Assembly: GCA_943350765.1 (NCBI GenBank)
Contig: CALRAJ010000002.1
Location: 7,994-71,993 of the forward strand
Length of the DNA stretch: 64,000 bases
Reading direction: 5' to 3'
Source of the DNA: Candidatus Tayloriibacteriota bacterium
Lineage (GTDB): Bacteria > Patescibacteriota > Minisyncoccia > Phycocordibacterales > PALSA-1337
In this document: piece by piece, positions 1 through 64,000 of the stretch
Numbering within the stretch: position 1 is the stretch's first letter
How the letters are laid out: every line of letters starts with the position of its first letter
Made by a program: the position numbers and the translations under genes
The notes under the pieces: generated by a model
What the model was told of the DNA's origin: nothing
Database searches by the model: none
The model's input: the letters and a program-made list of their open reading frames with translations, nothing else

Positions 1-1
1 A

Positions 2-148
2 TTTGGTATTGGAGTATTGGTCAGTATGTTTACGGCTATTACCGTATCCAGAACATTTTTGCTTGCGGTAGCTACCAAGGGCAACGGTAAGATGATGAGA
101 TTCCTTTTAGGAAACGGTTTTGGACGAACAAAAGTCGCAAAAGCCTAA
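2..148 (+). CDS. secD: Protein-export membrane protein SecD, C-terminal fragment (5' partial)
   Basis: Frame ending TAA at 146-148 translates ...GIGVLVSMFTAITVSRTFLLAVATKG..., matching the conserved C-terminal TM segment of SecD; directly upstream of secF. Confidence 0.6.
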   Translation, partial: FGIGVLVSMFTAITVSRTFLLAVATKGNGKMMRFLLGNGFGRTKVAKA

Positions 149-179
149 TTTTATAAATTTATAATTTAATTCAAATCCA

Positions 180-1085
180 ATGTTTGTTGTTACTTATCGA
201 AAAATATTTTATGCTCTGTCGGTACTGTTGGTTCTAGGTTCGATCATGGCAGTCTCTATTTACGGATTAAACTTCGGAATAGATTTTAAGGGTGGTGCAT
301 TGCTCGAGGTAGAGTATCCTGCTGGACGACCAACGCAGACAGTACTTGAAAAGGCTCTTGCACCACTTGATCTACAGGCTACGATTAGACCGACAGGAGA
401 GATAGGTTATATTATTCGTATGAAAAGTCTGAGTGAGCCAGAGCGACTTGCTCTTGTCGAGACGATATCTTTTAACAGCACTCAGAAAATAGTTCAGAAA
501 CGATTTGATTCTGTTGGTCCCACTCTCGGTAATGAATCCGCCAAGAAATCATTCGCTTCGATTGCGGTAGTGATTATTGCCATCGTGCTTTTTATTGCCT
601 TTGCTTTTCGAAAAGTATCAGAGCCAGTGTCCTCGTGGAAGTACGGTATCGTGGCTATTGTAGCACTTATCCACGATGTGATAGTCCCGACTGGTGTGTT
701 TGCAATACTGGGGCATTTCAAGGGGTACGAGATCGATAGTCTTTTTGTGACGGCATTGCTCGTGGTACTTGGCTTTTCGGTACACGATACTATTGTAGTG
801 TTTGACCGAGTTCGAGAAAATCTAAAAATAAATAGAACCTACGGTAAAAAGCAGACATTTGCGGAGATCGTGGGAAGTAGTATCTCACAAACTTTTACCA
901 GATCTATAAACACTTCATTTACAGTACTGCTTTCACTTCTCGCGTTATACTTTTTTGGTGGTCCTGCGACACAGCACTTTACTCTCGCACTTATCATCGG
1001 TATCGTAGCGGGTACATACTCGTCTATCTTTCTTGGTTCGCCACTTCTCGTAACGATTGAAAAATGGCAGAGTAGGGGGAAGTAA
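180..1085 (+). CDS. secF: Protein-export membrane protein SecF
   Basis: 301-aa ORF with SecF-like N-terminus (MFVVTYRKIFYALSVLL..GLNFGIDFKGG) and multi-TM C-terminus; secD-secF synteny. Confidence 0.85.
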   Translation: MFVVTYRKIFYALSVLLVLGSIMAVSIYGLNFGIDFKGGALLEVEYPAGRPTQTVLEKALAPLDLQATIRPTGEIGYIIRMKSLSEPERLALVETISFNSTQKIVQKRFDSVGPTLGNESAKKSFASIAVVIIAIVLFIAFAFRKVSEPVSSWKYGIVAIVALIHDVIVPTGVFAILGHFKGYEIDSLFVTALLVVLGFSVHDTIVVFDRVRENLKINRTYGKKQTFAEIVGSSISQTFTRSINTSFTVLLSLLALYFFGGPATQHFTLALIIGIVAGTYSSIFLGSPLLVTIEKWQSRGK

Positions 1086-1125
1086 ATATCGTCCAAAACC
1101 AAGCTTTTGCCTGTTTTTACAAAAC

Positions 1126-1178
1126 GGCTCTAAAGAGCCATTTTAAACGGCTAAACACCTGTGTTTAGCCGTTTAAAA
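1126..1178. repeat. Two adjacent palindromic hairpins (GGCTCTAAAGAGCC; TTAAACGGCTAAACAC-CT-GTGTTTAGCCGTTTAA), AACGGCTAAAC palindrome family
   Basis: Perfect inverted repeats read directly from the sequence; core shared with palindromes at 50857-51020 and 53984-54017. Confidence 0.6.
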
Positions 1179-1254
1179 TGTGTCAGATATGTATAGTGAA
1201 AAACTCCCAATATATCGAAAGATTGGTTTTTGTTGTGCCATGTTCATTCAGTGC

Positions 1255-1914
1255 CTATTTTTCAAAAGAATACCCCACAATCTCAAAGTTATTTGGAGTA
1301 TTTACTGTATTCCAAAATAGGTAGTCAGGAGTTATTATTTTTACAGTGCTTACGGGAGGTATAATACCTTGTGTTTGTAGTTCGTTTAAGATAAGGTCGG
1401 CACACATCGCTTTTTTATGACCTATTTTAGGTAATCCAAAAATATATTCAGGATCATCTGCTATAGCTGATAAGTGCTTTACCATCTGACCTATCTTGTC
1501 GGTATTTTTCTTTGGTCTGAGTATTACCCAGTTTTTAACATCATCTTGCACCCAGATGCTGTTTGAAAGACTATCAACTCGTATATCGTCTTCAGGTTTA
1601 TTTTCTCTGCCATGTGCCTCCACGACTTGATTATTACCCAAATAGAGTGCTACATGGGTAAAGAAAACCCTAACCACTGTATTTGCTAGCCAAACATTTT
1701 TGGTAATATACCTACGAATCAAAATATCACCAGGTAGTAGCGGGCAGTCCTTTATTTTATCGCATTTCGATGGGGTGCTACTTAGTACTGCTGAAACATC
1801 ACCTTTTTTCAGTCTGAAGATATTTGTGTAGGTTTGGTGTATGTTGATAGCTACGAGGAGGCAGAAAAGTATTATCGGCAGGATTAGTATTGACAGTAAA
1901 ACTTTCTTTGTCAT
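1255..1914 (-). CDS. Permuted papain-fold (YiiX/NlpC-P60-like) peptidase/amidase, membrane-anchored
   Basis: 219 aa with N-terminal TM; motifs ILIRRY..THVALYLG..VVEAHG and C-terminal Cys (HKKAMCADLI) resemble permuted NlpC/P60 (DUF830/YiiX) proteins. Confidence 0.4.
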   Translation of the reverse strand: MTKKVLLSILILPIILFCLLVAINIHQTYTNIFRLKKGDVSAVLSSTPSKCDKIKDCPLLPGDILIRRYITKNVWLANTVVRVFFTHVALYLGNNQVVEAHGRENKPEDDIRVDSLSNSIWVQDDVKNWVILRPKKNTDKIGQMVKHLSAIADDPEYIFGLPKIGHKKAMCADLILNELQTQGIIPPVSTVKIITPDYLFWNTVNTPNNFEIVGYSFEK

Positions 1915-1926
1915 CTAGAGGACGGA

Positions 1927-2970
1927 TTATATTTCTCTGATCGTGGCTGTAGGTTTTAGATTGACCTGTACTGTTCCCGAGATTGGGTTTCCTGATTTGG
2001 CACTGATACAACTAATCGTATATGTTGTGTTTCGATCAATGGTCCAGCCAGAAACTGATGAGATTAAGTTTCGTATGATATTCCCACTGTACCATGTTGG
2101 ATTATAGCACTCTGAAACACCTGTAATTTCCCAAAGTAGCTTAAATTTTTGGTTTGGATTTACAGTTAGAATGGATTCTTCATTACCTGTATAGTCGGGA
2201 ACGGTAGAATTGGCGGGAGCGGTATTCTTAATACCCTTAAATTTCATTCTGGCTTCGTTTGTGATTGAACTATCGAATACTGTTACAGGCGGGCAGTTTA
2301 GGATTTGTGTTGCATTAGTCGTTAGGTTTTTTAGGGTTACTTGAGGTGCATGTTGCCCAGTCATATTTAGGGTTGTTGTAAATCTGTTTGTACTTCCCGC
2401 TGTTCTAGTTTGCCACGCGTACGTGTAATTAGAATTTGGAGCATCGACACCATTTTCCTTGACTATCCATGTGACGGAACCACCTTTATTTATGGGGGTA
2501 GATGTGGTTAGTTCACAAGTAAATGGTGTGGTTGTATTTGTTCCAGGGTTCACAGGACCGCCTCCACCGTTGTTTATAATAACGGGAGTGCCAGGGGGGA
2601 TCAATGGACCGTTATTGTTTATGATTGGATTTATAACAGTATTCGGATCTACTGTCGGTGTTGTTCCTCCATTATTTCCATTTCCTCCACCTCCGTTAGT
2701 ATTTCCGTTATCGCCACAATCGATTAAAAGTCTTACAACTGGGTCATTGGCGTATTGAAAAGGTTCTGGTATTACGCAGTAAATAAATTCAAATGTTTCA
2801 ATTGTCGCATCTATTACTGCCTCAGTTATGGTTGTTATTGCGTCAACCACTACATCAATAACAGAAGTAACAAAATCAGCAACTTCCTCGGCGTGGGCTT
2901 TTGGAGGTGTCGATATAAAAGTGGTTACGATTAGACATATAATTACTAATTTAGAAATAGCTTTTTTCAT
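1927..2970 (-). CDS. Secreted Gly/Asn/Thr-rich surface protein (signal peptide plus low-complexity linker plus beta-rich domains)
   Basis: N-terminal signal peptide MKKAISKLVIICLIVTTFISTPPKAHA; GDNGNTNGGGGNGNNGG and NNGGGGPVNPGTNTTTP stretches; no recognisable enzyme motifs. Confidence 0.5.
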   Translation of the reverse strand: MKKAISKLVIICLIVTTFISTPPKAHAEEVADFVTSVIDVVVDAITTITEAVIDATIETFEFIYCVIPEPFQYANDPVVRLLIDCGDNGNTNGGGGNGNNGGTTPTVDPNTVINPIINNNGPLIPPGTPVIINNGGGGPVNPGTNTTTPFTCELTTSTPINKGGSVTWIVKENGVDAPNSNYTYAWQTRTAGSTNRFTTTLNMTGQHAPQVTLKNLTTNATQILNCPPVTVFDSSITNEARMKFKGIKNTAPANSTVPDYTGNEESILTVNPNQKFKLLWEITGVSECYNPTWYSGNIIRNLISSVSGWTIDRNTTYTISCISAKSGNPISGTVQVNLKPTATIREI

Positions 2971-3064
2971 AAAGTTGATTGTGTTAAAAAATATAATAAA
3001 TGTTGTATATAGTATATCGCATTAGATTACTTGTGGGTAATGGATCTGGTTTTTATTTTACGCT

Positions 3065-3448
3065 TTGGTAAGCTCAGTACTTTCGGTACCTCCGCTACCA
3101 TTTGTGTGTACAACATGTTTAGGTTATACTTACTCTATGAATGAAGTTTTTTCAAAGAGAATAATTAGATCTATGATTGTAGCCGTGTTGTGTATTGTTG
3201 GTGGGTATGTGGGTATTTTGTTTTTGATAAATTCAAATGGTTTCCTTCCGATGATAATACTAGGGTCTTTGTTAGTTATCCTTGGTCTGGTAGGGATGGT
3301 CGCCGTGGTTGCTAAAGATGCATTGTATTTATATAAAAGAAATGTGTCTAATTACGATAATAACACAAGAAACTGGACGGCAGTATTAATTCTTATTTCA
3401 TTCACCCTCGTCTTTCTGCTTTTTAAATATGCTGGTATGTTTGATTAA
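3065..3448 (+). CDS. Small membrane protein (hypothetical; start may be internal at 3137)
   Basis: ORF with 3 predicted TM helices; no family assignment. Confidence 0.3.
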   Translation: MVSSVLSVPPLPFVCTTCLGYTYSMNEVFSKRIIRSMIVAVLCIVGGYVGILFLINSNGFLPMIILGSLLVILGLVGMVAVVAKDALYLYKRNVSNYDNNTRNWTAVLILISFTLVFLLFKYAGMFD

Positions 3449-3470
3449 ATGATGAGTCATGTTATGATGT

Positions 3471-4028
3471 TTGCAACACAAGCTTAATATACTTAATATG
3501 AAATTATTTCAGGGCAGATTGAATCGAAGAAGCTGTATCACTGGTTTAATTATTTTTTGGATACTTGAATTTGTAGCAACCGTTCCAACTTATATAATTT
3601 TATACTCACAACATTTTAGTGAATTTGGGGACTTGTCAAAAATTGAAGCAATAAAACTTTTAGCATCGCAGTTTAGTATATTTTCTACTACTGGAATAAT
3701 TTTTTATATACTAACAATTATTGTCTTATTTCTGTCACTCGGAGTGTATGTTAGGCGATTGCATGATTTGGGTAAATCAGGAACTCTGGCTATTTTGGTG
3801 ATACTAGATTTTCTTGTGACTAGGGGTTTTGCTGAGTGGACTTTATACAGTGGATTTAAAGCAGATATGTCTATTGTTTGGGTTTCTCAGATCCCTGGAT
3901 TATTTTCGGCTCTGGTTGGGATTTTTGTACTTTATGTAATAATACAGAAAGGGGAAGACATGCCTAATAAATACGGGGAGGTACCACCCGAAAAAAGCAG
4001 TTTAAGGAATATTCTTTTGGCAAAATAA
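3471..4028 (+). CDS. DUF805-family inner membrane protein
   Basis: FQGRLNRR near N-terminus and the conserved RRLHDLGKSG motif typical of DUF805 (YhaH-like) proteins; multiple TM helices. Confidence 0.55.
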   Translation: MQHKLNILNMKLFQGRLNRRSCITGLIIFWILEFVATVPTYIILYSQHFSEFGDLSKIEAIKLLASQFSIFSTTGIIFYILTIIVLFLSLGVYVRRLHDLGKSGTLAILVILDFLVTRGFAEWTLYSGFKADMSIVWVSQIPGLFSALVGIFVLYVIIQKGEDMPNKYGEVPPEKSSLRNILLAK

Positions 4029-4058
4029 TACCATCTACCACACAAGTACTTTTTTCCA

Positions 4059-4092
4059 ATCCCCGGAATTTTCTACTGAAAATTCCGGGGAT
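4059..4092. terminator. Stem-loop ATCCCCGGAATTTT-loop-AAAATTCCGGGGAT after the DUF805 gene
   Basis: 14-bp perfect inverted repeat; a T-run precedes rather than follows it, so terminator function is uncertain. Confidence 0.3.
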
Positions 4093-5839
4093 TACCGTTC
4101 AGTAATTTCATCAGAAAGTGGTTCTCAGGTTGTTTTGTCCACCAGAGGTGTAGTAATGAAGCCAAAAAAGAGACTTTGGAGCCCATTTCTCCCACCAGAG
4201 GCGTAGAAGTAACCCTCTAAAAGGGGGTTCGCAGGCGGGTAGCCGAGACTTCAGGAATTTTCTAGTAAGAAAATATCCGTACCCTTTTAGAGGGTTTACT
4301 TCGTAACCCTTGACTATTATAACCATTCATATATACTACTCCTACCCTAATCGAAACAGGGGTGTTCTTTGAAACTGTGCCAAAATAAGTTATGCATTAA
4401 GAACGTAGTTTAAACGAAGTCGTTTAATACGTGCAAGTCCCTGTAAAGTATTCAACAAGCATATTTTACGGGTGAGTCTAAAAAGTTTAGGAAAGTAGAA
4501 TCTTCGCAGTCGGCGCCCTTCTTTGTTGCAAGCTCCGTTCGCTTCCGCAATGTATTAGTATACATTTTGGTCGCGATACTCGCTCGCGCCTCGAAGTGCA
4601 TCCAACTACAAAGATTCTATGACACACATTTATAACAATAATTTCAAGAGCATAGACAAACTCTAATACAAAGCTTCGGCGGAGTAGTAATTATTTGAAA
4701 ATCAAAGTATAGAATATTTTTCTTTATTTTGTTCCGTTCATTTAATTTAGAGTTTGATTCTAGCTCAGGATGAACGCTGGCGGCGTGGGTAAGGCATGCA
4801 AGTCAAACGGCCCGCAAGGGCAGTGGCGAACGAGGTAGTACAAAGTAGGTAACGACCCTGGAAGTCAGGAATAACTAGTCGAAAGATTAGCTAATACTTG
4901 ATGGTCTCGCGAGAGTAAAGATTTATCGCTTCCAGATCGGCCTGCTCGATATCAGCTAGTTGGTAGGGTAATGGCCTACCAAGGCAATGACGTCTAGGGG
5001 AGCTGAGAGGCTGACCCCCACCGATGGTACTGAGATACGGACCATACACCTACGGGTGGCCGCAGTCGAGAATCTTCCGCAATGGACGCAAGTCTGACGG
5101 AGCGACGCCGCGTGATCGATGAAGTTCTTCGGAACGTAAAGATCTTTTATGAGGGAGAAAGTTTATTGATAGTACCTCAAGAATAAGGGGTTGCTAAACT
5201 CGTGCCAGCAGCAGCGGTAATACGAGTGCCCCAAGCGTTATCCGGAATTATTGGGCGTAAAGGGTGTGTAGGTGGTTTTGTTAGTCTCTTGTTAAACCTC
5301 CCGGCTCAACCGGGAAGATGCAAGGGAAACGGCATAACTAGAGGATGCGAGGGGTCTGTGGAACTCATGGTGTAGCGGTGAAATGCGTTGATATCATGGG
5401 GAACACCAAAAGCGAAGGCAGCAGACTGGAGCACTCCTGACACTGAAACACGAAAGCGTGGGTAGCGAATGGGATTAGATACCCCAGTAGTCCACGCCCT
5501 AAACGATCTTCTCTGGTTTTTCGGAGTATCGACCCTCTGAGAGACGAAGCTAACGCGTTAAGAGAAGCGCCTGGGTAGTACGACCGCAAGGTTAAAACTC
5601 AAAGAAATAGACGGGGACTTGCACAAGCGGTGGATCATGTGGTTTAATTCGACGATAAACGAAGAACCTTACCAAGATTTGAAACCTAGTTGAAGACAAG
5701 AGGAAACTTTTGTCGCCGCAAGGCAATTAGGCAGGTGATGCATGGCCGTCGTCAGTTCGTGGTTTGAATTGTTCCCTTAAGTGGGGTAACGAACGCAACC
5801 CTCGTTGCCTGTTATATATGTCAGGCGAGACTGCCCTCG

Positions 5840-5969
5840 ATTTTGTTCGGGAGAACAAAATCGAGTCGAAAGTAGAAAGTCAAAAGTACACAGTCGGATG
5901 CAAGTGCATCCACTCGGTACTCAGTACTTTCGACTTTTGACTCCGATTTCGATCGCTCGTGATCAAAAT
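5840..5969 (+). other. About 130-nt insertion in the loop of 16S helix 40 (IVS/expansion-segment type)
   Basis: Lies between GAGACTGCCCTCG and CGAGGGAGGAAGGCGAGGATGACG, where E. coli has about 7 nt. The insert is a nested hairpin (CTCGATTTTGTTC/GAACAAAATCGAG; GGATGCA-AGT-GCATCC) and its ends pair (CTCGATTTTG ... CAAAATCGAG). Confidence 0.6.
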
Positions 5970-6099
5970 CGAGGGAGGAAGGCGAGGATGACGCCAGGTC
6001 AGCATGTCCCTCTGATATCTTGGGCTACACACGTGATACAATGCCCGGTACAACAGGTTGCAATACCGCAAGGTGGAGCCAATCCTTATAAGCCGGGCC

Positions 6100-6136
<37 letters not shown>

Positions 6137-6198
6137 CCGGAATCGCTAGTAATCGCAGGTCAGCTATACTGCGGTGAATACGTTCTCAAGTCTTGTAC

Positions 6199-6615
6199 TC
6201 AAAATTAAAAGCGCCAGGCAGGTGCTGAATCTAGGTTGTTAAAATCAACCCTTTCCGAATACAATACAGGAGAGTAGTGAACGGGTAATCATTTGGTCGC
6301 GAGGCTAAGTGATGAAGGATCCTAGTAGCAAAAAGCAGCCCATTCAAAAAAGAGGGATACGACCCATATGGTGAGTTATGGGGAAGTATCGCAAATAACC
6401 TCGAATGGGATGCATGGAATAGAATCAGTACTGACCCTTGGGAGATCTCCTGATATGAAAAACAATCGAAGTATCAGTAGAAGTCAGCTGCGTCGTAGTA
6501 CCCATTTTTTATGATGGGGAAGGACAAAACCGATAGTGTTAAAACTATTGGACTCGCGTAGTGCGGGAAATCCGCTCGCTACGTGGGAACGCAAAATGTT
6601 GTTTCATTATTGCAA
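6199..6615 (+). other. About 415-nt ORF-less insertion in the 16S decoding-centre region (putative self-splicing intron)
   Basis: Interrupts the universally conserved CTTGTAC|ACACCGCCCGTCA block (E. coli about 1397-1400). No ORF over 60 aa; must be removed for a functional 16S. Boundaries are approximate. Confidence 0.5.
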
Positions 6616-6938
6616 TCCGCCCGTCAACTCAAGGGAGTTGGGAATACCCGAAATCTCTGCCTAGCAGGGCCTAAGGTAAGCTCAATGACAGGGAGTAAGT
6701 CGTAACAAGGCACGGGTAGCGGAAGCTGCTCGTGGATTATTTCAATTTGAACACGGTGTACAGTTTCTTCGGAATCTGTATTACCTTAAATGGTCTTTTG
6801 TCATTATTTTGGTGATAGGGTAATGGTTCTGCAACCTCAAATGCGAACCCTCAGCCATGAGAGAGGAATGGCGCAGGTCGGTATCCTCTATAGAGATACT
6901 GACCGGTGAACGGAACAAAATAAAGAATGATATTAAAG

Positions 6939-6967
6939 AAAAAACCGCCTGAAGGGGCGGTTTTTTC
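6939..6967. terminator. Rho-independent terminator downstream of 16S (AACCGCC-TGAAGG-GGCGGTT plus TTTTTT)
   Basis: GC stem with A-run before and T-run after (bidirectional form). Confidence 0.6.
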
Positions 6968-6997
6968 TTGGTTAAATCAATATGAATTATACTAGGT

Positions 6998-7143
6998 ACC
7001 CCAAATTACAAAATGCCTTTCTCGGCATATCTTTTAAAAGGCACGGATAAATTTCTGCTGAAATTTTCCTCAAGTCTCGACTACCCGTCTTGCGAAGTCC
7101 TTTTAAAAGATACACCTGCGACAGCATTTCGTAATTTGGGGTA
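6998..7143. mobile_element. MITE-like palindromic element, copy 1 (TIR CCCCAAATTACAAAATGC ... GCATTTCGTAATTTGGGG)
   Basis: About 145-bp element with 16-18-bp terminal inverted repeats and an internally self-complementary core (GGCATATCTTTTAAAAGG / CCTTTTAAAAGATACACC). Homologous copies at 9316, 32702, 38892 and 52181. Confidence 0.7.
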
Positions 7144-7326
7144 GACAGAGTAATGCGGTTGCGAATATTTTTTAAATTAAGATAACTTCCGCTATTGTTT
7201 TTCTGACATTTTTTTGCTATAGTCTTTTTGTTGTCTGGGTAGTGATAGGTTGTAGATTGCTGGCCCCGAGAAGATTACTCCTCGGGACGCTGCATTTTGC
7301 AGCCAAACCTGGGGTTTGGGCAAAAT

Positions 7327-7400
7327 GCGCGCATAGCTCAGTTGGTAGAGCACATCACTGATACTGATGGGGTCCTAGGTTCGAATCCTAGTGCGCGCAC
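7327..7400 (+). tRNA. tRNA-Ile (anticodon GAT)
   Basis: Manual cloverleaf: acceptor GCGCGCA/TGCGCGC, D-arm GCTC-AGTTGGTA-GAGC, anticodon stem CATCA/TGATG with loop CTGATAC (anticodon GAT), T-arm CTAGG-TTCGAAT-CCTAG, discriminator A. CCA is not fully encoded. Confidence 0.9.
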
Positions 7401-7500
7401 CTTAAAAGAACTAATTTGTGACTGTTTGGTACGGATTTTATAACTAAATTAAATCTCATACCTAGTATGGATCGTTCTCGCTAGTCGTCTAATCTAGATC

Positions 7501-7539
7501 GATGGCTCACTGGTTTTACTTTTAAACCAGTGAGCCATC
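7501..7539. repeat. Hairpin repeat, GATGGCTCACTG family (GATGGCTCACTGGTTT-TACTTTT-AAACCAGTGAGCCATC)
   Basis: Perfect 16-bp stem. Paralogous copies at 40398-40440 and 44061-44103 differ by a compensatory G/C swap (tgGttt/aaaCca versus tgCttt/aaaGca). Confidence 0.6.
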
Positions 7540-7594
7540 AACATAGATTGTGTAGGGAGGTTACTTTCAGAGGCTTTTGAAATAGGCTTCTACT

Positions 7595-7687
7595 GAGCCA
7601 TTTGAACGGCTCAACAGCCCTGTGCTTGTAACGAGTTTTACTAAACTCGTTATCTTCGTCACCTTGCTCCTTGAGCTGTTCAAATTA
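7595..7687. repeat. Composite palindromic element, GAGCCATTTGAACGGCTCAAC family, copy 1
   Basis: Left arm GAGCCATTTGAACGGCTCAAC, internal hairpin TAACGAGTTTT-ACT-AAACTCGTTA, conserved TCTTCGTCACCTTGCTCCTTGAGCTGTTCAAAT right arm. Same architecture at 14893-15000. Confidence 0.6.
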
Positions 7688-7816
7688 TATATAATCGATA
7701 TAGTTTATGTTTAGACCCTTACCAAAACCTCAATAATTAGTACATTTATTTGAGCTATGATATACTATGCAACCGAGCTTCTTTTGAGGCTCATTTTTAA
7801 TCAATTTTAATATACC

Positions 7817-9229
7817 ATGATCGCAAATACCAAAAAGACAAAGATTGTATGTACCATCGGCCCCGCTACTTCTAGTGTAGAAAGACTATCTGACCTTTTA
7901 AAAGCTGGAATGAATATCGTGCGTTTAAACTTTTCACATGGTGATTTTGCGGAGCATCAGGAGAAATTAGTGAATTTAAAAACTGCCATAAAACAGACGG
8001 GTATTCCTTGTGCCACACTTCAAGATTTAGCAGGTCCAAAGATCCGTATCGGTACTTTTAAGACCGAGTCTGTGATGCTAAAAGAAGGTGCATTTTTTAC
8101 TCTTACCACAGACAAGATTGAAGGCGACGAAACCCGAGTTTCTATAAACTACGCACCACTTCCAAAAGAGGTAAAGGTGGGTGGCTATATCATGCTCCAT
8201 GATGGCAAGAAAAGGCTCCAAATAGTTGAGATAAAAGGCAATGATGTGAAGTGTAAGATTATTATTGGTGGAGAAATAAAGGGTAAGCGAGGGGTAAATC
8301 TTCCTGGGGCATATCTCTCTATCTCATCTTTGACCGACAAGGATAAGACCGATATTGCTTTTGGCTTGAAAAATAAAGTTGATTTTTTCGCTTTTTCTTT
8401 TGTGCGTCGTGCTTCTGATGTAGAGGAGCTACGAGCTATTCTAAAGACAGCAAAATCTGATGCTAAAATCATTGCAAAAATCGAGGATCAGGAAGCGATT
8501 GAAAATATCGATAAGCTTATCGAGCTTGTGGACGGTGTAATGATAGGGCGTGGTGATTTGGCTATTGAAATAGGTGCTGAAAATATGCCGATTACTCAAA
8601 AAATGATTATTGATAAATGTAATCAGGCGGGCAAACCAGTGATCACTGCGACACAGATGTTTGAGTCAATGATAAAGAGTGCTACGCCTACTCGTGCAGA
8701 GGTGTCTGATGTAGCAAATGCTATTTTTGAAGGTACTGATGCTGTGATGCTTTCTGAGGAAACTACGCTCGGTGAGTATCCTGTGCAGGCGGTGACCATG
8801 ATGGCCTTGGTTGCAAAGACGACAGAGGCAGGTATTGCAAAGGAACATGAGGCAATGTGGGAAACATCAGGAATGGTAGAGTCGATCGGTGCCTCTGCTG
8901 TAAAAGTTGCTCATGATATAAGGGCGAAAGCTATCTTTGTTTTGACAAATAGCGGAAAGTCTGTATTTATGGTTTCAAAAAACAAGCCAAATCTACCGAT
9001 CATCGGTATGACTGCGAGTGTTCGTACCGCAAATCAACTTCTTTTGAGCTATGCCTGTACGCCGATTTTGGTCCCAAAGATGCTGACTATGGTAGAGGTT
9101 AGTAAACAGGTACGGGAGATTGTAAAGAAGTACAAGATTGCGGAAAAGGGAGATAGGGTGGTTGTCGTGGCGGGTATGCCTTTGGGTAAAGTGGCTGAGA
9201 CGAGTGCTATTTTGGTGGAGGTTATCTAG
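7817..9229 (+). CDS. pyk: Pyruvate kinase
   Basis: 470 aa; KIVCTIGPATSSVERLSDLLKAGMNIVRLNFSHG and downstream PK motifs. Confidence 0.9.
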   Translation: MIANTKKTKIVCTIGPATSSVERLSDLLKAGMNIVRLNFSHGDFAEHQEKLVNLKTAIKQTGIPCATLQDLAGPKIRIGTFKTESVMLKEGAFFTLTTDKIEGDETRVSINYAPLPKEVKVGGYIMLHDGKKRLQIVEIKGNDVKCKIIIGGEIKGKRGVNLPGAYLSISSLTDKDKTDIAFGLKNKVDFFAFSFVRRASDVEELRAILKTAKSDAKIIAKIEDQEAIENIDKLIELVDGVMIGRGDLAIEIGAENMPITQKMIIDKCNQAGKPVITATQMFESMIKSATPTRAEVSDVANAIFEGTDAVMLSEETTLGEYPVQAVTMMALVAKTTEAGIAKEHEAMWETSGMVESIGASAVKVAHDIRAKAIFVLTNSGKSVFMVSKNKPNLPIIGMTASVRTANQLLLSYACTPILVPKMLTMVEVSKQVREIVKKYKIAEKGDRVVVVAGMPLGKVAETSAILVEVI

Positions 9230-9251
9230 TTTGGAAAATTGAAAAAGAAAA

Positions 9252-9285
9252 CCCCGCGGCGTACTCGCCGCGGGGTTTTCTTTTG
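9252..9285. terminator. Rho-independent terminator after pyk (CCCCGCGGCG-TACT-CGCCGCGGGG plus TTTTCTTTT)
   Basis: 10-bp GC stem, TACT loop and T-run 23 nt after the pyk stop. Confidence 0.65.
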
Positions 9286-9315
9286 TTGTCTAAAATATGG
9301 TATTATTATCTTTAA

Positions 9316-9457
9316 TTCGAATTACAAAATACTTTTCTTGGCATACCTTTTAAAGAGCACGAGTATTTTCTTGCTAGAAAATCTCTCAGTCTCGGCTACC
9401 CGCCTTGCGAAGTCTCTTTAAAAGATACGCCTACGACAGTATTTTGTAATTCTGGGT
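9316..9457. mobile_element. MITE-like palindromic element, copy 2
   Basis: CGAATTACAAAATAC ... GTATTTTGTAATTCTGGG ends and the same internal core as copy 1; fills the pyk-murD spacer. The annotated 60-aa ORF 9239-9421 lies inside it. Confidence 0.7.
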
Positions 9458-9463
9458 ATTCAA

Positions 9464-10810
9464 ATGCACTACAAAGACTATTTTCAAGGTAAAAAAATCA
9501 CAGTAATGGGACTCGGTCTTCTCGGCCGAGGTATAAACGATGTAAAGTTTCTAGCGGAGTGCGGAGCTGATCTCATAGTTACAGATTTAAAAAATAAAAA
9601 AGATTTGGCAGAAAGTCTTGCTCAGCTTACGGACTATCCACAAATCACTTATGTTTTGGGAGAACATCGCATCGAGGATTTTCAGAATAGAGATTTGATT
9701 TTAAAAGCTGCTGGAGTACCGATAGATTCTGTCTTTATTGCTGAGGCTAGGAAAAACAAAATACCTATCGAAATGGACGAGTCACTTTTTTTTAAGCTTG
9801 CACCACCTACTGTTACGCTCATTGGGATTACAGGTACCCGTGGTAAAACTACCACCACAGCACTTATTTTTGAGATACTAAAGAATGCTCATGGAGAGGG
9901 TACTGTGCATCTGGCGGGCAATATACGAGGCTTGGCGACACTACCACTGCTAGCAGTCATACAGCCAAAAGATATTGTCGTTCTGGAGCTTTCATCATGG
10001 CAGTTGCAGGGTTTTGGAGACGCACAAATAAGTCCAAATATTGCTGTTTTTACAAACTTTATGCCTGATCATTTAAATTATTACAAAAATAGTATGCATG
10101 CGTATTTTGGTGATAAGGCAAATATATTTGCCTATCAGGGTTCACATAACTTTTTAATTATGGGGGAAGAGGTGGCTGGCCTGATAGAAGAAAAGTTTGG
10201 AAAAAGAGCTAGGGCAAAAAAGATTATCGCTGGAGCGGGAGATGTGCCTCCAAGCTGGAAGCTGGCTATAAAAGGTGTTCACAACAAAGAAAATATTGCA
10301 CTAGCGAAGGCTGTGGGAGATGTCCTAAGGATACCTATCAAAACAATACAACAGGCAGTAGAAAGTTTTATTGGAGTTGAAGGGAGAATGCAGTATCTTC
10401 GTACTGTGCGAGGAATAGATATATATAACGATACTACCGCCACCACTCCAGAAGCAACACTCGTGGCTTTGAAAGCACTTTCACAAAATAAAAATATCGT
10501 ACTTATTATGGGTGGGGCGGATAAGACACTTGATATGAGTCATTTACTTAAAAATATTTCGCAGTATTGTAGTGCTGTAGTGCTTTTGGCGGGGACGGGG
10601 ACACTGAAGATTCAAAAGGATATTATGCAATTGAAAAATATAAGTCATTGCCATGCAAGTACTTTGTCTGAAGCTCTTACGCAAGCGATGGATAGTGCGC
10701 GGACTGGGGACACGGTGCTTTTTAGTCCAGCTTTTGCTTCGTTTGGAATGTTTAAGAATGAGTTTGACCGAGGGGATCAGTTTTCAGAGCTAGTGAAAGG
10801 TTTGCAGTAG
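9464..10810 (+). CDS. murD: UDP-N-acetylmuramoylalanine--D-glutamate ligase
   Basis: 448 aa; GLGLLGRG, GITGTRGKTTTT (Mur ligase P-loop), C-terminal Mur ligase domain. Confidence 0.9.
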   Translation: MHYKDYFQGKKITVMGLGLLGRGINDVKFLAECGADLIVTDLKNKKDLAESLAQLTDYPQITYVLGEHRIEDFQNRDLILKAAGVPIDSVFIAEARKNKIPIEMDESLFFKLAPPTVTLIGITGTRGKTTTTALIFEILKNAHGEGTVHLAGNIRGLATLPLLAVIQPKDIVVLELSSWQLQGFGDAQISPNIAVFTNFMPDHLNYYKNSMHAYFGDKANIFAYQGSHNFLIMGEEVAGLIEEKFGKRARAKKIIAGAGDVPPSWKLAIKGVHNKENIALAKAVGDVLRIPIKTIQQAVESFIGVEGRMQYLRTVRGIDIYNDTTATTPEATLVALKALSQNKNIVLIMGGADKTLDMSHLLKNISQYCSAVVLLAGTGTLKIQKDIMQLKNISHCHASTLSEALTQAMDSARTGDTVLFSPAFASFGMFKNEFDRGDQFSELVKGLQ

Positions 10811-10947
10811 TTATGCACAGGGACAGAAAAGTGCTATAGACAAAGTACTGTAGTCTGGTATAATTGATGTCCGGAGAACAAACATGCTTATTTGTACGCT
10901 GAATGCGCAAGTCGTGTTTGAGATCTTCAAAGTTCAAAAACAGTTAA

Positions 10948-11463
10948 GTGGTGGAAGGAAAAAGGGTTATGGGACACAAAACACAAACGGAAGGAACAGT
11001 CTCGGATGCCAAGGAGTTCAACCGCACTCAAATGATGGCTCGGCTTTGGGGGGATTTGGTCAGGGCTGTCAGGGAGCTGAGGGTGATCGCTGTCGAAAAG
11101 TTGCAGAAGATCTGCCGAATGTTCCGTTTCAAAACCAGCCACAATCGTGCCATGAGGCTGGTCGCGAAGTATTATTCTGCCAACCAGCACCCTCTGGGCA
11201 TGGCGGAGGTACCCGCAGTGCTTCTCGAGGCATTTGCGGTGGTTGGCAAAGAAGAGTTCGTCAGGGCGAAGGAGCTCGGTGATGCGATTCGGACACACTC
11301 TGTATTGACCGAAGCACAAGTGGCACTTGGGGCGAGAATCTCTTGTCAGAAACAGCGCAGTGATTCTCTGCCTCGTGGTCGTGATTTTGCAGAAACACGA
11401 TATTTCCGGACATCAAGCATGCGTCCCCTTTATGGATTTCCTGTAATGCCTGCCATGGCGTAG
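10948..11463 (+). CDS. Orphan hypothetical protein in a GC-rich (about 53%) island
   Basis: 171-aa ORF with high GC3 codon pattern, unlike host genes. Overlapping ORFs on both strands (10884-11282 plus, 10927-11319 minus) reflect the high GC. No motif recognised. Confidence 0.3.
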   Translation: MVEGKRVMGHKTQTEGTVSDAKEFNRTQMMARLWGDLVRAVRELRVIAVEKLQKICRMFRFKTSHNRAMRLVAKYYSANQHPLGMAEVPAVLLEAFAVVGKEEFVRAKELGDAIRTHSVLTEAQVALGARISCQKQRSDSLPRGRDFAETRYFRTSSMRPLYGFPVMPAMA

Positions 11464-11547
11464 TTTGATAGCCATGGCCAGACCAAGCTTGTTTTATCTG
11501 CCATGCAGAGAAACAAGCCTTTTTAATTAAGAATTAGGTGGGGTAAA

Positions 11548-11569
11548 CCCGCGCCGTACTCGGCGCGGG
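11548..11569. terminator. GC hairpin CCCGCGCCG-TACT-CGGCGCGGG (terminator-like; T-run 8 nt downstream)
   Basis: Same TACT loop and near-identical stem as the pyk terminator at 9252, with a swapped GGC/GCC segment that preserves pairing. Confidence 0.35.
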
Positions 11570-11687
11570 CGAAAGAAGTTTTTTGTAGCTGTGGATAATC
11601 GTCCAAACTATTTCTGTGCTATGATTGTGTATAAGTGTTAATTAGTTTTTGTAAACATTTTTTATATATTGAAATCTCTTTAAAATC

Positions 11688-13727
11688 ATGAATGAAGACG
11701 AAAATAAAATTACTTACTTCGGACAAACGGACGCTCGTAATAAAAAAACTCCGTTTGGTATAAAACGAAAAGATCGTTCTAAACACACCTATGTTATTGG
11801 TAAAACAGGTATGGGTAAATCAACCCTGCTTGAAAATATGGCAGTGCAGGATATTCAAAATGGGGAGGGTCTAGCTTTTATTGATCCTCACGGCAAGACT
11901 GCTGAGCTTCTTCTGGAATATATTCCCGAACATCGCATAAAGGATGTTTTGTATTTTGCACCTTTCGATATGGAGTACCCAGTTTCGTTTAATGTTATGG
12001 AGGATGTGGGTGCAGACAAGAGGCATCTAGTGGTAAACGGTCTCATGAGTACTTTTGAAAAGATTTGGGTAGATGCTTGGTCTGCTCGCATGGCATATAT
12101 TTTAAATAATACACTACTAGCACTTCTTGAGTATCCTGGGGCTACACTTCTCGGTGTAAACAGGATGTTGGCAGATAAAGACTATCGAAAAAAGGTGGTA
12201 GATAATGTTACCGATCCATCAGTGAAGTCGTTTTGGATTGATGAGTTTGGAAAGTATACAGAGCGTTTTGCGGCTGAGGCAACTCCCGCTATTCAAAATA
12301 AGGTGGGGCAGTTTACCTCAAATCCGCTGGTGCGAAATCTGATCGGTCAGCCAAAGTCATCCTTTAATATTCGCCAGATGATGGACGAGAAAAAGATTTT
12401 GATTATCAACCTATCGAAAGGTAAGGTGGGAGAAGGGAATGCTAATCTTATTGGTAGTATGCTCATTACCAAAATCTATCTTGCAGCAATGTCTCGAGCA
12501 GATCTCACAGAGCGAGAACTAAAAAAATATCCCAATTTTTATCTATATGTAGATGAGTTTCAGTCCTTCGCCAATAAGTCCTTTGCCGATATTCTGTCCG
12601 AAGCACGAAAATATAAACTAAACCTAACTATCGCCCATCAGTACATTGAGCAAATGGAGGAGGAGGTGCGTGATGCAGTGTTTGGAAATGTTGGCACAAT
12701 GGTGGCTTTTAGAGTAGGTGCCTATGATGCAGAGGTGCTTGAAAAGGAATTCGCTCCACATTTTACATTGGAGGATATTGTAAATCTTGGCGTATATCAG
12801 ATATATTTAAAATTAATGATTGATGGAGTGGGATCACAGCCATTTTCAGCAACTACGATGGCACCTATTAGGTTACCAAGTATTTCTTATAAAAATGAAA
12901 TTATCGAAAGTTCCAGAAAGCTTTTTGCACAGCCGAGATCGGTAGTAGAGGAGGAGATAAAACAATGGCATGAGCAGGAGCGTGTGGGTCCGAGTAAGCC
13001 ATCAGGTGGAGGGCGTGTAGGAGTGGATAATTCAGCCAGTACCAGTCTATCTAAAGGCGGAGGGAGTGTCGGTCAGGTCGCTATCGTATCTAGTGGTGAT
13101 ATAACGCAACCCATTACTCCAATACCACCCTCAAAAACTGTCGTTCAAAAAGTAGAAATCAAAAAAATAGAAAAAATAATTATAAAGGAACCCCTAGTAG
13201 CCCTTAATTTAAAAGATGCGTTAAAAAATATAGTTTTAGGTGCATCCGCGAGCAAGTTTGTTGGGGTTGAAAAACCAAAACCACTTCATCAGATGGTCTC
13301 AACTTCAGCGCCAAATCCTACAGGATATACGGTTGTATCATCTTCTTTAAATGCACCTAGTCATGATCGTGAAATGGATCTTCGTCGTGCGGTTTCTTTG
13401 GATTATTTAAAAAAAGCTCCACAGCAACGCGAGCCTAAAAATCAACCAGGGGGAAAGCCTGTGAGTCAAAAGAATATTGATGATTTACGATCGGCACTTG
13501 CTTCGGTTATGGGTACAAGTTTTCCTTCAAAAAAGTCAGAGGAATCGACCGCTCCATTGGCGGAGCCTATAGTTAAACATCCTAAACCTATCACAGCAAA
13601 TCCTTCCCAAACCTATTCAAAGTCTTTGGAAAAGCCGGTACCAGAAAATAAAAATACAGCAAAGGTAGAGTTGCGTGAAGTACCTGAGGATGTACTACGA
13701 AAAGTACTCAAACTCGATGAAAAGTAG
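11688..13727 (+). CDS. TraG/VirD4/TrwB-like P-loop ATPase (type IV coupling-protein family) with about 260-aa disordered Ser/Gly/Pro/Lys-rich C-terminal tail
   Basis: Walker A VIGKTGMGKSTLL; FYLYVDEFQSFANKSF...ARKYKLNLTIAHQYIEQM resembles the T4CP Walker B/arginine-finger region; low-complexity C-terminus. Confidence 0.5.
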   Translation: MNEDENKITYFGQTDARNKKTPFGIKRKDRSKHTYVIGKTGMGKSTLLENMAVQDIQNGEGLAFIDPHGKTAELLLEYIPEHRIKDVLYFAPFDMEYPVSFNVMEDVGADKRHLVVNGLMSTFEKIWVDAWSARMAYILNNTLLALLEYPGATLLGVNRMLADKDYRKKVVDNVTDPSVKSFWIDEFGKYTERFAAEATPAIQNKVGQFTSNPLVRNLIGQPKSSFNIRQMMDEKKILIINLSKGKVGEGNANLIGSMLITKIYLAAMSRADLTERELKKYPNFYLYVDEFQSFANKSFADILSEARKYKLNLTIAHQYIEQMEEEVRDAVFGNVGTMVAFRVGAYDAEVLEKEFAPHFTLEDIVNLGVYQIYLKLMIDGVGSQPFSATTMAPIRLPSISYKNEIIESSRKLFAQPRSVVEEEIKQWHEQERVGPSKPSGGGRVGVDNSASTSLSKGGGSVGQVAIVSSGDITQPITPIPPSKTVVQKVEIKKIEKIIIKEPLVALNLKDALKNIVLGASASKFVGVEKPKPLHQMVSTSAPNPTGYTVVSSSLNAPSHDREMDLRRAVSLDYLKKAPQQREPKNQPGGKPVSQKNIDDLRSALASVMGTSFPSKKSEESTAPLAEPIVKHPKPITANPSQTYSKSLEKPVPENKNTAKVELREVPEDVLRKVLKLDEK

Positions 13728-13732
13728 TAGTA

Positions 13733-14881
13733 TTGATTTGTATGACTGAATCGGCAAAAAAAGTATTGATTTTTTCTATCGCCTATTACCCACATTTTAT
13801 TGGTGGTGCGGAAGTGGCGGTAAAGGAGATTACAGATAGATTAGTTGATGATTTTGAATTTCACATGATTACCTTGGGTGCAAAAGGGGATAAAAGTGAT
13901 GAAAGAATCAGCAATGTCTTTGTTCATCGTGTGGGGAGTGTTTCAACTATTTCAAAATATCTATTTCCATTTATAGGCTTTTTTAAAGCCGTTGATTTAC
14001 ACAAAAAACACCACTTTCAGATAACTTGGTCTATTATGGCAAATTATGCTGGTTTTGCTGGGCTATTTTTTAAATATTTGAAGCCAGAAGTAACATCCGT
14101 CTTAACCCTTCAGGAGGGTGATCCGATATTGTATATCAAAAAACGAGTTGGTGTCCTGTACCCTTTGTTTAAAAAGATATTTACCAAAGCAGATCGTATC
14201 CATGCTATTTCAAATTATCTTGCTGATTGGGCAAGAGATATGGGAGCTAAAGGTCGTGTTGATGTTGTGCCAAATGGAGTGGATATTTCACTTTTTTCAA
14301 AAGCAATTTCGGACGATGAGAAAAATTCACTTGCTCGTGAATTGGGAAAAAAGACCGAAGATATTTTCCTGATCACCACTTCTCGCTTGGTTATTAAAAA
14401 TGGAGTGGGGGATATTATAAAATCACTCCAGTATCTACCCACCAATGTAAAATTATTGATAGTAGGTAATGGAGTGCTAGAAGATACCTTAAAGGCTTCC
14501 GTAGATGCCCACAAGCTCTCAGGTAGGGTTTTGTTTGTTGGTTTTATACATCATGCCGATTTACCTAAATATCTGGCTATAAGCGATATATTCGTAAGAC
14601 CAAGCCTGTCTGAGGGGATGGGTAACTCATTTATTGAGGCAATGTCGGCAGGTATACCCGTAGTCGCTACTCCAGTAGGTGGAATAGTTGATTTTTTGGT
14701 TGATCGCGAAACAGGTCTTTTTTGTCAGGTTTCGGACCCAAAAAGTATTGCGGAATGCGTGAAATTACTTTTGTCTGATAAGATGCTATCTACTCGACTG
14801 GTCGAAAATGCTCAAAAAATGGTTTTAAATAATTATGATTGGTCTAGGATCGCTATTTTGATGCGTGAAGTGATCCGATAG
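13733..14881 (+). CDS. Glycosyltransferase family 4 (GT-B)
   Basis: C-terminal GT4 signature SLSEGMGNSFIEAMSAGIPVVATPVGG...VDRETG. Confidence 0.8.
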   Translation: MICMTESAKKVLIFSIAYYPHFIGGAEVAVKEITDRLVDDFEFHMITLGAKGDKSDERISNVFVHRVGSVSTISKYLFPFIGFFKAVDLHKKHHFQITWSIMANYAGFAGLFFKYLKPEVTSVLTLQEGDPILYIKKRVGVLYPLFKKIFTKADRIHAISNYLADWARDMGAKGRVDVVPNGVDISLFSKAISDDEKNSLARELGKKTEDIFLITTSRLVIKNGVGDIIKSLQYLPTNVKLLIVGNGVLEDTLKASVDAHKLSGRVLFVGFIHHADLPKYLAISDIFVRPSLSEGMGNSFIEAMSAGIPVVATPVGGIVDFLVDRETGLFCQVSDPKSIAECVKLLLSDKMLSTRLVENAQKMVLNNYDWSRIAILMREVIR

Positions 14882-14892
14882 TAGCCTTATTT

Positions 14893-15000
14893 ATAGCCAT
14901 TTGAACGGCTCAACATCTAGTTTGTACAGAGTCTTGCTAGACTCTGTATCTTCGTCGCCTTCGCTCCTTGAGCCGTTCAAATGGCTCTGCACAGAGCCAT
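14893..15000. repeat. Composite palindromic element, GAGCCATTTGAACGGCTCAAC family, copy 2
   Basis: AGCCATTTGAACGGCTCAAC ... TACAGAGTCT-TGC-TAGACTCTGTA ... TCTTCGTCGCCTTCGCTCCTTGAGCCGTTCAAATGGCT followed by GGCTCTG-CA-CAGAGCC. Confidence 0.6.
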
Positions 15001-15217
15001 TCTAAGTAACATAAGAGATTGGTAGTGTTTTCAACTTTTTGAGCTTTCTTTGTTATTATGCACACAGAATCTTATGCCACAAATCTTTCCAAATATCATG
15101 CTGCACAAGTTCAGATACATATGAGACTTTTAATTAAGTTTTGTATATGCGAATTTTTAACAAATTTAAAGGAACAAAAGGCTTTTCAGATGGTGAAAAA
15201 AATGATATAAAGTAGAT

Positions 15218-16225
15218 ATGAAGATTTTGCTAGTAACAGGTATTTATCCACCACAAATAGGTGGTCCAGCACAGTATGCCAAGAATCTTGCCGAGGCACT
15301 TCGTGTACAAGGACACGAAGTAGCGGTGCGTACTTATGAGCTGGAGCGGAAATTGCCGATGGGTGTACGACATTTACTTTTCTTTTTCCGAAGTTTGTGG
15401 GCTATGCCGGGGACGGATTTGGTGATTGCACTCGATACTTTTAGTGTGGCTTTTCCTGCGGTTTGTGCAGCAAGACTGTGTGGCAAAAAGATGATTATTC
15501 GGACTGGAGGAGATTTTCTTTGGGAGTTTTATGTTGAGCGAACGGGGGATTTGGTATTGTTACGAGATTTTTATAATACGAGGATTGGCAGATTAAACTT
15601 TAAAGAACGATTGATTTTTAAATCAACCGGTTGGACATTAAGAGGGGTGAACGCGATTATTTTTAGTACAGAGTGGCAGAGAGATATTTTTACACCAGCG
15701 TATGGGCTGGATATGAAAAAGAATTTTATAGTCGAGAATTATTGTGGTGAGAGAATGCCGTCATTTCCAGCGGTTATTAAAAACTTTGTGTCCGCCACTC
15801 GTCCACTCAAGTGGAAAAATCACGTTCGTCTTGCGGAAGCGTTTAAAAAGGTGCTTGGAAAGGGTATCTCAGTCGTACACGATATTAATCCAGTTCCACA
15901 TGATATGTTTATTGAGAAACTTCAGCACGCGTATGTTGTGATATTGGTTTCGCTTGGGGATATTAGTCCAAATATGATTCTGGATACAATTCGTTGCGGT
16001 AAGCCGTTTATTATGACTAAGGAGACGGGTTTTACCGAAAAACTAAAAGATATCGCTTTACTTGTTGATCCTGAAAATGTAGACGATATTGCAGAAAAGA
16101 TTGAGATGTTGTGTGATCCAAAAATATATGCAGAGTATCAGCATCGGGTACAAAACTTTAGCTTTAATCATGGTTGGGACGAGATTGCGAAAGAATTTTT
16201 GGTAGTTAATTCTCAAATAAAATGA
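15218..16225 (+). CDS. Glycosyltransferase (GT4-like)
   Basis: N-terminus MKILLVTGIYPPQIGGPAQYAKNLAEAL typical of GT4; GT-B C-terminal half. Confidence 0.65.
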   Translation: MKILLVTGIYPPQIGGPAQYAKNLAEALRVQGHEVAVRTYELERKLPMGVRHLLFFFRSLWAMPGTDLVIALDTFSVAFPAVCAARLCGKKMIIRTGGDFLWEFYVERTGDLVLLRDFYNTRIGRLNFKERLIFKSTGWTLRGVNAIIFSTEWQRDIFTPAYGLDMKKNFIVENYCGERMPSFPAVIKNFVSATRPLKWKNHVRLAEAFKKVLGKGISVVHDINPVPHDMFIEKLQHAYVVILVSLGDISPNMILDTIRCGKPFIMTKETGFTEKLKDIALLVDPENVDDIAEKIEMLCDPKIYAEYQHRVQNFSFNHGWDEIAKEFLVVNSQIK

Positions 16226-17241
16226 AAAATCTTTTGATGATATCGACTGATCGAAGGATATTTGAAAAGGATAGTGGGGTACGGGAGCGGATGATGGAGT
16301 ATGGTCGTGGTCTGGATGAATTGCATATAATTGTTTTTGCAAGAAAGAGCGCCGGATTTGTGGAGGAAAAAATAGGTGAAAATGTATTTGTATATCCGAC
16401 CCAGTCTACTACAAGGTTTAGATATATTTTTGATGCTATCAAAATCGGTCGCCTGATTTTATCTAAAGACTATCAACCAGAAACTAGTGATTGGTCTGTT
16501 TCCTGTCAGGATCCTTTTGAGACTGGACTTGTGGGTACTAGTTTAGCAAAGCAATTTTATCTGCCACTCGAACTTCAGATACATACTGATATCGGCAGTC
16601 TATATTTCACTTATTCTTTTTTAAATAAGGTGCGGATTATAATAGCTCGATATACGCTCCCAAAAGCGTCACATATTCGAGTGGTTTCCACACGAATACA
16701 AAAATATCTTGTGGATCAATTAAAAATCGATTCGAGTATTATCGAAATTCGCCCGATTCAGGTAAATGTAGAAAGTTTAAAAAATACTCCTGTAATCCTT
16801 GACCTTCACAAAAAATACCCTCAGTTTAAAAAGATTGTATTGATGGCTTCGCGCTTGGAAAAAGAAAAAAATATTGGCTTTGCTTTGCGGGCTTGGAAAA
16901 AAGTTTCGGATATTGTATCTGGGGTGGGTTTGGTGATCGTGGGTTCTGGGGGAGAAGAAAAAATCTTAAAAGAATCGGTGCAGAAACTCAATATTGAAAA
17001 AAGGGTGATATTTGAACCATGGACGAACGAAATTTCTTCATACTATAAGACTGCAGACATTTTTCTACTCAGCTCTCTTTTTGAGGGTTATGGCATGACA
17101 TTGGCTGAGGCAAATGCAGTGGGCTGTGCTATTGTGTCGAGTGATGTGGGGATTGCTCCCGAGCTTTCAAATACCACTGTGTGTCCGGTAAATGATGAAG
17201 AGTGTTTTGTCGAAGCTCTTGTTGCACAATTAACCAAATGA
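16222..17241 (+). CDS. Glycosyltransferase family 4
   Basis: SSLFEGYGMTLAEANAVGCAIVSSDVG motif; start overlaps the upstream stop. Confidence 0.8.
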   Translation: MKNLLMISTDRRIFEKDSGVRERMMEYGRGLDELHIIVFARKSAGFVEEKIGENVFVYPTQSTTRFRYIFDAIKIGRLILSKDYQPETSDWSVSCQDPFETGLVGTSLAKQFYLPLELQIHTDIGSLYFTYSFLNKVRIIIARYTLPKASHIRVVSTRIQKYLVDQLKIDSSIIEIRPIQVNVESLKNTPVILDLHKKYPQFKKIVLMASRLEKEKNIGFALRAWKKVSDIVSGVGLVIVGSGGEEKILKESVQKLNIEKRVIFEPWTNEISSYYKTADIFLLSSLFEGYGMTLAEANAVGCAIVSSDVGIAPELSNTTVCPVNDEECFVEALVAQLTK

Positions 17242-18278
17242 AGAATATATTGATTATTACACAAAAGGTTGACATGAACGACAGTAGCTTTGGTTTTTTC
17301 CATGATTGGCTCAGAGAGTTTTCAAAACTTGCTCAGGTGACAGTACTTGCGCTTGAGGTAGGGCAGTATGATTTACATGGAGTTAAGGTTTTTTCTTTGG
17401 GTAAGGACAAAGGAGTGTCTAAGTTTTTTTGGTTATTAAATCTATATAGATATTTATGGATACACAGAAAACAATATGATTTTGTTTTTGCCCACATGAG
17501 TCCACTGTTTGTGATATTTCCATTTCTACTGATGTTTTGTTTAAAAAAGAATATATATTTATGGTATGTCCATCGTAAAGTCGATCTAAAATTACGCATT
17601 TCCGAAAAACTAGTCTCGAAAATTTTTACTGCAACTAGAGAAAGTTTTGGTATTAAAAGTGATAAGGTCGTGTACATGGGACAGGCGGTCGATGTCGATA
17701 AATTTTATTCAGAAAACCTGGAGCATTTAAATGATAAAAAAGAGTTTCGGGTTATAACTGTGGGGAGGATTACTTCGATTAAAAATCTTGATACTTTGAT
17801 CGAAGCGGTAGCACTAGTTTCAAATGAAATACCGATTATTGTGGATATCGTGGGTGCTCCAGTGACCAAAGGAGATTTTGAATATGAGAAAAGATTGAAA
17901 AAGATGATTATCGAGGGTGGTCTTTCGAGTAAGATAAAGTTTATTGGTTCGGTAGCAAATAAAGATTTACCGAAACTTTTTACGACTGCTAATGCAAGTG
18001 TAAACCTCTGTCCGACAGGGGGTTTGGATAAGGCGGTACTCGAGTCAATGGCATCAGGAATACCTGTTTTAGTGTCAAATACTGCGTTTAAGGCTCATTT
18101 GGGGCAGTATGCAGAGGAATTTACCTTTCCAGAAAGAAATCCGAGGGCTTTGGCCGAGCGGTTGAAAAAGCTCTATGTTCAAAAGGATCTGGTCGAAGCT
18201 GGTCGGTATTTGCAAAAACTGGTACGGGAAAAGTCCTCGATTACGAATCTTATTAAAAGTATTGTTGAAAATCTATGA
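17238..18278 (+). CDS. Glycosyltransferase family 4 (start refined to the ATGA overlap at 17238)
   Basis: LDKAVLESMASGIPVLVSN GT4 motif; MKNILIITQK N-terminus; ATGA start/stop overlap with the previous gene. Confidence 0.75.
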   Translation: MKNILIITQKVDMNDSSFGFFHDWLREFSKLAQVTVLALEVGQYDLHGVKVFSLGKDKGVSKFFWLLNLYRYLWIHRKQYDFVFAHMSPLFVIFPFLLMFCLKKNIYLWYVHRKVDLKLRISEKLVSKIFTATRESFGIKSDKVVYMGQAVDVDKFYSENLEHLNDKKEFRVITVGRITSIKNLDTLIEAVALVSNEIPIIVDIVGAPVTKGDFEYEKRLKKMIIEGGLSSKIKFIGSVANKDLPKLFTTANASVNLCPTGGLDKAVLESMASGIPVLVSNTAFKAHLGQYAEEFTFPERNPRALAERLKKLYVQKDLVEAGRYLQKLVREKSSITNLIKSIVENL

Positions 18279-19339
18279 AAACAGTTTGTTTTTTTGGTAT
18301 TTATGATCCAAACTATGCCCGCAACCGGGTCCTTATTTCTGGTTTTAAATCAAATGGGTATCAAATTGTCGGGTGTCGAGTTGACCCGAGACTTTTTCCT
18401 GGGATAAAAAAGTACATACAACTTTTTAAAGAGTATCAAAAGATAAAGTTAAAAAATTTTGATCAGGTGATTGTTGGGTTTCCAGGACACACTGTTGTGT
18501 GGCTCGCGTATCTTTTTTTTGGTCGTCGGGTTATCTTTGACGCTTTTTTATCTTTGTATGATTCAAATGTGTTTGACCGGAAAATATATGCTACTCGTAG
18601 TATTGGCGCATACAAAGATTGGTTTTTGGACTGGTATAGTTGCACCCTTGCCTCAAGAGTGTTATTGGATACCCACCAGCATGTGAAGTATTTTAGTGAG
18701 CAATTTTGTATTCCAGCAGAAAAATGTTTAGTCATACCGGTCGGTTCAGATGAATCTATTTTCTATCCGCGAAGTAGTACAAACAAGACCGATGTCTACA
18801 CCATCCACTTTCACGGTAGCTTTGTTCCATTACAAGGTATACGGTATATAGTCGAGGCGGCTGAAATACTTAAATATGAAAAAATACTATTTAATATAAT
18901 TGGAAGTGGTCAGGAATTTGATTTAATAAAAAATCAAGTGCGTAATAAAAAACTTGAAAAAACAATTTGTTTTTTAGGACGAAAGGATTTAGACAAATTA
19001 CCTGAATATATGGCGAATTCGGATGTTTGCCTAGGTATTTTTGGGGATACAGAAAAAACAAAACGAGTAATCCCTAACAAACTTTATGAGGCAATTGCGA
19101 TGAAACGGCCAGTTATATCGGCGGATACACCTGCACTACGCGAAATTTTTATTGAAGACGAGACAATATTTTTCTGCAATATTTCAGATGGAGTTAGTTT
19201 GGCAAGTAAAATAACCTGGCTTATGAAAAATAAGGAAAATGGTGAGCAGGTTGCACAAAATGCATATCAACTTTTTAAGGATAAATTGTCACCACATATT
19301 ATTGTCGCTAACTTAATATCAGCTTTACTACAAAGGTGA
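18275..19339 (+). CDS. Glycosyltransferase (GT4-like)
   Basis: MKTVCFFGIYDPNYARNRV..., C-terminal KLYEAIAMKRPVISADTPALREIF. Confidence 0.65.
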   Translation: MKTVCFFGIYDPNYARNRVLISGFKSNGYQIVGCRVDPRLFPGIKKYIQLFKEYQKIKLKNFDQVIVGFPGHTVVWLAYLFFGRRVIFDAFLSLYDSNVFDRKIYATRSIGAYKDWFLDWYSCTLASRVLLDTHQHVKYFSEQFCIPAEKCLVIPVGSDESIFYPRSSTNKTDVYTIHFHGSFVPLQGIRYIVEAAEILKYEKILFNIIGSGQEFDLIKNQVRNKKLEKTICFLGRKDLDKLPEYMANSDVCLGIFGDTEKTKRVIPNKLYEAIAMKRPVISADTPALREIFIEDETIFFCNISDGVSLASKITWLMKNKENGEQVAQNAYQLFKDKLSPHIIVANLISALLQR

Positions 19340-19376
19340 TAGACGATAGACTGTCTAGGTATCTAACATTAAAAAT

Positions 19377-20066
19377 ATGTTTTACTTTGCTGGTACGCGA
19401 AAACCAAACTTTTCTGATGTAAAAAAAATCGACTACAACGACTACTGGACTCACCGTGGTTTTGTTATTAATAAAAAATTAAAAGAACGAGAAGAGATTA
19501 TTTTTGATTATATTCCTAAAGGATCTAGGGTGCTTGATGTCGGTTGCGGTAACTCTCTTTTACCCATAAAACTTAAAAAAAAAGGTGTGGTGGTGGAGGT
19601 GGCGGATATTTCTGAAATTGTCTTAAGGGGATATGGTGCCCATGGAATACCAAGTGTGCGAGTTGATCTTGAAAAGCCCGCGGATATAAGATTGAATACG
19701 AAATATGACTACATTGTTTTGAGCGAAGTTCTTGAACATCTTACCAATCCCGAGGAAGTGGTGGCTGTACTCAAAAAAAGTGCGAAAAATCTCATTATAA
19801 CTATCCCAAATAGTGCTTTTTATAGATTTAGATTACATTTGTTTTTTGTCGGCAGATTCTTTACTCAGTGGGTATATCATCCTTCGGAACATGTGCGGTA
19901 CTGGTCACATGTTGATTTTTTAGATTGGCTCTTTTCTCGAGGACTTGCAGTAATCAAATCTGAGGCATCAAACGGTCTCAAACTTTTTGGTCTACCGTTG
20001 TTTCGTATTTGGCCAAATTTATTTGGGCACCAGATTTGTTATTTTGTAAAAACTAATGAACTATAA
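19377..20066 (+). CDS. Class I SAM-dependent methyltransferase
   Basis: Motif I VLDVGCGNSLL; post-I acidic motif; VLEHL. Confidence 0.75.
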   Translation: MFYFAGTRKPNFSDVKKIDYNDYWTHRGFVINKKLKEREEIIFDYIPKGSRVLDVGCGNSLLPIKLKKKGVVVEVADISEIVLRGYGAHGIPSVRVDLEKPADIRLNTKYDYIVLSEVLEHLTNPEEVVAVLKKSAKNLIITIPNSAFYRFRLHLFFVGRFFTQWVYHPSEHVRYWSHVDFLDWLFSRGLAVIKSEASNGLKLFGLPLFRIWPNLFGHQICYFVKTNEL

Positions 20067-21075
20067 AATTGCGATCATTAGCCCAACTGAAGCAAGTGAT
20101 GTCTTGGCAGACACTATCTTTGACGGATTACTGACACTGCGAAAGACTTTTCCTGAACTTTCATTTTATATACCAAAAGAGCATAACTATATAACCCCAC
20201 TTCATCTGAGCGACCATGAATTATCCACAGAAGACTTTGTTCGATATGCTGAGTCGGCCGACCTAATATTTTTAATGTTCAGTAAGCGCTTTACCAACTT
20301 TGCGCTTGCTGAAAAGATTAATCGTTGGAATAAAACTATCTACATTGACGGTTCTGAGCTCGGTAAAAATCGTCGGTACGATAGCACTATTCAAAAGATG
20401 GTTCTCGATGGAACATTTGACGGGAACGGTAGAATCAATACAGAAATGGTTGAGAAATGCATACTTTATTTTAGGCGAGAAAAACCATATATAAAAAGTA
20501 TTATTCCTCTACCTTTCGGTATCGAATCCCGTTATCAACAGGAGTATTCTAAGGATATTAAAAAGGATATTGATTTTTTCTGTGTATTCGGTCAGGATGA
20601 GTATCCACAGATGAGAAAACATGCACGAGATTTAGTAAAGGACTTTTGTGCTAAGAATAATTTCACCTGCCATACCGAAGTAACCGAAGGATTTAATTTT
20701 GATGCTGGAAAAAAGTCGGGTCGAAATGAATTTTACAGACTCCTTGCTCGTTCAAAGGTCGGTATATCGATAGGTGGTGGTGGATACGATACAAGTCGCT
20801 TCTGGGAAATTCTTGGAAATAACTGTGTTTTGCTTACAGAGAATATTGATATTTATACTCCAGACAGTAATGCTTTGCGGTATGATAGAATACATCAGTT
20901 TACAAATATATACGATTTAGACTACCAATTAAAAAAGTTGGGAGCATTTTTGAAAGATGAGTATAGTCAAGATAATATGGGAGGTGAGTATGATGTGATT
21001 GTAAAAAAGCACTCATCTGTTTCTCGGGTGATGATGATTTTAGAGGAAGCTAGAGTAAAAAAGTTAATTATCTAA
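20056..21075 (+). CDS. Hypothetical protein (possible glycosyltransferase-like)
   Basis: 339-aa ORF in the GT cluster; no clear motif. Confidence 0.45.
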   Translation: MNYKIAIISPTEASDVLADTIFDGLLTLRKTFPELSFYIPKEHNYITPLHLSDHELSTEDFVRYAESADLIFLMFSKRFTNFALAEKINRWNKTIYIDGSELGKNRRYDSTIQKMVLDGTFDGNGRINTEMVEKCILYFRREKPYIKSIIPLPFGIESRYQQEYSKDIKKDIDFFCVFGQDEYPQMRKHARDLVKDFCAKNNFTCHTEVTEGFNFDAGKKSGRNEFYRLLARSKVGISIGGGGYDTSRFWEILGNNCVLLTENIDIYTPDSNALRYDRIHQFTNIYDLDYQLKKLGAFLKDEYSQDNMGGEYDVIVKKHSSVSRVMMILEEARVKKLII

Positions 21076-21085
21076 TTATAATTGG

Positions 21086-21841
21086 ATGTCTTTTGAAGAA
21101 AAAAATAATCTTTGCTCAATCATAGTTTCTTCTTGTGATGCCTACTCAGATGCTTGGCATCCATTTTTTACATTGTTTTTTAGGTACTGGGTAGATTGCC
21201 CATTTCAAGTGTATCTTATTTCTGGGAAAAAAGGATATGAAGATGTTCGAGTTAAGAATGTGTTACTCGAGGACAAGGGTTGGGCGAACAATATGTTTGA
21301 AATGTTCAAAGAGATAAAATCACCATATATTTTGTATTTACAAGAGGATTATTTTTTACAAAGTAAGGTTGTTACTGAAAATGTTTCAGAGCTTGTAGAA
21401 AAAATGGAAAGGTGGGGAGCTGGTTATTTAAGACTTATGTCGTCACCAAGGCCAGATGTTGTCTTTGATGCTAATCCAATTCTAGGGATTATTAATCCAC
21501 ATTCTCCTTACAGGGTTTCTTTGCAAGCGTCAATTTGGAAAGTAGAAACCCTTAAAAAGTTACTCTGTCCTGGTGAAAGTGGCTGGAGTATGGAGAAATA
21601 TGGTTCAGAAAGATCTAGCGTTCTACCAGAGCTATTTCTCTCCACCTTCAGGCCAATTTTGGACTATTACACCCCTACAGCGATAAAAAAAGGCAAATGG
21701 ATGCCAGGGGCATTGTGGCTTTGTAAAAAAGAAGGTATTGTGGTAGATATGTCGATGCGTCCAGTATATACATGGCGTAAGGTCGTATGGGGAAGAATTC
21801 GGAATCATCTTTCTACCATTTTTCACTCTTGCATGTCATGA
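21086..21841 (+). CDS. Hypothetical protein (possible nucleotide-sugar transferase-like)
   Basis: 251-aa ORF; IIVSSCDAYSDAW N-terminus; no confident family. Confidence 0.45.
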   Translation: MSFEEKNNLCSIIVSSCDAYSDAWHPFFTLFFRYWVDCPFQVYLISGKKGYEDVRVKNVLLEDKGWANNMFEMFKEIKSPYILYLQEDYFLQSKVVTENVSELVEKMERWGAGYLRLMSSPRPDVVFDANPILGIINPHSPYRVSLQASIWKVETLKKLLCPGESGWSMEKYGSERSSVLPELFLSTFRPILDYYTPTAIKKGKWMPGALWLCKKEGIVVDMSMRPVYTWRKVVWGRIRNHLSTIFHSCMS

Positions 21842-22953
21842 TAAAACTTTGTTATATAGCAAATATTCGTATACCTACAGAACGGGCACATGGAATACAG
21901 ATAGCGAAAACCTGTGAAGCACTTGGTCACGAGGGTATGGATGTAACCCTAGTGGTTCCTCGTAGGATGAATACAATACGTACAAATGTCTACGATTATT
22001 ATGGTGTAAGGAAAAATTTTAAAACTGTTTTTCTTCCGACTATTGACTTGATCAATTTTGGGAAAATTGGTTTCTCGATCCAATCGGTGCTTTTTGCGGT
22101 TGCTAGTTTTATATACTTGCTGAGAAATGATTTTCAGGTATTTTATTCACGAAATCGGCTACCTCTTTTATTTAGTCTGTGTGTAAGTGGTAAAAAGATT
22201 TGGGAGGTCCATGATGCCAAGAGTGGAGTGCGTACGGATTTTCTTTTGAAAAGGATTTCTGGAATAGTTGCTATTTCTCGTGGTTTGAAAGTTTTTTATG
22301 AAGAGAAAAAAGTTTTAAAAGAAAAAATAATCGTTGCACCAGATGGTGTTTCTATCGACCGTTTTTTTATAACCGAGAGTCAGTTAGAGGTTAGAAAAAA
22401 GCTAGGCTTACCATTGGATAAGAAATTAGTTCTTTATACAGGCCAATTATATGGATGGAAAGGTGTGCAGACGCTTGCCGACGCTGCTGTTTTGCTTGGG
22501 CAGGAGGTAAACACTATTTTTGTCGGTGGCAGTAGTAAACATCAGTCAGATTTTAGGCAGAGAAATTATGACTCAAGGATAATTCTTTTTCCGCAACAGA
22601 CTTATGATAAGATCCCTTATTTTTTAAAAGCTGCTGATGTTTTGGTGCTTCCAAACACTGCAAAAGAATCTATTTCAAATTTGTATACTTCTCCTATGAA
22701 ACTTTTCGAATATATGGCAAGTGGGGTGTCAATTGTCGCATCTAGAATTCCTTCTATATGTGAAGTTTTGAATGATACTAATGCTACACTGGTCGAAGCA
22801 GATAATCCCAAAGCTTTTGCGGATGGCCTACAAAAGGTTTTTCATAATCCTGTCGAGGCGAAAAGAGTGGCAGGTCAAGCGAAAAAGGACAGTCTTCAGT
22901 ATGACTGGTCTGTCCGGGCAAGGACAATAATTAATTTTTGTAATAGTCAATAA
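21838..22953 (+). CDS. Glycosyltransferase family 4 (start refined to the ATGA overlap at 21838)
   Basis: VLVLPNTAKESISNLYTSPMKLFEYMASGVSIVASRIP GT4 motif. Confidence 0.8.
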   Translation: MIKLCYIANIRIPTERAHGIQIAKTCEALGHEGMDVTLVVPRRMNTIRTNVYDYYGVRKNFKTVFLPTIDLINFGKIGFSIQSVLFAVASFIYLLRNDFQVFYSRNRLPLLFSLCVSGKKIWEVHDAKSGVRTDFLLKRISGIVAISRGLKVFYEEKKVLKEKIIVAPDGVSIDRFFITESQLEVRKKLGLPLDKKLVLYTGQLYGWKGVQTLADAAVLLGQEVNTIFVGGSSKHQSDFRQRNYDSRIILFPQQTYDKIPYFLKAADVLVLPNTAKESISNLYTSPMKLFEYMASGVSIVASRIPSICEVLNDTNATLVEADNPKAFADGLQKVFHNPVEAKRVAGQAKKDSLQYDWSVRARTIINFCNSQ

Positions 22954-22956
22954 TAT

Positions 22957-24069
22957 ATGAAAATTCTTTTTATTACAGAGTCGCTTGACCAGAAGAATGG
23001 GTGGGGAAGATATTCTCTTGGTTTAATTAAGCATCTCGGGGAAATGAATATTGAGTTGTATGTGCTTTGTCATAAAGTTTTTAGCACAGAGCCTTTCAGG
23101 CAAATTTCCGGATTACCAACTGCGTTGAATTTCCGGACTAACTATATGTTTTTTCTTTTTCATGTCGTAAAGATTCTGTTTTATAGTAGGTTGGAAAAGC
23201 CGGATATGATTCATTGTGTAGTGGAAACATATGCTCCTATAGCTTGGCTACTTTCAAAATACTGGGGAATTCCGTATGTGCTTACTATTCATGGTTCTTT
23301 TGCTATTAAAACACTAATTAATCCTTGGTACTCTTTGATACAAAAAAGGTGTTATCGGCAGGCGCAGACTATTGTTGCGGTTAGTAATTATACAAAAAAG
23401 AGATTACTTGAAAAAGTTTGGCTGGAGAATGTTGTGGTTATTCCAAATGGTGTGGAGCAATCCTTTTTTTCAATACAACAGACAAATACAGGAGAACCTA
23501 TGGTGTTGGGTGTAGGAGCCTTAAAACATCGTAAAGGTTTCCATGTTGTGTTGCGAGCTCTTGCTGAAGTAAAACGCTTTATTCCCGACATTAAATATTA
23601 CATGGTGGGCAGTACCCAAGATTCAAAGTATAGACTTTATTTGCGTGGAATTATCCATGAATTAGGTCTTGAGGAAACAGTTGTTGAATGTGGAAGTATT
23701 GATGAGGTGGAGCTCAAAAAACTCTATAGTATCTCGAGGTTGTTTGTGCTGACCCCAATCAGCGATGAGTATGATTTTGAAGGCTTTGGCCTTGTCTATC
23801 TTGAGGCAAATGCTACAGGTCTGCCCGTTATCGGTACTTATAATAGTGGAGCAGAAGATGCAATAAGTGATGGCAAAAGTGGTTTTTTGGTGCCACCAGA
23901 GAGCGTGTCGGCCTTGGCGGAAAAGATTTTGCTAGTACTTCAAGATTCTTCAGTATATAATAAGCTATCTCAAGGGGGGCAAGTCTGGGCAAAAAGTATG
24001 TTGTGGACTGAAATAATAAAAAGATATCAAAAAGTTTATGATCTTAAAAGACATTCTATATACAATTAA
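22957..24069 (+). CDS. Glycosyltransferase family 4
   Basis: FEGFGLVYLEANATGLPVIGTYNSGAEDAISDGKSGFLV GT4 motif. Confidence 0.8.
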   Translation: MKILFITESLDQKNGWGRYSLGLIKHLGEMNIELYVLCHKVFSTEPFRQISGLPTALNFRTNYMFFLFHVVKILFYSRLEKPDMIHCVVETYAPIAWLLSKYWGIPYVLTIHGSFAIKTLINPWYSLIQKRCYRQAQTIVAVSNYTKKRLLEKVWLENVVVIPNGVEQSFFSIQQTNTGEPMVLGVGALKHRKGFHVVLRALAEVKRFIPDIKYYMVGSTQDSKYRLYLRGIIHELGLEETVVECGSIDEVELKKLYSISRLFVLTPISDEYDFEGFGLVYLEANATGLPVIGTYNSGAEDAISDGKSGFLVPPESVSALAEKILLVLQDSSVYNKLSQGGQVWAKSMLWTEIIKRYQKVYDLKRHSIYN

Positions 24070-24772
24070 AGAGGATTTTAAAAAACTAAGAATTTATCCA
24101 GATGTATCTCTTGAGAATGGGTATGTAGTTGATTACGAAAAATATTGGAAAAAACGAGGTAGAAATAATCAATCGGTACTGACGCAGTGGCAGAAAGATC
24201 GTGCTGACCGTATCTCAAAGATGGTTTCAAAAGATGATGTGATCATTGATGTCGGATGCGGAGACGCTTCGCTTTTAAAATATTTAATTGATAAAACTGG
24301 AGTCCGTGGGGTTGGGGTCGATATGAGTGAGCCGATTCTCGAAAATGCAAAAAATATAGATGTAGAGACAATCGTCCTTGATATCTCAAAGATAGATACC
24401 CTGGGTCAGTTACCTGAAGCTGACTATATAATGGGACTGGAAATTTTGGAGCACATGCCGAATCCCGAAGAGTTTATAATGGCTGTTCGTAAGAAGGTTA
24501 GAAAAGGTATGATTTTTTCTTTCCCTAATACTGGGTATTATGCACATCGCTTGAGGTTACTTTTTGGCTCGTTCCCATTACAATGGATTTTGCACCCAAG
24601 TGAGCATTTACGCTACTGGACTGTACGAGATGCGCGTTTTTGGGTTGATTCACTTGGCTTTAAAATGGATAAAATTATTTTGTATCAAGGTGTAACCGTG
24701 CTAAATAATATATTTCCTTCGCTTTTTGGGAAGGGAATCATTATTAAAATTTCCGAAAAAAATGAAGGATAA
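24038..24772 (+). CDS. Class I SAM-dependent methyltransferase
   Basis: Motif I IIDVGCGDASLL; paralogous to 19377-20066 (shared EILEHMPNPEEF, HPSEHLRYW). Confidence 0.75.
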   Translation: MILKDILYTIKEDFKKLRIYPDVSLENGYVVDYEKYWKKRGRNNQSVLTQWQKDRADRISKMVSKDDVIIDVGCGDASLLKYLIDKTGVRGVGVDMSEPILENAKNIDVETIVLDISKIDTLGQLPEADYIMGLEILEHMPNPEEFIMAVRKKVRKGMIFSFPNTGYYAHRLRLLFGSFPLQWILHPSEHLRYWTVRDARFWVDSLGFKMDKIILYQGVTVLNNIFPSLFGKGIIIKISEKNEG

Positions 24773-26144
24773 GACCCTTCTGATAACAGTATTTCATAGT
24801 TTTATTTCAAAAAACTTTCTTAACACAGAGGCATTCTCTTTGTTGAAATCCTCGCCAGGACTCAAGATAATATTAATGGTCCCTAAAAATAAAGAAAGCT
24901 TTTTTACAGAACAGTATTCTGGTGTGAATGTCGTGGTGGCTGGATTTGATTTTGGTAGTATTCTCAGTAGAAAAAAAGTACAAATTTTATCTGCACTGAG
25001 CCATCTTCTTTTGGATTCCCATTATCTTTGGTATAAAAAGGTGGAACGGCGTGACAAAAGTACCCACTTACTAAGATCCATTAAGTATTATTTTGAACTA
25101 GCATTTACATATGTTTTTTCCGGTAAAAAGTATGCACATTCTGTGCTAAGATTTCTATTTAAAAAGATGCTTGTGGTCCCAGAAATTGAAGCTTTGTTCG
25201 ATCGATATGTACCAGATATTGTATTTTCTACAGATGTGTTTGATGAAATGGATGTCTTGGTAAATAGGGAGGCCAGAGCTCGAAGTATAAGGATTATTGG
25301 TATGGTCAGATCATGGGACAATTGCTACAGTAAGGGTGTTTTGCGAGTCATCCCCGACACTCTTTTGGTTAATAATGTAGAAATTAAAAAAGAAGCAATC
25401 TCTCTCCACGATGTTTGTGAAGATCAAATCAGTATTGTTGGTTTACCGCAATATGACCAGTTTGTGAATGGTGTTCGGACAGAGCGTAAAGACTTCTTTC
25501 GTGAAATAGGCGCAGATCAAAATAAAAAATTAATTCTTTTTTCTCCTGCTGGTTCAGTACTCTCAGATATTGATTGGCAGTTATGTACTATATTGAAGCG
25601 ATTGGTTGACACACATAAAATAAATGAACCGGTGACATTTCTAATTCGGAATCACCCACATCATCCGGCCGACTTGTCACTATTTAAGTCAGATTCAAAT
25701 TTTATAATAGAAAGACCCGGTACCTCGTTCGGCCTTAATGGTAAGGAGGTCGAGTTGTCTAGAAAAGACTCTCAACATCTCGGAGACTCTCTTTATTATA
25801 GTGATATTGTTATGTATGTCGCGACGACTTTGGGTAATGATTCATTACTTTTTGATAAGCCACAGATTATCATTAATTTTGACGGTTGGGAGAACAAAGA
25901 ATATGCAAGAAGCACTAAGAGATACCATAACGAAGACCATATGAAAAAGATGATAGCGTGCGGGGGTGTTTCGGTGGTTACAAATGAACAGGAGTTGACG
26001 ATAGCTCTAAACGCTTATTTGAAGGACCCTGGATATTTAAAGGAGGGGCGCTTGCGGACACTTGCTCAGCAGGTTTGTTATACGGACGGCAAGTCATGTG
26101 AAAGAATCACTCGTTGTCTCAATGAAGAACTGAAAAAAGTATAG
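24762..26144 (+). CDS. Hypothetical polysaccharide-biosynthesis protein (GT-B-like?)
   Basis: About 460-aa ORF in the glycan locus; no confident motif. Confidence 0.45.
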   Translation: MKDKTLLITVFHSFISKNFLNTEAFSLLKSSPGLKIILMVPKNKESFFTEQYSGVNVVVAGFDFGSILSRKKVQILSALSHLLLDSHYLWYKKVERRDKSTHLLRSIKYYFELAFTYVFSGKKYAHSVLRFLFKKMLVVPEIEALFDRYVPDIVFSTDVFDEMDVLVNREARARSIRIIGMVRSWDNCYSKGVLRVIPDTLLVNNVEIKKEAISLHDVCEDQISIVGLPQYDQFVNGVRTERKDFFREIGADQNKKLILFSPAGSVLSDIDWQLCTILKRLVDTHKINEPVTFLIRNHPHHPADLSLFKSDSNFIIERPGTSFGLNGKEVELSRKDSQHLGDSLYYSDIVMYVATTLGNDSLLFDKPQIIINFDGWENKEYARSTKRYHNEDHMKKMIACGGVSVVTNEQELTIALNAYLKDPGYLKEGRLRTLAQQVCYTDGKSCERITRCLNEELKKV

Positions 26145-26178
26145 TCAAAACTATTTGATATGGTAATATACATGGAAT

Positions 26179-27390
26179 ATGGATCAAAATAATGTTGTTG
26201 GTATTCAGATAAAGGACATACTCAAATCCACTCGTCTTGGTTTATTTCCATTACCGACAGATGTTTCTATTGAAGAATGCTGGACATGTTTCTGTTGTAC
26301 TAAAAAACTGGAAGTTTTTGCTGTATTAATTGGGGTAAAAGTACATTCTCAAATTCGTGTCGGAGTCTGTGGTTACTGTGGGTATATGGGGTATATTGAT
26401 CGGCCAGCCAAGGCATGGCTTACTTCCTTTTATTCTATTGATTGGGATAAAGAGTTTATGCGTTCGGCTACACAGATGAAAAGTGATGTTGTTTTGCAGA
26501 AGGGTGGTGTTAAAGGTAGTAGACAGCGTGCTTTTGAGCTCCATCGTCAGGTTCCGGTTGATAAAAAGAAGCCTTATTTTGAAATTGGAAGTGGTTACGG
26601 CCAAGTTATGAAGAACTTTGAAATTGCAGGTTTCGAAAAGCTCTATGGCATAGAGAATTCTAAACATCGAACTGAATTGGTAAAAAAAGTGTTTGGTTTC
26701 GAAATCCATCACGGTGATTTTGGGAGTAGAGAGGTCACAGAAAAGATCAATAAAAATGCTCCATACGGGCTTATTTTTTCACACCATGTGCTTGAGCATG
26801 TATACGATCCAAATGAGGTGGTGCGTGCTATGGCAGGGATGCAGGATGAAGGGGACTATGCTATTTTTGCAGTACCCAACGTTGCTGGTGAACATATGAA
26901 TTATGTCACTTTGTACTGGCCACATTTACATGGGTTTACAAAAGAGTCGCTCGAAATACTTTTTAATCGTCATGGTTATGAGGTCGTTGTCGACGGGTCC
27001 CCAGATATACTTAATATTATTTTTGTCCTAAAAAAAACAAAGAATCCAAAAGCAATTTTTAAAAAGAGAGATGATTATGTTGCTGAGGCAAAAAAACGAA
27101 TTCGTGTTGCCATGAGTGCAGGTGTCTTGTCGAAAGGTCTATCTGAGCTTCTTTGGGACCAAAAAATCACAGAGAGAGATAATTCATCAGTGCAAAAAAT
27201 AAGCGGGGGATTTTTCGGGGGAATTATTATTTGGCATGCGAAACAAATAATTTCTTGGATAAAGTCCAGAATTTTTAAAAGGCTTAGTGTGCAGTATTCA
27301 TTGCTTGTTTCGCCTGTTTTTGAGAAGATTAGTAAATATGATGCTTTCGAGATACAATTTAAAAAGAATATTACTTTCTTAATAAAATAG
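26179..27390 (+). CDS. SAM-dependent methyltransferase with N-terminal Cys-rich (zinc-ribbon-like) region
   Basis: CWTCFCC..CGYCGYM cysteine cluster; motif I FEIGSGYGQV; HHVLEHVYDP. Confidence 0.6.
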   Translation: MDQNNVVGIQIKDILKSTRLGLFPLPTDVSIEECWTCFCCTKKLEVFAVLIGVKVHSQIRVGVCGYCGYMGYIDRPAKAWLTSFYSIDWDKEFMRSATQMKSDVVLQKGGVKGSRQRAFELHRQVPVDKKKPYFEIGSGYGQVMKNFEIAGFEKLYGIENSKHRTELVKKVFGFEIHHGDFGSREVTEKINKNAPYGLIFSHHVLEHVYDPNEVVRAMAGMQDEGDYAIFAVPNVAGEHMNYVTLYWPHLHGFTKESLEILFNRHGYEVVVDGSPDILNIIFVLKKTKNPKAIFKKRDDYVAEAKKRIRVAMSAGVLSKGLSELLWDQKITERDNSSVQKISGGFFGGIIIWHAKQIISWIKSRIFKRLSVQYSLLVSPVFEKISKYDAFEIQFKKNITFLIK

Positions 27391-27392
27391 AT

Positions 27393-28145
27393 ATGATTCA
27401 GTATTATAATGTTGAGGCTTTTGCTCAGTTAAAAAAAGAACGGAAAACAGCCGGCAGGGGATTTAAGTACGGTTTTGTTACGGGTGTGTTTAAGGAAGAT
27501 GTATATAAGGAACTCATTCGCACTTTCCCTGATGTTAAGAAGTTTGAATTAGTAGATAAAGAATCCGGTGGAGGACATAAACGATTTTATGTTGGACCAA
27601 ATTATTATAGCGGAAAACATTGGGGGTCTACTAGACATCTCAATGGACTTCCTGAAATATGGAAAGAGGTTATAAAAGAATCTGGTTCAAAAGAACTACT
27701 TGATTTAGTAGCTGACGCTACAGGTGTTGATTGTAACTCACTTTGTAATTTTGGATTTACATACGGCAACGAGGGGTGTGTTCAGGGGCCACATATTGAT
27801 GGTGCTGCTCGACCAAATGACCCATCTCCTGTACACGCCACCATCGCCTGCCTGCTTTACTTTAATGAAAAAACAGGTGGTGTCGCGGGGACGGAAGTCT
27901 ATGATATTGATCGAAAAACAGTTTTGTTTGCGGTGCCTGATTTGCGAAACAGTTTCTTCTATTTTGAACAACATCCTGATTCTTGGCATGGTTTTCCGAC
28001 TGTACCAAAGGGGGCAGACCGTCGCCTGGTGAGTCTTTCATTTAGTCAGGAGAAAGATATAATCAAGATAGATGACTCATTCCTTAATGTAGTTTACCTT
28101 AAGAGTTTTGTTAAAGGGTTAATTAAAAAGATATTTAGTCGCTAG
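27393..28145 (+). CDS. 2OG-Fe(II) oxygenase-like protein
   Basis: HxD (GPHIDGAA), distal His (HPDSWHGF) and RxS (RRLVSLSF) triad arrangement. Confidence 0.45.
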   Translation: MIQYYNVEAFAQLKKERKTAGRGFKYGFVTGVFKEDVYKELIRTFPDVKKFELVDKESGGGHKRFYVGPNYYSGKHWGSTRHLNGLPEIWKEVIKESGSKELLDLVADATGVDCNSLCNFGFTYGNEGCVQGPHIDGAARPNDPSPVHATIACLLYFNEKTGGVAGTEVYDIDRKTVLFAVPDLRNSFFYFEQHPDSWHGFPTVPKGADRRLVSLSFSQEKDIIKIDDSFLNVVYLKSFVKGLIKKIFSR

Positions 28146-28196
28146 CGTTACGGTTGGTAAACATTATTGCAGGTACACTTTGTTTATCAGGTCGAT

Positions 28197-28925
28197 CTAT
28201 TTGTCTAACAAAAGTTTTTTGAATCTTATTTCTGACACTTCCCATTCGTCTGGGGTGTTAATATCCATTTCGTATTTTGCTGGTTCAGCCGTCACACAGA
28301 GCTCTACTTTATCGCCATAGAGATTTGGTCGCTCTGGGTCGTAGAGATTTTTTGGCTTCAAGACATATGCGATGTCATTTCGAGCGTAACATTTCTGAGG
28401 AAAATCTTGTCGACGGGTGAGTATTTTTTTAAGGGGCACATTTCCCCAGAGGGTAATTTTGCTATCCGGATTTCTGGTCAATGTCCAGTACGGAGTATGG
28501 TTTGCAGGTGTTTCGTTTACTGTTATCACAGAGTCAGCCAATGTTTTTTTAAAAATCTCGATTGCTTCTGTTAGATGATCTGCCTTTCGAGCTGGACTTG
28601 TTGGAAGGACCATAATAAGACCATCCGCCTCATAACCCTCGTTTTCTTTGAGCCATTCATATGTATGTTTTAGGACGGGTTCTATACCTATGGTGTCAAT
28701 TGAAAATTCTGGTGGTCTTAAAAAAGGTACTTCGGCACCATGTTCTTTTGCAATATCTGATATTTCTTTACTGTCCGTCGAGACGATGACCCTATCTATT
28801 AGAGGACAATTCTTTGCAGTTTCTATTGTCCATGCGATCAGGGGCTTACCACAAAAATCTCGGATATTTTTAAAAGGGATAGATTTTGAGCCACCTCTTG
28901 CTGGTATAATTGCTATAATTTTCAT
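28197..28925 (-). CDS. CMP-nonulosonic acid synthetase (acylneuraminate cytidylyltransferase family)
   Basis: MKIIAIIPARGGSKSIPFKNI...GKPLIAWTIE N-terminus diagnostic of the CMP-NeuAc/CMP-KDO synthetase fold. Confidence 0.8.
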   Translation of the reverse strand: MKIIAIIPARGGSKSIPFKNIRDFCGKPLIAWTIETAKNCPLIDRVIVSTDSKEISDIAKEHGAEVPFLRPPEFSIDTIGIEPVLKHTYEWLKENEGYEADGLIMVLPTSPARKADHLTEAIEIFKKTLADSVITVNETPANHTPYWTLTRNPDSKITLWGNVPLKKILTRRQDFPQKCYARNDIAYVLKPKNLYDPERPNLYGDKVELCVTAEPAKYEMDINTPDEWEVSEIRFKKLLLDK

Positions 28926-28957
28926 AACATATAGTATACTATATCAGTCTTTAATAT

Positions 28958-29905
28958 ATGCAAATTTTAAATTGGAAAATCGACCCAGTTTTGAAGAAAG
29001 AAATTGATGAGCATTATCGAACCGATTTTGCCTTGTCGATTAAAAATGAACCCGTAATCAATATAGTAAAAAAGATTACATTTGATAGTGTAGCTCCAAA
29101 TATTACCATTGAAGATGTGAAAATCTTTATGGATTATATAAATGAAACATTTCTAGATAGGGGAATCAAAGGTGTTGGACTTGAGGTTGGGGGAGGTTGC
29201 GGATTTTTTAGTGCATTACTTGCAACATATGCATCGGTTGAAAAAGTTTATTCTATTGAGATTTGTGAAAATATTGTTCGTGAGCTGATGCCTAAAGTTA
29301 TAGAAGAAGTTGCCGGGGAACACAAGGTGTATGAAAAAGTAATTGGCTGTGTCGGTGATTTTGATCGACTTGAGTTACCGAATGCATCGGTTGATTTTGT
29401 ATTTGATTTCTACTCACTACATCATTCATCAGATATAAAAAAGACTTTTACGGAGATTTGTCGAGTGCTCAAACATGGAGGCTTTATCTTTTGTTTTGAC
29501 AAAACCCGCGCAAATTCATTGACAGACGAAGGTCTAGAAAAGCTTCTCGACACAGAGTACTCCTCGGAAACAAAAATATCGATGGGTTTACCCCCGAACA
29601 TATTCCATACCCGTCGCATGAATGGTGAAAAAGAATACCGGCTCAAGGATTGGCAAAATTCGTTTTTAACAGCTGGGTTTAAAACTTTTAAGCATTATCA
29701 TATTGCTCGTCTTTCGGACACAAAATCTTTTACGAATCTAATTAAAAAAACATTATCGCTTCTTCCGGTTTCTATTCAGACTTTTTTTACGAAAATTCTG
29801 TCTCGTGATGGCAACAAAAATAATCTCGAGCAGTCCCATAAGATATATACCAAACTCGTCAACAATTTCCCTAAAGAGATTTCATTGATGGTGGTGCGGA
29901 AATAG
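28958..29905 (+). CDS. Class I SAM-dependent methyltransferase
   Basis: Motif I GLEVGGGCGFFS; VLKHGGFIF. Confidence 0.7.
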   Translation: MQILNWKIDPVLKKEIDEHYRTDFALSIKNEPVINIVKKITFDSVAPNITIEDVKIFMDYINETFLDRGIKGVGLEVGGGCGFFSALLATYASVEKVYSIEICENIVRELMPKVIEEVAGEHKVYEKVIGCVGDFDRLELPNASVDFVFDFYSLHHSSDIKKTFTEICRVLKHGGFIFCFDKTRANSLTDEGLEKLLDTEYSSETKISMGLPPNIFHTRRMNGEKEYRLKDWQNSFLTAGFKTFKHYHIARLSDTKSFTNLIKKTLSLLPVSIQTFFTKILSRDGNKNNLEQSHKIYTKLVNNFPKEISLMVVRK

Positions 29906-29956
29906 GTAGGTAGGAAAATAAAAAGAGGCTACCGAAGTAGCCCCGTGTGTTTGTGT

Positions 29957-31780
29957 CTATCCTGTCATGTCGAGGATTCTCTCGGTCTTGTCAGAATCGA
30001 TGTATCCACGAGCCTCGAGGAACTGCTCCTCGGAAAGCTCGCCGTAGTTGAGTGGCTTGCCGTCAGTGCCGTGAAGCACCTTGGTGGCGTCGTCGAGCTC
30101 AAGCACGTATTTTCGCAGATACTCATCCACGACTGGTTCCAGCTTGCAACCAGCTTTTTGTGCAAAGCTGATTCCGAAGTGCTCACCCAGTAGCTCTTGG
30201 ACTTTTGGGTGTCGGCACATCTGAGTGCCCGGGTAGGCCGTAGCAGTAAACATCCTCTTGTTGACGGATGCTACCGCGAGGTCGTAGTCTGGTGTGCCAG
30301 GAGTTTTGCCTCGAGTCATCTCGCCGATCTGCCACATGATAAATGCGACGGAGGTTTTGATTTCGCGAAGGCCTTCTTCTGGCCACCCCATGATCCATGT
30401 GCAGTTGGCATGAATGCCGGTTTCCTTGCACATTTTGATGCCGTTCATCATGGTGACGGGGAAGCGGTGATCGCCGACTTGCGTCAGCTGGTTTTCCCTA
30501 CTTCCTCTCGGTCGCAGGATAAACCCACCTTTTCCCATGCTTTCAAGCACTCGAGCGCTGGCACTTTCGGCACCGAAGCCGATGTAAATGCATCCGGCCT
30601 TGGCCATATAGCGCGCTCGGTCGTCCGCTTCGTCGAGGCGTGTGTGTGTGCCCCAACGAATACCCAAACCCTCGAATGTCTCAGGTAGGGCTTTCATGCG
30701 TGGAATGTTGACCCCGAAGTTGTCGTCGGGGAAGCCGAGGAAGTCAATCCCGTAGGTCCTGATCAGCCATTCGGCTTCGGCGCGGAGATTTGCAGGACTG
30801 CGCATACCGTAGTTGCGCTCACCCTGTCCTCCCCGGAAACAAAACTCGCAGGCGTAGGGACAGCCTCGGCTGGATACTGTCGTAAGGCTTCGTTTCATCG
30901 TAAACGATGTTGCGGAGCTATTGTTGGCAGCAGTGCCCCAGACAGGCGTTTTGATATACCACTCGAGCAGAGGATTTCCATGCACATCTTCGTGCAGGAG
31001 GTCCCATGCGGCAAATGGTAGCACATCCAGGTTTACAGGCCGGTCGCCCGCATACATGAGTCGGTGTTGTCCGCCGATTTCGCCCAAGTAGTAGGGGCTA
31101 TTTGACAGGAGGGAAAGATTCTTTCTCCCCCCGCGCTCTTTCAGGTGGTTGATCTCCTTTGCCATGAGCAAAATAACATCATCTCCTTCGGAGTGGGCAA
31201 CAGCATCGAGCTCAGGGATCCAACCAAAGAGTCCTTCTCGGATCTCAGTCGCGAGACCTCCGCCAGACACGAGAAACGCACCGGGCTGGAGCTTGCGACA
31301 AATCCTGGCAAAGTTTTCTTGCCAGCGGAGCGTAGTGATCATGCCTGAGAAGGCAATAATATCCTGATCGCCGTGTTTGGCGAGGTGAGCCTCGAGGAGC
31401 TGTTCGGCTTCCTGGAGCTTGAGGTGTCTACCGTTTGGCAAGCCACGTGCCATCGCATCTGCGTCCTGAAGCCGGTAGGCATTCAAGTCGAGGATGGTAG
31501 GCTCAGCTCCGTATTGACGAAGCCGTGCTGCCATAAGCCCCGGTCCTTGCGGAGGGGTGTTTGGCTTGGCACTTTCGCGCAGGGGCATGTTCACAAACAG
31601 CACCTTGACGCCTGTGAGTTCGCCAAATGTGAGTCTGGCAACCTGTGCGCTGGGGTGATCCAGCCCGACCAGCCGGCTCAGCTTGAGCTCGGGTGGTTTT
31701 GTGACTAGGAGGTTTGTCATGTCTACATTACCTTTCTTGGGTTGGTTTTGAGTGTGAAAAGTGGACGACAAATTGTTCAA
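29957..31780 (-). CDS. B12-binding-domain radical SAM enzyme (class B)
   Basis: CxxxCxxC (SSRGCPYACEFCF) preceded by a Rossmann-like cobalamin-binding-type N-domain (VLFVNMPL...GPGLMAARLRQYGAEPTILDLNA). GC-rich, unlike flanking genes. Confidence 0.75.
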   Translation of the reverse strand: MNNLSSTFHTQNQPKKGNVDMTNLLVTKPPELKLSRLVGLDHPSAQVARLTFGELTGVKVLFVNMPLRESAKPNTPPQGPGLMAARLRQYGAEPTILDLNAYRLQDADAMARGLPNGRHLKLQEAEQLLEAHLAKHGDQDIIAFSGMITTLRWQENFARICRKLQPGAFLVSGGGLATEIREGLFGWIPELDAVAHSEGDDVILLMAKEINHLKERGGRKNLSLLSNSPYYLGEIGGQHRLMYAGDRPVNLDVLPFAAWDLLHEDVHGNPLLEWYIKTPVWGTAANNSSATSFTMKRSLTTVSSRGCPYACEFCFRGGQGERNYGMRSPANLRAEAEWLIRTYGIDFLGFPDDNFGVNIPRMKALPETFEGLGIRWGTHTRLDEADDRARYMAKAGCIYIGFGAESASARVLESMGKGGFILRPRGSRENQLTQVGDHRFPVTMMNGIKMCKETGIHANCTWIMGWPEEGLREIKTSVAFIMWQIGEMTRGKTPGTPDYDLAVASVNKRMFTATAYPGTQMCRHPKVQELLGEHFGISFAQKAGCKLEPVVDEYLRKYVLELDDATKVLHGTDGKPLNYGELSEEQFLEARGYIDSDKTERILDMTG

Positions 31781-31843
31781 AGAGCGTTCGTCCGTATAAA
31801 ATAGTACTCAATTTTCTATATAAAGTCAAGTCATTGTTGTCGG

Positions 31844-32701
31844 ATGGTCTCTATGCTATTCTCAGTAATATATATGAATAATTTATTTTCACTCAAAGGC
31901 AAAAAAGTCGTACTGACCGGAGCGGCAGGCTTTTTCGGGACATACTTTGCCGAGGCACTTCTCTCGGCAGAAGCAGATAAAGTTTTCTGTGTTGATGTGA
32001 GTGAGCCAGGACTCGCTGATCTAAAAAAGCGCCTTGGCGCAAGTTCTTCAAAACAAGTCGAGTATGTTGTACTAGATCAAGGCGATCAAAAAATGGTTGC
32101 AAAAGTATTTGGCAAGCTGGCTGAGCATGGTGTGGATGTCCTCATCAACAATTCTTTTGTCTTTGGCGCACCGACTGGCTTTGCTCCAGCTCGAGGCCGT
32201 ATCGAAGACGCTACCTTTGAACAATTACAAAAATCTTTTGAATCTGGAATTTATTGGTCTATACAGGCTACACAGATTTTTGCCGAGGCAAGTAAAAAAA
32301 GCGACAAGCCATTGTCTGTGATCAACCTCGGCTCAATGTATTCGGTAGTGGTACCAAGTCCGACACTCTACGAAGGTTTTGATTATTACAACCCGCCCGG
32401 CTACAGCATGGCAAAGACCGGTCTGGTCGCGTTTACAAAATATACTGCCGCGTGGATGGGGCCACTCGTGCGTGCGAACATTCTCTGCCCAGGTGCTATT
32501 CCAAATGATGAAAAGAAATCGGCGAACTCTGAACAAAATAAAAACGATGCGTTTCGACAGAGAATGATTGATCGCACGGCACTCAAGCGTCTCGGACACC
32601 CAAATGATCTCGTAGGGACGGTGGTTTTCCTAGCTTCAGATGCTTCCAGCTATATTACGGGTCAAATGATCGTGGTGGATGGGGGATGGACTATTGTGTA
32701 A
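31844..32701 (+). CDS. Short-chain dehydrogenase/reductase (SDR); true start possibly 31874
   Basis: TGAAGFFG glycine motif; catalytic YxxxK (YSMAK). Confidence 0.8.
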   Translation: MVSMLFSVIYMNNLFSLKGKKVVLTGAAGFFGTYFAEALLSAEADKVFCVDVSEPGLADLKKRLGASSSKQVEYVVLDQGDQKMVAKVFGKLAEHGVDVLINNSFVFGAPTGFAPARGRIEDATFEQLQKSFESGIYWSIQATQIFAEASKKSDKPLSVINLGSMYSVVVPSPTLYEGFDYYNPPGYSMAKTGLVAFTKYTAAWMGPLVRANILCPGAIPNDEKKSANSEQNKNDAFRQRMIDRTALKRLGHPNDLVGTVVFLASDASSYITGQMIVVDGGWTIV

Positions 32702-32878
32702 ATAGCCCAAATTAGGAAACTCTTTCTCGGCGTATCTTTCTAGGAGTACGAATAAATTTCTGGTGAAATTTATCTCAGGTCTCGACTCCCGTCCTGCGCC
32801 GTCTACAGGAACACATCATCTACCGATGTGAAAGCCCCCTATAAAGATGTGTCTTCGACGAATTTCCTAATTTGGGCT
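32702..32878. mobile_element. MITE-like element, copy 3 (variant; TIR TAGCCCAAATTAGGAAA ... TTTCCTAATTTGGGCTA)
   Basis: Same TIR core and internal CTTTCTCGGCGTATC / CCGATGTGAAAG segments as the remnant at 52132. AT-rich insert inside the GC-rich island. Confidence 0.6.
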
Positions 32879-33029
32879 ATTTGCCTTGGTTGTTTACTGT
32901 GGATTATTGTGTATATGACATGTGGTCATTCTAATACCTTGAGTGCATCCAAGCTATTGAACCATTACCCGGTGGTATTGACTTTATTTGCAAATGGGTG
33001 TATAATAGGTTTTGGTCTGTTGGCGGTAG

Positions 33030-33647
33030 GTGCGGTCAAACAAGCTCTCTTATATGAAAAAACAATACTCGGAAACGCTCCTAGCGAAAGCTCGGAAGAT
33101 CAAGGCGGTTGTTCTCGACTGCGACGGCACTCTGACTGACAATACGGAGGTGACCGGTCTCGACGCGCCGTCTGCACACGGTTTGCTGAAGAGGCGTAGT
33201 CACTACGACGGTCAGGGCGTGTCCCTAATTCGAGCTGTGGGAATCCCTGTTGCGATAATTACGGGTGAAAAAGGTCCCGGCGCTCAGATGATTACCAAGC
33301 TCGTTGAAAGGTGGAACGGTCTGCCCTCTGTTAAAAATCGTGCATGGATACAAGTCGCTCTCTTCACCGGATATGCCGGCGAGGAAAAAGTTCTTAAGCT
33401 CCGCCAGTGGCTGAAGACAAACCAACTCACTTCTGAAGACTGCGCCGTGATGGGGGATGACCTCGTCGATGTGCCGATGCTTCGCGCAGTCGGATTTCGT
33501 GCCTGCCCGATTACCGCAGAAGAGGTAGTGCGGGAGATGGCCGACTTCATCAGCGACCGTCCTGCCGGCTACGGTGCAGTGCGTGATCTGGCAAACCTCA
33601 TCCTCACAGCTCGTGGTATTGATCCCACGACCCTGCCGACCAAGTAG
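33030..33647 (+). CDS. HAD-IIIA KdsC-like sugar-acid phosphate phosphatase
   Basis: VVLDCDGTLTD (DxDGT), ITG, MGDDLVDVPMLRAVGFRACPITAEE, AGYGAVRDLANLILTARG; classic KdsC/KDN-9-P phosphatase pattern. Confidence 0.75.
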   Translation: MRSNKLSYMKKQYSETLLAKARKIKAVVLDCDGTLTDNTEVTGLDAPSAHGLLKRRSHYDGQGVSLIRAVGIPVAIITGEKGPGAQMITKLVERWNGLPSVKNRAWIQVALFTGYAGEEKVLKLRQWLKTNQLTSEDCAVMGDDLVDVPMLRAVGFRACPITAEEVVREMADFISDRPAGYGAVRDLANLILTARGIDPTTLPTK

Positions 33648-33789
33648 GCTCGCTGGCGGTCCCAATAGTTTCCTCGCGTACCCTGAGTTTCTCGGGGTAT
33701 TTTTATTTTAAAATAAATCGCTGACCAAATCTGTACAAGTCCTGTATAGTATGATAGTGTGATTCTCGGTAGCTTTTTCCCAAACAATT

Positions 33790-34743
33790 ATGAGCAACAA
33801 AACAGTTCAGATCGGACCTTACGAGGTCGGCGGTAACAATCCGTGTCTGGTGGTGGCCGAGATCGGCATCAACCACAACGGATCATTGGAGTTCGTGAGT
33901 CGTTTGATCGACATGGCGGTGCTGGCGGGGTGTGGTGCTGTTAAATTTCAGACCCGCTCTGTGGATGTCGTCTATACGGCAGAGGAGCTGGCAAAGGCCA
34001 GGGCTGTACCGACAGATGTGGTTCAGCACGCTCTCATGCGGAGTGTTTTGCCTACTGAGGCAATCAGTCGCCTCGGAAAAGACATCACCAACACAACCAA
34101 CGGCGACCTCAAGCGTGCCCTTGAATTTAGCGCGGAGGACTACAGGTTGATCGACGACTACTGCAGGACCAAGGGTGTTATCTGGTTCTCTTCCCCTTGG
34201 GACGAGGCCTCGGTGGACTTGATCGAGCAGTTTAATCCTCCGTGCTTCAAGGTGGCTTCTGCGTCGCTTACCGACCGGGGACTCCTTGAGCGCATTGCGT
34301 CTTATGGGCGTCCGGTGATTCTCGGCACAGGCATGTCGAGCATGGATCAGGTCCGCAAGGCTATTGCTGTGCTTAACGGTGTGCCGGTGATCTTGAGTCA
34401 TACGGTCTCGACTTATCCGGCCAAGCGGTCTGATCTCAACCTGCGTGCCATCCATACCTTGCAAAAGGAGTTTGGTGTACCGGTCGCCTACAGTGGTCAC
34501 GAGAATGGCACGACCATGTCGGTGTGTGCGGTAGCGCTCGGTGCGTGCATGGTTGAGCGACACATCACCCTCGATCGGACCATGTTCGGCAGTGATCAGT
34601 CAGCCAGTCTCGAGGCGGTCGGTCTCACGACCATGATCCGCAATATCCGCGATCTCGAAGGTGCCCTAGGCACCGGCGAAAAGCAGATTCTCGATGCCGA
34701 AAAGCCGATTGCTGCCAAGCTCCGTCGCAAGGACACGCTCTAG
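33790..34743 (+). CDS. NeuB-family nonulosonic acid synthase (no C-terminal SAF domain)
   Basis: VVAEIGINHNGSLE...GCGAVKFQT, ILGTGMSSMDQV, HTVSTYP, SGHENG, MVERHITLD; matches the NeuB/PseI/LegI TIM-barrel motifs. Confidence 0.8.
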   Translation: MSNKTVQIGPYEVGGNNPCLVVAEIGINHNGSLEFVSRLIDMAVLAGCGAVKFQTRSVDVVYTAEELAKARAVPTDVVQHALMRSVLPTEAISRLGKDITNTTNGDLKRALEFSAEDYRLIDDYCRTKGVIWFSSPWDEASVDLIEQFNPPCFKVASASLTDRGLLERIASYGRPVILGTGMSSMDQVRKAIAVLNGVPVILSHTVSTYPAKRSDLNLRAIHTLQKEFGVPVAYSGHENGTTMSVCAVALGACMVERHITLDRTMFGSDQSASLEAVGLTTMIRNIRDLEGALGTGEKQILDAEKPIAAKLRRKDTL

Positions 34744-34766
34744 GCCTAGGCTTGTGGTTGGTACAA

Positions 34767-34797
34767 GTGGACACTAATACTGTCCACTTTTTTATTT
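34767..34797. terminator. Bidirectional terminator GTGGACA-CTAATAC-TGTCCAC plus TTTTTTATTTT between convergent genes
   Basis: 7-bp stem with T-run; sits between the NeuB-like gene (plus strand) and the flippase (minus strand). Confidence 0.55.
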
Positions 34798-36143
34798 TAT
34801 ACAGTAGCTTTACTCGCAGTGTTTTCGTCAGGTAATTCCTTTAAATTTTTCAGGAGGAAAAACATCACGAGGGCAGTGAGGTATTTTGTTACAACTAAGG
34901 AAACAATGATACCCAATACTCCATAGAAATATACCGAAATAAGCATGAATACTGTGCTAAAAATACTGACACCAAGACTAAGTATATACTTTTCTTTCAG
35001 GGCTTTTTTTGCGGTAAAGGCAGTATCAGATAAATTACCTAACAGTAGCATAAAGACGGAGTATATTTGGGAATAAAATACCGAATCCATATATTGAGGG
35101 AAGAATATTTTGTATATATAGGGTGCTAGAATAATGTAGGCAAGCACGATTGGACCAAGTACGAGAAGGGAAAGGAGGAATTTTTTTGGCACACTCTCCT
35201 TAAGTTCTTCTAAACTTCTTCCTGCAAGCTTGGGCATAGCAAGTGGTGCCAACATACCAACAAAACTGCGTACCTGTTTTGGTATTGCTGTAGAAAAAGT
35301 GTATATGGCAAGCTCAGCAGCACCTAGGTAGTGGTAGACAAGGACCTTGTCTACTTGAGCAGAAATATTTAGCCAAATATTTATAAAACTTATATGTTTT
35401 CCAAAATTGAAAGCTGTATAGTCGACGGGTGCATCAGTCGTCACCCCACGAGCTATTTTAAAGTAAAAAAAAGATTTAGTCAGAAGATCGGCTCCAAAAA
35501 ATACAGCAACTAAAGCAATTACATTGTCGGTAAAGAGGATTGCAATAAAAAATGCGACAGCTGCCGTAATACTTTCGACAGAATTATACAAAGAGCTTTT
35601 TTTAAAGTCTTTTTTACCACTCAAGTATGGACCGTATAATCCAACCGTTTTTAATAGCGGTGAAATACAAGCGATGATAATAAGCGATATTCCGAGCGTG
35701 TAGTTATTGTTAAATAAATAGTATCCAGCACCGATGAGTGATCCTACTACCATAAAAACACTCCACTTTAAACTCACGGAAATCGCTTTTTTAAATGTGC
35801 CGTCATACCCCCTTGCTACTGCCCGAGTTAGCGCTGTGCCGAGACCTGTCAATGTGAAGGTGGTTATAATACCTGAAATAGAAATAATGTATTTGTAATC
35901 CCCGTATACTTCTTTTGGTAGAAAGTGTGCACAGGCTATTGCGAGTAGGAATGATCCTGCGGAGGCAACTCCCTGACTGAAAAAGAGCCAAAAACTCCCT
36001 TTGGTGAGGTAAACCATGTCCGTCTTTGTAAAACGCTCGCTTTTGCGGAGAAGGGAATATACTCGACTGCGGAGGTTTTTTGGGGTGGGGTCTAGATCTG
36101 GCTGTGTCGGTATTATTGGCATTTCTTTTGTATCTATATCCAT
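34797..36143 (-). CDS. Polysaccharide flippase (Wzx-like, MOP superfamily)
   Basis: 448 aa, about 12-14 TM helices; typical Wzx topology and position in the glycan locus. Confidence 0.7.
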   Translation of the reverse strand: MDIDTKEMPIIPTQPDLDPTPKNLRSRVYSLLRKSERFTKTDMVYLTKGSFWLFFSQGVASAGSFLLAIACAHFLPKEVYGDYKYIISISGIITTFTLTGLGTALTRAVARGYDGTFKKAISVSLKWSVFMVVGSLIGAGYYLFNNNYTLGISLIIIACISPLLKTVGLYGPYLSGKKDFKKSSLYNSVESITAAVAFFIAILFTDNVIALVAVFFGADLLTKSFFYFKIARGVTTDAPVDYTAFNFGKHISFINIWLNISAQVDKVLVYHYLGAAELAIYTFSTAIPKQVRSFVGMLAPLAMPKLAGRSLEELKESVPKKFLLSLLVLGPIVLAYIILAPYIYKIFFPQYMDSVFYSQIYSVFMLLLGNLSDTAFTAKKALKEKYILSLGVSIFSTVFMLISVYFYGVLGIIVSLVVTKYLTALVMFFLLKNLKELPDENTASKATV

Positions 36144-36162
36144 ATATGTTATATTTTAGCAT

Positions 36163-38628
36163 ATGCAAACAAATAATATACTACGATATGTGGTTTTGGG
36201 TGGGATTTTTTTAGTGCCATTTGTTTTCCTAATCGTCTCAGAAAGCTTGTTTTTTCCATTTATTACAGGTAAAGGTTTCGTATTTCGCGTTATCGTTGAG
36301 ATTGTTTTTGGTACATGGCTAATTTTAGCATTACGAGATAGGTCGTATATGCCGAGCTTTTCGAAACTTACTATAGCACTAATTTCATTTACAGGTATTG
36401 TACTCATTGCTGATTTAGCTGGTATGAATCCAGTAAAAAGTCTCTGGAGCAATTACGAGCGGATGGAAGGCTTTGTAGTCATGGCACATCTACTAGGCTA
36501 CTATTTAGTCGCAAGCTCAGTTTTAACGACAGAAAAGCTTTGGGATAAGTTTATGCACACAGCTTTTGGTGTAGGGCTATTTATCTCTTTTTATGCTTTT
36601 CTACAAAAAATCGGAGAAATAAAAATCAATCAAGGCGACACCCGTCTCGACGCCACTCTCGGTAACTCGATTTATCTCGCGGTCACCATGCTGTTCCTGA
36701 TCTTCTTTGGTGTTTTGTGGTTTATACGAAATCGTACTAATATCTCAAATATTTTGTATAGCTGGATACTCGGTCTAGGACTTTTTATCGCCTATCCATT
36801 TTATGCTTATTACCAAAAGTTTTCTGAGATTCAAGACTATTACGGTAAAAATGTTATTCCACAAGAGGTAAAAGATCGAGTATTTTTTTGGGCTGGGCAA
36901 ACTCAAGCGGGTGTTACGACGGGATTGTGGCAACCGATACTTTTTTGGTTGGCAATAGTTTTGTTTATTGTGGCAGTGTACACATACGCAAAGAGTTCTA
37001 AACTAAGTTCGTCTCTACATAAATGGACGGCACATATTTTGTACGGATTGCTGATCGTGATCAATGTGGTGGTTTTATTTAATACAGGTACACGAGGTAC
37101 GATCATTGCACTTATGGGTGGCGCTTTTCTGACCGCGATTATTATTGCTTTATTTGAAAAGCATCGACCTTTGGTACGCAAATCTGCGATAGGGGTCATG
37201 GTAATCATCCCGCTTTTAGTGGGTGCGTTTTATATGGTTCGGACAAGTCATTTTGTTACGAGTCACCAAATGATCGCTCGGTATGCCTTGATATTTACAT
37301 ACGAAAACAAAACACAAGCACGAGGCTATGTCTGGCCTATGGCGATAGATGGATTTAAGGAAAAACCAATTCTTGGCTGGGGTCAGGAAAACTTTAGTTA
37401 TGTTTTTAATAAAAACTATGACCCGAGAATGTATGCTCATGAACAGTGGTTTGACCGGGCTCACAATGTGTTTTTGGACTGGCTCATCGCAGGGGGTATA
37501 CTAGCTTTTCTAGGATATGTTTCTTTGTATGGAATAGTGCTTTACTTTTTATGGAGAAAAAGGGAAGTACATTTTTCCGTAGTCGACAAGGCAATACTCA
37601 CGGGTCTTTTGGGAGCGTACGCAGTACATAATGTGTTTGTGTTTGATAATCTAGTCAGCTACATCCTCTTTTTTAGTTTTCTGGCATACATTCACACCCT
37701 TTCTCATCCGCCAAAAAATGAAACTCTTGTAAATTTTGAACTTGAGAAAGGTATTGTGGAGAGTATTATTGCACCAATCGTTATTATTGCGACAATTTTT
37801 GCAATATACATCATCAACTGGAATGCATATTTTGCTGGACAGACTTTGATAGATGCCTTACAACAGAGAAGTGGAAGCCCAACAAAAACACTAGAGCTTT
37901 TCAATCAGGTCTTTGAGTACGATTCGTTTGGTAGTAACGAGGCGAGAGAACAGCTCTCCATGGCTACTGGACAAATGCTCGGGAAAAATGTCGATCCTGC
38001 TATTCAGCAAAAATTCCTAACACTTGTGCGTAAACAGATAGACGAACAGCTCAAAGAAGCACCTTTTGATGCGAGGGCATATGTTTTTGCGGGTGCTTTT
38101 TTTAGTCAGATTGGACTGGCTGGCGAATCAGAAAAATACTTAGAAGATGCCTATAAGCTGTCTCCAAACAAGCAAAGTATCATTATCCAGCTCGGTGAAA
38201 ATAAAATGAACCTAGGGAAAATAGATGAGGCTGTTACTTTGTTTAAAAAGGCATATGAGCTGGAAACAACACAAGAACAAGCTAGAAATATTTATATTTC
38301 TGTACTCGTCTATGCCAAGCAAGAAAAAGAAGCCGAAAGGATTTTGATGGAATCATACGGCACTACTGTAATACCAGATGAGCGTTTGTTGCAAGCTTAT
38401 ATAAATACAAATAATTTTAAAAAGGCGTTACCGATAGTAGAGTTATTAATTGAAAAAGAACCGAGAAATGTAAAACATCATTTTGCTCTGGGTATTATTT
38501 TATATAAACTCGGACAAACAACAAAGGCAATCGCAGAGCTTGATCTAATAGTTAAAATGGAGCCAAGTACAAAAGGACAGATTGATGAGTATATAAAGTT
38601 GATGAAGGCAGGTAAGTCGATACAATAA
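36163..38628 (+). CDS. O-antigen ligase/polymerase-like (Wzy_C) membrane protein with C-terminal TPR repeats
   Basis: 821 aa; multi-TM N-half with Wzy_C-like segment; C-terminal 250 aa with TPR-like repeats. Confidence 0.7.
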   Translation: MQTNNILRYVVLGGIFLVPFVFLIVSESLFFPFITGKGFVFRVIVEIVFGTWLILALRDRSYMPSFSKLTIALISFTGIVLIADLAGMNPVKSLWSNYERMEGFVVMAHLLGYYLVASSVLTTEKLWDKFMHTAFGVGLFISFYAFLQKIGEIKINQGDTRLDATLGNSIYLAVTMLFLIFFGVLWFIRNRTNISNILYSWILGLGLFIAYPFYAYYQKFSEIQDYYGKNVIPQEVKDRVFFWAGQTQAGVTTGLWQPILFWLAIVLFIVAVYTYAKSSKLSSSLHKWTAHILYGLLIVINVVVLFNTGTRGTIIALMGGAFLTAIIIALFEKHRPLVRKSAIGVMVIIPLLVGAFYMVRTSHFVTSHQMIARYALIFTYENKTQARGYVWPMAIDGFKEKPILGWGQENFSYVFNKNYDPRMYAHEQWFDRAHNVFLDWLIAGGILAFLGYVSLYGIVLYFLWRKREVHFSVVDKAILTGLLGAYAVHNVFVFDNLVSYILFFSFLAYIHTLSHPPKNETLVNFELEKGIVESIIAPIVIIATIFAIYIINWNAYFAGQTLIDALQQRSGSPTKTLELFNQVFEYDSFGSNEAREQLSMATGQMLGKNVDPAIQQKFLTLVRKQIDEQLKEAPFDARAYVFAGAFFSQIGLAGESEKYLEDAYKLSPNKQSIIIQLGENKMNLGKIDEAVTLFKKAYELETTQEQARNIYISVLVYAKQEKEAERILMESYGTTVIPDERLLQAYINTNNFKKALPIVELLIEKEPRNVKHHFALGIILYKLGQTTKAIAELDLIVKMEPSTKGQIDEYIKLMKAGKSIQ

Positions 38629-38645
38629 ATTTTAGGACAGGTAGT

Positions 38646-38687
38646 GTAATTCCCCCGATTTTTGTACTCAAAAATCGGGGGAATTAC
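38646..38687. terminator. Perfect 18-bp hairpin GTAATTCCCCCGATTTTT-GTACTC-AAAAATCGGGGGAATTAC
   Basis: Immediately after the ligase gene; no clean T-run. Confidence 0.4.
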
Positions 38688-38693
38688 ATGCTA

Positions 38694-38721
38694 TTGACTT
38701 TTGCTATAGATTTGCTATACT
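38694..38721 (+). promoter_or_regulatory. Near-consensus sigma70 promoter TTGACT-N16-TATACT
   Basis: TTGACT (38694-38699), 16-nt spacer, TATACT (38716-38721); followed by hairpins and a GC hairpin CCCCGCC-TC-GGCGGGG (38777-38792). Confidence 0.4.
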
Positions 38722-38891
38722 TTACCATGTGAGTACTAACAAAGGTGTTAGTGCCAAACGAATGACTGCGTAAGTCCCCGCCTCGGCGGGGGTTTGCGTT
38801 TATGGCTAAACCAAATTTACTAATTTGGTCGCCCGAACATTTTTTACTAAAAATGTTTTAGGGGAAGTCTTCTGTCTCCAGTGTCTCGAAT

Positions 38892-39103
38892 CCCAAATCT
38901 CTTTCTCGGCACGACCTTTTTCATGCACGAGTATTTCTATGGTAAGAAATCTCTCAAATCTCGCGTGCCATGCCGTAGCCTTTGGCGAAGGCAGGGCTGC
39001 CCATGCACATGAAACTTGCTAGTTTCAGTATCTTCCTCGCCTCCGCTCGTCGACTTCCGAACCCTCTTAAAAAGACATACCTTCGACGAATTTTGCAATT
39101 TTA
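38892..39103. mobile_element. MITE-like element, diverged/expanded copy 5
   Basis: Shares CACGAGTATTTCT-TGGTAAGAAATCTCTCAA and the 3' end CTTAAAAAGACATACCTTCGACGAATTTTGCAATTTT with the other copies; carries an about 70-nt internal insertion. Confidence 0.45.
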
Positions 39104-39295
39104 AATACAAATTCCATTCGGTTGGTGGGGAGAACTTAAATTTTTATTTAACTGGGGTATATTAGTTTGCTGTAGAAAGATTTATTATGGTATACTGATT
39201 GTAATATATTGTTCCAAGTTGTGGTCGACGACTGTACTCACAATAGTCATTTATTTGGAGCTCACACCCGTCGACCAGAATTTGGCGTAATATCT

Positions 39296-40363
39296 ATGAA
39301 AGATTTAGTAATACAAGAAAACATTGTGCTTCGAGATTATACGACTTTTAAAATCGGGGGAAACGCCCGATATTTTTGTGTAATAAAAAACACAGAAGAT
39401 CTAAAATCGGCACGCGTTTTTGCCGAACAAAAACGCGTGCCGATTTTTATCCTCGGTGGCGGTTCAAACATTTTGATATCAGATGACGGTTTTGATGGTC
39501 TAGTCATCAAAAACGAAATCAAGGGTATACAGTATGAAAAACAGCCAGACGGTAAAACCCTAACGACAGTCGGTGCAGGAGAAGTCTGGGACTTTTTTGT
39601 CTCGGATACCATTGCTCACGACCTAGGTGGACTCGAAAACCTCTCTGGTATCCCTGGCACAGTCGGTGCCTCCCCAGTGCAAAATATCGGTGCTTATGGA
39701 GCAGAAGTCAAAGATACTATTGTTTCGGTTACAGCCATCGATCATATCACTGGCGAGGAGAAAATTTTCTCACATGACGAATGTCAGTTTAGTTATCGTC
39801 ATAGTTTCTTTAAAACTTACGCAGGTAAAAAATGGGTCATCACTTATGTGCAGTTTTTACTCGATTCTCTCAAGCCTATTTCAATAGAGTATAAAGACCT
39901 CGTTACTTATTTTGTACCCAAGAACTACACTACAATTTCAAGGCAGAATGTGCGTGATGCTGTGCTCGCTATCCGTCATGCAAAGTTACCTGAATTAAAA
40001 AGCCTAGGCACCGCTGGATCATTTTTTAAAAATGTTACCATCTCAAAACAGCAGTATGAAAATCTAAAAATAAAGTGGCCAAATCTACCAGGCTTCCCAG
40101 TATTGACTTCCGACTCCCGACTTTTGACTACCAAAATCCCTCTCGCTTGGATTCTGGACAATATCTGTGGCTTCAAAGGTATGCGAGTCGGGGAAGTAGG
40201 TGTTTATAAAAATCAGGCACTGGTTTTAATCAATTACGGTCAGGGTACCGCAGTAGATATTGCTAATCTAGCAAAATCTATGCAGGAAAAAGTGTATGAA
40301 ATGACAGGTATTACTATCGAGCCAGAGGTGGAGTATATTTTTCCGGAAAAGTTGTTAAAATAG
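39296..40363 (+). CDS. murB: UDP-N-acetylenolpyruvoylglucosamine reductase
   Basis: FAD-binding FKIGGNARYF..., GGGSNIL; MurB C-terminal domain. Start refined from 39209 to the conserved MKDLVIQENI. Confidence 0.85.
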   Translation: MKDLVIQENIVLRDYTTFKIGGNARYFCVIKNTEDLKSARVFAEQKRVPIFILGGGSNILISDDGFDGLVIKNEIKGIQYEKQPDGKTLTTVGAGEVWDFFVSDTIAHDLGGLENLSGIPGTVGASPVQNIGAYGAEVKDTIVSVTAIDHITGEEKIFSHDECQFSYRHSFFKTYAGKKWVITYVQFLLDSLKPISIEYKDLVTYFVPKNYTTISRQNVRDAVLAIRHAKLPELKSLGTAGSFFKNVTISKQQYENLKIKWPNLPGFPVLTSDSRLLTTKIPLAWILDNICGFKGMRVGEVGVYKNQALVLINYGQGTAVDIANLAKSMQEKVYEMTGITIEPEVEYIFPEKLLK

Positions 40364-40377
40364 CCCAAAATATCTTC

Positions 40378-40442
40378 AACGGCTCACTGGTCTGTAGTCG
40401 ATGGCTCACTGCTTTTTAATACAAAGCAGTGAGCCATCGACC
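40378..40442. repeat. GATGGCTCACTG-family repeat, left boundary of the R-M island (half-site plus 18-bp hairpin)
   Basis: CAACGGCTCACTGGTCTGTAGTCGATGGCTCACTGCTTT-TTAATAC-AAAGCAGTGAGCCATCGACC; near-identical to 44018-44105. Confidence 0.65.
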
Positions 40443-40570
40443 TAAAATATAGCTATAATAAAGGGTTCAATTAGTATTGGTAGGTATATAGGTAAGCGAT
40501 GTACAAGACTATATATTTCTACAAGCAAAAATGATAGAATGGATATATGTGAATGATTTAAAAAAACACT

Positions 40571-41842
40571 ATGAGTAAAGATATAATTACACTATTAAAT
40601 AAAACAAAGATTGATCACTCATGGTCTTTTTCTGATAAGACAAGAAAGGACACGGCGTATATTACGCATGGTTATCATCGCTACCCAGCAAAGTTTATTC
40701 CTCAAATAGTCTCTCGTTTGGCAGAAAAATACACCCGAGAAGGAGATTTTATCGTTGATCCATTTGGTGGGTGTGGAACGACACTCGTTGAATCAAAAGT
40801 TATGGGGCGACCATCAATTGCTGTTGATATTAACCCTGTTGCAGTTTTGATAACAAAAGCAAAAATCACCCCAATTAACCCCGATAAAATTGAGAAAGAA
40901 TTTGCAACACTTCAGAAGAGATTAGAAACTTATAACGAAGATACAAAAGTCAAAGCACATGAACATGAACGGATAGATTATTGGTTCAAACCCGAAAATA
41001 AAAGGAAGCTCGCCTTTATCTTTACCGAAATTTCAAAAATTAAAGATCAGGATGTTCAAGACTTTTTCTTTTGTGGATTTTCAAATATTCTCAAAAATTG
41101 TTCAATATGGTTACAAAAAAGCAATAAGCCGACGAGAGATTTTGAAAAGAAACCGTCAGATCCAATTAAAACTTTTTTTAAGCAAATAAAAATGATGTTG
41201 CGTGGCAACACACGACTATTTGAATTATTATCAGAGAAAGGTTATTTGAAAATTCCAAGCAAGGTAGTTTGTACGGACGCAAGGACAATTCCAGCAAAAG
41301 ACAATAGTATTAGCTTGATCGTTACCTCTCCGCCATATGTTACCTCATACGAATATGCCGATTTACACCAACTTACTGCATTATGGCTAGAATATACAAA
41401 GGATTTGAGTGATTTCAGAAAGCGTTTTATTGGCACTTCATATCACAGTAAGAAAGATTTGATACTCAATAGTTCAATCGCAGAAAGTATCCGAAAAGAA
41501 TTGCTGGAAATAGACAAAAAGACTGCCGAAGAAGTCTCAACATACTTCAGCGAAATGAATCAGGTTTTTGTTGAGATGGAAAGGATACTCAAGAAAGGAG
41601 GAAAAACGTGTATTGTTGTCGGGAACACGAGCCTGAAAGGTGTTAAAATACTAAACGCCGAGGTTTTTGTTGAACAATTACAAAATTTAGGACTGAAAGT
41701 CACGGATGTTATCAAAAGGGAAATACCTTCAAAAAATTTACCCTCAGTGAGAGATAAAAAAACAGGCAAGTTTGCAGCGATAACGGATAAAAATAAAGTT
41801 TCCGCATATCCAACAGAATATATATTAGTAATGCAAAAATAA
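40571..41842 (+). CDS. DNA methyltransferase (N4-cytosine/N6-adenine family, SPPY type)
   Basis: HRYPAKFIPQIV...GDFIVDPFGGCGTT (SAM-binding motifs X-I), catalytic SPPY (LIVTSPPYVTSYEYAD). Confidence 0.8.
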   Translation: MSKDIITLLNKTKIDHSWSFSDKTRKDTAYITHGYHRYPAKFIPQIVSRLAEKYTREGDFIVDPFGGCGTTLVESKVMGRPSIAVDINPVAVLITKAKITPINPDKIEKEFATLQKRLETYNEDTKVKAHEHERIDYWFKPENKRKLAFIFTEISKIKDQDVQDFFFCGFSNILKNCSIWLQKSNKPTRDFEKKPSDPIKTFFKQIKMMLRGNTRLFELLSEKGYLKIPSKVVCTDARTIPAKDNSISLIVTSPPYVTSYEYADLHQLTALWLEYTKDLSDFRKRFIGTSYHSKKDLILNSSIAESIRKELLEIDKKTAEEVSTYFSEMNQVFVEMERILKKGGKTCIVVGNTSLKGVKILNAEVFVEQLQNLGLKVTDVIKREIPSKNLPSVRDKKTGKFAAITDKNKVSAYPTEYILVMQK

Positions 41843-41846
41843 AAAT

Positions 41847-42530
41847 ATGACCAAACAAGATATTGTTAATTTATATGAGAGGTATAAGAAATTACATGGA
41901 AATAATGCCTTCAAACATATTTCTGCAATTTTAATTGAGGCAAAAGGACTTCACAACAAAGATTTTTTGAAAAATCCAACCCCAAAAGGTGATCATGAGC
42001 AATCATGGAAGGGTTTCAAAGGTAGTGCTTTAGAGACATTAATTGATCATGTCTTAAAAGAAGAAGTAAATAGTTTGGGGTTAAATATTGTATCAGGAAA
42101 AAAGTTTGAAAAAACTAAGCCAGAGAATTTATCGATAGAATTGCAGACTGTTAAGAGAAATCTTTCTATTGATTTTGGTGAATTTGGTTTTCATATACCA
42201 GATGTTGATCTAGTAATATATAATCCAAAAACCTTCAAGGTCGTTGCTGTTTTATCAAGCAAGTCGACTTTGCGAGAAAGAATAGCCCAATCAGGTTATT
42301 GGAATATAAAAATTAAGAACTACGATTTAACAAAACATATTAAGGTGTTTTTTGTAAGCCCAGATGAAGACGGTAATTTTTCTCTCGGAAGAAATCTTGG
42401 AAAGAGTAGAGCGATTGTGGAAACAGATCTTGATGGAGCATATGTTATGACAGAGCAATCCGTTAGAGAAAGTGAGAAAGTCAAAACATTTGATAAATTT
42501 ATTGATGATCTTAAAAAACTTTTGAAATAA
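41847..42530 (+). CDS. Hypothetical protein, candidate restriction endonuclease by context
   Basis: 227 aa between two DNA MTases; possible PD..D/ExK-like residues (IPDVDLVIY...SSK) but not convincing. Confidence 0.3.
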   Translation: MTKQDIVNLYERYKKLHGNNAFKHISAILIEAKGLHNKDFLKNPTPKGDHEQSWKGFKGSALETLIDHVLKEEVNSLGLNIVSGKKFEKTKPENLSIELQTVKRNLSIDFGEFGFHIPDVDLVIYNPKTFKVVAVLSSKSTLRERIAQSGYWNIKIKNYDLTKHIKVFFVSPDEDGNFSLGRNLGKSRAIVETDLDGAYVMTEQSVRESEKVKTFDKFIDDLKKLLK

Positions 42531-42534
42531 AACT

Positions 42535-42933
42535 ATGGAACAATTACTTTTACAACTTGGGTTAGGAATTGCTTCAAACACGATGTATGATTTTTTGAAG
42601 GATTTTTTCACTAAAAATTATAAACCTGATAGATTACAATTACAAAATAAGCTAGCTTCTTTTCTTGATGTTCAAAACGCCAACATAATAGCCGATAAAA
42701 TTATTACTTTTTTGGCTCAGAATGGAGATATAAGAATTAATGGAACGAGTATTTACGCTAATGATTCAATTTCTATGTCTTCCACAAAAAACACAAAATT
42801 TACTTTTGGAAATAATAGTTCCAGTACAACGAAAAATACAAAAATAGAAGTTGGTAATGGTGCTTTCATTCAAGGACAAGGCTGTGCAGGAATAAAACAA
42901 AATGACGATGGCAGTATTAATCTTTTTACTTAA
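42535..42933 (+). CDS. Hypothetical small protein with Asn/Ser/Thr-rich C-terminus
   Basis: 132-aa ORF tightly packed (4-bp spacers) inside the R-M island. Confidence 0.35.
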   Translation: MEQLLLQLGLGIASNTMYDFLKDFFTKNYKPDRLQLQNKLASFLDVQNANIIADKIITFLAQNGDIRINGTSIYANDSISMSSTKNTKFTFGNNSSSTTKNTKIEVGNGAFIQGQGCAGIKQNDDGSINLFT

Positions 42934-42936
42934 ATT

Positions 42937-43605
42937 ATGGAAATTGAATCAACAACACTTTGGGATTTTCCAAGACAGAATTATGGAGATACCCCACACG
43001 GAAACAATAAATATAATGGCGTTACCCCTGCGGCAGTAATTTGGAATTTGCTACAACGATACACCAAAGAGGGCGACTTGGTCGTGGATCCGATGTGCGG
43101 AAGTGGAACGACTATCGATGTTGCCAATGAATTGAAGCGTAAGGTTATTGGGTATGATCTTAATGTAACAAGACCAGAAATAATCAAAAATGATTCTCGT
43201 AAAATTCCGCTTGCTGACAATTCCGTTGATTTTATTTTCATTGATTCGCCGTATTCGGACAATATAAACTATTCCGATAATAAGGAGTGTATAGGAAAAA
43301 TATCTTGCGAGAAAACGGAATTTTATGATGAGCTAGAAAAAACCGCTAGTGAAATCGCAAGGATTTTGAAGCCCGGCAAAGCGATTGGTTGGGTAATCGC
43401 TGATCAATGGGTAAAGAAGAAATTTACGCCTGTTGGTTTTTTAATGTGGCAGAGATTAGAAAAATATTTTGAAACAGTCGATATGATTTGCCTCACTCGT
43501 CATAATCAAACATCAAATACGGGAATTTGGCACGAACGAGCAAGACAGTATAACTTTTATCTCAGAGGATTCAAGTATCTATTCATAATGAGAAAAGTTA
43601 AGTAA
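42937..43605 (+). CDS. DNA methyltransferase (short N4/N6 family, second MTase of the island)
   Basis: PAAVIWNLLQRYTKEGDLVVDPMCGSGTT (motifs X-I) and FIFIDSPYSD (motif IV variant); paralogous N-terminus to the MTase at 40571. Confidence 0.7.
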   Translation: MEIESTTLWDFPRQNYGDTPHGNNKYNGVTPAAVIWNLLQRYTKEGDLVVDPMCGSGTTIDVANELKRKVIGYDLNVTRPEIIKNDSRKIPLADNSVDFIFIDSPYSDNINYSDNKECIGKISCEKTEFYDELEKTASEIARILKPGKAIGWVIADQWVKKKFTPVGFLMWQRLEKYFETVDMICLTRHNQTSNTGIWHERARQYNFYLRGFKYLFIMRKVK

Positions 43606-43668
43606 AATAGAAATAGGCATAAAACTATTTAGATGTACCACGCACGCATCGTCTAGTACTAAAAAATC

Positions 43669-43677
43669 TGGTATAAT
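43669..43677 (+). promoter_or_regulatory. Extended -10 element TGGTATAAT, 9 nt upstream of ATG 43687
   Basis: TGnTATAAT; no Shine-Dalgarno; predicts a leaderless or near-leaderless mRNA. Confidence 0.4.
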
Positions 43678-43686
43678 GTCTATACT

Positions 43687-43992
43687 ATGAACTCAACAAA
43701 ATTAATTTTAGTACTGGTGTTGCTAGGGGTACTGATTTGGCTGTATCGAAACAGGTCTAATGTCTGGCGACCAAATAGGGAACGGGTGTGGGCAAAATCG
43801 GAGCATAAGCATCAAGTGATGGAGCTGTTTTTATTGCCAGGTATGCGAGTGAAAAATGACGATGTACAGAGGCTGACTGGTGTTTCTGACGCGACTGCCA
43901 CAAGGTATCTAGATGAACTCGAAAAAGAAGGACTAATACGGCAGGTCGGGGTAGTAGGTGGGTATGTGTATTATGAGAAAATAGGGAAATAG
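43687..43992 (+). CDS. Membrane-anchored winged-helix DNA-binding protein
   Basis: N-terminal TM (LILVLVLLGVLIWLY) plus C-terminal wHTH-like RLTGVSDATATRYLDELEKEGLIRQVG. Confidence 0.45.
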   Translation: MNSTKLILVLVLLGVLIWLYRNRSNVWRPNRERVWAKSEHKHQVMELFLLPGMRVKNDDVQRLTGVSDATATRYLDELEKEGLIRQVGVVGGYVYYEKIGK

Positions 43993-44017
43993 CCCGAAGC
44001 AGAGCCATTTTATGAAA

Positions 44018-44105
44018 CGATGGCTCACTGGTCTGTAGTCGATGGCCCAGTGGTGTTTGGTCGATGGCTCACTGCTTTATAATACAAAGCAGTGAGCCAT
44101 CGACC
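44018..44105. repeat. GATGGCTCACTG-family repeat, right boundary of the R-M island (two half-sites plus 18-bp hairpin)
   Basis: CGATGGCTCACTGGTCTGTAGTCGATGGC...TCGATGGCTCACTGCTTT-ATAATAC-AAAGCAGTGAGCCATCGACC. Confidence 0.65.
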
Positions 44106-44272
44106 TCGTCTGGACTAAATTAAGAAGCTTTTTAGGTATCGGACAACTGATTAATTTTTAAAACAAAGTTTAGTCTCGTTCTATCCCCACGGCAAGCCGT
44201 CGGGGTATTCTCCACAATTAAAATAAAAATCCCCACGAGTGTGAGGAGTCAGGCTGTCGGATTGAGGAGGAA

Positions 44273-44578
44273 ATGGCGAAGTTTGACTGCCCGCTTGCCG
44301 ATGATTTGCTTGAGCCACTGTGCATTAGTGTCGGCACACTGCATGATGAGGAGGGCGTTCTGTTTGGTCAGACCGATCTGTTTGCTGGCTCGGTAAGTAG
44401 TATTCGTAGAAACAGTTCTCCGTACCCTGAATCCAACATTTGCGTTGGCGACAGCAGTGATTGGGCAATGGCAGGTGCATCCGTTTACTCTCCGACCAAG
44501 ACGTATAGAGGTACGGTTCGGGATGATGTGCCAATTACTCGTAAAAAGCTCTTTGTAAGCTTGTTTGAATTCGCGTAG
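44273..44578 (+). CDS. Ambiguous small ORF (101 aa) in a GC-rich 0.45-kb island; an alternative 111-aa ORF lies on the minus strand (44249-44584)
   Basis: Plus ORF preceded by GAGGAGG 5 nt before ATG, atypical for this genome. Minus ORF is followed by a terminator (CCTCAC-ACTC-GTGGGG plus T-run, about 44222-44246). The coding strand cannot be decided by eye. Confidence 0.25.
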   Translation: MAKFDCPLADDLLEPLCISVGTLHDEEGVLFGQTDLFAGSVSSIRRNSSPYPESNICVGDSSDWAMAGASVYSPTKTYRGTVRDDVPITRKKLFVSLFEFA

Positions 44579-44713
44579 TGTCATAAGTAATCCGTGCTGA
44601 GTTTTGTCGAAGAGCGTCCTACGGAGGTGTAGGACTCATTTAATCTAATACTACCAGAAATATGTACTATGTCAAGCCAGCCTAACCAGATTATATGCTA
44701 TAATAACCCCACT

Positions 44714-47215
44714 ATGTCATTTTTCACAAAAATATTTGGCGATTCACATACAAAAGCCCTAAAGGTGTATTCTCCATTCGTGTCAAAAATCAACGCTTTT
44801 GAGCCGAGTATCAAGGCACTTTCTGATGACGCCCTAAAGGCAAAAACCACTTACTTTAAAGCCGAGCTGGCTAGTGGGAAAACACTCGAGGATATTCTCC
44901 CAGAGGCATTTGCTGTGGTTCGTGAAGCATCTTTTCGTACTCTAGGACAGCGTCATTTTGATGTTCAGCTTTTAGGTGGAATGGTGCTTCATCATGGCAA
45001 GATTGCTGAGATGAGAACAGGAGAAGGTAAAACTCTCGTCGCCACCCTTCCTGCTTATCTCAATGCACTCACGGGCAAGGGTGTGCAGGTGGTTACAGTC
45101 AATGACTATCTATCACGCCGTGATGCGGTGTGGATGGGGCAGGTATATTCTTTTCTCGGACTTTCGGTAGGTGTGATAAATCATGAAGCCTCTTTTCTCT
45201 ACGATCCAAATCACAAAGAACTCGATAGTGAGCGAGATGAAGTCGGAGCATTTAAAGTTATCCACGAGTTCCTCCGCCCAGTTTCTCGTCGAGATGCCTA
45301 TTTGGCGGATATTACCTATGGTACAAACAATGAATACGGTTTTGACTTTTTACGAGACAATATTGAGTACCAAGTAGGCAATCTTCGCCAGAGAGAATAT
45401 AACTTTGCTATTGTGGACGAAATCGACTCAATCCTCATTGATGAGGCTCGTACCCCGCTGATTATTTCTGCACCGACCGCGGAGTCTGGAGATCTGTATG
45501 TTACTTTTGCCCAGATTGCGAACAAGCTCAAGCAGGAGCAAGACTATACTATTGATGAAAAGTTAAAAGCTATTACGCTCACCGATGCGGGTATCACTTC
45601 TGCTGAAAAGATTCTCGGTGTCGAAAATATCTATACCGAAAAGGGGATTAAATATGTGCATCATCTCGAGACGGCTGTCCGAGCCAAGGCACTTTTTCAT
45701 CTCGATAAAGAGTATGTAGTAAGAGACGGGGAGATAATGATTGTCGATGAGTTTACCGGCCGAATGCAACCGGGTAGAAGATGGTCAGAGGGCTTGCATC
45801 AGGCGATCGAGGCAAAGGAGGGAGTGAAGATTCAAAAAGAGTCACGGACTTTTGCGTCTATTACATTTCAAAATTATTTCCGTCTTTACAAAAAGCTCGC
45901 GGGTATGACTGGTACCGCACTCACCTCGAGCGAGGAGTTTTACAAGGTTTACGGACTAGATACTGTCGTGATTCCGACCAACAAGCAGATTCAGCGTCTC
46001 GATCACAATGACCTCATTTTCCAGACCGAGTCGGGCAAATTTAAAGCGGTAGCGAGGAAAATAAAAGAACTCAACAAAGCAGGTCAGCCAGTACTTGTAG
46101 GTACTGTGTCTATCGAGAAAAACGAAGTACTTTCGGAGTATCTAAAACGCGAAGGTGTGCCACACGAGCTTTTGAATGCTAAAAATCACGAGCGAGAGGG
46201 AGAAATTATCGCGCAAGCTGGTAAAAAAGGTGCGGTAACTATTGCTACCAACATGGCAGGACGAGGGGTGGATATCAAGCTCGGAGGCAATCCGACCACA
46301 CCCGAAGCACAGGCGGAAGTACTCTCACTCGGTGGACTTTTTGTGCTGGGTACAGAGCGACATGAGGCACGGCGTATTGATAATCAGCTCCGCGGACGAT
46401 CTGGTAGACAAGGTGATCCTGGTGCGACACAGTTTTTCGTATCTCTCGAGGACTCACTGATGCGAATATTTGCGTCCGATACTATTAAAACCGTGATGGG
46501 TAAGCTCGGTGTGGCCGAGGACGAGGCGGTAGAAAACAGAATGATTACTCGCTCGCTCGAAACAGCTCAGACTAAGATCGAAGGTTTTAATTTTGACTCT
46601 CGAAAACATGTGCTTGAGTATGACGATGTTCTAAATCTTCAGCGAAAGACGGTGTACGAAAGAAGACGAAAGATTCTCGTCGGTACCGTAGCCGATGTTA
46701 AAGAAAAGCTTGCTGAGGTGGTGGGTGATGATGCTGGGTTACTCAAGGTGATTGTCGAAAAAGTCGCGTCTATAGGTGAGGAAATTTATTTTAATACCAT
46801 ACGACAGCTTTTGCTCCAGACCATAGATATGTTTTGGGTGGAGCATCTCGAGCTTATGGATTATGTCCGCTCGAGTGTAAATCTCCGTGCTTATGGTCAG
46901 CGTGATCCTCTGGTGGAATACAAAAAAGAAGGTTTGCGACTGTTTAAAGAAATGCAGACGGCGATCGATGAACAGATTTGCAAACTTTTACCAAATGTCG
47001 GCGGTGTCGCACTTTCCCATGAGGAGGTAAAACTCCAAGAAGTGCATGAGCAGGCACAGGTGATCGGTAGTGGTGATGGAGATGCAAACAAAGCTCATTC
47101 TGGAGGTTCTCTGGTCCCTGAGGCACCCAAAAATTCCGACGGAGAGAAAATAGGTAGAAACGACCTCTGTCACTGCGGGTCTGGAAAGAAGTTTAAAAAG
47201 TGTCATGGGAAGTAA
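44714..47215 (+). CDS. secA: Preprotein translocase ATPase SecA (start refined from 44669)
   Basis: MRTGEGKTLVATLPAYLNALTGKGVQVVTVNDYL (Walker A/NBD1), DEAD-like motifs, C-terminal zinc finger CHCGSGKKFKKCHG. Confidence 0.9.
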   Translation: MSFFTKIFGDSHTKALKVYSPFVSKINAFEPSIKALSDDALKAKTTYFKAELASGKTLEDILPEAFAVVREASFRTLGQRHFDVQLLGGMVLHHGKIAEMRTGEGKTLVATLPAYLNALTGKGVQVVTVNDYLSRRDAVWMGQVYSFLGLSVGVINHEASFLYDPNHKELDSERDEVGAFKVIHEFLRPVSRRDAYLADITYGTNNEYGFDFLRDNIEYQVGNLRQREYNFAIVDEIDSILIDEARTPLIISAPTAESGDLYVTFAQIANKLKQEQDYTIDEKLKAITLTDAGITSAEKILGVENIYTEKGIKYVHHLETAVRAKALFHLDKEYVVRDGEIMIVDEFTGRMQPGRRWSEGLHQAIEAKEGVKIQKESRTFASITFQNYFRLYKKLAGMTGTALTSSEEFYKVYGLDTVVIPTNKQIQRLDHNDLIFQTESGKFKAVARKIKELNKAGQPVLVGTVSIEKNEVLSEYLKREGVPHELLNAKNHEREGEIIAQAGKKGAVTIATNMAGRGVDIKLGGNPTTPEAQAEVLSLGGLFVLGTERHEARRIDNQLRGRSGRQGDPGATQFFVSLEDSLMRIFASDTIKTVMGKLGVAEDEAVENRMITRSLETAQTKIEGFNFDSRKHVLEYDDVLNLQRKTVYERRRKILVGTVADVKEKLAEVVGDDAGLLKVIVEKVASIGEEIYFNTIRQLLLQTIDMFWVEHLELMDYVRSSVNLRAYGQRDPLVEYKKEGLRLFKEMQTAIDEQICKLLPNVGGVALSHEEVKLQEVHEQAQVIGSGDGDANKAHSGGSLVPEAPKNSDGEKIGRNDLCHCGSGKKFKKCHGK

Positions 47216-47292
47216 GTAAATGAAAACACTTTGGTGGTTAAAATGCTAGATTTCCAGATTTTAAATCAAGCTAAAAATGTCTAAAAGTATTT

Positions 47293-47814
47293 ATGCAACA
47301 CAAAGACATAAAAAAACTCATCAAGATACTGAAAACAATCGACATTGTCAGAAAAGAGTCGGTAACACTAAAGTATGCTGGTGATTCTGCTATCTATATA
47401 GATATTAAAAAAGCTTATGGATACCCTGAGGCACTTGTTTTAATGTGTAAATTAATGATGGAAAAAATCGATGGGAAAATAGACTGCATTGCTTCGGGAG
47501 GCTACGGAGGCTTACCTTTGGCGGGGGCGATGGCAGTAAAATTTAAGCTAAAACTCGCTTTGATAAGAGAGAAACCAAAAAGTCATGGTAGAAATGTGTG
47601 GATTGATGGTTATGTACCAAAAGCAGATGAGAAAGTTTGGGTAGTGGACGATGTGTTCACCACGGGAAACAGTCTCAAACAAATAATTAAAACTTTAAAA
47701 TCAACAAAAGCCGAGGTGGTCGGATGCAGTGTGGTGGTAAGGAGGGGTATTGGTAAAATCGCTCTGCCATGCAAACACCTGATGACCATTGAGGATCTAG
47801 TCATAAATATATGA
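47293..47814 (+). CDS. Type I phosphoribosyltransferase (orotate PRTase-like)
   Basis: PRPP-binding motif VWVVDDVFTTGNSL; size 173 aa. Confidence 0.6.
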   Translation: MQHKDIKKLIKILKTIDIVRKESVTLKYAGDSAIYIDIKKAYGYPEALVLMCKLMMEKIDGKIDCIASGGYGGLPLAGAMAVKFKLKLALIREKPKSHGRNVWIDGYVPKADEKVWVVDDVFTTGNSLKQIIKTLKSTKAEVVGCSVVVRRGIGKIALPCKHLMTIEDLVINI

Positions 47815-48305
47815 AGAATAAAGTTTTATATCACGGTTCAAAAGTTCCAAACATTAAGGTTTTAGAGCCACAAGCTCATGTGGTATGTAAAGGCAGAAAA
47901 GTTGTATTTGCGACGGATAATAGAAATTATGCGTTAGCTATGATACATGCGACTGGAAATGAGTTGGCAGTTTCATATGCCGTTAATTCAAAAACAGATA
48001 AAATAAAAATTTACATTGATGAATTGCAGATTGGAAAATTGAAGCTCCTAGAAAATGTTGGTTATCTCTACGAGGTTGAAAAAGAACACTTTGAACCAAG
48101 TCCTGAAAAACTCAAGGGCGAATTTGTGAGTTATGATACCGTTACTATTTTGTCAGAAATAAAAATAGATAATATTGCAAAAGAATTAACGACTGCAGAA
48201 GATGTTTATTTTGTACAGTATGATAATGTTTTGAAATCAATGCAAGAGAGGGGGAAGATTCTTAAGAACCCGGAGATCAAACACGGTGTAGATCGCTTCG
48301 AATAA
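47811..48305 (+). CDS. Hypothetical protein
   Basis: 164-aa ORF; ATGA overlap with the upstream gene; no motif. Confidence 0.4.
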   Translation: MKNKVLYHGSKVPNIKVLEPQAHVVCKGRKVVFATDNRNYALAMIHATGNELAVSYAVNSKTDKIKIYIDELQIGKLKLLENVGYLYEVEKEHFEPSPEKLKGEFVSYDTVTILSEIKIDNIAKELTTAEDVYFVQYDNVLKSMQERGKILKNPEIKHGVDRFE

Positions 48306-48408
48306 TTTTGTGCGTTTCACCTTCAAAACTAAATCCAATAGTTGGACCTGCCGTTTGAAGTTTTTAGAATAGATTCTGAAACCATGTTATACTGAGACGA
48401 TACAAAAT

Positions 48409-49266
48409 ATGAAAAATAAATTCACAACACTTTTTTTGGTCGGTGTTTTTGGGCTTTTGGTATTGGTTGGTGCTTTTTATTATAAATCAAGTCAAGATGT
48501 GAGTCCGATCAAAGATACAGCTTTGGTAATTAGTACAAGTAGTAATCTAAAGACGGTCAATCCTAGTCAGGAAGATGTGTCGGTCACTAATCTAAAAAAG
48601 ACGAGTGCTGAGATTGCAAGTGAGATTAGAGAGAAAAATTTCGAATTATTACAATCACCGCGTCAGATTACTTTTGCCGAGGCTTTGGATAAGGCAAATT
48701 ATGTGTCAAATCTGACTAAAATTCGTCCCGCTTTCCTTCTTGCGATTTTTCAAGAGGAATTGGCATTAGAGAAATTTGATATGTGTTATCTTACAAATCT
48801 CAAGACCGGTGATGGGGTTAGAGTTACAGATAATATGTTCAAACCAAAAACCATGCACCCGACACGAGATTTACCTCCTTTTATAAAAATTATGAAAGAA
48901 CTTGGGAAAGATCCTCTAAACACGCTGATCACCTGCCCCATGAGCTTTGGTTGGGGTGGGGCAATGGGACCAGCGGATTTTATCCCCTCAACATGGATGA
49001 TGTATAAAAAGCGGGTAGAGAGTGTTACTAAAAAACCAGCGGATCCCTGGAATATTGAGGATGCTTTTTTGGCAGCCGGTTTGTTTTTGGCAGATGCCGG
49101 AGCAAAGTCAAAAAACAGTTCTGGAGAACGGAAGGCCGCAACGATATATTTTTCAGGTTCAGCCAATTCCCCACATACTTTTTATGCCGATGGTGCTCTC
49201 AAGATTGCCGAACAAATCCAAAAGGATATAGATGTTGTAGAGGCACTTCTACCTGACATGAAGTAA
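48409..49266 (+). CDS. Lytic murein transglycosylase (MltB/Slt35-like), membrane-anchored
   Basis: N-terminal TM; GWGGAMGPADFIPSTW matches the GAMGxxQFMPSTW block of family 3 lytic transglycosylases. Confidence 0.55.
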   Translation: MKNKFTTLFLVGVFGLLVLVGAFYYKSSQDVSPIKDTALVISTSSNLKTVNPSQEDVSVTNLKKTSAEIASEIREKNFELLQSPRQITFAEALDKANYVSNLTKIRPAFLLAIFQEELALEKFDMCYLTNLKTGDGVRVTDNMFKPKTMHPTRDLPPFIKIMKELGKDPLNTLITCPMSFGWGGAMGPADFIPSTWMMYKKRVESVTKKPADPWNIEDAFLAAGLFLADAGAKSKNSSGERKAATIYFSGSANSPHTFYADGALKIAEQIQKDIDVVEALLPDMK

Positions 49267-49303
49267 AGTGGTATGATTAGATGACCATTAAATTAATAAA
49301 ATT

Positions 49304-50197
49304 ATGTGGTCATTTTATAAAAAAATAAAAGTTGTCACGCACGATAGTCATTTTCACGCTGATGATGTGTGCGCGATCGCATCACTCTCCATGCTCTATG
49401 GTAACAAAATAAAAGTTATTCGTAGCCGTGATCCAAAAATAATCGAGCAGGGAGACATCGTACTTGATGTCGGCGGTAAATACGACGGTGTACGATTTTT
49501 TGATCATCACCAGATTGGTGGTGCGGGCAAACGAGACAATAACATACCCTACGCGGCATTCGGCCTCATCTGGAAGCGTTTTGGAAAAGAGATTTGTAAA
49601 AGTGAGACGGTGGCCAAGCGTTTTGATGAAGTGTTTGTCCAGCCGATCGATGCCAATGATAACGGAGTCTCTATTTCCGAGACCAAATTTTCTGGTGTGT
49701 ACCCGTTTAAATTTGACGCCTTTGTATTCGCTTCAAACCCCACATGGAAAGAGTCTGATGCGTGTCGAGATGAGAAGTTTTTCCAAACCGTAGAGCTTTT
49801 TAAAAAGATCATTGCAAGAGAAATTGTTTTCCTACAACACGAGGAAGAAGCTAGGGAAAAGGTGCTAGCCGAGTACGCACAAGCCGAAGATAAAAGGATT
49901 GTAATCCTCTCGAAACATTATCCTGTTCAGGATGTACTTACCGCAATACCCGAAACACTATTTTATGTTTACCCACGAGATAGTGGTATCTGGGGTGTGC
50001 GGGCGGTACGCGATGTGGGAATGGATTACAAAAACCGCAAAGACTTACCAGCCAGCTGGGCAGGGAAGCGCGATGCTGAGCTAGCACAGATAACGGGTGT
50101 TCCCGATGCCATCTTTTGTCACAATGCTCGTTTTATGATAGTCGCTGGATCAAAAGAGGGGGCGGTTATGCTTGCACAGAAAGCCATAGATCTGTAA
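49304..50197 (+). CDS. MYG1/UPF0160 metal-dependent hydrolase
   Basis: VVTHDSHFHADDVCAIASL (HxxxFHADD) and FDHHQ motifs. Confidence 0.7.
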   Translation: MWSFYKKIKVVTHDSHFHADDVCAIASLSMLYGNKIKVIRSRDPKIIEQGDIVLDVGGKYDGVRFFDHHQIGGAGKRDNNIPYAAFGLIWKRFGKEICKSETVAKRFDEVFVQPIDANDNGVSISETKFSGVYPFKFDAFVFASNPTWKESDACRDEKFFQTVELFKKIIAREIVFLQHEEEAREKVLAEYAQAEDKRIVILSKHYPVQDVLTAIPETLFYVYPRDSGIWGVRAVRDVGMDYKNRKDLPASWAGKRDAELAQITGVPDAIFCHNARFMIVAGSKEGAVMLAQKAIDL

Positions 50198-50206
50198 ATA
50201 GAAAAA

Positions 50207-50767
50207 ATGAAAACAAAAATAATTTTACATGGTGGATATGCATCTCATAAGAATGAACAGAACGATCAGTTTTTTAAGGAAATACTTTCTACAACAAAGA
50301 AAGTGGTAAATATTCTGCTTGTTTATTTTGCAAAAGAGTCAGAAAGGGTTGAGGTCAATCGTGAGGAGGATATTTTTATGTTTAATAAAAATAATGAGAA
50401 TAAAACCCTTAATTTCGAAGTAGCTACTGAACATTTTTTTGTAGATCAGGTAAAAAGAGCAGATATTGTATATCTTCATGGAGGAACAACTTTAAAAATA
50501 TTAAATACACTTAAAGATTTTCCAAATTTAAAAAGCATGTTTGAGGGCAAAGTTATTGCAGGTGAGTCTGCTGGATCATATGTTTTGTCGAGCTTATTCT
50601 ATTCAGTGAAAGCGGGTGGCATTTTCGAAGGATTGGGATTTGTACCAGTAAAGATGATTTGTCATTTTTCTAATGAAAAGAAGGATAAATTTGAAGGATT
50701 AAAAGATAGAAATGAGTTGGAAAGTTTATTTTTATCGGACTACGAATATAAAGTCTTTCACATCTGA
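50207..50767 (+). CDS. Peptidase S51-like (dipeptidase E / class I glutamine-amidotransferase-like)
   Basis: ILHGGYAS, YLHGGTTLKIL, GESAGS nucleophile-elbow-like. Confidence 0.5.
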   Translation: MKTKIILHGGYASHKNEQNDQFFKEILSTTKKVVNILLVYFAKESERVEVNREEDIFMFNKNNENKTLNFEVATEHFFVDQVKRADIVYLHGGTTLKILNTLKDFPNLKSMFEGKVIAGESAGSYVLSSLFYSVKAGGIFEGLGFVPVKMICHFSNEKKDKFEGLKDRNELESLFLSDYEYKVFHI

Positions 50768-50856
50768 ATGTAAAAAAATGGCTTGATCTATAGTTAGTAA
50801 GATTTGTCGGTTGTTCAAGACCTTACCCTAAAGCTAGGTTATATAATCACAAAAAT

Positions 50857-51020
50857 TCAAAGGCTAAACGCTAGCGTTTAGCCTTTGAATTTTTGACCCA
50901 ATAGCCGATTTTGAGCCTAATTTTGCCAAACCGTGGCTAAAAATCATTCATACTTCCTTTTTGAACATCTAGCTCTGTATAGCCACGCTAAACGGCTAAA
51001 CTCATGAGTTTAGCCGTTTA
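50857..51020. repeat. Two perfect 34-bp palindromes of the AACGGCTAAAC family
   Basis: TTCAAAGGCTAAACGCTAGCGTTTAGCCTTTGAA (50857-50890) and CTAAACGGCTAAACTCATGAGTTTAGCCGTTTAG (50987-51020), both with palindromic 4-bp centres. Confidence 0.65.
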
Positions 51021-51132
51021 GTGGGTGCGGGATGGGGTTTGGTAGGGTAAAATCCCCCTCGACATACTCTCCGCGGGGGTCATTCCTTTCTCCAGGACTA
51101 CCCATTTTTCGCTAGTTTTTTAGCCTAAAATC

Positions 51133-51141
51133 TGCTATAAT
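51133..51141 (+). promoter_or_regulatory. Extended -10 TGCTATAAT, 9 nt upstream of the obg ATG
   Basis: Same TGnTATAAT-N9-ATG architecture as at 43669 and 44696. Confidence 0.4.
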
Positions 51142-51150
51142 GCTCTCACT

Positions 51151-52125
51151 ATGTCTTTTATCGATGAGGCACAATTTCATATCAAGGCTGGCAACGGTGG
51201 ACACGGTGTAGTCCGTTGGCGTCACGAAAAGGGCAAGGAATTTTCTGGTCCATCCGGTGGCGATGGTGGCAAAGGTGCTGATGTGTATATGCGAGCAGTA
51301 CGAGATGTGGGTATTCTCGGGCGGTATAGACATGTAAAAGAGTTTGTGGGTGAGCATGGTGTAGATGGTATGCGAAATAGTATGCATGGTAGTGATGGTA
51401 AAGATTTGATAATTGACTTGCCGATCGGTGCTATTGTAACAAATGTCCTAACTGGTAAAAAGTTTAGCTTACTTACCGAAGATGAGACGGTGTATATTTT
51501 AAAAGGTGGTCGAGGGGGAATGGGCAATGAGCAGTTTAAAAGCTCGGTGAATATTCGTCCTGAGGAGTCCACAAAAGGTAAGCCCGGTGAAGAAGGTGAT
51601 TTTGCTATCGAGCTAGAGCTAGTGGTAGACGCTGGACTGATCGGTATACCAAATGCTGGCAAGTCCAGTCTTTTGAATGAGCTCACAAATGCATCATCAA
51701 AAGTGGGTAGCTATCAGTTTACGACACTTGAGCCACATCTAGGCGCACTTTCTGGTGGATTTGTGCTTGCGGACATCCCAGGACTCATTGAAGGTGCGTC
51801 AGAGGGGAAAGGTCTCGGACATGCTTTTCTCCGACATATCAAACGCACTAAAATGATTTTGCATTGTCTCTCGCTCGAGAACACAGCTCTGGTGGAGACA
51901 TACAAAATCATTAGAAAAGAATTGATGGACTACGACCCAGCACTCGCAGAGAAAAAGGAAGTGGTAATCCTGACCAAGACAGATTTGGTGACAGAAAAGG
52001 CTATAGCGACTGCCATAGGAAAAATCAAAAAATACAATAAAGATATTTTTACTGTTACAGTATACGATGATGCTTCGATAAAAAAGCTAAATGATGGTTT
52101 GGTGAAAATGTTACGGGTGATGTAG
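51151..52125 (+). CDS. obg: GTPase Obg/CgtA
   Basis: Obg fold N-terminus (FIDEAQFHIKAGNGGHG..GGDGGKGADV) and G-domain motifs GIPNAGKSSLL, DIPGLIEGA, TKTD. Confidence 0.9.
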   Translation: MSFIDEAQFHIKAGNGGHGVVRWRHEKGKEFSGPSGGDGGKGADVYMRAVRDVGILGRYRHVKEFVGEHGVDGMRNSMHGSDGKDLIIDLPIGAIVTNVLTGKKFSLLTEDETVYILKGGRGGMGNEQFKSSVNIRPEESTKGKPGEEGDFAIELELVVDAGLIGIPNAGKSSLLNELTNASSKVGSYQFTTLEPHLGALSGGFVLADIPGLIEGASEGKGLGHAFLRHIKRTKMILHCLSLENTALVETYKIIRKELMDYDPALAEKKEVVILTKTDLVTEKAIATAIGKIKKYNKDIFTVTVYDDASIKKLNDGLVKMLRVM

Positions 52126-52131
52126 GTCTTT

Positions 52132-52324
52132 GGAATTAGAAAATTCTTTCTCGGTCTGCCGATGTGAAAGTCCTTTAAAACCCCAAATTACGAAATACCT
52201 TTCTTGGCATATCTTTTAAAAGGCACGAGTATTTCTTTGGTAAGAAATCTCTCAAGTCTCAGCTACCCGCTTCCGAAGTCCTTTTAAAAGATACGCCTGC
52301 GACGGTATTCTGTAATTTGGGGTT
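52132..52324. mobile_element. MITE-like element: internally deleted remnant (52132-52182) abutting full copy 4 (52181-52324)
   Basis: Remnant GGAATTAGAAAATTCTTTCTCGG...CCGATGTGAAAGTCCTTTAAAA equals the ends of the copy-3 variant joined by a deletion. The full copy starts CCCCAAATTACGAAATACC and ends GTATTCTGTAATTTGGGG. Confidence 0.65.
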
Positions 52325-52376
52325 TTAAAACACATATTCTCAACAGATTTTCTCATTTCAGTCAGTATATGCTAAA

Positions 52377-53834
52377 ATGAAAAAAAGTATGGATACATAT
52401 AAAGCCACAATCGGACTAGAAATACATGCGGAATTGAAAACCAAGACCAAGGTTTTTTGTGCGTGCGTAAACTCTGCTGATGAAGTGCGACCAAATGTAA
52501 ATATCTGCCCAGTTTGTATGGGTCATCCTGGGACACTTCCTGTGCTAAATAGGGAGGCTGTAAAGCATGTACTCAAAGTCGGCTATTCTATCGGGGCGAC
52601 CATTGCCGATTTTACAGAGTTTGACCGCAAAAATTATTTTTATCCGGACATTCCAAAAGGCTATCAGATCAGTCAGTACAAGTACCCGCTCGTTTCAGGT
52701 GGTGTGCTAGCTGGGGTGAAAATTACCCGTGTGCATCTCGAGGAGGATACTGCTCGTTCTACCCACGACACTGGAGACTATAGTCTAGTGGATTTCAACC
52801 GTGCGGGTGTGCCACTTATGGAGCTAGTTACAGAGCCTGTGATACATAGTGCTGAGGAGGCGGTGCGTTTTGCTCGTGAGCTACAGCTACTTTTACGCTA
52901 TCTCGGGGTTGGAGATGCTAATATGGAAAAAGGGGAGATGCGTGTCGAGGCAAATATATCGGTGAGTCCCGAGTCGAAAGGAGAAAGTCAAAAGTTAGGT
53001 ACCAAAACAGAAGTCAAAAACCTCAACTCCTTCAAGGTGGTAGAAAAAGCGATTGCCTGTGAGATAAAAAGACAGATTGCCTTGCTCGAAAGTGGTGAAA
53101 AAGTGATACAGGAAACTCGTGGCTGGGATGAGGCTGGGCAAAAAACATACTCTCAGAGAATCAAAGAGGATTCGCATGACTACCGATATTTTCCAGAGCC
53201 AGATTTGCCAAAACTCAAGCTCAGTGAGATTGTAGAATTTAAAAAAGAAGTGCTTGAAAAAGAGCTGGGTGAGCTTCCGTGGCAAAAGCGCGAAAGACTT
53301 CAGAAAGATTTTGCTCTCAAGCCTCTAGACGCCGAGATTTTTGTGCAGTCAAAAGAGCTGGCGGACTATTTCGAGCAGGTGATCAAGCGGTTTCAGCCAA
53401 ACACTAAATTGGTAAAACTATCTGCCAACTATATTCTTTCAGATTATCTCGGCTTGCTTAAAAACGACACTACTGGAGCGACTATTTCAAAAATCTCTCC
53501 AGAAAGTTTCTCAAAACTTATACAAATGGTGGGGGACAATAAACTTTCGTCTCGAGGGGCAAAAGACACCATGCTCGCACTTTTTACTGATGGCGGTGAG
53601 CCAGAGGAGGTTGCAACAGCTCGAGGTCTAATACAAAAAAGTGATGAGGGTGAGCTGATGAAAGTGGTTTCGGTAATAATCGAGGCTAACCCAAATGTAG
53701 TGGCGGATTATCGAAGTGGAAAGGAGTCGGCATTACAGTTTCTGATCGGACAGGGGATGAAGGCTACTCGTGGCGGAGCAAACCCTGATGTTCTAAAGAA
53801 GTCTTTTTTGGCTGGATTGACACAGGTGAAGTAG
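52377..53834 (+). CDS. gatB: Asp-tRNA(Asn)/Glu-tRNA(Gln) amidotransferase subunit B
   Basis: TIGLEIHAELKTKTKVFC and downstream GatB/GatE and YqeY-like C-domain. Confidence 0.9.
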   Translation: MKKSMDTYKATIGLEIHAELKTKTKVFCACVNSADEVRPNVNICPVCMGHPGTLPVLNREAVKHVLKVGYSIGATIADFTEFDRKNYFYPDIPKGYQISQYKYPLVSGGVLAGVKITRVHLEEDTARSTHDTGDYSLVDFNRAGVPLMELVTEPVIHSAEEAVRFARELQLLLRYLGVGDANMEKGEMRVEANISVSPESKGESQKLGTKTEVKNLNSFKVVEKAIACEIKRQIALLESGEKVIQETRGWDEAGQKTYSQRIKEDSHDYRYFPEPDLPKLKLSEIVEFKKEVLEKELGELPWQKRERLQKDFALKPLDAEIFVQSKELADYFEQVIKRFQPNTKLVKLSANYILSDYLGLLKNDTTGATISKISPESFSKLIQMVGDNKLSSRGAKDTMLALFTDGGEPEEVATARGLIQKSDEGELMKVVSVIIEANPNVVADYRSGKESALQFLIGQGMKATRGGANPDVLKKSFLAGLTQVK

Positions 53835-53983
53835 TTTTTGGTGGGGAAATGCAAGTCAAGACAGCAGACTTAAGACAGTAGATCAAAAAAATCGAAAAAA
53901 TAATCCCTCTAAAATCGCTACTACAATTTTAGATGGATTGAGCATTTTGAGCAAAATAGCCTCAGGTAGAGCCGTGATTTAGC

Positions 53984-54017
53984 TCAAAGGCTCAACGGTG
54001 TACCGTTGAGCCTTTGA
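53984..54017. repeat. Palindrome TCAAAGGCTCAACGG-TGTA-CCGTTGAGCCTTTGA (AACGGCTCAAC family)
   Basis: 15-16-bp perfect stem with GTAC centre. Confidence 0.55.
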
Positions 54018-54038
54018 CCATGTTTTCCTAAGACCATA

Positions 54039-54070
54039 CATCGATTATACGCATGTGCGTATAATCGATG
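54039..54070. promoter_or_regulatory. Perfect palindrome CATCGATTATACGCA-TG-TGCGTATAATCGATG about 80 nt upstream of gap
   Basis: 15-bp arms; extendable to about 20 bp (CCATACATCGATTATACGCA / TGCGTATAATCGATGTATGG). Candidate operator or terminator. Confidence 0.4.
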
Positions 54071-54149
54071 TATGGCTATGGTCGCGATAGGGTACTTTTT
54101 ATTTTTCTGGTATACTGAATATTACTTACTCATAGATTTAAAAGATAAA

Positions 54150-55199
54150 ATGAAAAAAATAAAAGTTGGGATAAATGGTTTTGGTCGGATTGGGCGGGCG
54201 TTTTTGAAGGTGGCACGAGAGCGAGCCGATGAACTTGAGGTAGTGGCGATCAATGATTTAGGTGATATTAAAAGTTTTGCTTATTTGCTCAAGTATGACA
54301 CAGTGTATGGTGTGAGTGATTTTGAGGTATCTGTGAAGGCAGATAATACTGCACTGATTGTGGGTGGTAAGGAGATTGTGTTTGTGAGTGAACGCGATGC
54401 GACCAAGCTTCCGTGGGGCAAGCTAGGGGTGGATGTGGTGGTAGAGTCGACGGGGCTTTTTACTAGTTTTGAAAAAGCACATGTCCATATTACGGCTGGG
54501 GCAAAGAGGGTGGTGATTTCGGCTCCTGCAAAGGATGAGGTTGGTGTTGCTGGTGCGCCGGCTGTAGCAGGTGAGACCGTCCTCATGGCAATGAATGAAG
54601 AGAAGCTCGCGACCTGCCAGATCACTTCAAATGCATCATGTACGACAAATGCTGGCTCGCCCCTCCTCGCCATTCTCGATGAGGCACTGGGTATTGAAAA
54701 AGCTTTGCTCAACACTGTGCATGGATACACCGCTAGCCAGTCTCTAGTCGACGGTCCAAACAAAAAAGATTTCAGGGATGGGAGAGCGGCGGCACAAAAT
54801 ATCGTGCCGTCTTCTACGGGCGCAGCGATTGCCGTGACCAAAATCATGACACATCTCAAGGGACTTTTTGATGGTGTGGCAATGCGTGTGCCAGTGGTGA
54901 CGGGGTCTATTGTAGATGTGACATTTGTGTCAAAGAAAAATACTACTACTGAGGAAGTTAATGCGATTTTGAAAAAGGCATCAGGAGACGCGCGTTGGAA
55001 AGGTATTTTTACGGTTACTGAGGAGCCTCTCGTCTCATCTGACATCATCGGCAACCCTCACGCCTCTATAGCCGACCTAGCTTTTACTCGTGTCGTAGGG
55101 GGTAATCTAGTAAAAGTCATGGCGTGGTATGATAATGAGATGGGGTATACGCATACCCTCGTCGAGCATGTGATTAAAGCGGGGAGGTTAATTAAATAA
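54150..55199 (+). CDS. gap: Glyceraldehyde-3-phosphate dehydrogenase (start refined from 54072)
   Basis: KVGINGFGRIGR NAD-binding, active-site SNASCTTN. Confidence 0.9.
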   Translation: MKKIKVGINGFGRIGRAFLKVARERADELEVVAINDLGDIKSFAYLLKYDTVYGVSDFEVSVKADNTALIVGGKEIVFVSERDATKLPWGKLGVDVVVESTGLFTSFEKAHVHITAGAKRVVISAPAKDEVGVAGAPAVAGETVLMAMNEEKLATCQITSNASCTTNAGSPLLAILDEALGIEKALLNTVHGYTASQSLVDGPNKKDFRDGRAAAQNIVPSSTGAAIAVTKIMTHLKGLFDGVAMRVPVVTGSIVDVTFVSKKNTTTEEVNAILKKASGDARWKGIFTVTEEPLVSSDIIGNPHASIADLAFTRVVGGNLVKVMAWYDNEMGYTHTLVEHVIKAGRLIK

Positions 55200-55206
55200 T
55201 TCAAAA

Positions 55207-55545
55207 ATGAAAAATATATCACTTTATAAATTTCTTTTGCCACTTAGTGTTATAATGCTTGCAGTAGGAGCTATCATTTTCTTTTTAGGGTATTTACCCG
55301 GTTCAGACTTGGGTTATGCTACAGGGGTGATTTGTGGAGGTCTCCTGTTTTTTGGACTTATATTTTTTGTCATAAGTCTTATTGATTCAGCAATTAGTCG
55401 TAAACGTGCTATTGCCGAGGGACAGGGAACTTCTCCTGTTCAAGGGTCACATTCAGTACTTAAATATACTGGCATCGCAATCATCTCTATTATTGTGGTT
55501 TTTTGTGCAATCATTTTCTATATAATGAGTACTATGTGGGGCTAA
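55207..55545 (+). CDS. Small membrane protein (hypothetical)
   Basis: 112 aa, 3 TM helices. Confidence 0.35.
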   Translation: MKNISLYKFLLPLSVIMLAVGAIIFFLGYLPGSDLGYATGVICGGLLFFGLIFFVISLIDSAISRKRAIAEGQGTSPVQGSHSVLKYTGIAIISIIVVFCAIIFYIMSTMWG

Positions 55546-55567
55546 GACAATATTGTTTGCTTTATAA

Positions 55568-55711
55568 TTCGCAAGAAATGATAATGGGATAATGGCAATA
55601 ATAATAATTATGAGAATAATGGGGTCAAGAATAATGGGGTCAGCCACCATTAAATAAAAATGAAAAATGAGGGCTTCGCAAGAACGGTTCTTGCGAAGAG
55701 TTCTTGCGAAG
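55568..55711. repeat. Repeat cluster upstream of rpiB: ATAATGG(G) x4 / AATAATGGGGTCA x2 and TTCGCAAG hairpin plus tandem GTTCTTGCGAAG x2
   Basis: Direct repeats read from the sequence; hairpin CTTCGCAAGAAC-GGTT-CTTGCGAAG. Confidence 0.4.
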
Positions 55712-55731
55712 ATAGTCTCTAATAAACTAAT

Positions 55732-56181
55732 ATGAAAATCTACTTTGCCACCGATCACGCAGGGTTTGAACTCAAAAATGTACTCGTCGAGTATGTGAAG
55801 AGTCTTGGTTTTGAAGTGGAAGATTTCGGAGCAAAAAGTTTTGACAAGGAGGATGATTATCCAAATTTTATTAAACTAGCAGGGCAAGCGGTTTCGGCTG
55901 ATCCGGTAAATTCAAAAGCGATTGTACTGGGTGGCTCAGGGCAGGGTGAAGCTATAGTCTCAAACCGTTTTCACGGTGTACGAGCAGTGGTGTATTATGG
56001 TGGCAATTTAGAAACTATAAAACTTTCTCGAGAGCATAACGATGCCAACATTCTCTCTCTCGGTGCACGATTTTTGAATGTGGATGAAGCCAGGGAAGCT
56101 GTAAAACTTTGGTTGGACACGCCTTTTACTAGCGATGAGCGCCACTTGCGAAGAATTCAAAAAATTGAACAAATAAATTGA
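55732..56181 (+). CDS. rpiB: Ribose-5-phosphate isomerase B
   Basis: MKIYFATDHAGFELKN...; RpiB/LacAB fold motifs. Confidence 0.85.
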   Translation: MKIYFATDHAGFELKNVLVEYVKSLGFEVEDFGAKSFDKEDDYPNFIKLAGQAVSADPVNSKAIVLGGSGQGEAIVSNRFHGVRAVVYYGGNLETIKLSREHNDANILSLGARFLNVDEAREAVKLWLDTPFTSDERHLRRIQKIEQIN

Positions 56182-56190
56182 GTTAAAATT

Positions 56191-56615
56191 CTCCCTTTGC
56201 AAAGGGAGTACCCGTAGGGGGAGGGATTTGTATGAAATTAGTCTACGGTCAAAATTTAAAACCTCTTGCTCAAAACCTCAGGAAGTCAGGTAATCTTTCG
56301 GAGGTTTTGCTCTGGAATGAGATAAAATCGAAAAAACTGGGTGTTCAATTTTTAAGACAGAAACCTATAGATAAATACATCGTTGATTTTTATTGTAATG
56401 AACTCAGTCTTGCTATAGAGATAGATGGTGTGAGTCACGATGTTAAGGTTGATGCCGACACCAGAAGGCAAAATGTGTTAGAATCTAAGGGTGTACGATT
56501 TATTAGGTTCAGTGATTCAGATGTTAAGTGTAATCTAGAAAGTGTAGTAAGGGAAATCAAGGAATTTATCGAGAGTAAAAATCCCTCCCTTTCAGGTGCT
56601 CCCTTTAAAAAGGGA
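56191..56615. mobile_element. DUF559 endonuclease cassette bounded by about 39-bp imperfect terminal inverted repeats
   Basis: Left CTCCCTTTGCAAAGGGAGTACCCGTAGGGGGAGGGATTT; right AAATCCCTCCCTTTCAGGTGCTCCCTTTAAAAAGGGAG. Each end is a hairpin plus an 11-bp GGGAGGGATTT / AAATCCCTCCC inverted repeat. Confidence 0.5.
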
Positions 56616-56621
56616 GAATAA
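56232..56621 (+). CDS. DUF559 (Vsr/MutH-like fold) endonuclease-domain protein
   Basis: YIVDFYCNELSLAIEIDGVSHD, the diagnostic DUF559 block; the C-terminus reads through the right TIR. Confidence 0.7.
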   Translation: MKLVYGQNLKPLAQNLRKSGNLSEVLLWNEIKSKKLGVQFLRQKPIDKYIVDFYCNELSLAIEIDGVSHDVKVDADTRRQNVLESKGVRFIRFSDSDVKCNLESVVREIKEFIESKNPSLSGAPFKKGE

Positions 56622-56640
56622 TAACTAATAACTATCAACC

Positions 56641-57315
56641 ATGTCCATCTCAATCATTCCCGCAATCCTTCCAAACAGTTTCAAAGAACTTGAGGAAAAA
56701 ATGACTCAAGTAAATGGACTTGTACCTATGGTACAGGTAGATATTTGTGATGGAAAATACACCCCAAAGGCTACTTGGCCATATCGAAAGCCCGATAACT
56801 CTTTTGATGCTATGATGCGTGAGGAAAGAGGCATGCCGTTTTGGGAAGAACTTGATTTTGAAGTTGACCTCATGGCTCGTGATCCAGAAGTGCTTGTGTT
56901 GCAATGGGTAACAGCAGGTGCTAAAAGGATTATTATCCATGCAGATTCGACAGAAAAGCTTGGTGAAGTCATAGCGATGTGTAAAGATTTGGTAGAAGTA
57001 GGGGTGGCTGTCGGATTTAATACACCACTTGAAAAGATTTTGCCGTATGTAGCAGATATTTCGGTAATCCAGTGTATGGGAATAGGTAGGATTGGTTTTC
57101 AGGGCGAAGTATTTGATGATAGAGTTTTTGATAAAATACATGAAATCCGCACAACACTACCCGAGATGGAGATAAGTGTAGATGGCGGTGTAAATCTTGA
57201 AAATATAGATCAGCTCATTGACGCAGGAGTGTCTCGTCTCGTCGTCGGCTCAGCTATTTTTGGTGAAATCGATATCCACAAAGCCATTAGTGATTTTCAA
57301 GAACGGGCAGTATAA
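56641..57315 (+). CDS. rpe: Ribulose-phosphate 3-epimerase
   Basis: SIIPAILPNSF...VQVDICDGKYTP, HADSTE, GFNTPLE; Rpe TIM-barrel motifs. Confidence 0.85.
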   Translation: MSISIIPAILPNSFKELEEKMTQVNGLVPMVQVDICDGKYTPKATWPYRKPDNSFDAMMREERGMPFWEELDFEVDLMARDPEVLVLQWVTAGAKRIIIHADSTEKLGEVIAMCKDLVEVGVAVGFNTPLEKILPYVADISVIQCMGIGRIGFQGEVFDDRVFDKIHEIRTTLPEMEISVDGGVNLENIDQLIDAGVSRLVVGSAIFGEIDIHKAISDFQERAV

Positions 57316-57322
57316 TATAGAC

Positions 57323-57601
57323 ATGCAAAAAAAGTCTCAAGGTTTAAAAAGTAAGGGTGTGATGACGCTCGATAAACTTGCTGGTATGATGGCAAATGGT
57401 TTTTCAAATTTGGAGGAGAGGCTCGGTGGAAGAATAGATTCTCTTGAAAATAGAATAGACACTCTGGAGGACGGCATTTTGCAAAAGTTTTCTGGTCTTG
57501 AAAATCGCATTGATAATCTCGCTGAGGGTAAGGCTAGTCGAGATGAAGTGCATGTATTGAATACCCGAGTTATTCGTGTCGAGAAAAAACTAAGCATTTA
57601 A
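57323..57601 (+). CDS. Small coiled-coil protein with LENRIDxLxEG repeats (start refined from 57218)
   Basis: Repeats LENRIDTLEDG / LENRIDNLAEG; TATAAT 6 nt before ATG. Confidence 0.4.
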   Translation: MQKKSQGLKSKGVMTLDKLAGMMANGFSNLEERLGGRIDSLENRIDTLEDGILQKFSGLENRIDNLAEGKASRDEVHVLNTRVIRVEKKLSI

Positions 57602-57602
57602 A

Positions 57603-58469
57603 ATGTCTTTAGAATATTCAAAAGTAAAAGAGCTAGAGCTGAAGGCGAATGACATTCGTCAGTCGATCATTCAAATGTTGCTAGAGGCTGGCTCAGGACA
57701 CACAGCTGGACCACTTGATATGGCTGATATTTTTACTTATTTATACTTTCACGCCTTAAAACATAATCCTAAAAATCCTACATGGAAAGATCGTGATAGG
57801 CTTGTACTATCAAACGGTCATATTTGCCCAGTTTTGTATTCCACGATGGCACATGCGGGATATTTTCCAGTGGCAGAATTAAAGACTTTGCGTAAATTTG
57901 GCTCTAGACTACAGGGGCACCCCCATCGAGAGTGGCTTCCGTCACTTGAGACTAGCTCTGGTCCTCTCGGCTCAGGTCTATCTCAAATAGTGGGTATGGC
58001 ATTGGCAGACCGTATAGATAATGGACGCACTTCGGGCAAACAGTTTTATTGTCTCACAGGAGACGGCGAGCTCGATTGTGGACAGATCTGGGAAGCGGCA
58101 ATGCTTGCGGGTAAAGAAAAGATTCAGAATCTAACTGTGATTATTGACCGCAATAATATCCAAATCGATGGTTTTACTGAAGATATAATGCCGTTAAATC
58201 CTCTAGATGATAAGTGGCGAGCTTTTGGCTGGCATGTTCAGGAGATAGACGGTCATAATTTTGACATGATAGATGATGCTGTCGGGCAAGCACATGCGGT
58301 GTTTGATAGGCCGTCAGTGATTATTGCAAACACGATTGCAAGTAAGGGTGTACCAGAGTTTGAAAGACGCTTTGAATGGCATGGTAAACCACCAAATAAA
58401 GAGGAGGCAGATCTGGCTTTGAGGGAACTGAGAACATGGAGAGGGAAGATTAAGGGAGAGCATGAGTAA
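57603..58469 (+). CDS. tkt: Transketolase, N-terminal (TPP-binding) subunit
   Basis: GSGHTAGPLDMADIFTYLYF..., GDGELDCGQIWEA, split-TK N-subunit. Confidence 0.85.
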   Translation: MSLEYSKVKELELKANDIRQSIIQMLLEAGSGHTAGPLDMADIFTYLYFHALKHNPKNPTWKDRDRLVLSNGHICPVLYSTMAHAGYFPVAELKTLRKFGSRLQGHPHREWLPSLETSSGPLGSGLSQIVGMALADRIDNGRTSGKQFYCLTGDGELDCGQIWEAAMLAGKEKIQNLTVIIDRNNIQIDGFTEDIMPLNPLDDKWRAFGWHVQEIDGHNFDMIDDAVGQAHAVFDRPSVIIANTIASKGVPEFERRFEWHGKPPNKEEADLALRELRTWRGKIKGEHE

Positions 58470-58525
58470 AGTAGAAAACATCAGTAATCAGATATTAGAC
58501 GGTAGACACCGAACAATAAATTAAA

Positions 58526-59458
58526 ATGGAAGATACAAATAAAAAAAACAATTGGTTGATAAATCATAAGAAATATTTTTTTATCCTTATCGTCTTGATT
58601 ATTGTAGTTTTCTTAACTTTAAAGTATTCTACACCCCACTTTGCATTATCCCCAAATGAAACATCAGTAAAAACATATTTATTTCCTGTTGATTCTAGTG
58701 TGAAAGATCTTTTTATATCCATTCAAGCTAGTGGCAAGACTAGTGAAAAAGTAGCCGGTTATAAAACCGATCCATCTTATGAGCTTCTCGCAAAGCATAC
58801 GGGTGGAGAAATAATGGCGTGGACTCCAGAAGAATATCTAAAAATACCTTCAGAGCTTATTGGTATTGTAGCGAATTCAAATAGCGGGGATGCTCAAAGT
58901 ATTTTATTGGCAGATCATGAAGGTGGTGGGCAAAAATTAGAGGCACATATCCTTCAACCAAGTGGTAGAGATGTTTCCTTAGAGAATAATAATCCAGATA
59001 TACAATTTTTTAATTACAGTGGTGGTATTATTGCGAAAATCAGTAGGCCACAGCTAGGGAATTGGAAAATTGAAGTTCCAGAAAAATCAACTATTTCTAT
59101 TCGAGTGTCGGCACAGTCAGACATTTCTGTTTTAGGCTTTAGTGTTATGGAACTGAGACCAAGTCGTGAAAGCGGGACGGGCTATTTTTCTACAGATAGA
59201 GAGCCAAAGAAAGGCAGTAAGGAACAGCTAGGTATTACTTTGTATGGTAATAATTCAAAAGATCGACCTGAATTCGTATTGGTGTCAGTTGACGCAGGGG
59301 ATTTGGTGAAAGTAAACTTAGAAAATAATTATCAGAATACCGAAGTGATTGATTTGATGGGTCAAGTTGCAATTCCAAAAGCACCTTTTCGGGTTATGGT
59401 GAGGGGGCAAAATAAAGATGGGGGTTTTTATCAGAGAATGATTTCACGGATTTATTAG
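58526..59458 (+). CDS. Hypothetical membrane-anchored extracellular protein
   Basis: N-terminal TM; 280-aa extracytoplasmic region; no motif. Confidence 0.4.
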   Translation: MEDTNKKNNWLINHKKYFFILIVLIIVVFLTLKYSTPHFALSPNETSVKTYLFPVDSSVKDLFISIQASGKTSEKVAGYKTDPSYELLAKHTGGEIMAWTPEEYLKIPSELIGIVANSNSGDAQSILLADHEGGGQKLEAHILQPSGRDVSLENNNPDIQFFNYSGGIIAKISRPQLGNWKIEVPEKSTISIRVSAQSDISVLGFSVMELRPSRESGTGYFSTDREPKKGSKEQLGITLYGNNSKDRPEFVLVSVDAGDLVKVNLENNYQNTEVIDLMGQVAIPKAPFRVMVRGQNKDGGFYQRMISRIY

Positions 59459-59477
59459 GCATAAATAAGTAAATAAT

Positions 59478-59831
59478 ATGGAAATTATAAACAAAAAAAG
59501 ATATTGGTTGAGAGGGGGAGTTAGCCTATCGGTCACAATTGGGATTATTTATTCGCTTGCAGTTTTATATCAAAATTACTATATTCCAACTACTGATAAT
59601 TATGCATTGACTATTATACTTGTAATAGCCATACCATTATTGGCAACTATGTATTTATTTACAGGAATTTTTAATATTAGCAATAATGATACCTTATTTA
59701 TAGATTCATTTTTAAAAAATCACAAGTTCGCCGGTTTTATAATGGAACTTTTAATTGTAATTTTGTTTTATTTCATGGTAGGAGCACTTGTTGGATGGTT
59801 ATATGGCTTATATAAAAACAGAAAAAACTAA
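59478..59831 (+). CDS. Small membrane protein (hypothetical)
   Basis: 117 aa, 3 TM. Confidence 0.35.
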   Translation: MEIINKKRYWLRGGVSLSVTIGIIYSLAVLYQNYYIPTTDNYALTIILVIAIPLLATMYLFTGIFNISNNDTLFIDSFLKNHKFAGFIMELLIVILFYFMVGALVGWLYGLYKNRKN

Positions 59832-59837
59832 TTTTTT

Positions 59838-60857
59838 ATGCTCAACCCATCACAAAAACTTAATCCGAAACTCTGGGACAAAGATGTCGAACAAGCTCCG
59901 ATTCGAAAGGGTTTTGGCGAGGGTCTGCTCGCTGCGGCCGAGTCGGATGAGCGAGTAGTGGGACTTTGTGCAGACCTTACCGAATCGACCCAGATGCACT
60001 TGTTTAAGAAAAAGTTCCCAGATAGATTTATTGAAATGGGTGTGGCGGAGCAAAATCTCGCTTCGGTGGCGAGTGGTATGGCGGCGATGGGTAAAATCCC
60101 TTTCATTACCTCTTATGCTATGTTTTCTCCCGGACGAAATTGGGAGCAGATTCGCACCACTATTTGTTACAATGACATGCCTGTAAAAATAGCTGGCTCA
60201 CATGCAGGGATATCTGTGGGTCCCGACGGTGGTACTCATCAAGCTGTCGAGGATATAGCCCTCATGCGAGTCATACCTCGTATGGTCGTGATATCACCCT
60301 GCGACGCTATTGAGGCAAAAAAGGCTACTGAGCTTTCTGTTAAAATTCATAACCCAGTCTATATTCGTCTTGCCAAGCAAAACACACCCATTATAACTAC
60401 CCTAGAAACTCCATTTGAAATAGGCAAAGCTCAGGTATTTTTTGTTTCAATAGACTACGATGCTGTATCTATAAAAAAGGGAAGGGTGGGGATAGTGGCT
60501 ACTGGGGCATTAGTCTATAAAGCCTTGCAAGCTGCGAGAAAGCTTGATGCGGAGGGTATTTTAGTAAAAGTTCTCAATTTGGCAACTATAAAACCACTAG
60601 ACACAGAGGCTATAGAAACACTCGCTAAAGAGACAGGGGGAATAGTAACAGTTGAGGAACATCAGGTTGCTGGAGGCATGGGAAGTGCTGTGGCAGAGCA
60701 TCTGGCACAGACTGTACCTGTGCCTATCGAGTTTATCGGGGTGCAGGATCAGTTTGGTCAGTCTGGCACACCAGAGGAGCTACTTTCTCACTATGGAATG
60801 GGAGAGACGGATATTATTGAGGCGGTAAAAAGACTTCTAGAAAGAAAGCCGTTTTAA
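59838..60857 (+). CDS. tkt: Transketolase, C-terminal (pyrimidine-binding plus C-domain) subunit
   Basis: GVAEQNLASVASGMAAMG, GPDGGTHQAVEDIALMRVIP; split-TK C-subunit. Confidence 0.85.
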   Translation: MLNPSQKLNPKLWDKDVEQAPIRKGFGEGLLAAAESDERVVGLCADLTESTQMHLFKKKFPDRFIEMGVAEQNLASVASGMAAMGKIPFITSYAMFSPGRNWEQIRTTICYNDMPVKIAGSHAGISVGPDGGTHQAVEDIALMRVIPRMVVISPCDAIEAKKATELSVKIHNPVYIRLAKQNTPIITTLETPFEIGKAQVFFVSIDYDAVSIKKGRVGIVATGALVYKALQAARKLDAEGILVKVLNLATIKPLDTEAIETLAKETGGIVTVEEHQVAGGMGSAVAEHLAQTVPVPIEFIGVQDQFGQSGTPEELLSHYGMGETDIIEAVKRLLERKPF

Positions 60858-60956
60858 GTTTTGGGTATGAGTTTTACACATTGGACTGCGGATTGACTTT
60901 TTGAAAGTAGTGTATAATGAAAGTATGTATTATTTAATGGTAATTGATTTTTAATT

Positions 60957-63353
60957 ATGGAAAATATAAAGTCCAAAGAGAGGGTGTCGTCCTTAGTTTC
61001 AAGACTCGATAAAGTAGCTTTTGCTATTCTTGTTGCACTGGTCTTTTTATTGCCAGTTTTTTTTATACCATCACTTTCTGTCCCTTTTCAACTTATGAAG
61101 ATGATTATGCTAGTCGTGGGAGTATTGGTAACTTTTTTGTTATGGCTAGTCGCGAGAATTAAAGAGGGGGTCATTTCTTTTCCAAGAACTTTTGTGTTAC
61201 TTTTTGCAGTATTAATACCGATTTCATTTTTTGTCTCAGCTTTGACGATAGATCAAAAAGTGAGTTTGCCAACGGCTTTTCTTGGGCAAGGTGGAGAGCT
61301 TGGAACTGTCGGAGCAATGATTATTTTATCATTATCGATGTTTTTGGTTATAATGATTGTTCGTTCTAAATCCAGAATAAAAAGTATCTTTGTAGCTTTG
61401 TTCTCAGCTATCGCTGTAGTTTCTATTTTCGAAATTATAAGATTTATTCCCGGTACAAACTATCTTTCTTTCGGTATATTTACTGACAAAGCATTAAATC
61501 TAATAGGTAAGTGGAACGAGCTAGGCATTTTCTTTGGAATATCATTGATTTTATTGATGCTTACTTTGGAAACACTTGCTATGAAAAAAACTAGTAAGAT
61601 TTTGATCTGGATTGCATACACTATATCACTCGCTTTGTTTCTCGTTGTTAATTTTGGTTTATCTCTTTATGTAATTGGTCTGGTTTCACTATTTTTATTC
61701 GTATATCTTTATGTGTTCAATAAACAAGTGTTGGTAAAGGTAGCCGATAGTGATGTAGAATCCTTGCCTAAAAATACATCAGATATAAAAACCCGATTTC
61801 CTATTAGTCCGATCATCACATTTGTTATTGTTTTAGTTTTTATTATTGATGGGTTTATTGCTGGTGCACCAGTTCATTCGAAACTTTTTCAAAAGTTTCA
61901 GGTAAATCAGGTAGAAGTATCTTTGCCATGGAGTGCGACAATAGATGTAACACAAAGCTCACTAAAAGCGGATCCAGTTTTCGGTATTGGCCCAAATAGA
62001 TTTATAAATCGTTACCTTGTTTCTAAGCCTTTAAGTATAAATAATTCTGATTTCTGGGGTGTGGATTTCAATTACGCAACAGGTCTTTTGCCTAGCTTCG
62101 TTGTTACTTCTGGCTTAATTGGTACAGTCGCGTGGCTTCTTTTTCTGGTATCATTTTTCTATCTCGGATTTAAATATCTTTTACTAGGAGCGAGTACCAA
62201 TAGATATCTTACAGTATCCTCTTTTTTGATTTCAGGTTATCTCTGGCTAATCAGTATTTTCTATGTTCCAAACATCGTATTGTTTGCATTTGCGTTTATG
62301 TTTTCGGGGTTATTTATTGCCACTCTAGTTCAGGAAAAAACAATTAAAACCTCCTCTATTGGATTTCTCAAGAATCCAAAAGTCGGGTTTGTTTCAGTCC
62401 TCGTTCTGGTTTTAATTATAATTATCACTCTTGTTGGATTGTATAAATATAGTCAAAGATTTATTTCTGGATATTATTTTCAAAAAAGCCTTGTCGATTT
62501 AAATGTAAATAGCGATATTATTTCCGCTGAAATGAATATGCTCAAGGCAGTGGATCATTCAAGGCTCGATTTATATTACCGATCACTTGCAGAGCTTAAC
62601 CTATTTAAAATCGATAGACTTTTTGCAACAACAAGTACCAATAAGGAGTTGAACACTCAGTTATTAAGTCAATTTTCTATTGATGCATTTAATAATGCAA
62701 AAGAGGCAAAGTTGGTAGATCCTCTAAACTATCAAAACGATGCATCTCTGGCTCGTATATATGAGTTTTTTGTACCGCTAGGGGACACAGCAGCTTATCA
62801 GGCCGCAACGAGTGTTTACCTGGAGGCAGTAAAGCTCAACCCAGGAAATCCTGCTTTATTTCTTACGCTTGCAAGACTAGAGATTACAAACAAGAAGTTG
62901 GATGAAGCAAAAAAGTATATTGCAAAAGCACTTGAAATCAAAGCTAATTACGGCGAAGCACTCTTTTTGCGATCACAAATAGAAGCAACGAATGGCGATA
63001 TAAAGTCAGCGATAGCTACGATGATATCTGTGGCATCACTTTATCCATCTGATCCAAATGTATTCTTTGAGCTTGGTAAGCTTCAATACGCAAACAAGGA
63101 TTATGTCTCAGCAATGCCTTCTTTCGAAAGAGCAGTGATTTTAAATCAATACTATTCAAATGCTAGATATTTCCTTGGTCTTACTTATTCAAATTTAGAT
63201 AAAGATGATTACGCCATAACCCAGTTTGAAATTATTAAAAAGATTGACCCAAACAGTAAGGGTGAGGTGGATCCAATCATTACGAATATAAAAGCTGGGC
63301 GCGCACCACTAAGTAAGCCAGTCGTGAAGACTGAAACGACAAAGAAAAAGTAG
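60957..63353 (+). CDS. O-antigen ligase-like multi-TM protein with C-terminal TPR repeats (second copy of this architecture)
   Basis: 798 aa; N-terminal 500-aa polytopic domain; C-terminal TPR-like repeats (NPGNPALFLTLARLE..., YGEALFLRSQIE...). Confidence 0.65.
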   Translation: MENIKSKERVSSLVSRLDKVAFAILVALVFLLPVFFIPSLSVPFQLMKMIMLVVGVLVTFLLWLVARIKEGVISFPRTFVLLFAVLIPISFFVSALTIDQKVSLPTAFLGQGGELGTVGAMIILSLSMFLVIMIVRSKSRIKSIFVALFSAIAVVSIFEIIRFIPGTNYLSFGIFTDKALNLIGKWNELGIFFGISLILLMLTLETLAMKKTSKILIWIAYTISLALFLVVNFGLSLYVIGLVSLFLFVYLYVFNKQVLVKVADSDVESLPKNTSDIKTRFPISPIITFVIVLVFIIDGFIAGAPVHSKLFQKFQVNQVEVSLPWSATIDVTQSSLKADPVFGIGPNRFINRYLVSKPLSINNSDFWGVDFNYATGLLPSFVVTSGLIGTVAWLLFLVSFFYLGFKYLLLGASTNRYLTVSSFLISGYLWLISIFYVPNIVLFAFAFMFSGLFIATLVQEKTIKTSSIGFLKNPKVGFVSVLVLVLIIIITLVGLYKYSQRFISGYYFQKSLVDLNVNSDIISAEMNMLKAVDHSRLDLYYRSLAELNLFKIDRLFATTSTNKELNTQLLSQFSIDAFNNAKEAKLVDPLNYQNDASLARIYEFFVPLGDTAAYQAATSVYLEAVKLNPGNPALFLTLARLEITNKKLDEAKKYIAKALEIKANYGEALFLRSQIEATNGDIKSAIATMISVASLYPSDPNVFFELGKLQYANKDYVSAMPSFERAVILNQYYSNARYFLGLTYSNLDKDDYAITQFEIIKKIDPNSKGEVDPIITNIKAGRAPLSKPVVKTETTKKK

Positions 63354-63368
63354 TTACTGTGAAAAATA

Positions 63369-64000
63369 ATGGTCAAAAAGATTCTAAATATTTTAAGTAA
63401 AGAGATACGCGGACTCCATGAGGCCGCGTATCTCTTGGGTATGTTTGCAATACTTGCCCAGCTTCTCTCACTTGTACGAGATCGACTGTTTGCATACTAC
63501 TTTGGTGCTGGTCCAACGCTAGATTTGTATTACGCGTCATTTAGAATTCCAGACATGATTTTTGTGACTGTTGCATCAATGGTGTCAATTTCAGTTCTTG
63601 TTCCATTTTTTATTGAGCGAGTGGAGAAGGATTTTGAGGAAGGAAAAGCTTTTATCAGTAATTTATTTTCTGTTTTTTGTATTGGTATTGTGTGTGTGAG
63701 CATACTGACTTTTTTTCTTGTACCATACATTATTCCTATTGTTCTACCAGGATTTAAAGATAGTGTGCAGTTACCCGAGCTTATTACTTTGACTAGAATA
63801 CTTTTACTGTCACCAATCCTGTTGGGCATTTCAAATTTTCTAGCAAGTATTACTCAAATGTATAATCGTTTCTTTATTTATGCCATAAGTCCTCTACTTT
63901 ATAATTTTGGTATAGTCTGTGGAACCATTTTTCTTTACCCATATTTCGGTATTTATGGACTAGTCTATGGGGTGCTTTTTGGAGCGGTGCTACACTTGCT
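63369..64000 (+). CDS. murJ: Lipid II flippase MurJ (MviN), 3' partial
   Basis: MVKKILNILSKEIRGLHEAAYLLGMFAILAQLLSLVRDRLFAYYFG...LYYASFRIPD, canonical MurJ N-terminus. Runs off the window end, so it is absent from the ORF track. Confidence 0.75.
   Translation, partial: MVKKILNILSKEIRGLHEAAYLLGMFAILAQLLSLVRDRLFAYYFGAGPTLDLYYASFRIPDMIFVTVASMVSISVLVPFFIERVEKDFEEGKAFISNLFSVFCIGIVCVSILTFFLVPYIIPIVLPGFKDSVQLPELITLTRILLLSPILLGISNFLASITQMYNRFFIYAISPLLYNFGIVCGTIFLYPYFGIYGLVYGVLFGAVLHL

Follow-up and report, generated by a model that had tools for sequence, protein, structure and literature searches.

Why do intergenic spacers in a streamlined bacterial genome fill up with long, structured, non-coding palindromes, and are these mobile DNA, regulatory RNA, or both? 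Few known genomes are as small and streamlined as those of the CPR/Patescibacteria, which tend to be portrayed as containing little mobile DNA or regulatory RNA. A 64-kb stretch of such DNA (the window, meaning the whole of the sequence analyzed) carries six copies of one such repeat, c1 to c6, plus an older copy that has been split in two. A preliminary description took the repeats to be a family of MITE-like elements, delimited by terminal inverted repeats and recently spread by a transposase acting in trans. Here we consider how far this picture holds for the copies in the window, for their relatives in other Patescibacteria, and for the individual parts of which the element is built.

The repeat family in the window

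The five copies and the remnant already described are all present, within a few bases of where they had been placed, and the five are recovered alike by nhmmer, by a pattern of the conserved core, and by a covariance model; a sixth, c6, on the minus strand, had been missed (Table 1). The nhmmer E-values of c1 to c5 range from 1e-32 to 1e-45, the core pattern is matched five times in the window versus 0.00 matches expected (100 shuffles), and the covariance model scores the six copies at 40-102 bits, all its other matches in the window lying at or below 24 bits and corresponding to generic or terminator hairpins. The proposed hairpin folding is borne out for c1, c2, c3, and c5, which fold far better than shuffled sequence (z -6.3 to -8.4); the whole-copy fold of c4 is no better than that of its shuffles (z -1.4). 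Elements of the family are 105-225 bp long and contain no conserved ORF; those called at 9239-9421 and at 32828-33139 do not recur from copy to copy. The window also harbors several families of terminator-like hairpins that share stems with one another.

Table 1. Positions of the repeat copies and of the adjoining predicted promoter in the window
Feature	Position	Strand	Remarks
Copy c1, canonical, full-length	6998-7143	+	Fold z -8.4; covariance model 99.3 bits
Copy c2	9316-9457	+	Covariance model 97.3 bits; 5' end degenerate
Copy c3, insert variant (35-nt insert)	32702-32880	+	Fold z -6.3; covariance model 62.1 bits
Copy c4, diverged, ~80-nt insert after P4, decayed 5' arm	38885-39106	+	nhmmer E 3.6e-32; 39.8 bits
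Copy c5, canonical	52180-52323	+	Fold z -8.4; covariance model 102 bits
Copy c6, newly found	4201-4309	-	nhmmer E 1.8e-13; covariance model 86.3 bits
Older copy, 5' part	52132-52179	+	P1 arm, internal-loop motif, and insert-variant core fragment; aligns to L068
Older copy, 3' part	52324-52359	+	Remaining P2 arm, internal-loop motif TCTCAAC, and P1 arm AGATTTTCTCATTTC; aligns to L068
Outward sigma-70-type promoter TTGACT-16-TATACT, predicted	4310-4337	+	Promoter scan, 10/12 consensus positions

The canonical copy c1, with TA on either flank, lies past the terminator of the 16S gene and ahead of tRNA-Ile, and consists, from its 5' end toward the center, of a P1 stem, a conserved internal loop, a P2 stem, and a 57-nt core. 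Copy c2 is wedged between the pyk terminator with its following -10-like box and the start codon of murD. Each of these two copies is preceded by a separate canonical terminator, and the terminator role that had been suggested finds no support in them. Copy c3 begins right at the stop codon of an SDR gene and indeed lies, as had been noted, within a GC-rich island (45-53% GC at 30-36 kb, versus about 38%); its conserved 35-nt insert comprises two hairpins and is placed after P4. The supposed deletion remnant at 52132-52182 exists as well, as one end of an older, internally deleted copy whose 3' P2 arm has been interrupted by c5 and which resumes on the other side of it. Copy c5 itself has TTTAAA(A) at both flanks and is recovered in three independent assemblies. 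Finally, the core of c6 is conserved and its enclosing stem differs from that of the other copies (AACCCTCTAAAAGGG / CCCCTTTTAGAGGGTT).

A conserved center with variable ends

The signature of the family is a near-invariant, asymmetric apical core of 57 nt, which bears two covarying hairpins and is enclosed by long stems. Its parts follow one another in the order ACGRRUA, P3, YCUCAAGUCUC, P4, and (U)UGCGAAG, where P3 is a 10-bp helix with a single bulged U and a UGCU or UGGU loop, and P4 takes the form GGC-UACCC-GCC; the core as a whole is not palindromic. Around it closes P2, of about 18 bp. A conserved, asymmetric internal loop of non-complementary sequence (5' YTCTTTCTC / 3' YTTCGACGAG) is found in roughly half of the copies, and an outer stem P1 of 8-28 bp in about 60%. 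When helices are followed beyond the model, 42 of 69 copies extend into an outer stem of at least 8 bp, compared to 10% of mismatched-flank controls. The ends of the elements were set by such stepwise helix extension; ends taken from the minimum-free-energy fold were dropped, as the latter overshoots into random pairing of the flanks.

Stem sequences vary among copies yet remain Watson-Crick paired. RNAalifold, applied to 57 copies, returns the same P2, P3, and P4 as the structure drawn by hand; 95.2% of the cells are paired, as compared to 71% after shuffling and about 40-55% when the partners are slid against each other, and 27 of the 32 pairs have changed on both sides. G-U pairs make up 0.8% of the cells, which does not exceed the frequency of other mismatches. 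G-U versus A-C mismatches were also considered as an indicator of which strand folds, and rejected: the excess of A-C (77 vs 31) reduces to three fixed columns, and is therefore inherited and uninformative in this respect. Because G-U pairs are rare and the A-C excess is inherited, the complementarity is Watson-Crick in character, and the pattern of mismatches discriminates neither the folded strand nor RNA from DNA.

This architecture inverts the definition by terminal inverted repeats from which the preliminary description set out, as it is the center that is conserved, and the ends that vary with compensating changes. Within the window, the CCCCRAATTACRAAAT termini are common to c1, c2, and c5 only, with a variant form in c3; across the family, and even within single genomes, the sequence of the termini differs and pairing alone is retained. 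ELA422 and SRP286056_co1_693, for instance, have identical cores and differ in every outer stem. In the aligned copies, neither a shared tag at the foot of the stem nor a conserved target tetranucleotide can be seen, and the pattern-positive loci examined contain no long element bounded by shared termini. Three subfamilies recur in different genomes, one with (TA)CCCCRAATTACRAAAT termini (c1, c2, c5, L031, L064, L067, and L148), one with the 35-nt two-hairpin insert (c3, L013, L023, L049, and L067), and a promoter-adjacent one that includes c6. A GGGTGGTGG motif that adjoins several copies was discounted, being not enriched in the window (8 matches vs 5.0 expected).

Distribution across Patescibacteria

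The element is not an oddity of this one genome. A scan of one genome per species, for 185,579 species, with the core pattern located 64 loci, 63 of them in 22 Patescibacteria species genomes, all of these MAGs, with up to 13 matches in a single genome. The labels, as deposited, include Taylor-, Zambryskii-, and Vogelbacteria, Paceibacterota, Minisyncoccia, and Parcubacteria, along with some third-party assemblies labeled Saccharibacteria. The sole match outside the Patescibacteria, L037 (Acidobacteriaceae), is devoid of an enclosing stem and was set aside as a chance match; viral contigs scanned with the core pattern gave 0 matches. The covariance model finds 95 copies across the 588 kb of pattern-positive loci. 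Given that it finds just 3 matches in the 383 kb surrounding obg in 80 other CPR contigs, the distribution of the family is patchy. The window itself is part of a Patescibacteria MAG whose 16S gene has 96.3% identity to that of 'Candidatus Taylorbacteria bacterium AH-24oct19-230', and its MurD shows 82-83% identity to the MurD of AH-24oct19-230 and of 'Patescibacteria group bacterium FW305_bin.8'.

The repeats are apparently a previously undescribed family. No Rfam 15 family matches the elements when the whole window is scanned, on both strands, at the gathering threshold, and a search of c1, c5, and c6 at E up to 10 returns only chance-level matches to microRNA and lncRNA models; hammerhead, twister, and pistol ribozymes, retron msr/msd, SRP, 6S, 5S, and Y RNA were likewise dismissed, both strands having been compared with Rfam. 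Searches of a literature library, by topic and by core sequence, yielded no description of the family.

Gain, loss, and nesting at orthologous spacers

Relatives that lack a copy at an orthologous spacer, whose absence would have told against a mobile element, do exist, and between close relatives occupancy differs at three to four such sites (obg|gatB, pyk|murD, murD-3', and DUF87|GT4). The obg|gatB spacer is empty in L069, where it measures 25 nt, and in L068 holds a single intact element with GATTGG at both flanks; in the window, the same old element, its arms and flank matching those in L068, has been internally deleted and has received c5 within it. Nucleotide identity weakly groups L068 and L069 as the closest pair (83-84% vs 79-81%), and if this grouping is correct, then either L069 has cleanly lost its element or the site was hit twice. 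At pyk|murD, the window (c2) and L148 have an element and L150 and L151 do not; as far as the point of insertion, the empty spacers can be aligned with the occupied ones. The murD-3' site is filled in L148 and L150 and empty in the window and L151. The DUF87|GT4 site contains an element in L148, is empty in the window, and in L150 holds an unrelated, DUF559-type repeat. That repeat type is seen in the window as a DUF559 endonuclease-like gene between 49-nt inverted repeats (56181-56626), and in L150 as a gene-less miniature with the same ends.

The copies reside in spacers, often starting at a stop codon or lying past a -10 box and ahead of a start codon. Insertion into pre-existing palindromes was considered and discarded, as the empty sites are not palindromic. 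The target-site duplications anticipated for a transposable element are present, as A+T-rich repeats of 6-7 bp, on a few copies and absent from most. Exact ones read TATAATA in L040, as seen in the aligned copies, and, from an automated scan, TAAAATA in L046, GATTGG in L068, and TGAAGG in L032; one of about 6-7 bp is present at c5. The scan, of 69 copies, detects none at 57, duplications of just 3 bp, a chance-level result, at 8, and duplications of at least 6 bp at 3, versus 0.1 expected.

The elements are thus gained and lost between related Patescibacteria like miniature transposons; with this turnover, the nesting of c5, and some target duplications, the earlier portrayal as a dispersed, non-coding, palindromic family that behaves as mobile DNA is upheld. 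Its suggestion that the transposition was recent applies to c5 at most, since the positions of c1 and c6 are shared with relatives at about 83% MurD identity.

They are, at the same time, not textbook MITEs, because no transposase has been found, most copies lack duplications, and their stems are compensated in situ. Neither the window nor about 60 kb of the relatives' neighborhoods that were retrieved contains a transposase or a candidate mobilizing gene, which leaves the postulated trans-acting transposase without a counterpart there. At murD-3', the copies of L148 and L150 differ by two adjacent changes that are matched on both arms; the stem has therefore been maintained in place, through selection or through arm-to-arm correction, which speaks for a host-level function or such correction more than for pure selfishness. 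Moreover, c2 differs in its P3 and P4 variants from the copy at the corresponding position in L148, whose variants are those of c1; this points to conversion among copies or to more than one hit at the same site. Transposition alone leaves the conservation of the core across many species unexplained.

Orientation and a promoter-adjacent subfamily

GC skew is positive across the whole window, and all five P1-type copies (c1 to c5) lie on the strand so defined. Over all loci, as judged from local GC skew, the top strand of the copy falls on the G-rich strand 43 times and on the C-rich strand 13 times, with 10 ambiguous cases. The bias may follow from the direction of the genes or from that of replication, which are inseparable on 8-kb pieces. 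Orientation relative to neighboring genes, as assigned by a crude ORF caller, was weak and noisy (35 vs 23) and was abandoned in favor of GC skew.

The copies of the c6 type form a subfamily with the opposite orientation, all 8 that could be scored lying on the C-rich strand. Without exception (9/9), they sit 27-30 nt from predicted promoters of the form TTGACN-16/17-TAnnnT, which point outward on the other strand. Downstream of these promoters are the genes for 16S rRNA (window, L148, and L028) or 23S rRNA (L020 and L064), or the operons rpsP, rpsS-rplV-rpsC, infA-rpsM-rpsK-rpsD, and secE-nusG-rplK. The spacing between core and promoter is kept among these loci despite differing stem sequences, and the window, L148, and L150 have c6-type copies at conserved positions. 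In the window, the predicted promoter abuts c6 on the opposite strand, at a distance of 29 nt from the core, and is directed toward the 16S rRNA gene, in whose leader, by our own reading, a boxA-like UGUUCUUUGAAAC follows the promoter. The recurrence of ATATGAAT..TATAMT upstream of c1, c2, and c6 raised the idea of a promoter belonging to the elements themselves, which was rejected: the box at c2 belongs to murD, because it is present in empty sites too, and that at c6 is the 16S promoter on the other strand and therefore not the element's own. The promoter-adjacent copies may be a domesticated branch of the family or, conversely, its ancestral form.

Comparison with known repeats

In behavior, the closest analogs of the Patescibacteria repeat appear to be the orphan palindromic repeats Correia, bcr1, ERIC, BOX/RUP, and SMAG. 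Correia elements (CREE/NEMIS) of Neisseria are intergenic palindromes of 100-155 bp, present in many copies and often flanked by TA; they are co-transcribed with their neighbors and can carry or create promoter elements. No transposase is known for them. By description, the Patescibacteria repeat resembles them in being small, intergenic, palindromic, hairpin-forming, multicopy, often flanked by TA, and sometimes promoter-bearing, and in its lack of a known transposase. However, Correia elements have conserved 26-bp terminal repeats around a looser center, whereas the Patescibacteria repeat has an invariant structured center and variable ends. It also spans many species-level lineages of Patescibacteria, and the two are not known to be related in sequence.

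None of bcr1, ERIC/IRU, BOX/RUP, and SMAG is known to have a fixed association with ribosomal-operon promoters or to contain the Patescibacteria core, and all are confined to a genus or family. What they share with the Patescibacteria repeat is that they are small, mobile-looking repeats that form stable hairpins; such repeats are the subject of general reviews (PMC2229807; PMC3184786). For some of them, compensatory changes and orientation-dependent effects on neighboring transcripts have been described, and bcr1, from the Bacillus cereus group, makes short, A+T-rich target duplications. REP/REPIN sequences, which depend on RAYT transposases (PMC3116915; PMC2817692; PMC3733652), are hairpin-forming and non-autonomous, are recognized as a structure, show strand bias, and leave no target duplications. 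The Patescibacteria repeat likewise forms hairpins, is non-autonomous, is biased in strand, and mostly lacks duplications. REP units, however, are 20-40 nt long, their stems ending at the foot in a conserved GTAG/CGTC tag and closing on a loop that varies, whereas in the Patescibacteria repeat the apex is conserved, no such tag is visible, and some copies have 6-7-bp duplications, so that it does not classify as REP/REPIN.

A further parallel, in the variability of the arms, is with systems in which DNA moves as a folded single strand. In attC sites and the ends of IS200/IS605 elements, it is the folded strand that is recognized, whereas the arms may change in sequence provided that they pair. 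An attC site, however, has a conserved base to its stem (R boxes, GTTRRRY; R''/R' RYYYAAC / GTTRRRY) and belongs to a cassette array near an integrase. The termini of the Patescibacteria repeat read CCCCRAATTAC / GTAATTYGGGG or are unrelated to that, and its flanks are housekeeping genes (pyk, murD, obg, and gatB), which sets it apart from attC. An IS200/IS605 element has at its ends a pair of dissimilar subterminal hairpins and lacks terminal inverted repeats, a pattern absent here. The c6-type copies, in turn, recall the outward promoters borne by IS elements and MITEs ('mobile promoters'), in which a repeated element abuts the -35 hexamer that drives a neighboring gene; they differ in being limited to rRNA and ribosomal-protein operons and in keeping a constant 27-30-nt spacing between promoter and structured core. 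With bacterial MITEs as a class, the Patescibacteria repeat has in common its small size, its lack of coding capacity, and its presence/absence polymorphism.

Proposed mechanism and alternative readings

Taken together, the repeats are probably small, non-coding, hairpin-forming mobile elements of Patescibacteria, MITE-like in behavior and mobilized in trans. An enzyme encoded elsewhere would insert them by a staggered cut at A+T-rich sites. That enzyme, or a host factor, would recognize the folded core, with the ends of the element joined through P1 and P2, such that the core and the paired arms are read in a folded single strand. We propose that the center is conserved, and the ends are free but complementary, because it is the folded core and the pairing of the arms that are recognized. 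Copies would then be kept or tolerated owing to their location in spacers, where most run in the direction of the G-rich coding strand. At promoters of rRNA and ribosomal-protein operons, one lineage has settled at a constant 27-30 nt upstream of the -35 box, where it probably functions as a part of the promoter region, an insulator, or an upstream regulatory element.

Does the element instead travel as folded single-stranded DNA, handled by a structure-specific enzyme such as an HUH/Y1 transposase, as for IS200/IS605 and REP-RAYT, or a tyrosine recombinase, as for attC sites, and not by a DDE transposase acting on terminal repeats? We regard this as unlikely, though several of the observations above would suit it. 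Ends conserved in pairing and not in sequence, arms paired in an essentially Watson-Crick manner with G-U at 0.8% of the cells, target duplications missing from most copies, and a preference for one strand (43:13, as judged by GC skew), with the five P1-type copies of the window on the G-rich, leading-strand sequence, are all compatible with recognition of one strand. However, 8-kb GC skew is confounded with coding-strand composition. The exact 7-bp duplications at two copies of the same subfamily in one genome (L040 and L046), together with the 6 bp at L068, point to staggered cuts; furthermore, the ends show neither a tag of the GTAG/CGTC type nor a conserved tetranucleotide as target, and no Y1/RAYT gene was noticed near any copy in a non-systematic inspection of the neighborhoods.

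It is decidedly unlikely that the repeats are host genes and not mobile DNA, namely structured non-coding RNAs of one family, whether encoded as small RNAs or acting in cis within 3' and 5' UTRs as stabilizers, RNase III sites, or protein-binding platforms. The strong covariation of P2, P3, and P4 around an invariant asymmetric core, fold z-scores of -6 to -8, and stems maintained in place between orthologous copies are what one would look for in such an RNA, as are the many copies situated right after stop codons or between promoter and start codon, and the co-orientation of 77% (43/56 scored) with the G-rich strand. Against it stand the presence and absence of copies at orthologous sites, the nested copy, and the target duplications. 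Most copies have no room for, or consistent sign of, a promoter of their own, about a quarter run antisense to the genes around them, the enrichment of G-U pairs typical of RNA families is missing, and no Rfam family matches.

A third reading, which we find very unlikely, reverses the order of events. The primary entity would be a promoter-upstream module of rRNA and ribosomal-protein operons, a DNA or RNA structure that binds a regulator or insulates at a fixed distance from the -35 box, and the dispersed copies would be its secondary, decaying duplicates. The 27-30-nt spacing of all nine c6-type copies, their confinement to operons of the translation machinery despite differing stems, and the conservation of their positions in the window, L148, and L150 speak for a module of this sort; but the dispersed copies are the majority, have an architecture of their own (P1 and the internal loop), and are not associated with a -35 box, and the function of promoter and module alike is deduced from sequence. 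The remaining explanation, that the similarity reflects chance or low-complexity A+T-rich sequence, has nothing in its favor except the A+T richness of the stems and is refuted by the five pattern matches where 0.00 were expected, by covariance scores of 40-102 bits against at most 24 for other hairpins, and by the recurrence in 22 genomes of a core that is not of low complexity.

A further, admittedly speculative and rather improbable reading joins mobility to regulation. On this reading, the 57-nt core would be a hitherto unrecognized, Patescibacteria-specific structured nucleic-acid domain whose primary role lay at rRNA and ribosomal-protein promoters, kept 27-30 nt from the -35 box, and which was then spread by MITE-like transposition. 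If so, the core might be the binding site of a regulator particular to the lineage, or might, extruded as a hairpin or present as RNA, insulate the promoter, and a mobile element and an element controlling ribosome synthesis would be one and the same.

Significance and outlook

The density of the repeat is considerable for such genomes, with roughly one spacer occupied per ten kilobases (6 copies in the 64-kb window and 5 in 21 kb of a relative). Turnover between close relatives, combined with a domain conserved across many species, makes it a marker of Patescibacteria genome dynamics. In practical terms, it is also a source of assembly breaks in MAGs and of spurious ORFs, and its covariance model is ready for use in annotation. 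The inverted logic of the element, with a conserved center and ends that are free but paired, raises the question of what factor recognizes it. Finally, the coupling of c6-type copies to predicted ribosomal-operon promoters offers a rare and directly testable handle on the control of ribosome synthesis in uncultured, regulator-poor bacteria.

Two observations on the 16S gene of the window were made in passing. Its 3' tail, GGAUUAUUUCAAUU, is without the CCUCC anti-Shine-Dalgarno sequence. The gene also contains a 415-nt insertion (6202-6616), which interrupts the conserved GUACAC/ACCGCCCGUCA region and has within it a weak match to group-II D1-D4.

Further features of the promoter-adjacent and insert-bearing copies

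The subfamily of palindromic copies that lie close to promoters of rRNA and ribosomal-protein operons is accompanied by a second hairpin module that is also conserved, CAC-AGGAAAUUUU-loop-AAAAUUUCCU-GUG. This module is preceded by GCUCCGYGAC and is similar in stem and loop to P3 of the 57-nt folded core. Because a U-run is present at the module in only some loci, it is not clearly a terminator. Elsewhere, in the rpsG-rpsS interval of FW305_bin.8 (L012, 6182-6560), two palindromic elements stand in tandem, the second being of the variant with the 35-nt two-hairpin insert after P4 and carrying one more insertion.

Other repeats and a putative mobile element

The DUF559/Vsr-like element looks like a second mobile element, unrelated to the palindromic family and with its own miniature derivative. 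In the relative L150 (about 14490-14660), a gene-less element of ~170 nt with the same ends occupies the spacer between the DUF87 and GT4 genes. Two families of short hairpins, TCGATGGCTCACTG...CAGTGAGCCATCGA and TAAACGGCTAAAC...GTTTAGCCGTTTA, are each marked by a shared stem sequence, and both are probably repeated terminators.

Coordinates of additional features (window positions)
Feature	Position	Description
Second hairpin module	4055-4096	also on the distal side of promoter-adjacent copies in loci L010, L020, L022, L049, L064
Short-hairpin sites, both families	7499-7545, 40376-40445, 44017-44107; also 1127-1175, 50840-50888, 50972-51020	intergenic
Restriction-modification cluster	40571-43605	two N6_N4 methyltransferases and a BsaWI-like endonuclease
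DUF559/Vsr-like element	56181-56626	gene between 49-nt inverted repeats (TTCTCCCTTTGCAAAGGGAG...)
DUF559/Vsr-like endonuclease gene	56232-56621	129 aa

The 16S rRNA gene and the restriction-modification cluster

Relative to a 96%-identical Taylorbacteria 16S rRNA (L028), the window gene carries a 415-nt insertion (6202-6616), which interrupts the conserved stretch GUACAC / ACCGCCCGUCA close to the decoding centre, contains no long ORF, and at 6447-6525 gives a weak Rfam match to group-II-D1D4-1 (39.6 bits against a gathering score of 35). Further downstream, the 3′ tail (6735-6750) reads GGAUUAUUUCAAUU in place of GGAUCACCUCCUU, so that the canonical CCUCC anti-Shine-Dalgarno is absent from this 16S; the alignment with L028 runs across the 3′-tail region at 98.7% identity. 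Finally, the restriction-modification cluster lies between two GGCTCACTG hairpin repeats, one at 40397-40445 and the other at 44056-44104.

Follow-up and report, generated by a model that had tools for sequence, protein, structure and literature searches.

The DNA analysed here, a stretch of 64,000 nucleotides that we call the window, contains three hairpins of one sequence type, the first of them at positions 7501-7539. A preliminary description had noticed a paired change between the two arms of the stem and had read it as selection for structure, typical of functional RNA or DNA hairpins. Such an observation raises the question of what these hairpins are and what keeps their arms complementary.

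The window represents part of a bacterial chromosome with a GC content of about 40% (40.3%), and its genes, nearly all on the plus strand, have cell-wall, polysaccharide and housekeeping functions. Those MurB and pyruvate kinase homologues that carry taxon names come from Patescibacteria, Parcubacteria or Paceibacter, and we regard the host of the repeat family as an uncultured Patescibacteria chromosome, Paceibacteria-like. The ribosomal RNA unit near the start of the window consists of two genes, and a search for RNA genes in the window found no 23S gene downstream of them:

4742-6255: 16S rRNA gene
7327-7401: tRNA-Ile

Contigs identical to the window are present in several ENA and Logan metagenome assemblies. 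Those used here (L001-L004, L028-L029 and L030-L031) match it at 99.99-100% identity and thus add no strain variation; they do extend the sequence, by 8.5 kb upstream (L028) and 9.4 kb downstream (L030), to 81,895 bp of the same genome. Two pairs of contigs from relatives carry a MurB 77% identical to that of the window, namely L016/L018 (JGI, Logan) and L020/L021 (ENA, NCBI), and a further relative, L032, has a pyruvate kinase 87% identical to the window's. Contigs L037-L039, with 91% identity in pyk, were considered as a comparison for the 7501 locus and set aside as uninformative, the region upstream being replaced there by a transposase-like remnant. In L037 this remnant is of the rve type; such a remnant was seen in a relative only and not in the window's own genome segment.

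Three hairpins and a paired change

The three hairpins, which we call GATGGCTCACTG hairpins, and the direct half-sites that precede two of them are as follows:

7501-7539, unstranded: hairpin copy 1, 16-bp perfect stem, loop TACTTTT
40376-40397, plus strand: 22-bp half-site unit TCAACGGCTCACTGGTCTGTAGTC, a direct arm-like copy just upstream of hairpin copy 2
40397-40441, unstranded: hairpin copy 2, 19-bp perfect stem, loop TTAATAC
44017-44038, plus strand: 22-bp unit GATGGCTCACTGGTCTGTAGTC, upstream of hairpin copy 3
44039-44060, plus strand: 22-bp unit GATGGCCCAGTGGTGTTTGGTC, upstream of hairpin copy 3
44059-44105, unstranded: hairpin copy 3, 20-bp perfect stem, loop ATAATAC

The hairpins that the preliminary description placed at 7501, 40398 and 44061 were thus found again, starting at 7501, 40397 and 44059. 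Their stems are perfect, as it had said, with lengths of 16, 19 and 20 bp in place of the 16-18 bp given there. Copy 1 reads GATGGCTCACTGGTTT / TACTTTT / AAACCAGTGAGCCATC; weaker outer pairing lengthens its stem to 7491-7549, and it lies 100 nt 3' of tRNA-Ile, closing the 16S-tRNA-Ile unit. Copy 2 begins 34 nt past the murB stop codon, and copy 3 is located between an inserted gene cassette (see below) and a conserved minus-strand gene at 44249-44584. The loops had been said to differ only slightly, which is true of the two murB-site copies (TTAATAC and ATAATAC), while the loop of copy 1 is unrelated to theirs. The same account overlooked the 22-bp direct half-sites before the murB-site hairpins, which Tandem Repeats Finder reports with a period of 22 and 2.6 copies.

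That the hairpins are not random palindromes was borne out: the three of them far exceed chance expectation. The exact 12-mer occurs seven times in the window, and with up to two mismatches it has 13 matches against 2.98 expected, a number reached in 0 of 100 shuffles. Perfect hairpins of at least 14 bp number 13 in the window and 0 in 20 Markov simulations. Stem stabilities range from -33 to -38 kcal/mol and folding z-scores from -7.6 to -10.5, the RNA fold of copy 1 having -32.8 kcal/mol and a z-score of -10.2. A known RNA family was ruled out by an Rfam search in both modes, in which the repeats had no match at the gathering threshold or at E <= 0.05.

The paired change itself, a G-to-C in one arm matched by a C-to-G in the other, is seen in the alignment at pair 27/41 (stem position 13). 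When copy 1 is fitted to the 19-bp frame of copies 2 and 3, however, two positions at its stem base remain unpaired (CCATCAAC versus CCATCGAC), one of them owing to a single uncompensated G-to-A change. The tally of the three copies is therefore one compensated change versus two uncompensated ones, and 168 of 500 shuffles equal the covariation of the three sequences. Since, in addition, copies 2 and 3 are duplicates of one another (see below), the single G:C to C:G swap is weak evidence for structure. The same caution applies to a single compensatory change between palindrome copies in general: copies may be duplicates, and processes acting at the DNA level can restore symmetry without selection.

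The murB site and its inserted cassette

Domain searches of the region between copies 2 and 3 revealed an inserted restriction-modification (R-M) cassette, whose genes and right border are listed here:

40444-43986, plus strand: inserted Type II R-M cassette, about 3.5 kb (Pfam, NCBIfam)
40571-41842, plus strand: N6/N4 methyltransferase
41847-42530, plus strand: BsaWI-family endonuclease
42535-42933, plus strand: open reading frame of 132 aa
42937-43605, plus strand: second methyltransferase
43687-43992, plus strand: small winged-helix (wHTH) protein
43987-44060, plus strand: left part of the right duplication copy, consisting of AAATAGCCC, then AGAGCCATTTT, then two 22-bp units

The GC content of the cassette is 34.4%, against 40.3% for the window. 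Homologues of its endonuclease are found across phyla at 60-92% identity, including 69-78% in Deltaproteobacteria, Elusimicrobia and other Patescibacteria and 62-67% in archaea, and the methyltransferase-endonuclease-methyltransferase (M-R-M) unit recurs at unrelated loci in contigs L023, L025, L027 and L040. Low GC, cross-phylum homologues and unrelated locations together point to horizontal acquisition of the M-R-M cassette. The wHTH protein was considered as a shared component of such cassettes and rejected, since no similarity links it to the 100-aa gene of L027. The possibility that the hairpins travel with the cassette was likewise dismissed: the homologous cassettes in L023, L025, L027 and L040 have no such hairpins.

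All four contigs with the 77%-identical MurB (L016, L018, L020 and L021) lack the cassette between murB and secA, and the order there is murB, one hairpin, a small minus-strand gene and secA. In the window, copies 2 and 3 (the left and right copies of a duplication, respectively) are parts of a direct repeat of about 68-86 nt that flanks the cassette. Its identity is 88% over 68 nt, or about 98% if the extra 22-bp unit of the right copy is counted as an insertion. The 9-mer AAATAGCCC occurs both at 40358-40366, where it holds the murB stop codon, and at 43987-43995, from which the wHTH gene takes its stop; the murB stop codon is the apparent start of the duplication. Where the window has its left copy, the relatives have a half-site that reads AACGGCTCACTGGT in L016, identical to the window's half-site core in 14 of 14 nt, and CAATGGCTCAGT in L020. 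In both relatives a single half-site and one hairpin after murB align with the flanking repeat. The between-species comparison thus shows that the murB-site hairpin and its upstream half-site were duplicated when the cassette inserted, which makes the 40397 and 44059 copies one observation and not two independent ones. It is also important to note that MurB identity to the genomes with the empty sites is only 77%, too low for the exact insertion junctions to be fixed.

R-M systems inserted with a long target duplication form a known class, reportedly described by Nobusato, Furuta and Kobayashi. The insertion after murB resembles this class (PMC2853133) in that endonuclease and methyltransferase genes, here M, R and M with a wHTH gene, occupy an insert well below 20 kb (3.5 kb) in which domain search found no mobility gene (integrase or transposase). 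Also shared are a direct repeat of more than 30 bp, its alignment with just one copy in the insert-free genome, and its overlap with the 3' end of the upstream gene (PMC2853133). It differs from the class in three respects: the target that was duplicated belongs to a family of palindromic repeats, the right copy has acquired one more 22-bp unit, and the empty site belongs to another species (77% MurB identity) instead of a strain of the same one. A cassette of the same type in L027 is flanked by a different direct repeat, 139 nt long, adjoining a tRNA-like sequence.

The hairpin after murB in L016 and L020 is perfect as well and has a different sequence, AAAGGCTCAACG(G)...C(C)GTTGAGCCTTT. Compared with the window, four stem positions differ, and each difference is matched in the other arm. 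The position of the hairpin is therefore conserved across three species while its sequence is not, and this conserved position, together with the identical half-site, suggests that the element serves the host and is not purely selfish.

The GGCT...AGCC superfamily and its symmetry

The GATGGCTCACTG hairpins turned out to be a small sub-branch of a superfamily of palindromes with a GGCT...AGCC core. We counted 16 perfect and 2 imperfect palindromes in the 81,895 bp, or about one per 5 kb, all of them intergenic. By arm type the members group as follows (positions after a contig handle refer to that contig):

GGCTCACT type: the copies at 7501, 40397 and 44059
GGCTAAAC type: 1139-1180, 50850-50895, 50988-51021, L028:797 and L030:16332
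GGCTCAAC type: for example 53984-54017, L028:711 and L030:14152, 14252 and 19381
Small GGCTCT hairpins: 1121-1144 (imperfect) and 14980-15001
Long versions: 7596-7689 and 14895-14986, with 19-bp arms around about 55 nt

The members in the window other than the three hairpins already listed are these:

1121-1180, unstranded: GGCTCT hairpin at 1121-1144 and GGCTAAAC palindrome at 1139-1180 (20 bp, loop CT), between convergent genes
7596-7689, unstranded: long member with arms AGCCATTTGAACGGCTCAA and TTGAGCTGTTCAAAT, the right arm decayed
14895-14986, unstranded: intact long member, 19-bp arms enclosing 54 nt
14980-15001, unstranded: small GGCTCTG palindrome, directly after the member at 14895-14986
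50850-50895 and 50988-51021, unstranded: two GGCTAAAC palindromes of 23 bp and 17 bp, without a loop
53984-54017, unstranded: GGCTCAAC palindrome, 16 bp, loop GT, after gatB

The interior of the long member at 7596-7689, about 55 nt, holds a TACT-loop hairpin and ATCTTCGTCACC. The arm type of the palindrome at 53984-54017 is that of the hairpin after murB in L016 and L020. Stems across the superfamily measure 11-23 bp and contain neither mismatches nor G·T pairs. Loops of 0-2 nt are frequent, and most members have a loop that reads alike on either strand. Spacers in the superfamily span 0 to 60 nt, with 7 nt in all three GATGGCTCACTG copies, and one GGCT core is separated from the other by anything between 6 and more than 60 nt. 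In the window, the motif [AG]A[ACT]GGCT[CA][AT][AC][CT] has 18 matches, and all 18 fall within the 12.4% of the sequence that is intergenic. The preliminary description had proposed checking the orientation bias relative to flanking genes; as regards placement, 11 of the 12 loci are found 3' of a gene or tRNA. The locus with L028:711 and L028:797 sits between divergent genes. Upstream of several members, GGCT/AGCC words are spaced about 11 bp apart.

With these additional copies, covariation could be judged on a broader basis than the three hairpins allow. Watson-Crick pairing holds in 311 of 318 stem cells when 19 non-redundant hairpins are compared; at variable positions the share is 98.9%, compared with 66.5 +/- 2.3% when partner arms are shuffled. 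Pair counting on 16 aligned copies gave 97.5% paired cells against 80.8 +/- 1.8% in shuffles. Eight of the 13 stem pairs have changed on both sides and none on one side only, a result that 0 of 500 shuffles equalled. No G·U or one-sided state was present in 202 cells. Overall, strict dyad symmetry is kept while the copies diverge in sequence, and this conclusion holds on the strength of the superfamily statistics and the murB-orthologous hairpin, not of the single swap first noticed. As for the claim that compensatory changes imply a selected structure, the symmetry is real, the three-copy evidence offered for it is not significant, and a reading at the level of DNA is also open. A DNA-level palindrome is at least as likely as a selected RNA fold, given the absence of G·U states, the loops of 0-2 nt and the strand-symmetric loops; the symmetry is probably kept in the DNA.

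The superfamily is sparse or missing in the relatives. One member each was found in L016 (19 kb) and L020 (21 kb), and scans of L032 (21 kb) and L035 (14 kb) revealed none. Gene junctions that bear repeats in the window span 25-140 nt in relatives. Thus, the spacer from tRNA-Ile to pyk measures 415 nt here and 81 nt in L032, where it has no hairpin. In L020, the obg-gatB spacer is 25 nt and the gatB-gap spacer, the junction that carries the 53984-54017 palindrome in the window, only 73 nt; the region matching 50850-51021 is 140 nt long there and contains no hairpin with a stem of at least 9 bp. Such a distribution shows a family that has expanded within this lineage. The genome-wide search proposed in the preliminary description covered 82 kb of the same genome, the window included, and yielded the 18 superfamily copies. 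No related copy appeared among genome and metagenome contigs (one genome per species; JGI) scanned with ATGGCTCACTG-N8-24-CAGTGAGCCAT, a pattern that demanded both arms to be perfect. The 11 matches of these scans were all unrelated single hairpins in other taxa, several of them terminator-like. Viral contigs scanned with CCATTTGAACGGCTCAAC gave nothing, and a search of the available literature found nothing relevant tying such repeats to Patescibacteria (CPR), the one paper that mentioned both being unrelated.

Nature and origin of the repeats

Taking the above together, we favour the view that the hairpins are lineage-specific, dispersed, perfectly palindromic intergenic repeats of a REP/MITE-like kind, one copy of which was duplicated by an R-M insertion, and we would give this reading a probability of roughly 0.6. 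The REP-like label of the preliminary description is the best available one, with reservations set out below, and the relation to classical REPs is one of analogy only. REP families are placed mostly downstream of genes and include sub-families with alternative complementary stem residues (PMC3733652). The repeats described here share with REPs and BIMEs that they are short, dispersed, extragenic palindromes lying mostly downstream of genes, that arm changes between sub-families are complementary, and that abundance is species-specific (PMC3733652). Extragenic restriction extends to all three hairpins and to the 18 extended-motif matches, and sub-families with complementary stem residues are present. 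REPs and BIMEs are also known as insertion targets (PMC3733652; PMC2817692), and the murB site is alike in this. REPs typically exceed 100 copies per genome, a yardstick to be set beside 3 sub-family and 18 superfamily copies in the 82 kb covered. The differences are equally clear: in REPs most stems measure 6-9 bp and G·T pairs are frequent (PMC3733652), whereas the stems here are perfect over 11-23 bp and free of G·T. The tandem half-sites are direct here, while BIMEs alternate in orientation, and the host belongs to the Patescibacteria. The GTAG/CGTC tag of REPs, which is unpaired and adjoins one end of the stem, was also not found in any consistent form: 1 of 18 hairpins has CGTC nearby and 1 of 18 has GTAG nearby, and among the three GATGGCTCACTG hairpins GTAG abuts the 40397 copy only. 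RAYTs (REP-associated tyrosine transposases) are IS200/IS605-like Y1 enzymes whose genes the repeats flank. Neither a transposase nor a RAYT nor an integrase was found in about 82 kb (the window and about 18 kb of flanks).

Foldback MITEs such as the Neisseria Correia element, ERIC and RUP offer the other half of the comparison. The long members, with 19-bp terminal inverted repeats around about 55 nt, resemble them, as do the intergenic location and a presence that varies between relatives; the short palindromes could pass for the two inverted repeats joined end to end. Inverted arms are thus present, but the palindromes have no target-site duplication or flanking direct repeats, and no parent insertion sequence was found in the 82 kb. 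In addition, the compensated variation of the arms is not predicted for a transposase that recognises a fixed end.

How REP/MITE-like repeats of this sort would stay symmetrical can be sketched as follows. Quasi-palindromes are known to mutate by template-switch correction, which produces paired changes in one step (Ripley; Lovett and co-workers). One arm may therefore be kept complementary by serving as the template of the other in intrastrand template switching; alternatively, the repeat might spread via a single-stranded hairpin intermediate. The spreading agent is assumed to be a transposase acting in trans. Where the repeats are transcribed at the 3' ends of genes, their stable stems might act as 3'-end barriers or terminator-like structures.

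This last step leads to the reading closest to the preliminary description, namely that the hairpins are functional RNA structures at transcript 3' ends (terminators, or stabilisers of mRNA and rRNA), selected for their RNA fold and compensated in place. We consider this doubtful as an account of the whole family, even though the RNA folds are very stable, 11 of 12 loci follow a gene or tRNA, and the murB hairpin has kept its position in three species despite four two-sided stem changes. Like intrinsic (Rho-independent) terminators, the repeats form a stable stem-loop directly after a stop codon, and the loop of copy 1 contains TACT, the loop of the genome's canonical terminators, in the same strand orientation. 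In contrast to such terminators, the three hairpins have 3' flanks (AACATAGATT, GACCTAAAAT and GACCTCGTCT) without a U-tract (0 of 3), a terminator scan of 36000-48000 did not report them, and they share their sequence across unrelated loci. The terminator role is already filled in this genome by a separate, canonical-looking class of A-tract/T-tract hairpins with a TACT loop. The lack of G·U or one-sided changes in 202 cells, the common loops of 0-2 nt and the coming and going of repeats at gene junctions otherwise conserved among close relatives also speak against selection on an RNA fold. A role of RNA at 3' ends is plausible for the GATGGCTCACTG sub-family, with its asymmetric 7-nt loops.

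It is tempting to suppose instead that a hairpin with its 22-bp half-sites is a site of specific recombination or transposition, with two inverted binding sites about a 7-nt spacer and accessory direct repeats, and that the cassette is a mobile module whose enzyme is encoded elsewhere. Sites of the att, dif or lox kind have two inverted arms for a recombinase and a spacer of 6-8 bp. The cassette is indeed bounded by two directly repeated sites with near-identical 7-nt spacers (TTAATAC and ATAATAC), the half-site period of 22 bp is close to two helical turns, the GGCT/AGCC words upstream of several members recur at about 11 bp, and the L027 cassette has its own flanking repeat. We nevertheless find this improbable. 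The empty site of the relatives already has a half-site and a hairpin, the duplication appears to begin at the murB stop codon, outside the hairpin, as a target duplication would, and a core spacing of 6 to more than 60 nt could not be allowed by a fixed dimeric site. Neither the cassette nor the 82 kb provides a recombinase or transposase, and the cassette homologues in L023, L025 and L040 do without such hairpins. Far less credible is the idea that the GGCT-core words are DNA uptake sequences, or sites of an abundant DNA-binding protein, that came to lie in inverted pairs by chance. Inverted pairs 3' of genes are a frequent arrangement of uptake sequences in Neisseria and Haemophilus, and in the repeats both strands conserve the core AA[ACT]GGCT[CA]A, while some half-sites stand alone. 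However, uptake sequences are frequent inside genes, whereas all extended-motif matches are intergenic, and the core k-mers are not over-represented in the window (AACGGCT, 13 versus 6.9 expected, z 2.3), on which ground the uptake-sequence idea was rejected.

Our most speculative suggestion, and one we would rate as a long shot, is that the GGCT palindromes with half-sites phased at 11 and 22 bp are substrates of an undescribed DNA enzyme that recognises hairpins, copying arms and admitting foreign cassettes. If this were true, the strictly perfect, wobble-free stems would be explained, and a REP-like system without the GTAG and RAYT hallmarks would double as a cassette-capture site in a reduced genome. 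On the REP/MITE-like reading that we prefer, a horizontally acquired R-M system landed at one copy of the palindrome. Patescibacteria (CPR) genomes are small and usually called repeat-poor, and dense perfect palindromes would add to the picture of their genome dynamics. They are also relevant to the reconstruction of such genomes, in which palindromes break metagenome assemblies: two independent assemblies end inside the hairpin at 44059-44105.

Dispersed repeats and hairpin classes

A second repeat family in the window is composed of elements of about 146 nt with the terminal inverted repeats ACCCCAAATTACAAAAT...ATTTCGTAATTTGGGGT, which in folded form give a long imperfect hairpin. The window carries five copies, 62-86% identical, and a further one lies outside it, in the contig extending the same genome downstream (L030). 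One copy occupies the obg-gatB spacer, which is only 25 nt long in the related genome L020. Rfam returned no match for this family.

Copies of the ~146-nt repeat
6998-7143, window
9314-9458, window
32703-32873, window
38895-39101, window
52180-52324, window
L030:16152-16272, outside the window

In a smaller module, found in three copies, a variable hairpin whose loop reads T[AG]CT precedes a conserved single-stranded segment, TATCTTC[GC]TC[GA]CCT[TC][GC]GCTC. The hairpin arms are TAACGAGTTT/AAACTCGTTA, TACAGAGTCT/AGACTCTGTA and TGAAACT/AGTTTCA. With its compensated stem changes and conserved tail, the module resembles a small structured RNA; it, too, was unmatched in Rfam.

Copies of the hairpin-plus-tail module (window)
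7625-7675
14921-14968
38995-39045

A separate class of hairpins has long perfect stems of up to 22 bp, and nearly all of them show TACT as their tetraloop when read on the gene strand; one copy, at L030:21048, has AGTA. Many of these hairpins are flanked by A-tracts and T-tracts, resembling bidirectional terminators. Among orthologues from three species, several stem positions have changed and the stems are still perfect. Another loop, NTAATAC, recurs at window positions 34765, 40416 and 44079.

Hairpins of the TACT-loop class
4058-4093, window
7629-7652, window
9243-9284, window
11548-11569, window
38645-38688, window
38836-38857, window
L016:9471 and L016:14743, related genome
L020:14799, related genome
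L028:840 and L028:6051, same genome, upstream extension

Hairpins at gene starts

A perfect 20-bp palindrome, CCATACATCGATTATACGCA TG TGCGTATAATCGATGTATGG, is found at 54034-54075, and its right arm includes the start codon of the GAPDH gene (ATG at 54072). The palindrome could act as an operator, or it could control translation. The 5' end of murB, as called, contains a perfect terminator-like hairpin both in the window (39403-39447) and in the relative L016 (L016:10102-10140), the hairpin sequence differing between the two. Since most of the listed MurB homologues cover 88-92% of the query, the true start of murB probably lies downstream of the 39403-39447 hairpin.

R-M cassettes, contig ends and a coupling-protein-like gene

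Two independent metagenome contigs, L002 and L003, both break off inside the 44059 hairpin, in its loop or its right arm, at window positions ~44088 and 44081, respectively. The loop in L002 is one base off (ATATTAC vs ATAATAC). These ends could mean that the assembly broke at the palindrome, or that the population is heterogeneous at the cassette junction. In the unrelated metagenome contig L027, a homologous methyltransferase-endonuclease-methyltransferase cassette and a LexA-like gene lie between 139-nt direct repeats of 83% identity (L027:2891-3029 and 7358-7496), just downstream of a tRNA-like sequence with a CCA end. This arrangement looks like another R-M island bordered by long direct repeats. 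Elsewhere in the window, the 679-aa product of a gene at 11688-13727 shows weak type IV coupling protein domains (VirD4/TrwB); the gene has housekeeping genes on one side and a glycosyltransferase cluster on the other.

The 16S region and the stretch upstream of pyk

In the 16S region (4742-6773), tRNA-Ile comes after the 16S gene but no 23S gene does, and the rRNA genes are thus unlinked. A second partial SSU match (6256-6747), a group II intron D1-D4 match (6447-6525) and the conservation of 6553-6773 with the relative L032 suggest that the 16S has an intervening sequence close to its 3' end. In L032, a LAGLIDADG ORF stands immediately upstream of the matching stretch.

The closest pyk relative is the L037 lineage (91% identity). 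Upstream of pyk, L037:1-170, like L038 and L039, seems to encode the C-terminus of a putative rve/DDE transposase (...YNGERPHYALGQ..., read from the DNA by eye). Because the L037-L039 contigs begin within this transposase-like stretch, an insertion sequence may take the place of the window's 16S-tRNA-Ile and hairpins in that lineage.

Follow-up and report, generated by a model that had tools for sequence, protein, structure and literature searches.

A probable surface-glycan locus with a nonulosonic acid gene set in a Patescibacteria bacterium

What does a bacterium build with a long run of alternating glycosyltransferase (GT) and methyltransferase (MT) genes, and where does the product go? 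We addressed this question for a window of 64 kb, meaning the whole stretch of DNA analysed. Its housekeeping genes place the host in the Patescibacteria (CPR), in line with the CPR-type host proposed by an earlier sequence-only reading; the organism is tiny and uncultured. The GT/MT gene block described in that reading is confirmed. However, its 3' boundary at 29905 cuts through the locus, whose true end lies at 38628, and only about two thirds had been covered. In the gene annotation of the window, the glycan locus spans 13742-38628 (about 25 kb) and is bracketed by murD and murB. A VirD4/HerA-like ATPase gene lies upstream (11688-13727) and a restriction-modification (R-M) system nearby (40571-43605).

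What we observed directly is which domains and folds the proteins have, which catalytic motifs they carry, how the genes are ordered and conserved, and to which taxon the host belongs. Ten genes encode GTs: seven of the GT4 family, a divergent GT-B, a GT-A lacking a Pfam match and a TagB-like enzyme. They are accompanied by four MTs of the class I SAM type, a 2OG-Fe(II) oxygenase, a B12-radical-SAM enzyme, a flippase of the Wzx type and a protein with Wzy_C and TPR domains (Wzy_C-TPR). A nonulosonic acid (sialic-acid-like) set comprises a NeuB-type synthase, a KdsC/KDN-9-P-type phosphatase, a CMP-synthetase and a short-chain dehydrogenase (SDR). Located just outside or inside the coordinates considered earlier, these four, the B12-radical-SAM enzyme, Wzx and the Wzy_C-TPR protein define the locus but had been missed. 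The block is also not fully co-directional as had been stated, since the CMP-sugar synthetase gene (28197-28925) is on the minus strand. Hydrophobic-segment prediction identified Wzx and the Wzy_C-TPR protein as polytopic and gave no convincing membrane segment for any of the enzymes. The product is most likely a complex methylated cell-surface sugar chain with a sialic-acid-like sugar. The proposal of an operon-like glycan biosynthesis locus is supported, and the earlier interpretation as a whole is supported in part.

Glycosyltransferases and MetW-like methyltransferases

13742-14881, plus strand: GT4_a glycosyltransferase (Pfam Glycos_transf_1, E 6.5e-38, and Glyco_transf_4)
14895-14986, no strand: nested-hairpin repeat element inside the 337-bp GT4_a-GT4_b gap
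15218-16225, plus strand: GT4_b glycosyltransferase, divergent (weak Glyco_trans_4_4, Glyco_trans_1_4 and Glycos_transf_1 matches; both GT4 halves covered)
16222-17241, plus strand: GT4_c glycosyltransferase (Glycos_transf_1, E 2.2e-27)
17238-18278, plus strand: GT4_d glycosyltransferase (Glycos_transf_1, E 5.3e-22; ATGA overlap)
18275-19339, plus strand: GT4_e glycosyltransferase (Glycos_transf_1, E 2.4e-21; ATGA overlap)
19377-20066, plus strand: MT1, MetW-like class I SAM MT (Pfam MetW, E 1.1e-19, and Methyltransf_23)
20056-21075, plus strand: unk339, divergent GT-B-type glycosyltransferase (faint Glyco_trans_1_2 match)
21086-21841, plus strand: unk251, GT-A-fold glycosyltransferase (AF2 pLDDT 94.6; Foldseek)
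21838-22953, plus strand: GT4_f glycosyltransferase (Glycos_transf_1, E 5.3e-22; ATGA overlap)
22957-24069, plus strand: GT4_g glycosyltransferase (Glycos_transf_1, E 5.5e-35; Glyco_transf_4, E 6.6e-23)
24038-24772, plus strand: MT2, MetW-like class I SAM MT (MetW, E 1.6e-12, and Methyltransf_23)

Eight GT4 enzymes had been counted. Pfam gives seven, but the GT4 block as such stands, with six strong members and a weak one (15218-16225). The ORFs previously left as unassigned and GT-like are all GTs, of other folds (20056 GT-B, 21086 GT-A, 24762 TagB-like). The ATGA overlaps pointed out at 17238, 21838 and 47811 are real, and further ones occur at 18275 and at 16222, where the GT4_c start overlaps the GT4_b stop. 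The GT4_a frame opens with TTG 13733, ATG 13742 being the likelier start, and the gene has no counterpart in the relatives compared. The downstream hairpin contains a perfect 19-bp inverted repeat (RNA MFE -48.8 kcal/mol, z -7.7) and exists in a second copy (7596-7690), whose inner stem differs by compensatory changes. The element could act as a terminator or be a repeat, and could divide the locus into separate transcription units.

For unk251, neither Pfam nor NCBIfam returned a match. Its top Foldseek PDB matches are all GT-A transferases, including B4GALNT1, WrtF, SpsA, TarS and TarP, and the homologue alignment shows invariant D18, D63 and D88 and a nearly invariant E87. Homologues of unk339 match Glyco_trans_1_2 at E 1e-16 and include fusions with GT2, GT4 or MT domains; an MT domain related to MT1 is among those fused to unk339-type GTs elsewhere. 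The unk339 gene is kept in the related loci L002, L005 and L073, and GT4_f shares 70% identity with its L073 counterpart.

MT1 and MT2 are clearly homologous (37% identity, E 5e-38), consistent with their earlier description as paralogues. MT1 shares its last 11 nt with the unk339 gene downstream; MT2 shares 32 nt with GT4_g and 11 nt with the TagB-like gene. In view of the 11-nt overlap that each has with the following GT gene, the probable substrate of either MT is the sugar on which this GT works. MT2 is 83% identical to its L073 and 67% to its L002 counterpart. Of the four to five SAM MTs suggested before, four class I enzymes are confirmed (19377, 24038, 26179, 28958). In support of their reading as sugar enzymes, none reaches any NCBIfam equivalog cut-off for ubiquinone, rRNA or tRNA MTases.

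Could these genes belong to an anti-phage conflict system, in which GT4 enzymes act on nucleic acid or phage components, with the HerA-like ATPase and the R-M system (40571-43605) as parts of a defence island? Weak matches near the cut-off to the GT4-conflict family PF20706 on 16222 and 22957 point in this direction, as do the PADLOC assignments of mad8/HerA to 11688-13727 and, weakly, of mad2 to MT1 and MT2. However, generic Glycos_transf_1 scores far exceed the GT4-conflict matches on the same genes, the mad2 matches are limited to the generic SAM-binding region, and PADLOC, run also on four of the GT4 genes, the radical SAM enzyme and the Wzy_C protein, assigned nothing to any of them. Given also the complete sugar-activation and export set in the locus, we regard a defence function as extremely improbable.

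The nonulosonic acid genes and the proposed tailoring enzymes

24762-26144, plus strand: TagB-like GT-B transferase (Pfam Glyphos_transf, E 2.9e-9)
26179-27390, plus strand: MT3, N-terminal zinc ribbon and TcaB9/KijD1/MtmC-like architecture (Methyltransf_23)
27393-28145, plus strand: 2OG-Fe(II) oxygenase (HxD…H…R motif; family profile against PDB)
28197-28925, minus strand: CMP-nonulosonic acid synthetase, a cytidylyltransferase (CTP_transf_3, E 9e-24)
28958-29905, plus strand: MT4, class I SAM MT (Methyltransf_11, E 1.1e-14)
29957-31720, minus strand: B12-binding radical SAM enzyme (Radical_SAM, E 1e-15, and B12-binding)
31844-32701, plus strand: SDR (adh_short_C2, E 1.6e-29)
33030-33647, plus strand: HAD phosphatase, KdsC / KDN-9-P phosphatase family (NCBIfam and PDB matches)
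33790-34743, plus strand: NeuB-family nonulosonic acid synthase (Pfam NeuB, E 7.5e-70)

In the synthase, Pfam finds the NeuB domain and nothing beyond. The protein scores 243 bits with NeuB_NnaB and 195 bits with PseI, each under the equivalog cut-off, and matches PDB sialic acid synthases at E 9e-42. The phosphatase matches the NCBIfam KdsC (E 2.9e-22) and KDN-9-P phosphatase (E 1.6e-19) families, both under cut-off, and YrbI/KdsC and BT1713-type structures in the PDB. The CMP-synthetase reaches 150 bits with the PseF model (cut-off 205), and in the PDB it is closest to CMP-Neu5Ac synthetases (E 3e-33). The window holds no NeuC, PseB/C/H/G or LegB/C/H/G genes. The TagB-like protein matches the NCBIfam BFO_1060 family at E 3.2e-9, well under the family cut-off; this family includes Tannerella forsythia Pse/Leg transferases that are genetically required for Pse/Leg addition (PMC5420450). 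On this similarity, it is a candidate CMP-nonulosonic acid transferase. It carries an R296-x-H298-P299 motif, and its gene adjoins MT3 in 17 of 24 loci. As none of these four proteins (NeuB, phosphatase, CMP-synthetase, TagB-like) reaches an NCBIfam equivalog cut-off, the sugar may be no known nonulosonic acid.

MT3 (AF2 model pLDDT 93.4) has a CxxC…CxxC zinc ribbon with C37, C64 and C67 invariant and C40 in 72% of sequences, and an E206-H207 pair. Pfam models of the zinc domain and of the C-terminal C-MT domain gave no match, and the top 18 PDB fold matches are sugar C3-methyltransferases, with E down to 7e-15 but TM of just ~0.5. Judging by the model, its nearest folds appear to be the nucleotide-sugar C3-methyltransferases MtmC, KijD1 and TcaB9. 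The "O-" of the O-methylated product predicted before is therefore not established. Methylation and hydroxylation of a glycan as such are a reasonable prediction. The best PDB match of MT4, a weak one, is a D-glucose O-methyltransferase; MT4 is kept in L002, L003, L008 and L073. The oxygenase call proved sound: its Pfam score is below the cut-off (22 bits versus 27), yet 40 homologues keep H134-x-D136, H199 and R210 without exception. The family profile matches PDB 9blq, a "putative hydroxylase" (E 1.2e-6), and a P4H-domain protein. All matches with a source name come from CPR genomes, and the gene lies directly 3' of MT3 in every close relative.

The B12-radical-SAM protein matches NCBIfam B12-rSAM methyltransferase families, every one under cut-off, and is a probable methylase. 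Its frame opens with TTG 31780; ATG 31720 was adopted as start. The gene is a GC-rich outlier (GC 0.557), and a hairpin near it (29925-29944) could terminate transcription bidirectionally.

Such enzymes could also tailor deoxysugars on a secondary metabolite, with the C-MT-like MT, radical SAM enzyme, 2OG oxygenase, SDR and GTs acting in a small-molecule cluster. TcaB9, KijD1 and MtmC, the nearest structural relatives of MT3, are antibiotic deoxysugar pathway enzymes, and B12-rSAM and 2OG enzymes are common in small-molecule clusters. We consider this very unlikely: PKS, NRPS, terpene or RiPP scaffold genes were not found in the window, nor were an NDP-hexose 4,6-dehydratase and aminotransferase. 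Wzx, Wzy_C, NeuB and the CMP-synthetase indicate a surface glycan, and relatives carry the locus at a conserved chromosomal site beside murB and secA.

Conservation among relatives

Conservation of the locus as a unit in relatives holds from about 20056 onward. Independent metagenomic contigs show the gene order of this 3' part (20056-38628) again, with proteins 40-87% identical, which makes the block more than chance. The five 5' GT4 genes and MT1 (19377) are strain-variable, and relatives replace the 5' GT4 block with dTDP-rhamnose or dehydratase/aminotransferase genes. The same conserved/variable layout is typical of O-antigen and capsule loci. The former description as "unusually elaborate" is a matter of judgement; relatives have comparably large loci.

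The TagB-like transferase, MT3, the oxygenase, NeuB, the CMP-synthetase, Wzx and the Wzy_C-TPR protein co-occur in L002-L013 and L073, and the SDR gene also keeps its position. Identity to L073 peaks in the nonulosonic acid module (83-93%, the phosphatase excepted at 72%) and is lowest in the GT genes (58-72%). MTs had been noted at almost every second or third gene. MT3, MT4 and the oxygenase are no generic decorators of that kind: together with the TagB-like gene they form a module that accompanies NeuB and the CMP-synthetase from relative to relative. Because of this conservation and the C-MT-like nature of MT3, tailoring is probably directed at the acidic sugar and not at the glycan as a whole.

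The TagB-like gene also raises the question of a wall-anchored teichoic or "teichulosonic acid" polymer, in which a TagB/TagF-like enzyme polymerises ulosonic-acid-rich chains and the GT4 enzymes make the linkage unit or side branches. Kdn-containing teichulosonic acids occur in actinomycete walls. The Glyphos_transf (TagB/TagF) domain, the flanking murD and murB genes and the distant relatives L012, L019 and L022, whose loci each hold three to four TagB-like paralogues, would agree with such a polymer. However, a TagGH-type ABC exporter and an LCP ligase are both absent from the window, which encodes Wzx and a Wzy_C protein instead. With one TagB-like gene versus nine other GTs, a heterooligosaccharide fits better than a homopolymer, and we regard a teichulosonic acid as unlikely.

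Export, attachment and the proposed pathway

34797-36143, minus strand: Wzx-type (MOP family) flippase (Pfam Polysacc_synt, E 1.4e-14)
36163-38628, plus strand: Wzy_C (O-antigen ligase/polymerase) polytopic protein with C-terminal TPR (Wzy_C, E 2.2e-20, and TPR families)

The flippase has at least eight hydrophobic segments, and its gene position is kept in relatives. The Wzy_C-TPR protein has about 12 hydrophobic segments followed by a soluble tail of about 270 aa; its gene occupies the same position in L002, L003, L005 and L073. Which substrates are used, in what order the steps run, which nonulosonic acid is made, whether methylation falls on C or O and what the acceptor is, we infer from the assignments above. 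We consider it probable that 13742-38628 is one chromosomal surface-glycan locus working as follows. Up to ten soluble GTs would assemble a lipid-linked oligosaccharide at the cytoplasmic face, with MT1 and MT2 probably methylating the sugar of the downstream GT. In parallel, the NeuB-type synthase would join PEP and a sugar, probably a sugar phosphate, the phosphatase would strip the phosphate and the cytidylyltransferase would yield the CMP-activated nonulosonic acid. The TagB-like transferase would attach this acid to the glycan, and a conserved enzyme set (MT3, MT4, the oxygenase, the SDR and the B12-radical-SAM enzyme) would tailor the acid or its CMP form. Finally, the Wzx-type protein would flip the finished unit and the Wzy_C-TPR protein would either polymerise it or join it to an acceptor at the surface. 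Within the 64-kb window, genes for an initiating phosphoglycosyltransferase, a chain-length regulator and an LCP ligase were looked for and not found; the lipid-linked route and the acceptor are accordingly putative.

The Wzy_C domain alone would fit a polymerase, a WaaL-type ligase or a protein O-oligosaccharyltransferase alike. General protein O-glycosylation, with the Wzy_C-TPR protein as a PglL/WsaB-type O-oligosaccharyltransferase that transfers the glycan en bloc onto pilins, S-layer or other surface proteins, is a tentative but serious possibility. It would refine the last step of the pathway proposed here without contradicting it, the TPR tail recognising protein acceptors. The Wzy_C domain is the catalytic domain of known O-oligosaccharyltransferases, and the protein O-glycan locus of Tannerella reportedly also has several MTs and a Wzx. 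As CPR cells are monoderm, a WaaL-type lipid A-core acceptor is unlikely. The TPR domain of about 270 aa behind about 12 helices and the absence of Wzz and LCP genes from the window likewise favour protein O-glycosylation, and the closest characterised TagB-like nonulosonic acid transferases act on a protein O-glycan (PMC5420450). On the other hand, no acceptor protein or sequon was found, and the membrane domain matched no NCBIfam or PDB entry, which makes it inseparable from Wzy polymerases.

Overall, a surface-glycan locus of this type is familiar but apparently undescribed so far in Patescibacteria/CPR: the kind of system is known, the lineage is new for it, and its tailoring enzymes are uncharacterised.

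Glycosyltransferase and methyltransferase genes

A sequence-only reading had described the region 13733-29905 as a co-directional block with eight GT4 glycosyltransferases. The region holds 16 genes, 15 of which lie on the plus strand; the one on the minus strand encodes a cytidylyltransferase (28197-28925). GT4 enzymes are indeed present, although seven rather than eight were found: Pfam Glycos_transf_1/GT4 matches are strong for the six genes starting at 13742, 16222, 17238, 18275, 21838 and 22957 and weak, with both GT4 halves covered, for the gene starting at 15218. Pairwise identities between the GT4 genes reach only 21-32%, and a recent tandem duplication was therefore rejected. An anti-phage defence system is an unlikely reading of the locus and was likewise discarded because PADLOC returned no match on the four GT4 genes submitted.

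Three GT-like reading frames that had been left unassigned (20056-21075, 21086-21841 and 24762-26144) all turned out to be glycosyltransferases of other types. The protein of 20056-21075 itself has only a faint Glyco_trans_1_2 match in Pfam; its homologues, collected by exhaustive HMMER search and then scanned with Pfam, carry a GT-B C-terminal domain and also occur fused to GT2, GT4 or Methyltransf_23/MetW domains. No match was obtained for 21086-21841 in Pfam and NCBIfam. The top PDB neighbours of its AlphaFold2 model (pLDDT 94.6) are all GT-A transferases, including B4GALNT1, WrtF, SpsA, TarS and TarP, and acidic residues are conserved. The third gene encodes a TagB-like transferase.

All four class I SAM methyltransferases proposed from the sequence, at 19377 (MT1), 24038 (MT2), 26179 (MT3) and 28958 (MT4), were recovered with Pfam, and the supposed paralogues MT1 and MT2 are 37% identical. 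All four score below the NCBIfam equivalog cut-offs of ubiquinone, RNA and other housekeeping methyltransferases, assignments that would have spoken against a role in glycan decoration. The ATGA start/stop overlaps read as a sign of operonic translation are present at 16222, 17238, 18275, 21838 and 47811. MT1 and MT2 are MetW-like and kin to the methyltransferase domains fused elsewhere to GTs of the 20056-21075 type, and each of their genes shares 11 nt with the next GT gene. This predicted translational coupling, together with the methyltransferase-GT fusions, argues for a sugar-directed activity of both enzymes.

The reading frame of the first GT4 gene opens with a TTG at 13733, 5 bp after the end of a gene (11688-13727) for a 679-aa VirD4/TraG/TraD/HerA-like P-loop ATPase. 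This ATPase, which also matches the PADLOC mad8 model (E 9e-15), may belong to the type IV secretion machinery of Patescibacteria rather than to the glycan locus. The gap between the first two GT4 genes contains one of two copies (14895-14986 and 7596-7690) of an element of nested hairpins, about 95 nt long and with a 19-bp perfect outer inverted repeat; the second copy lies between tRNA-Ile and pyruvate kinase. The copies differ in the inner stem by compensatory changes, and an Rfam search of the gap at 14850-15230 gave sub-threshold chance matches only. Repeat element, terminator and structured RNA are all possible interpretations.

Nonulosonic acid genes and predicted tailoring enzymes

Ending the block at 29905 proved too short, as further locus genes directly downstream (29957-38628) had been missed. 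The genes for synthesis, transfer, export and the last step are as follows.

Genes of the nonulosonic acid, transfer and export part of the locus
24762-26144, plus strand, TagB-like transferase; Glyphos_transf (TagB/TagF) domain (Pfam), E 2.9e-9
28197-28925, minus strand, CMP-nonulosonic acid synthetase; CTP_transf_3 E 9e-24, CMP-Neu5Ac synthetase structures E 3e-33
29957-31720, minus strand, B12-binding radical SAM enzyme
31844-32701, plus strand, short-chain dehydrogenase (SDR)
33030-33647, plus strand, KdsC/KDN-9-P-type HAD phosphatase
33790-34743, plus strand, NeuB-family synthase; Pfam NeuB E 7.5e-70, PDB sialic acid synthases E 9e-42
34797-36143, minus strand, Wzx-type flippase (MOP), polytopic; Pfam Polysacc_synt E 1.4e-14
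36163-38628, plus strand, Wzy_C-TPR protein of 821 aa with about 12 hydrophobic segments, a Wzy_C domain and C-terminal TPR

The cytidylyltransferase and the downstream genes are predicted to encode the synthesis and CMP-activation of a sialic-acid-like (nonulosonic) sugar as well as export and attachment functions. The NeuB-family synthase scores below the NeuB_NnaB and PseI equivalog cut-offs of NCBIfam and is short (317 aa), its Pfam match being limited to the NeuB domain. The CMP-synthetase reaches 150 bits with the PseF model, under the cut-off of 205 bits. The window contains no hydrolysing 2-epimerase, 4,6-dehydratase, aminotransferase or N-acetyltransferase and hence no NeuC, PseB/C/H/G or LegB/C/H/G; some relatives have dehydratase and DegT genes in the variable part of the locus. 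The phosphatase gene lies beside NeuB in relatives as well. Its product matches the KDN-9-P phosphatase model and BT1713 structures with scores below cut-off, those of KdsC models being slightly higher. The KDN pathway of Bacteroides thetaiotaomicron consists of KDN-9-P synthase, the KDN-9-P phosphatase BT1713 (PDB 3e81/3e8m) and a CMP-synthetase, and the window likewise combines a cytidylyltransferase with a NeuB-family synthase and a KdsC-family HAD phosphatase of type C0. Because the phosphatase is conserved and the NeuC, Pse and Leg precursor genes are absent, we infer that the nonulosonic acid is made via a sugar-phosphate route.

The closest precedent for transfer of such an acid is the general protein O-glycosylation locus of Tannerella forsythia with its Pse/Leg module, which is reportedly similar to the window locus in combining multiple GTs, several methyltransferases and a Wzx flippase. 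To our knowledge, the tailoring set of MT3, 2OG oxygenase and B12-radical-SAM enzyme has no counterpart in Tannerella. In T. forsythia, decoration of the S-layer O-glycan with derivatives of pseudaminic or legionaminic acid genetically requires members of the BFO_1060 family, transferases that combine a TagB-superfamily domain with an HP motif (PMC5420450). Both systems share a TagB-superfamily GT-B enzyme with HP motif (Tanf_01245/BFO_1060 in Tannerella; PMC5420450), which in the window too would add a CMP-activated nonulosonic acid. The window protein scores 36.4 bits with the NCBIfam BFO_1060 model (cut-off 200), matching only its C-terminal part; in its motif R296-x-H298-P299 the proline is kept in 21 of 23 homologues and the histidine in 14 of 23. 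Unlike Tannerella, a diderm of the Bacteroidota, the host is a monoderm member of the CPR, and PseB/C/H/G and Leg genes are replaced by the KdsC-type phosphatase. Three distant relatives (L012, L019 and L022) each carry three to four paralogous TagB-like genes, a hint that some CPR lineages make polymers with a high content of the acidic sugar.

Like the sugar C3-methyltransferases TcaB9, KijD1 and MtmC, MT3 begins with a Cys4 zinc ribbon and has a conserved E-H pair in its class I SAM domain; it probably also shares their three-part architecture of about 400 aa. In the ribbon (C37-x2-C40 … C64-x2-C67) three cysteines are invariant and C40 is found in 26 of 36 sequences. Searched as a single sequence, MT3 gave MtmC as the only significant PDB match, and the family profile added TcaB9 and KijD1. 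The 18 best Foldseek PDB neighbours of its model (pLDDT 93.4) are all MtmC, KijD1 or TcaB9 (E 7e-15 to 8e-12, about 305 aligned columns), with E-values about five orders of magnitude better than for generic methyltransferases. However, identity to these enzymes is only 13-18% and the TM-score only 0.46-0.51, and Pfam Methyltransf_13 (PF08421) and Methyltransf_14 (PF08484) were not reported at E <= 0.01. The genomic partners differ too: MT3 accompanies genes for a CMP-nonulosonic acid, whereas TcaB9, KijD1 and MtmC accompany dTDP-4-keto-6-deoxyhexose genes. Given the resemblance to sugar C3-methyltransferases, MT3 may C-methylate a nucleotide-linked sugar. The best PDB match of MT4, a generic Methyltransf_11 enzyme, is a weak one to a glucose O-methyltransferase, and MT4 travels with the nonulosonic acid module in relatives.

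The putative 2OG-Fe(II) oxygenase at 27393-28145 was substantiated by H134, D136, H199 and R210, the HxD…H iron triad and the basic residue expected to bind 2OG, which are invariant in 40 homologues. Its score with Pfam 2OG-FeII_Oxy_3 is 22.1 bits, below the cut-off of 27 bits, and the family profile has two PDB matches, to hydroxylase and P4H structures. A literature search on PDB 9BLQ and 9EI6, the closest solved homologues, gave nothing relevant. In the LPS of Burkholderia and Yersinia, Kdo is hydroxylated at position 3 by the Fe(II)/2OG-dependent enzyme KdoO. By analogy, this action of a 2OG-Fe(II) oxygenase on the 3-deoxy-ulosonic acid of a surface glycan could set a functional precedent; no sequence match to the KdoO family was detected in the Pfam scan. 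The positions of the SDR and B12-radical-SAM genes in the module are conserved. This uncharacterised tailoring module, travelling with nonulosonic acid genes, is new.

Conservation and neighbourhood of the locus

The attribution to a CPR organism is supported, as the Obg and pyruvate kinase proteins of the window fall into 90%-identity clusters with proteins of 'Patescibacteria group bacterium'. Full-length MT3 homologues in species-representative genomes are almost entirely from CPR, including Kaiserbacteria, Zambryskibacteria, Giovannonibacteria, Sungiibacteriota and Parcubacteria. All oxygenase homologues with an organism name are CPR proteins, and so are most named homologues of the GT-A protein at 21086-21841. 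Relatives on genome contigs were found by an alignment-based search, the search with the single MT3 sequence having returned none. Among 24 loci containing MT3, on contigs many of which are truncated, 12 have a NeuB homologue, 12 a CMP-synthetase homologue and 17 a TagB-like gene.

In the window the locus lies between murD (9464) and murB (39209). A close relative (L073, MT3 83% identical) has the same gene order from 20056-21075 to Wzy_C-TPR, except for an extra gene of about 307 aa between the homologues of 20056-21075 and 21086-21841, and carries dTDP-rhamnose genes in place of the five 5' GT4 genes and MT1. Protein identity to this relative is 83-93% for the nonulosonic acid module (72% for the phosphatase), 75% for Wzx and Wzy_C-TPR and 58-72% for the GT genes. 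In L002 (MT3 57% identical) the order is GT4, GT4, MT2, TagB-like, MT3, an extra methyltransferase, oxygenase, MT4, radical SAM, SDR, HAD phosphatase, CMP-synthetase, NeuB, Wzx and Wzy_C-TPR. In distant relatives TagB-like, MT3 and oxygenase genes are adjacent, with NeuB, CMP-synthetase, SDR, Wzx and Wzy_C-TPR close by, and the sugar-precursor and GT genes vary. Lack of conservation as a unit had been named as an argument against the proposed reading; since the 3' order is kept while the 5' GT4 block is swapped, it applies to the 5' third only, the rest being syntenic in relatives. O-antigen and capsule loci have the same layout, with a conserved and a variable part. In L005 the locus is followed by murB and secA as in the window. 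There secA follows murB directly; in the window a restriction-modification cassette (40571-43605) is inserted between the two, made up of a BsaWI-like endonuclease, two N6_N4 DNA methylases and one further small ORF.

Three genes of the locus, those for the radical SAM enzyme (29957-31720), the phosphatase (33030-33647) and NeuB (33790-34743), stand out by their GC content (0.55-0.56) and GC3 (0.59-0.67), the median GC3 of the window being 0.33 and the next highest value 0.45. In the comparison with L073, dS is about 0.47 for NeuB and the radical SAM gene, roughly three-fold lower than in their neighbours (0.9-2.4 or saturated). A single recent horizontal transfer does not fit, because orthologues with 45-67% protein identity have the high GC as well. 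The relatives that show it are L002, L004, L005, L007 and L073. Repeated exchange of genes or a constraint on synonymous sites is possible.

Elsewhere in the window, a full Rfam scan places a complete 16S rRNA at 4742-6255. It covers model positions 1-1533, and an extension to 6747 in a restricted scan was therefore treated as an artefact. A short group II intron D1-D4 match (6447-6525; 39.6 bits, gathering score 35) and tRNA-Ile (7327-7401) follow it. As no 23S rRNA was found anywhere in the window, the rRNA operon seems to be split. Transketolase is encoded by two genes for its N-terminal and C-terminal halves (57603-58469 and 59838-60857), separated by two unrelated ORFs, one with a hemicentin-type galactose-binding-like domain.

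Export, last step and significance

All enzymes of the locus look soluble, and Wzx and Wzy_C-TPR are its only polytopic proteins. No initiating phosphoglycosyltransferase of the WbaP/PglC or WecA/MraY type was detected in any scanned ORF of at least 110 aa in the 64-kb window; its gene may lie elsewhere in the genome. Chain-length regulator (Wzz/PCP) and LCP genes are likewise absent from the window. From the domains, folds, motifs, synteny and taxon established here, we infer substrates, order of steps and acceptor as follows. Ten GTs would assemble a lipid-linked oligosaccharide in the cytoplasm, and the nonulosonic acid would be synthesised through the sugar-phosphate route. CMP-activation of the acid would follow, with tailoring by MT3, MT4, the oxygenase, the SDR and the radical SAM enzyme. 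The TagB-like enzyme would transfer the CMP-activated acid to the glycan and Wzx would flip the finished unit, which Wzy_C-TPR would then polymerise or ligate to an acceptor.

The Wzy_C domain is common to polymerases, WaaL ligases and O-oligosaccharyltransferases. For the last step, a PglL/WsaB-type protein O-oligosaccharyltransferase would fit the monoderm cell, the TPR tail and the analogy to Tannerella, and a Wzy polymerase is possible too. PDB and NCBIfam searches matched the TPR part only, and no match to the membrane domain told polymerase from ligase. A second polytopic membrane protein with C-terminal TPR (60957-63353, 798 aa) is 23% identical to Wzy_C-TPR in its TPR part, and no family was matched by its membrane part in Pfam and NCBIfam scans.

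Wzx/Wzy O-antigen and capsule loci with nonulosonic acid genes combine a conserved synthesis and export part with a variable GT part, a Wzx and a Wzy_C protein. The window shares these features and the tight operon-like packing but differs in that Wzy_C is fused to TPR and that an initiating transferase, Wzz and export machinery are missing. CPR have neither an outer membrane nor lipid A. The S-layer glycosylation (slg) clusters of Geobacillus stearothermophilus and Paenibacillus alvei encode WsaB/WsfB Wzy_C-type O-oligosaccharyltransferases and the methyltransferase-GT WsaE; the G. stearothermophilus cluster uses an ABC transporter and makes a rhamnan. The window resembles them in its monoderm envelope, in a Wzy_C-domain enzyme that would act last and in the physical coupling of methyltransferase to GT, by gene overlaps in the window and by fusion in homologues. 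The slg systems involve no nonulosonic acid, and the search of the window brought up no S-layer gene. A wall polymer resembling teichulosonic acid is possible as well but would be a poor fit to the Wzx and Wzy_C genes and the nine other GTs. That the locus is a secondary-metabolite gene cluster is unlikely, and this reading was rejected because scaffold genes are missing from the window and Wzx, Wzy_C and NeuB are present.

Patescibacteria live attached to other cells, and their genomes measure about 1 megabase. That some 25 kb of such a genome is devoted to this locus speaks for an important surface glycan, with host attachment, phage evasion and immune interaction as possible roles. In a Southlakia Tn-seq study, one predicted EPS biosynthesis gene was essential and inactivation of two adjacent genes caused a growth deficit (PMC10633639). 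A full-text literature search for 'nonulosonic' together with 'Patescibacteria' found no paper in the library searched, and glycans are absent from a recent perspective on the biology of Patescibacteria. As this kind of system is well known, the locus extends existing knowledge and does not overturn it; what is new is the lineage, the tailoring module and the GT-A family without Pfam match. We also advance, as a speculative and rather improbable proposal, that the TagB-like enzyme, MT3, oxygenase, MT4, B12-radical-SAM enzyme, SDR, phosphatase and short NeuB together make and install an undescribed C-methylated and/or hydroxylated non-amino nonulosonic acid characteristic of Patescibacteria, and that Wzy_C-TPR attaches the glycan to surface proteins (pili, S-layer) that mediate the epibiotic lifestyle. 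Overall, the locus provides testable candidates for a sialic-acid-like sugar in CPR, three uncharacterised enzyme families (the zinc-ribbon methyltransferase, an oxygenase family with exclusively CPR proteins among its named members, and the GT-A family) and a module that can be used as a marker for surveying glycan diversity across CPR genomes.
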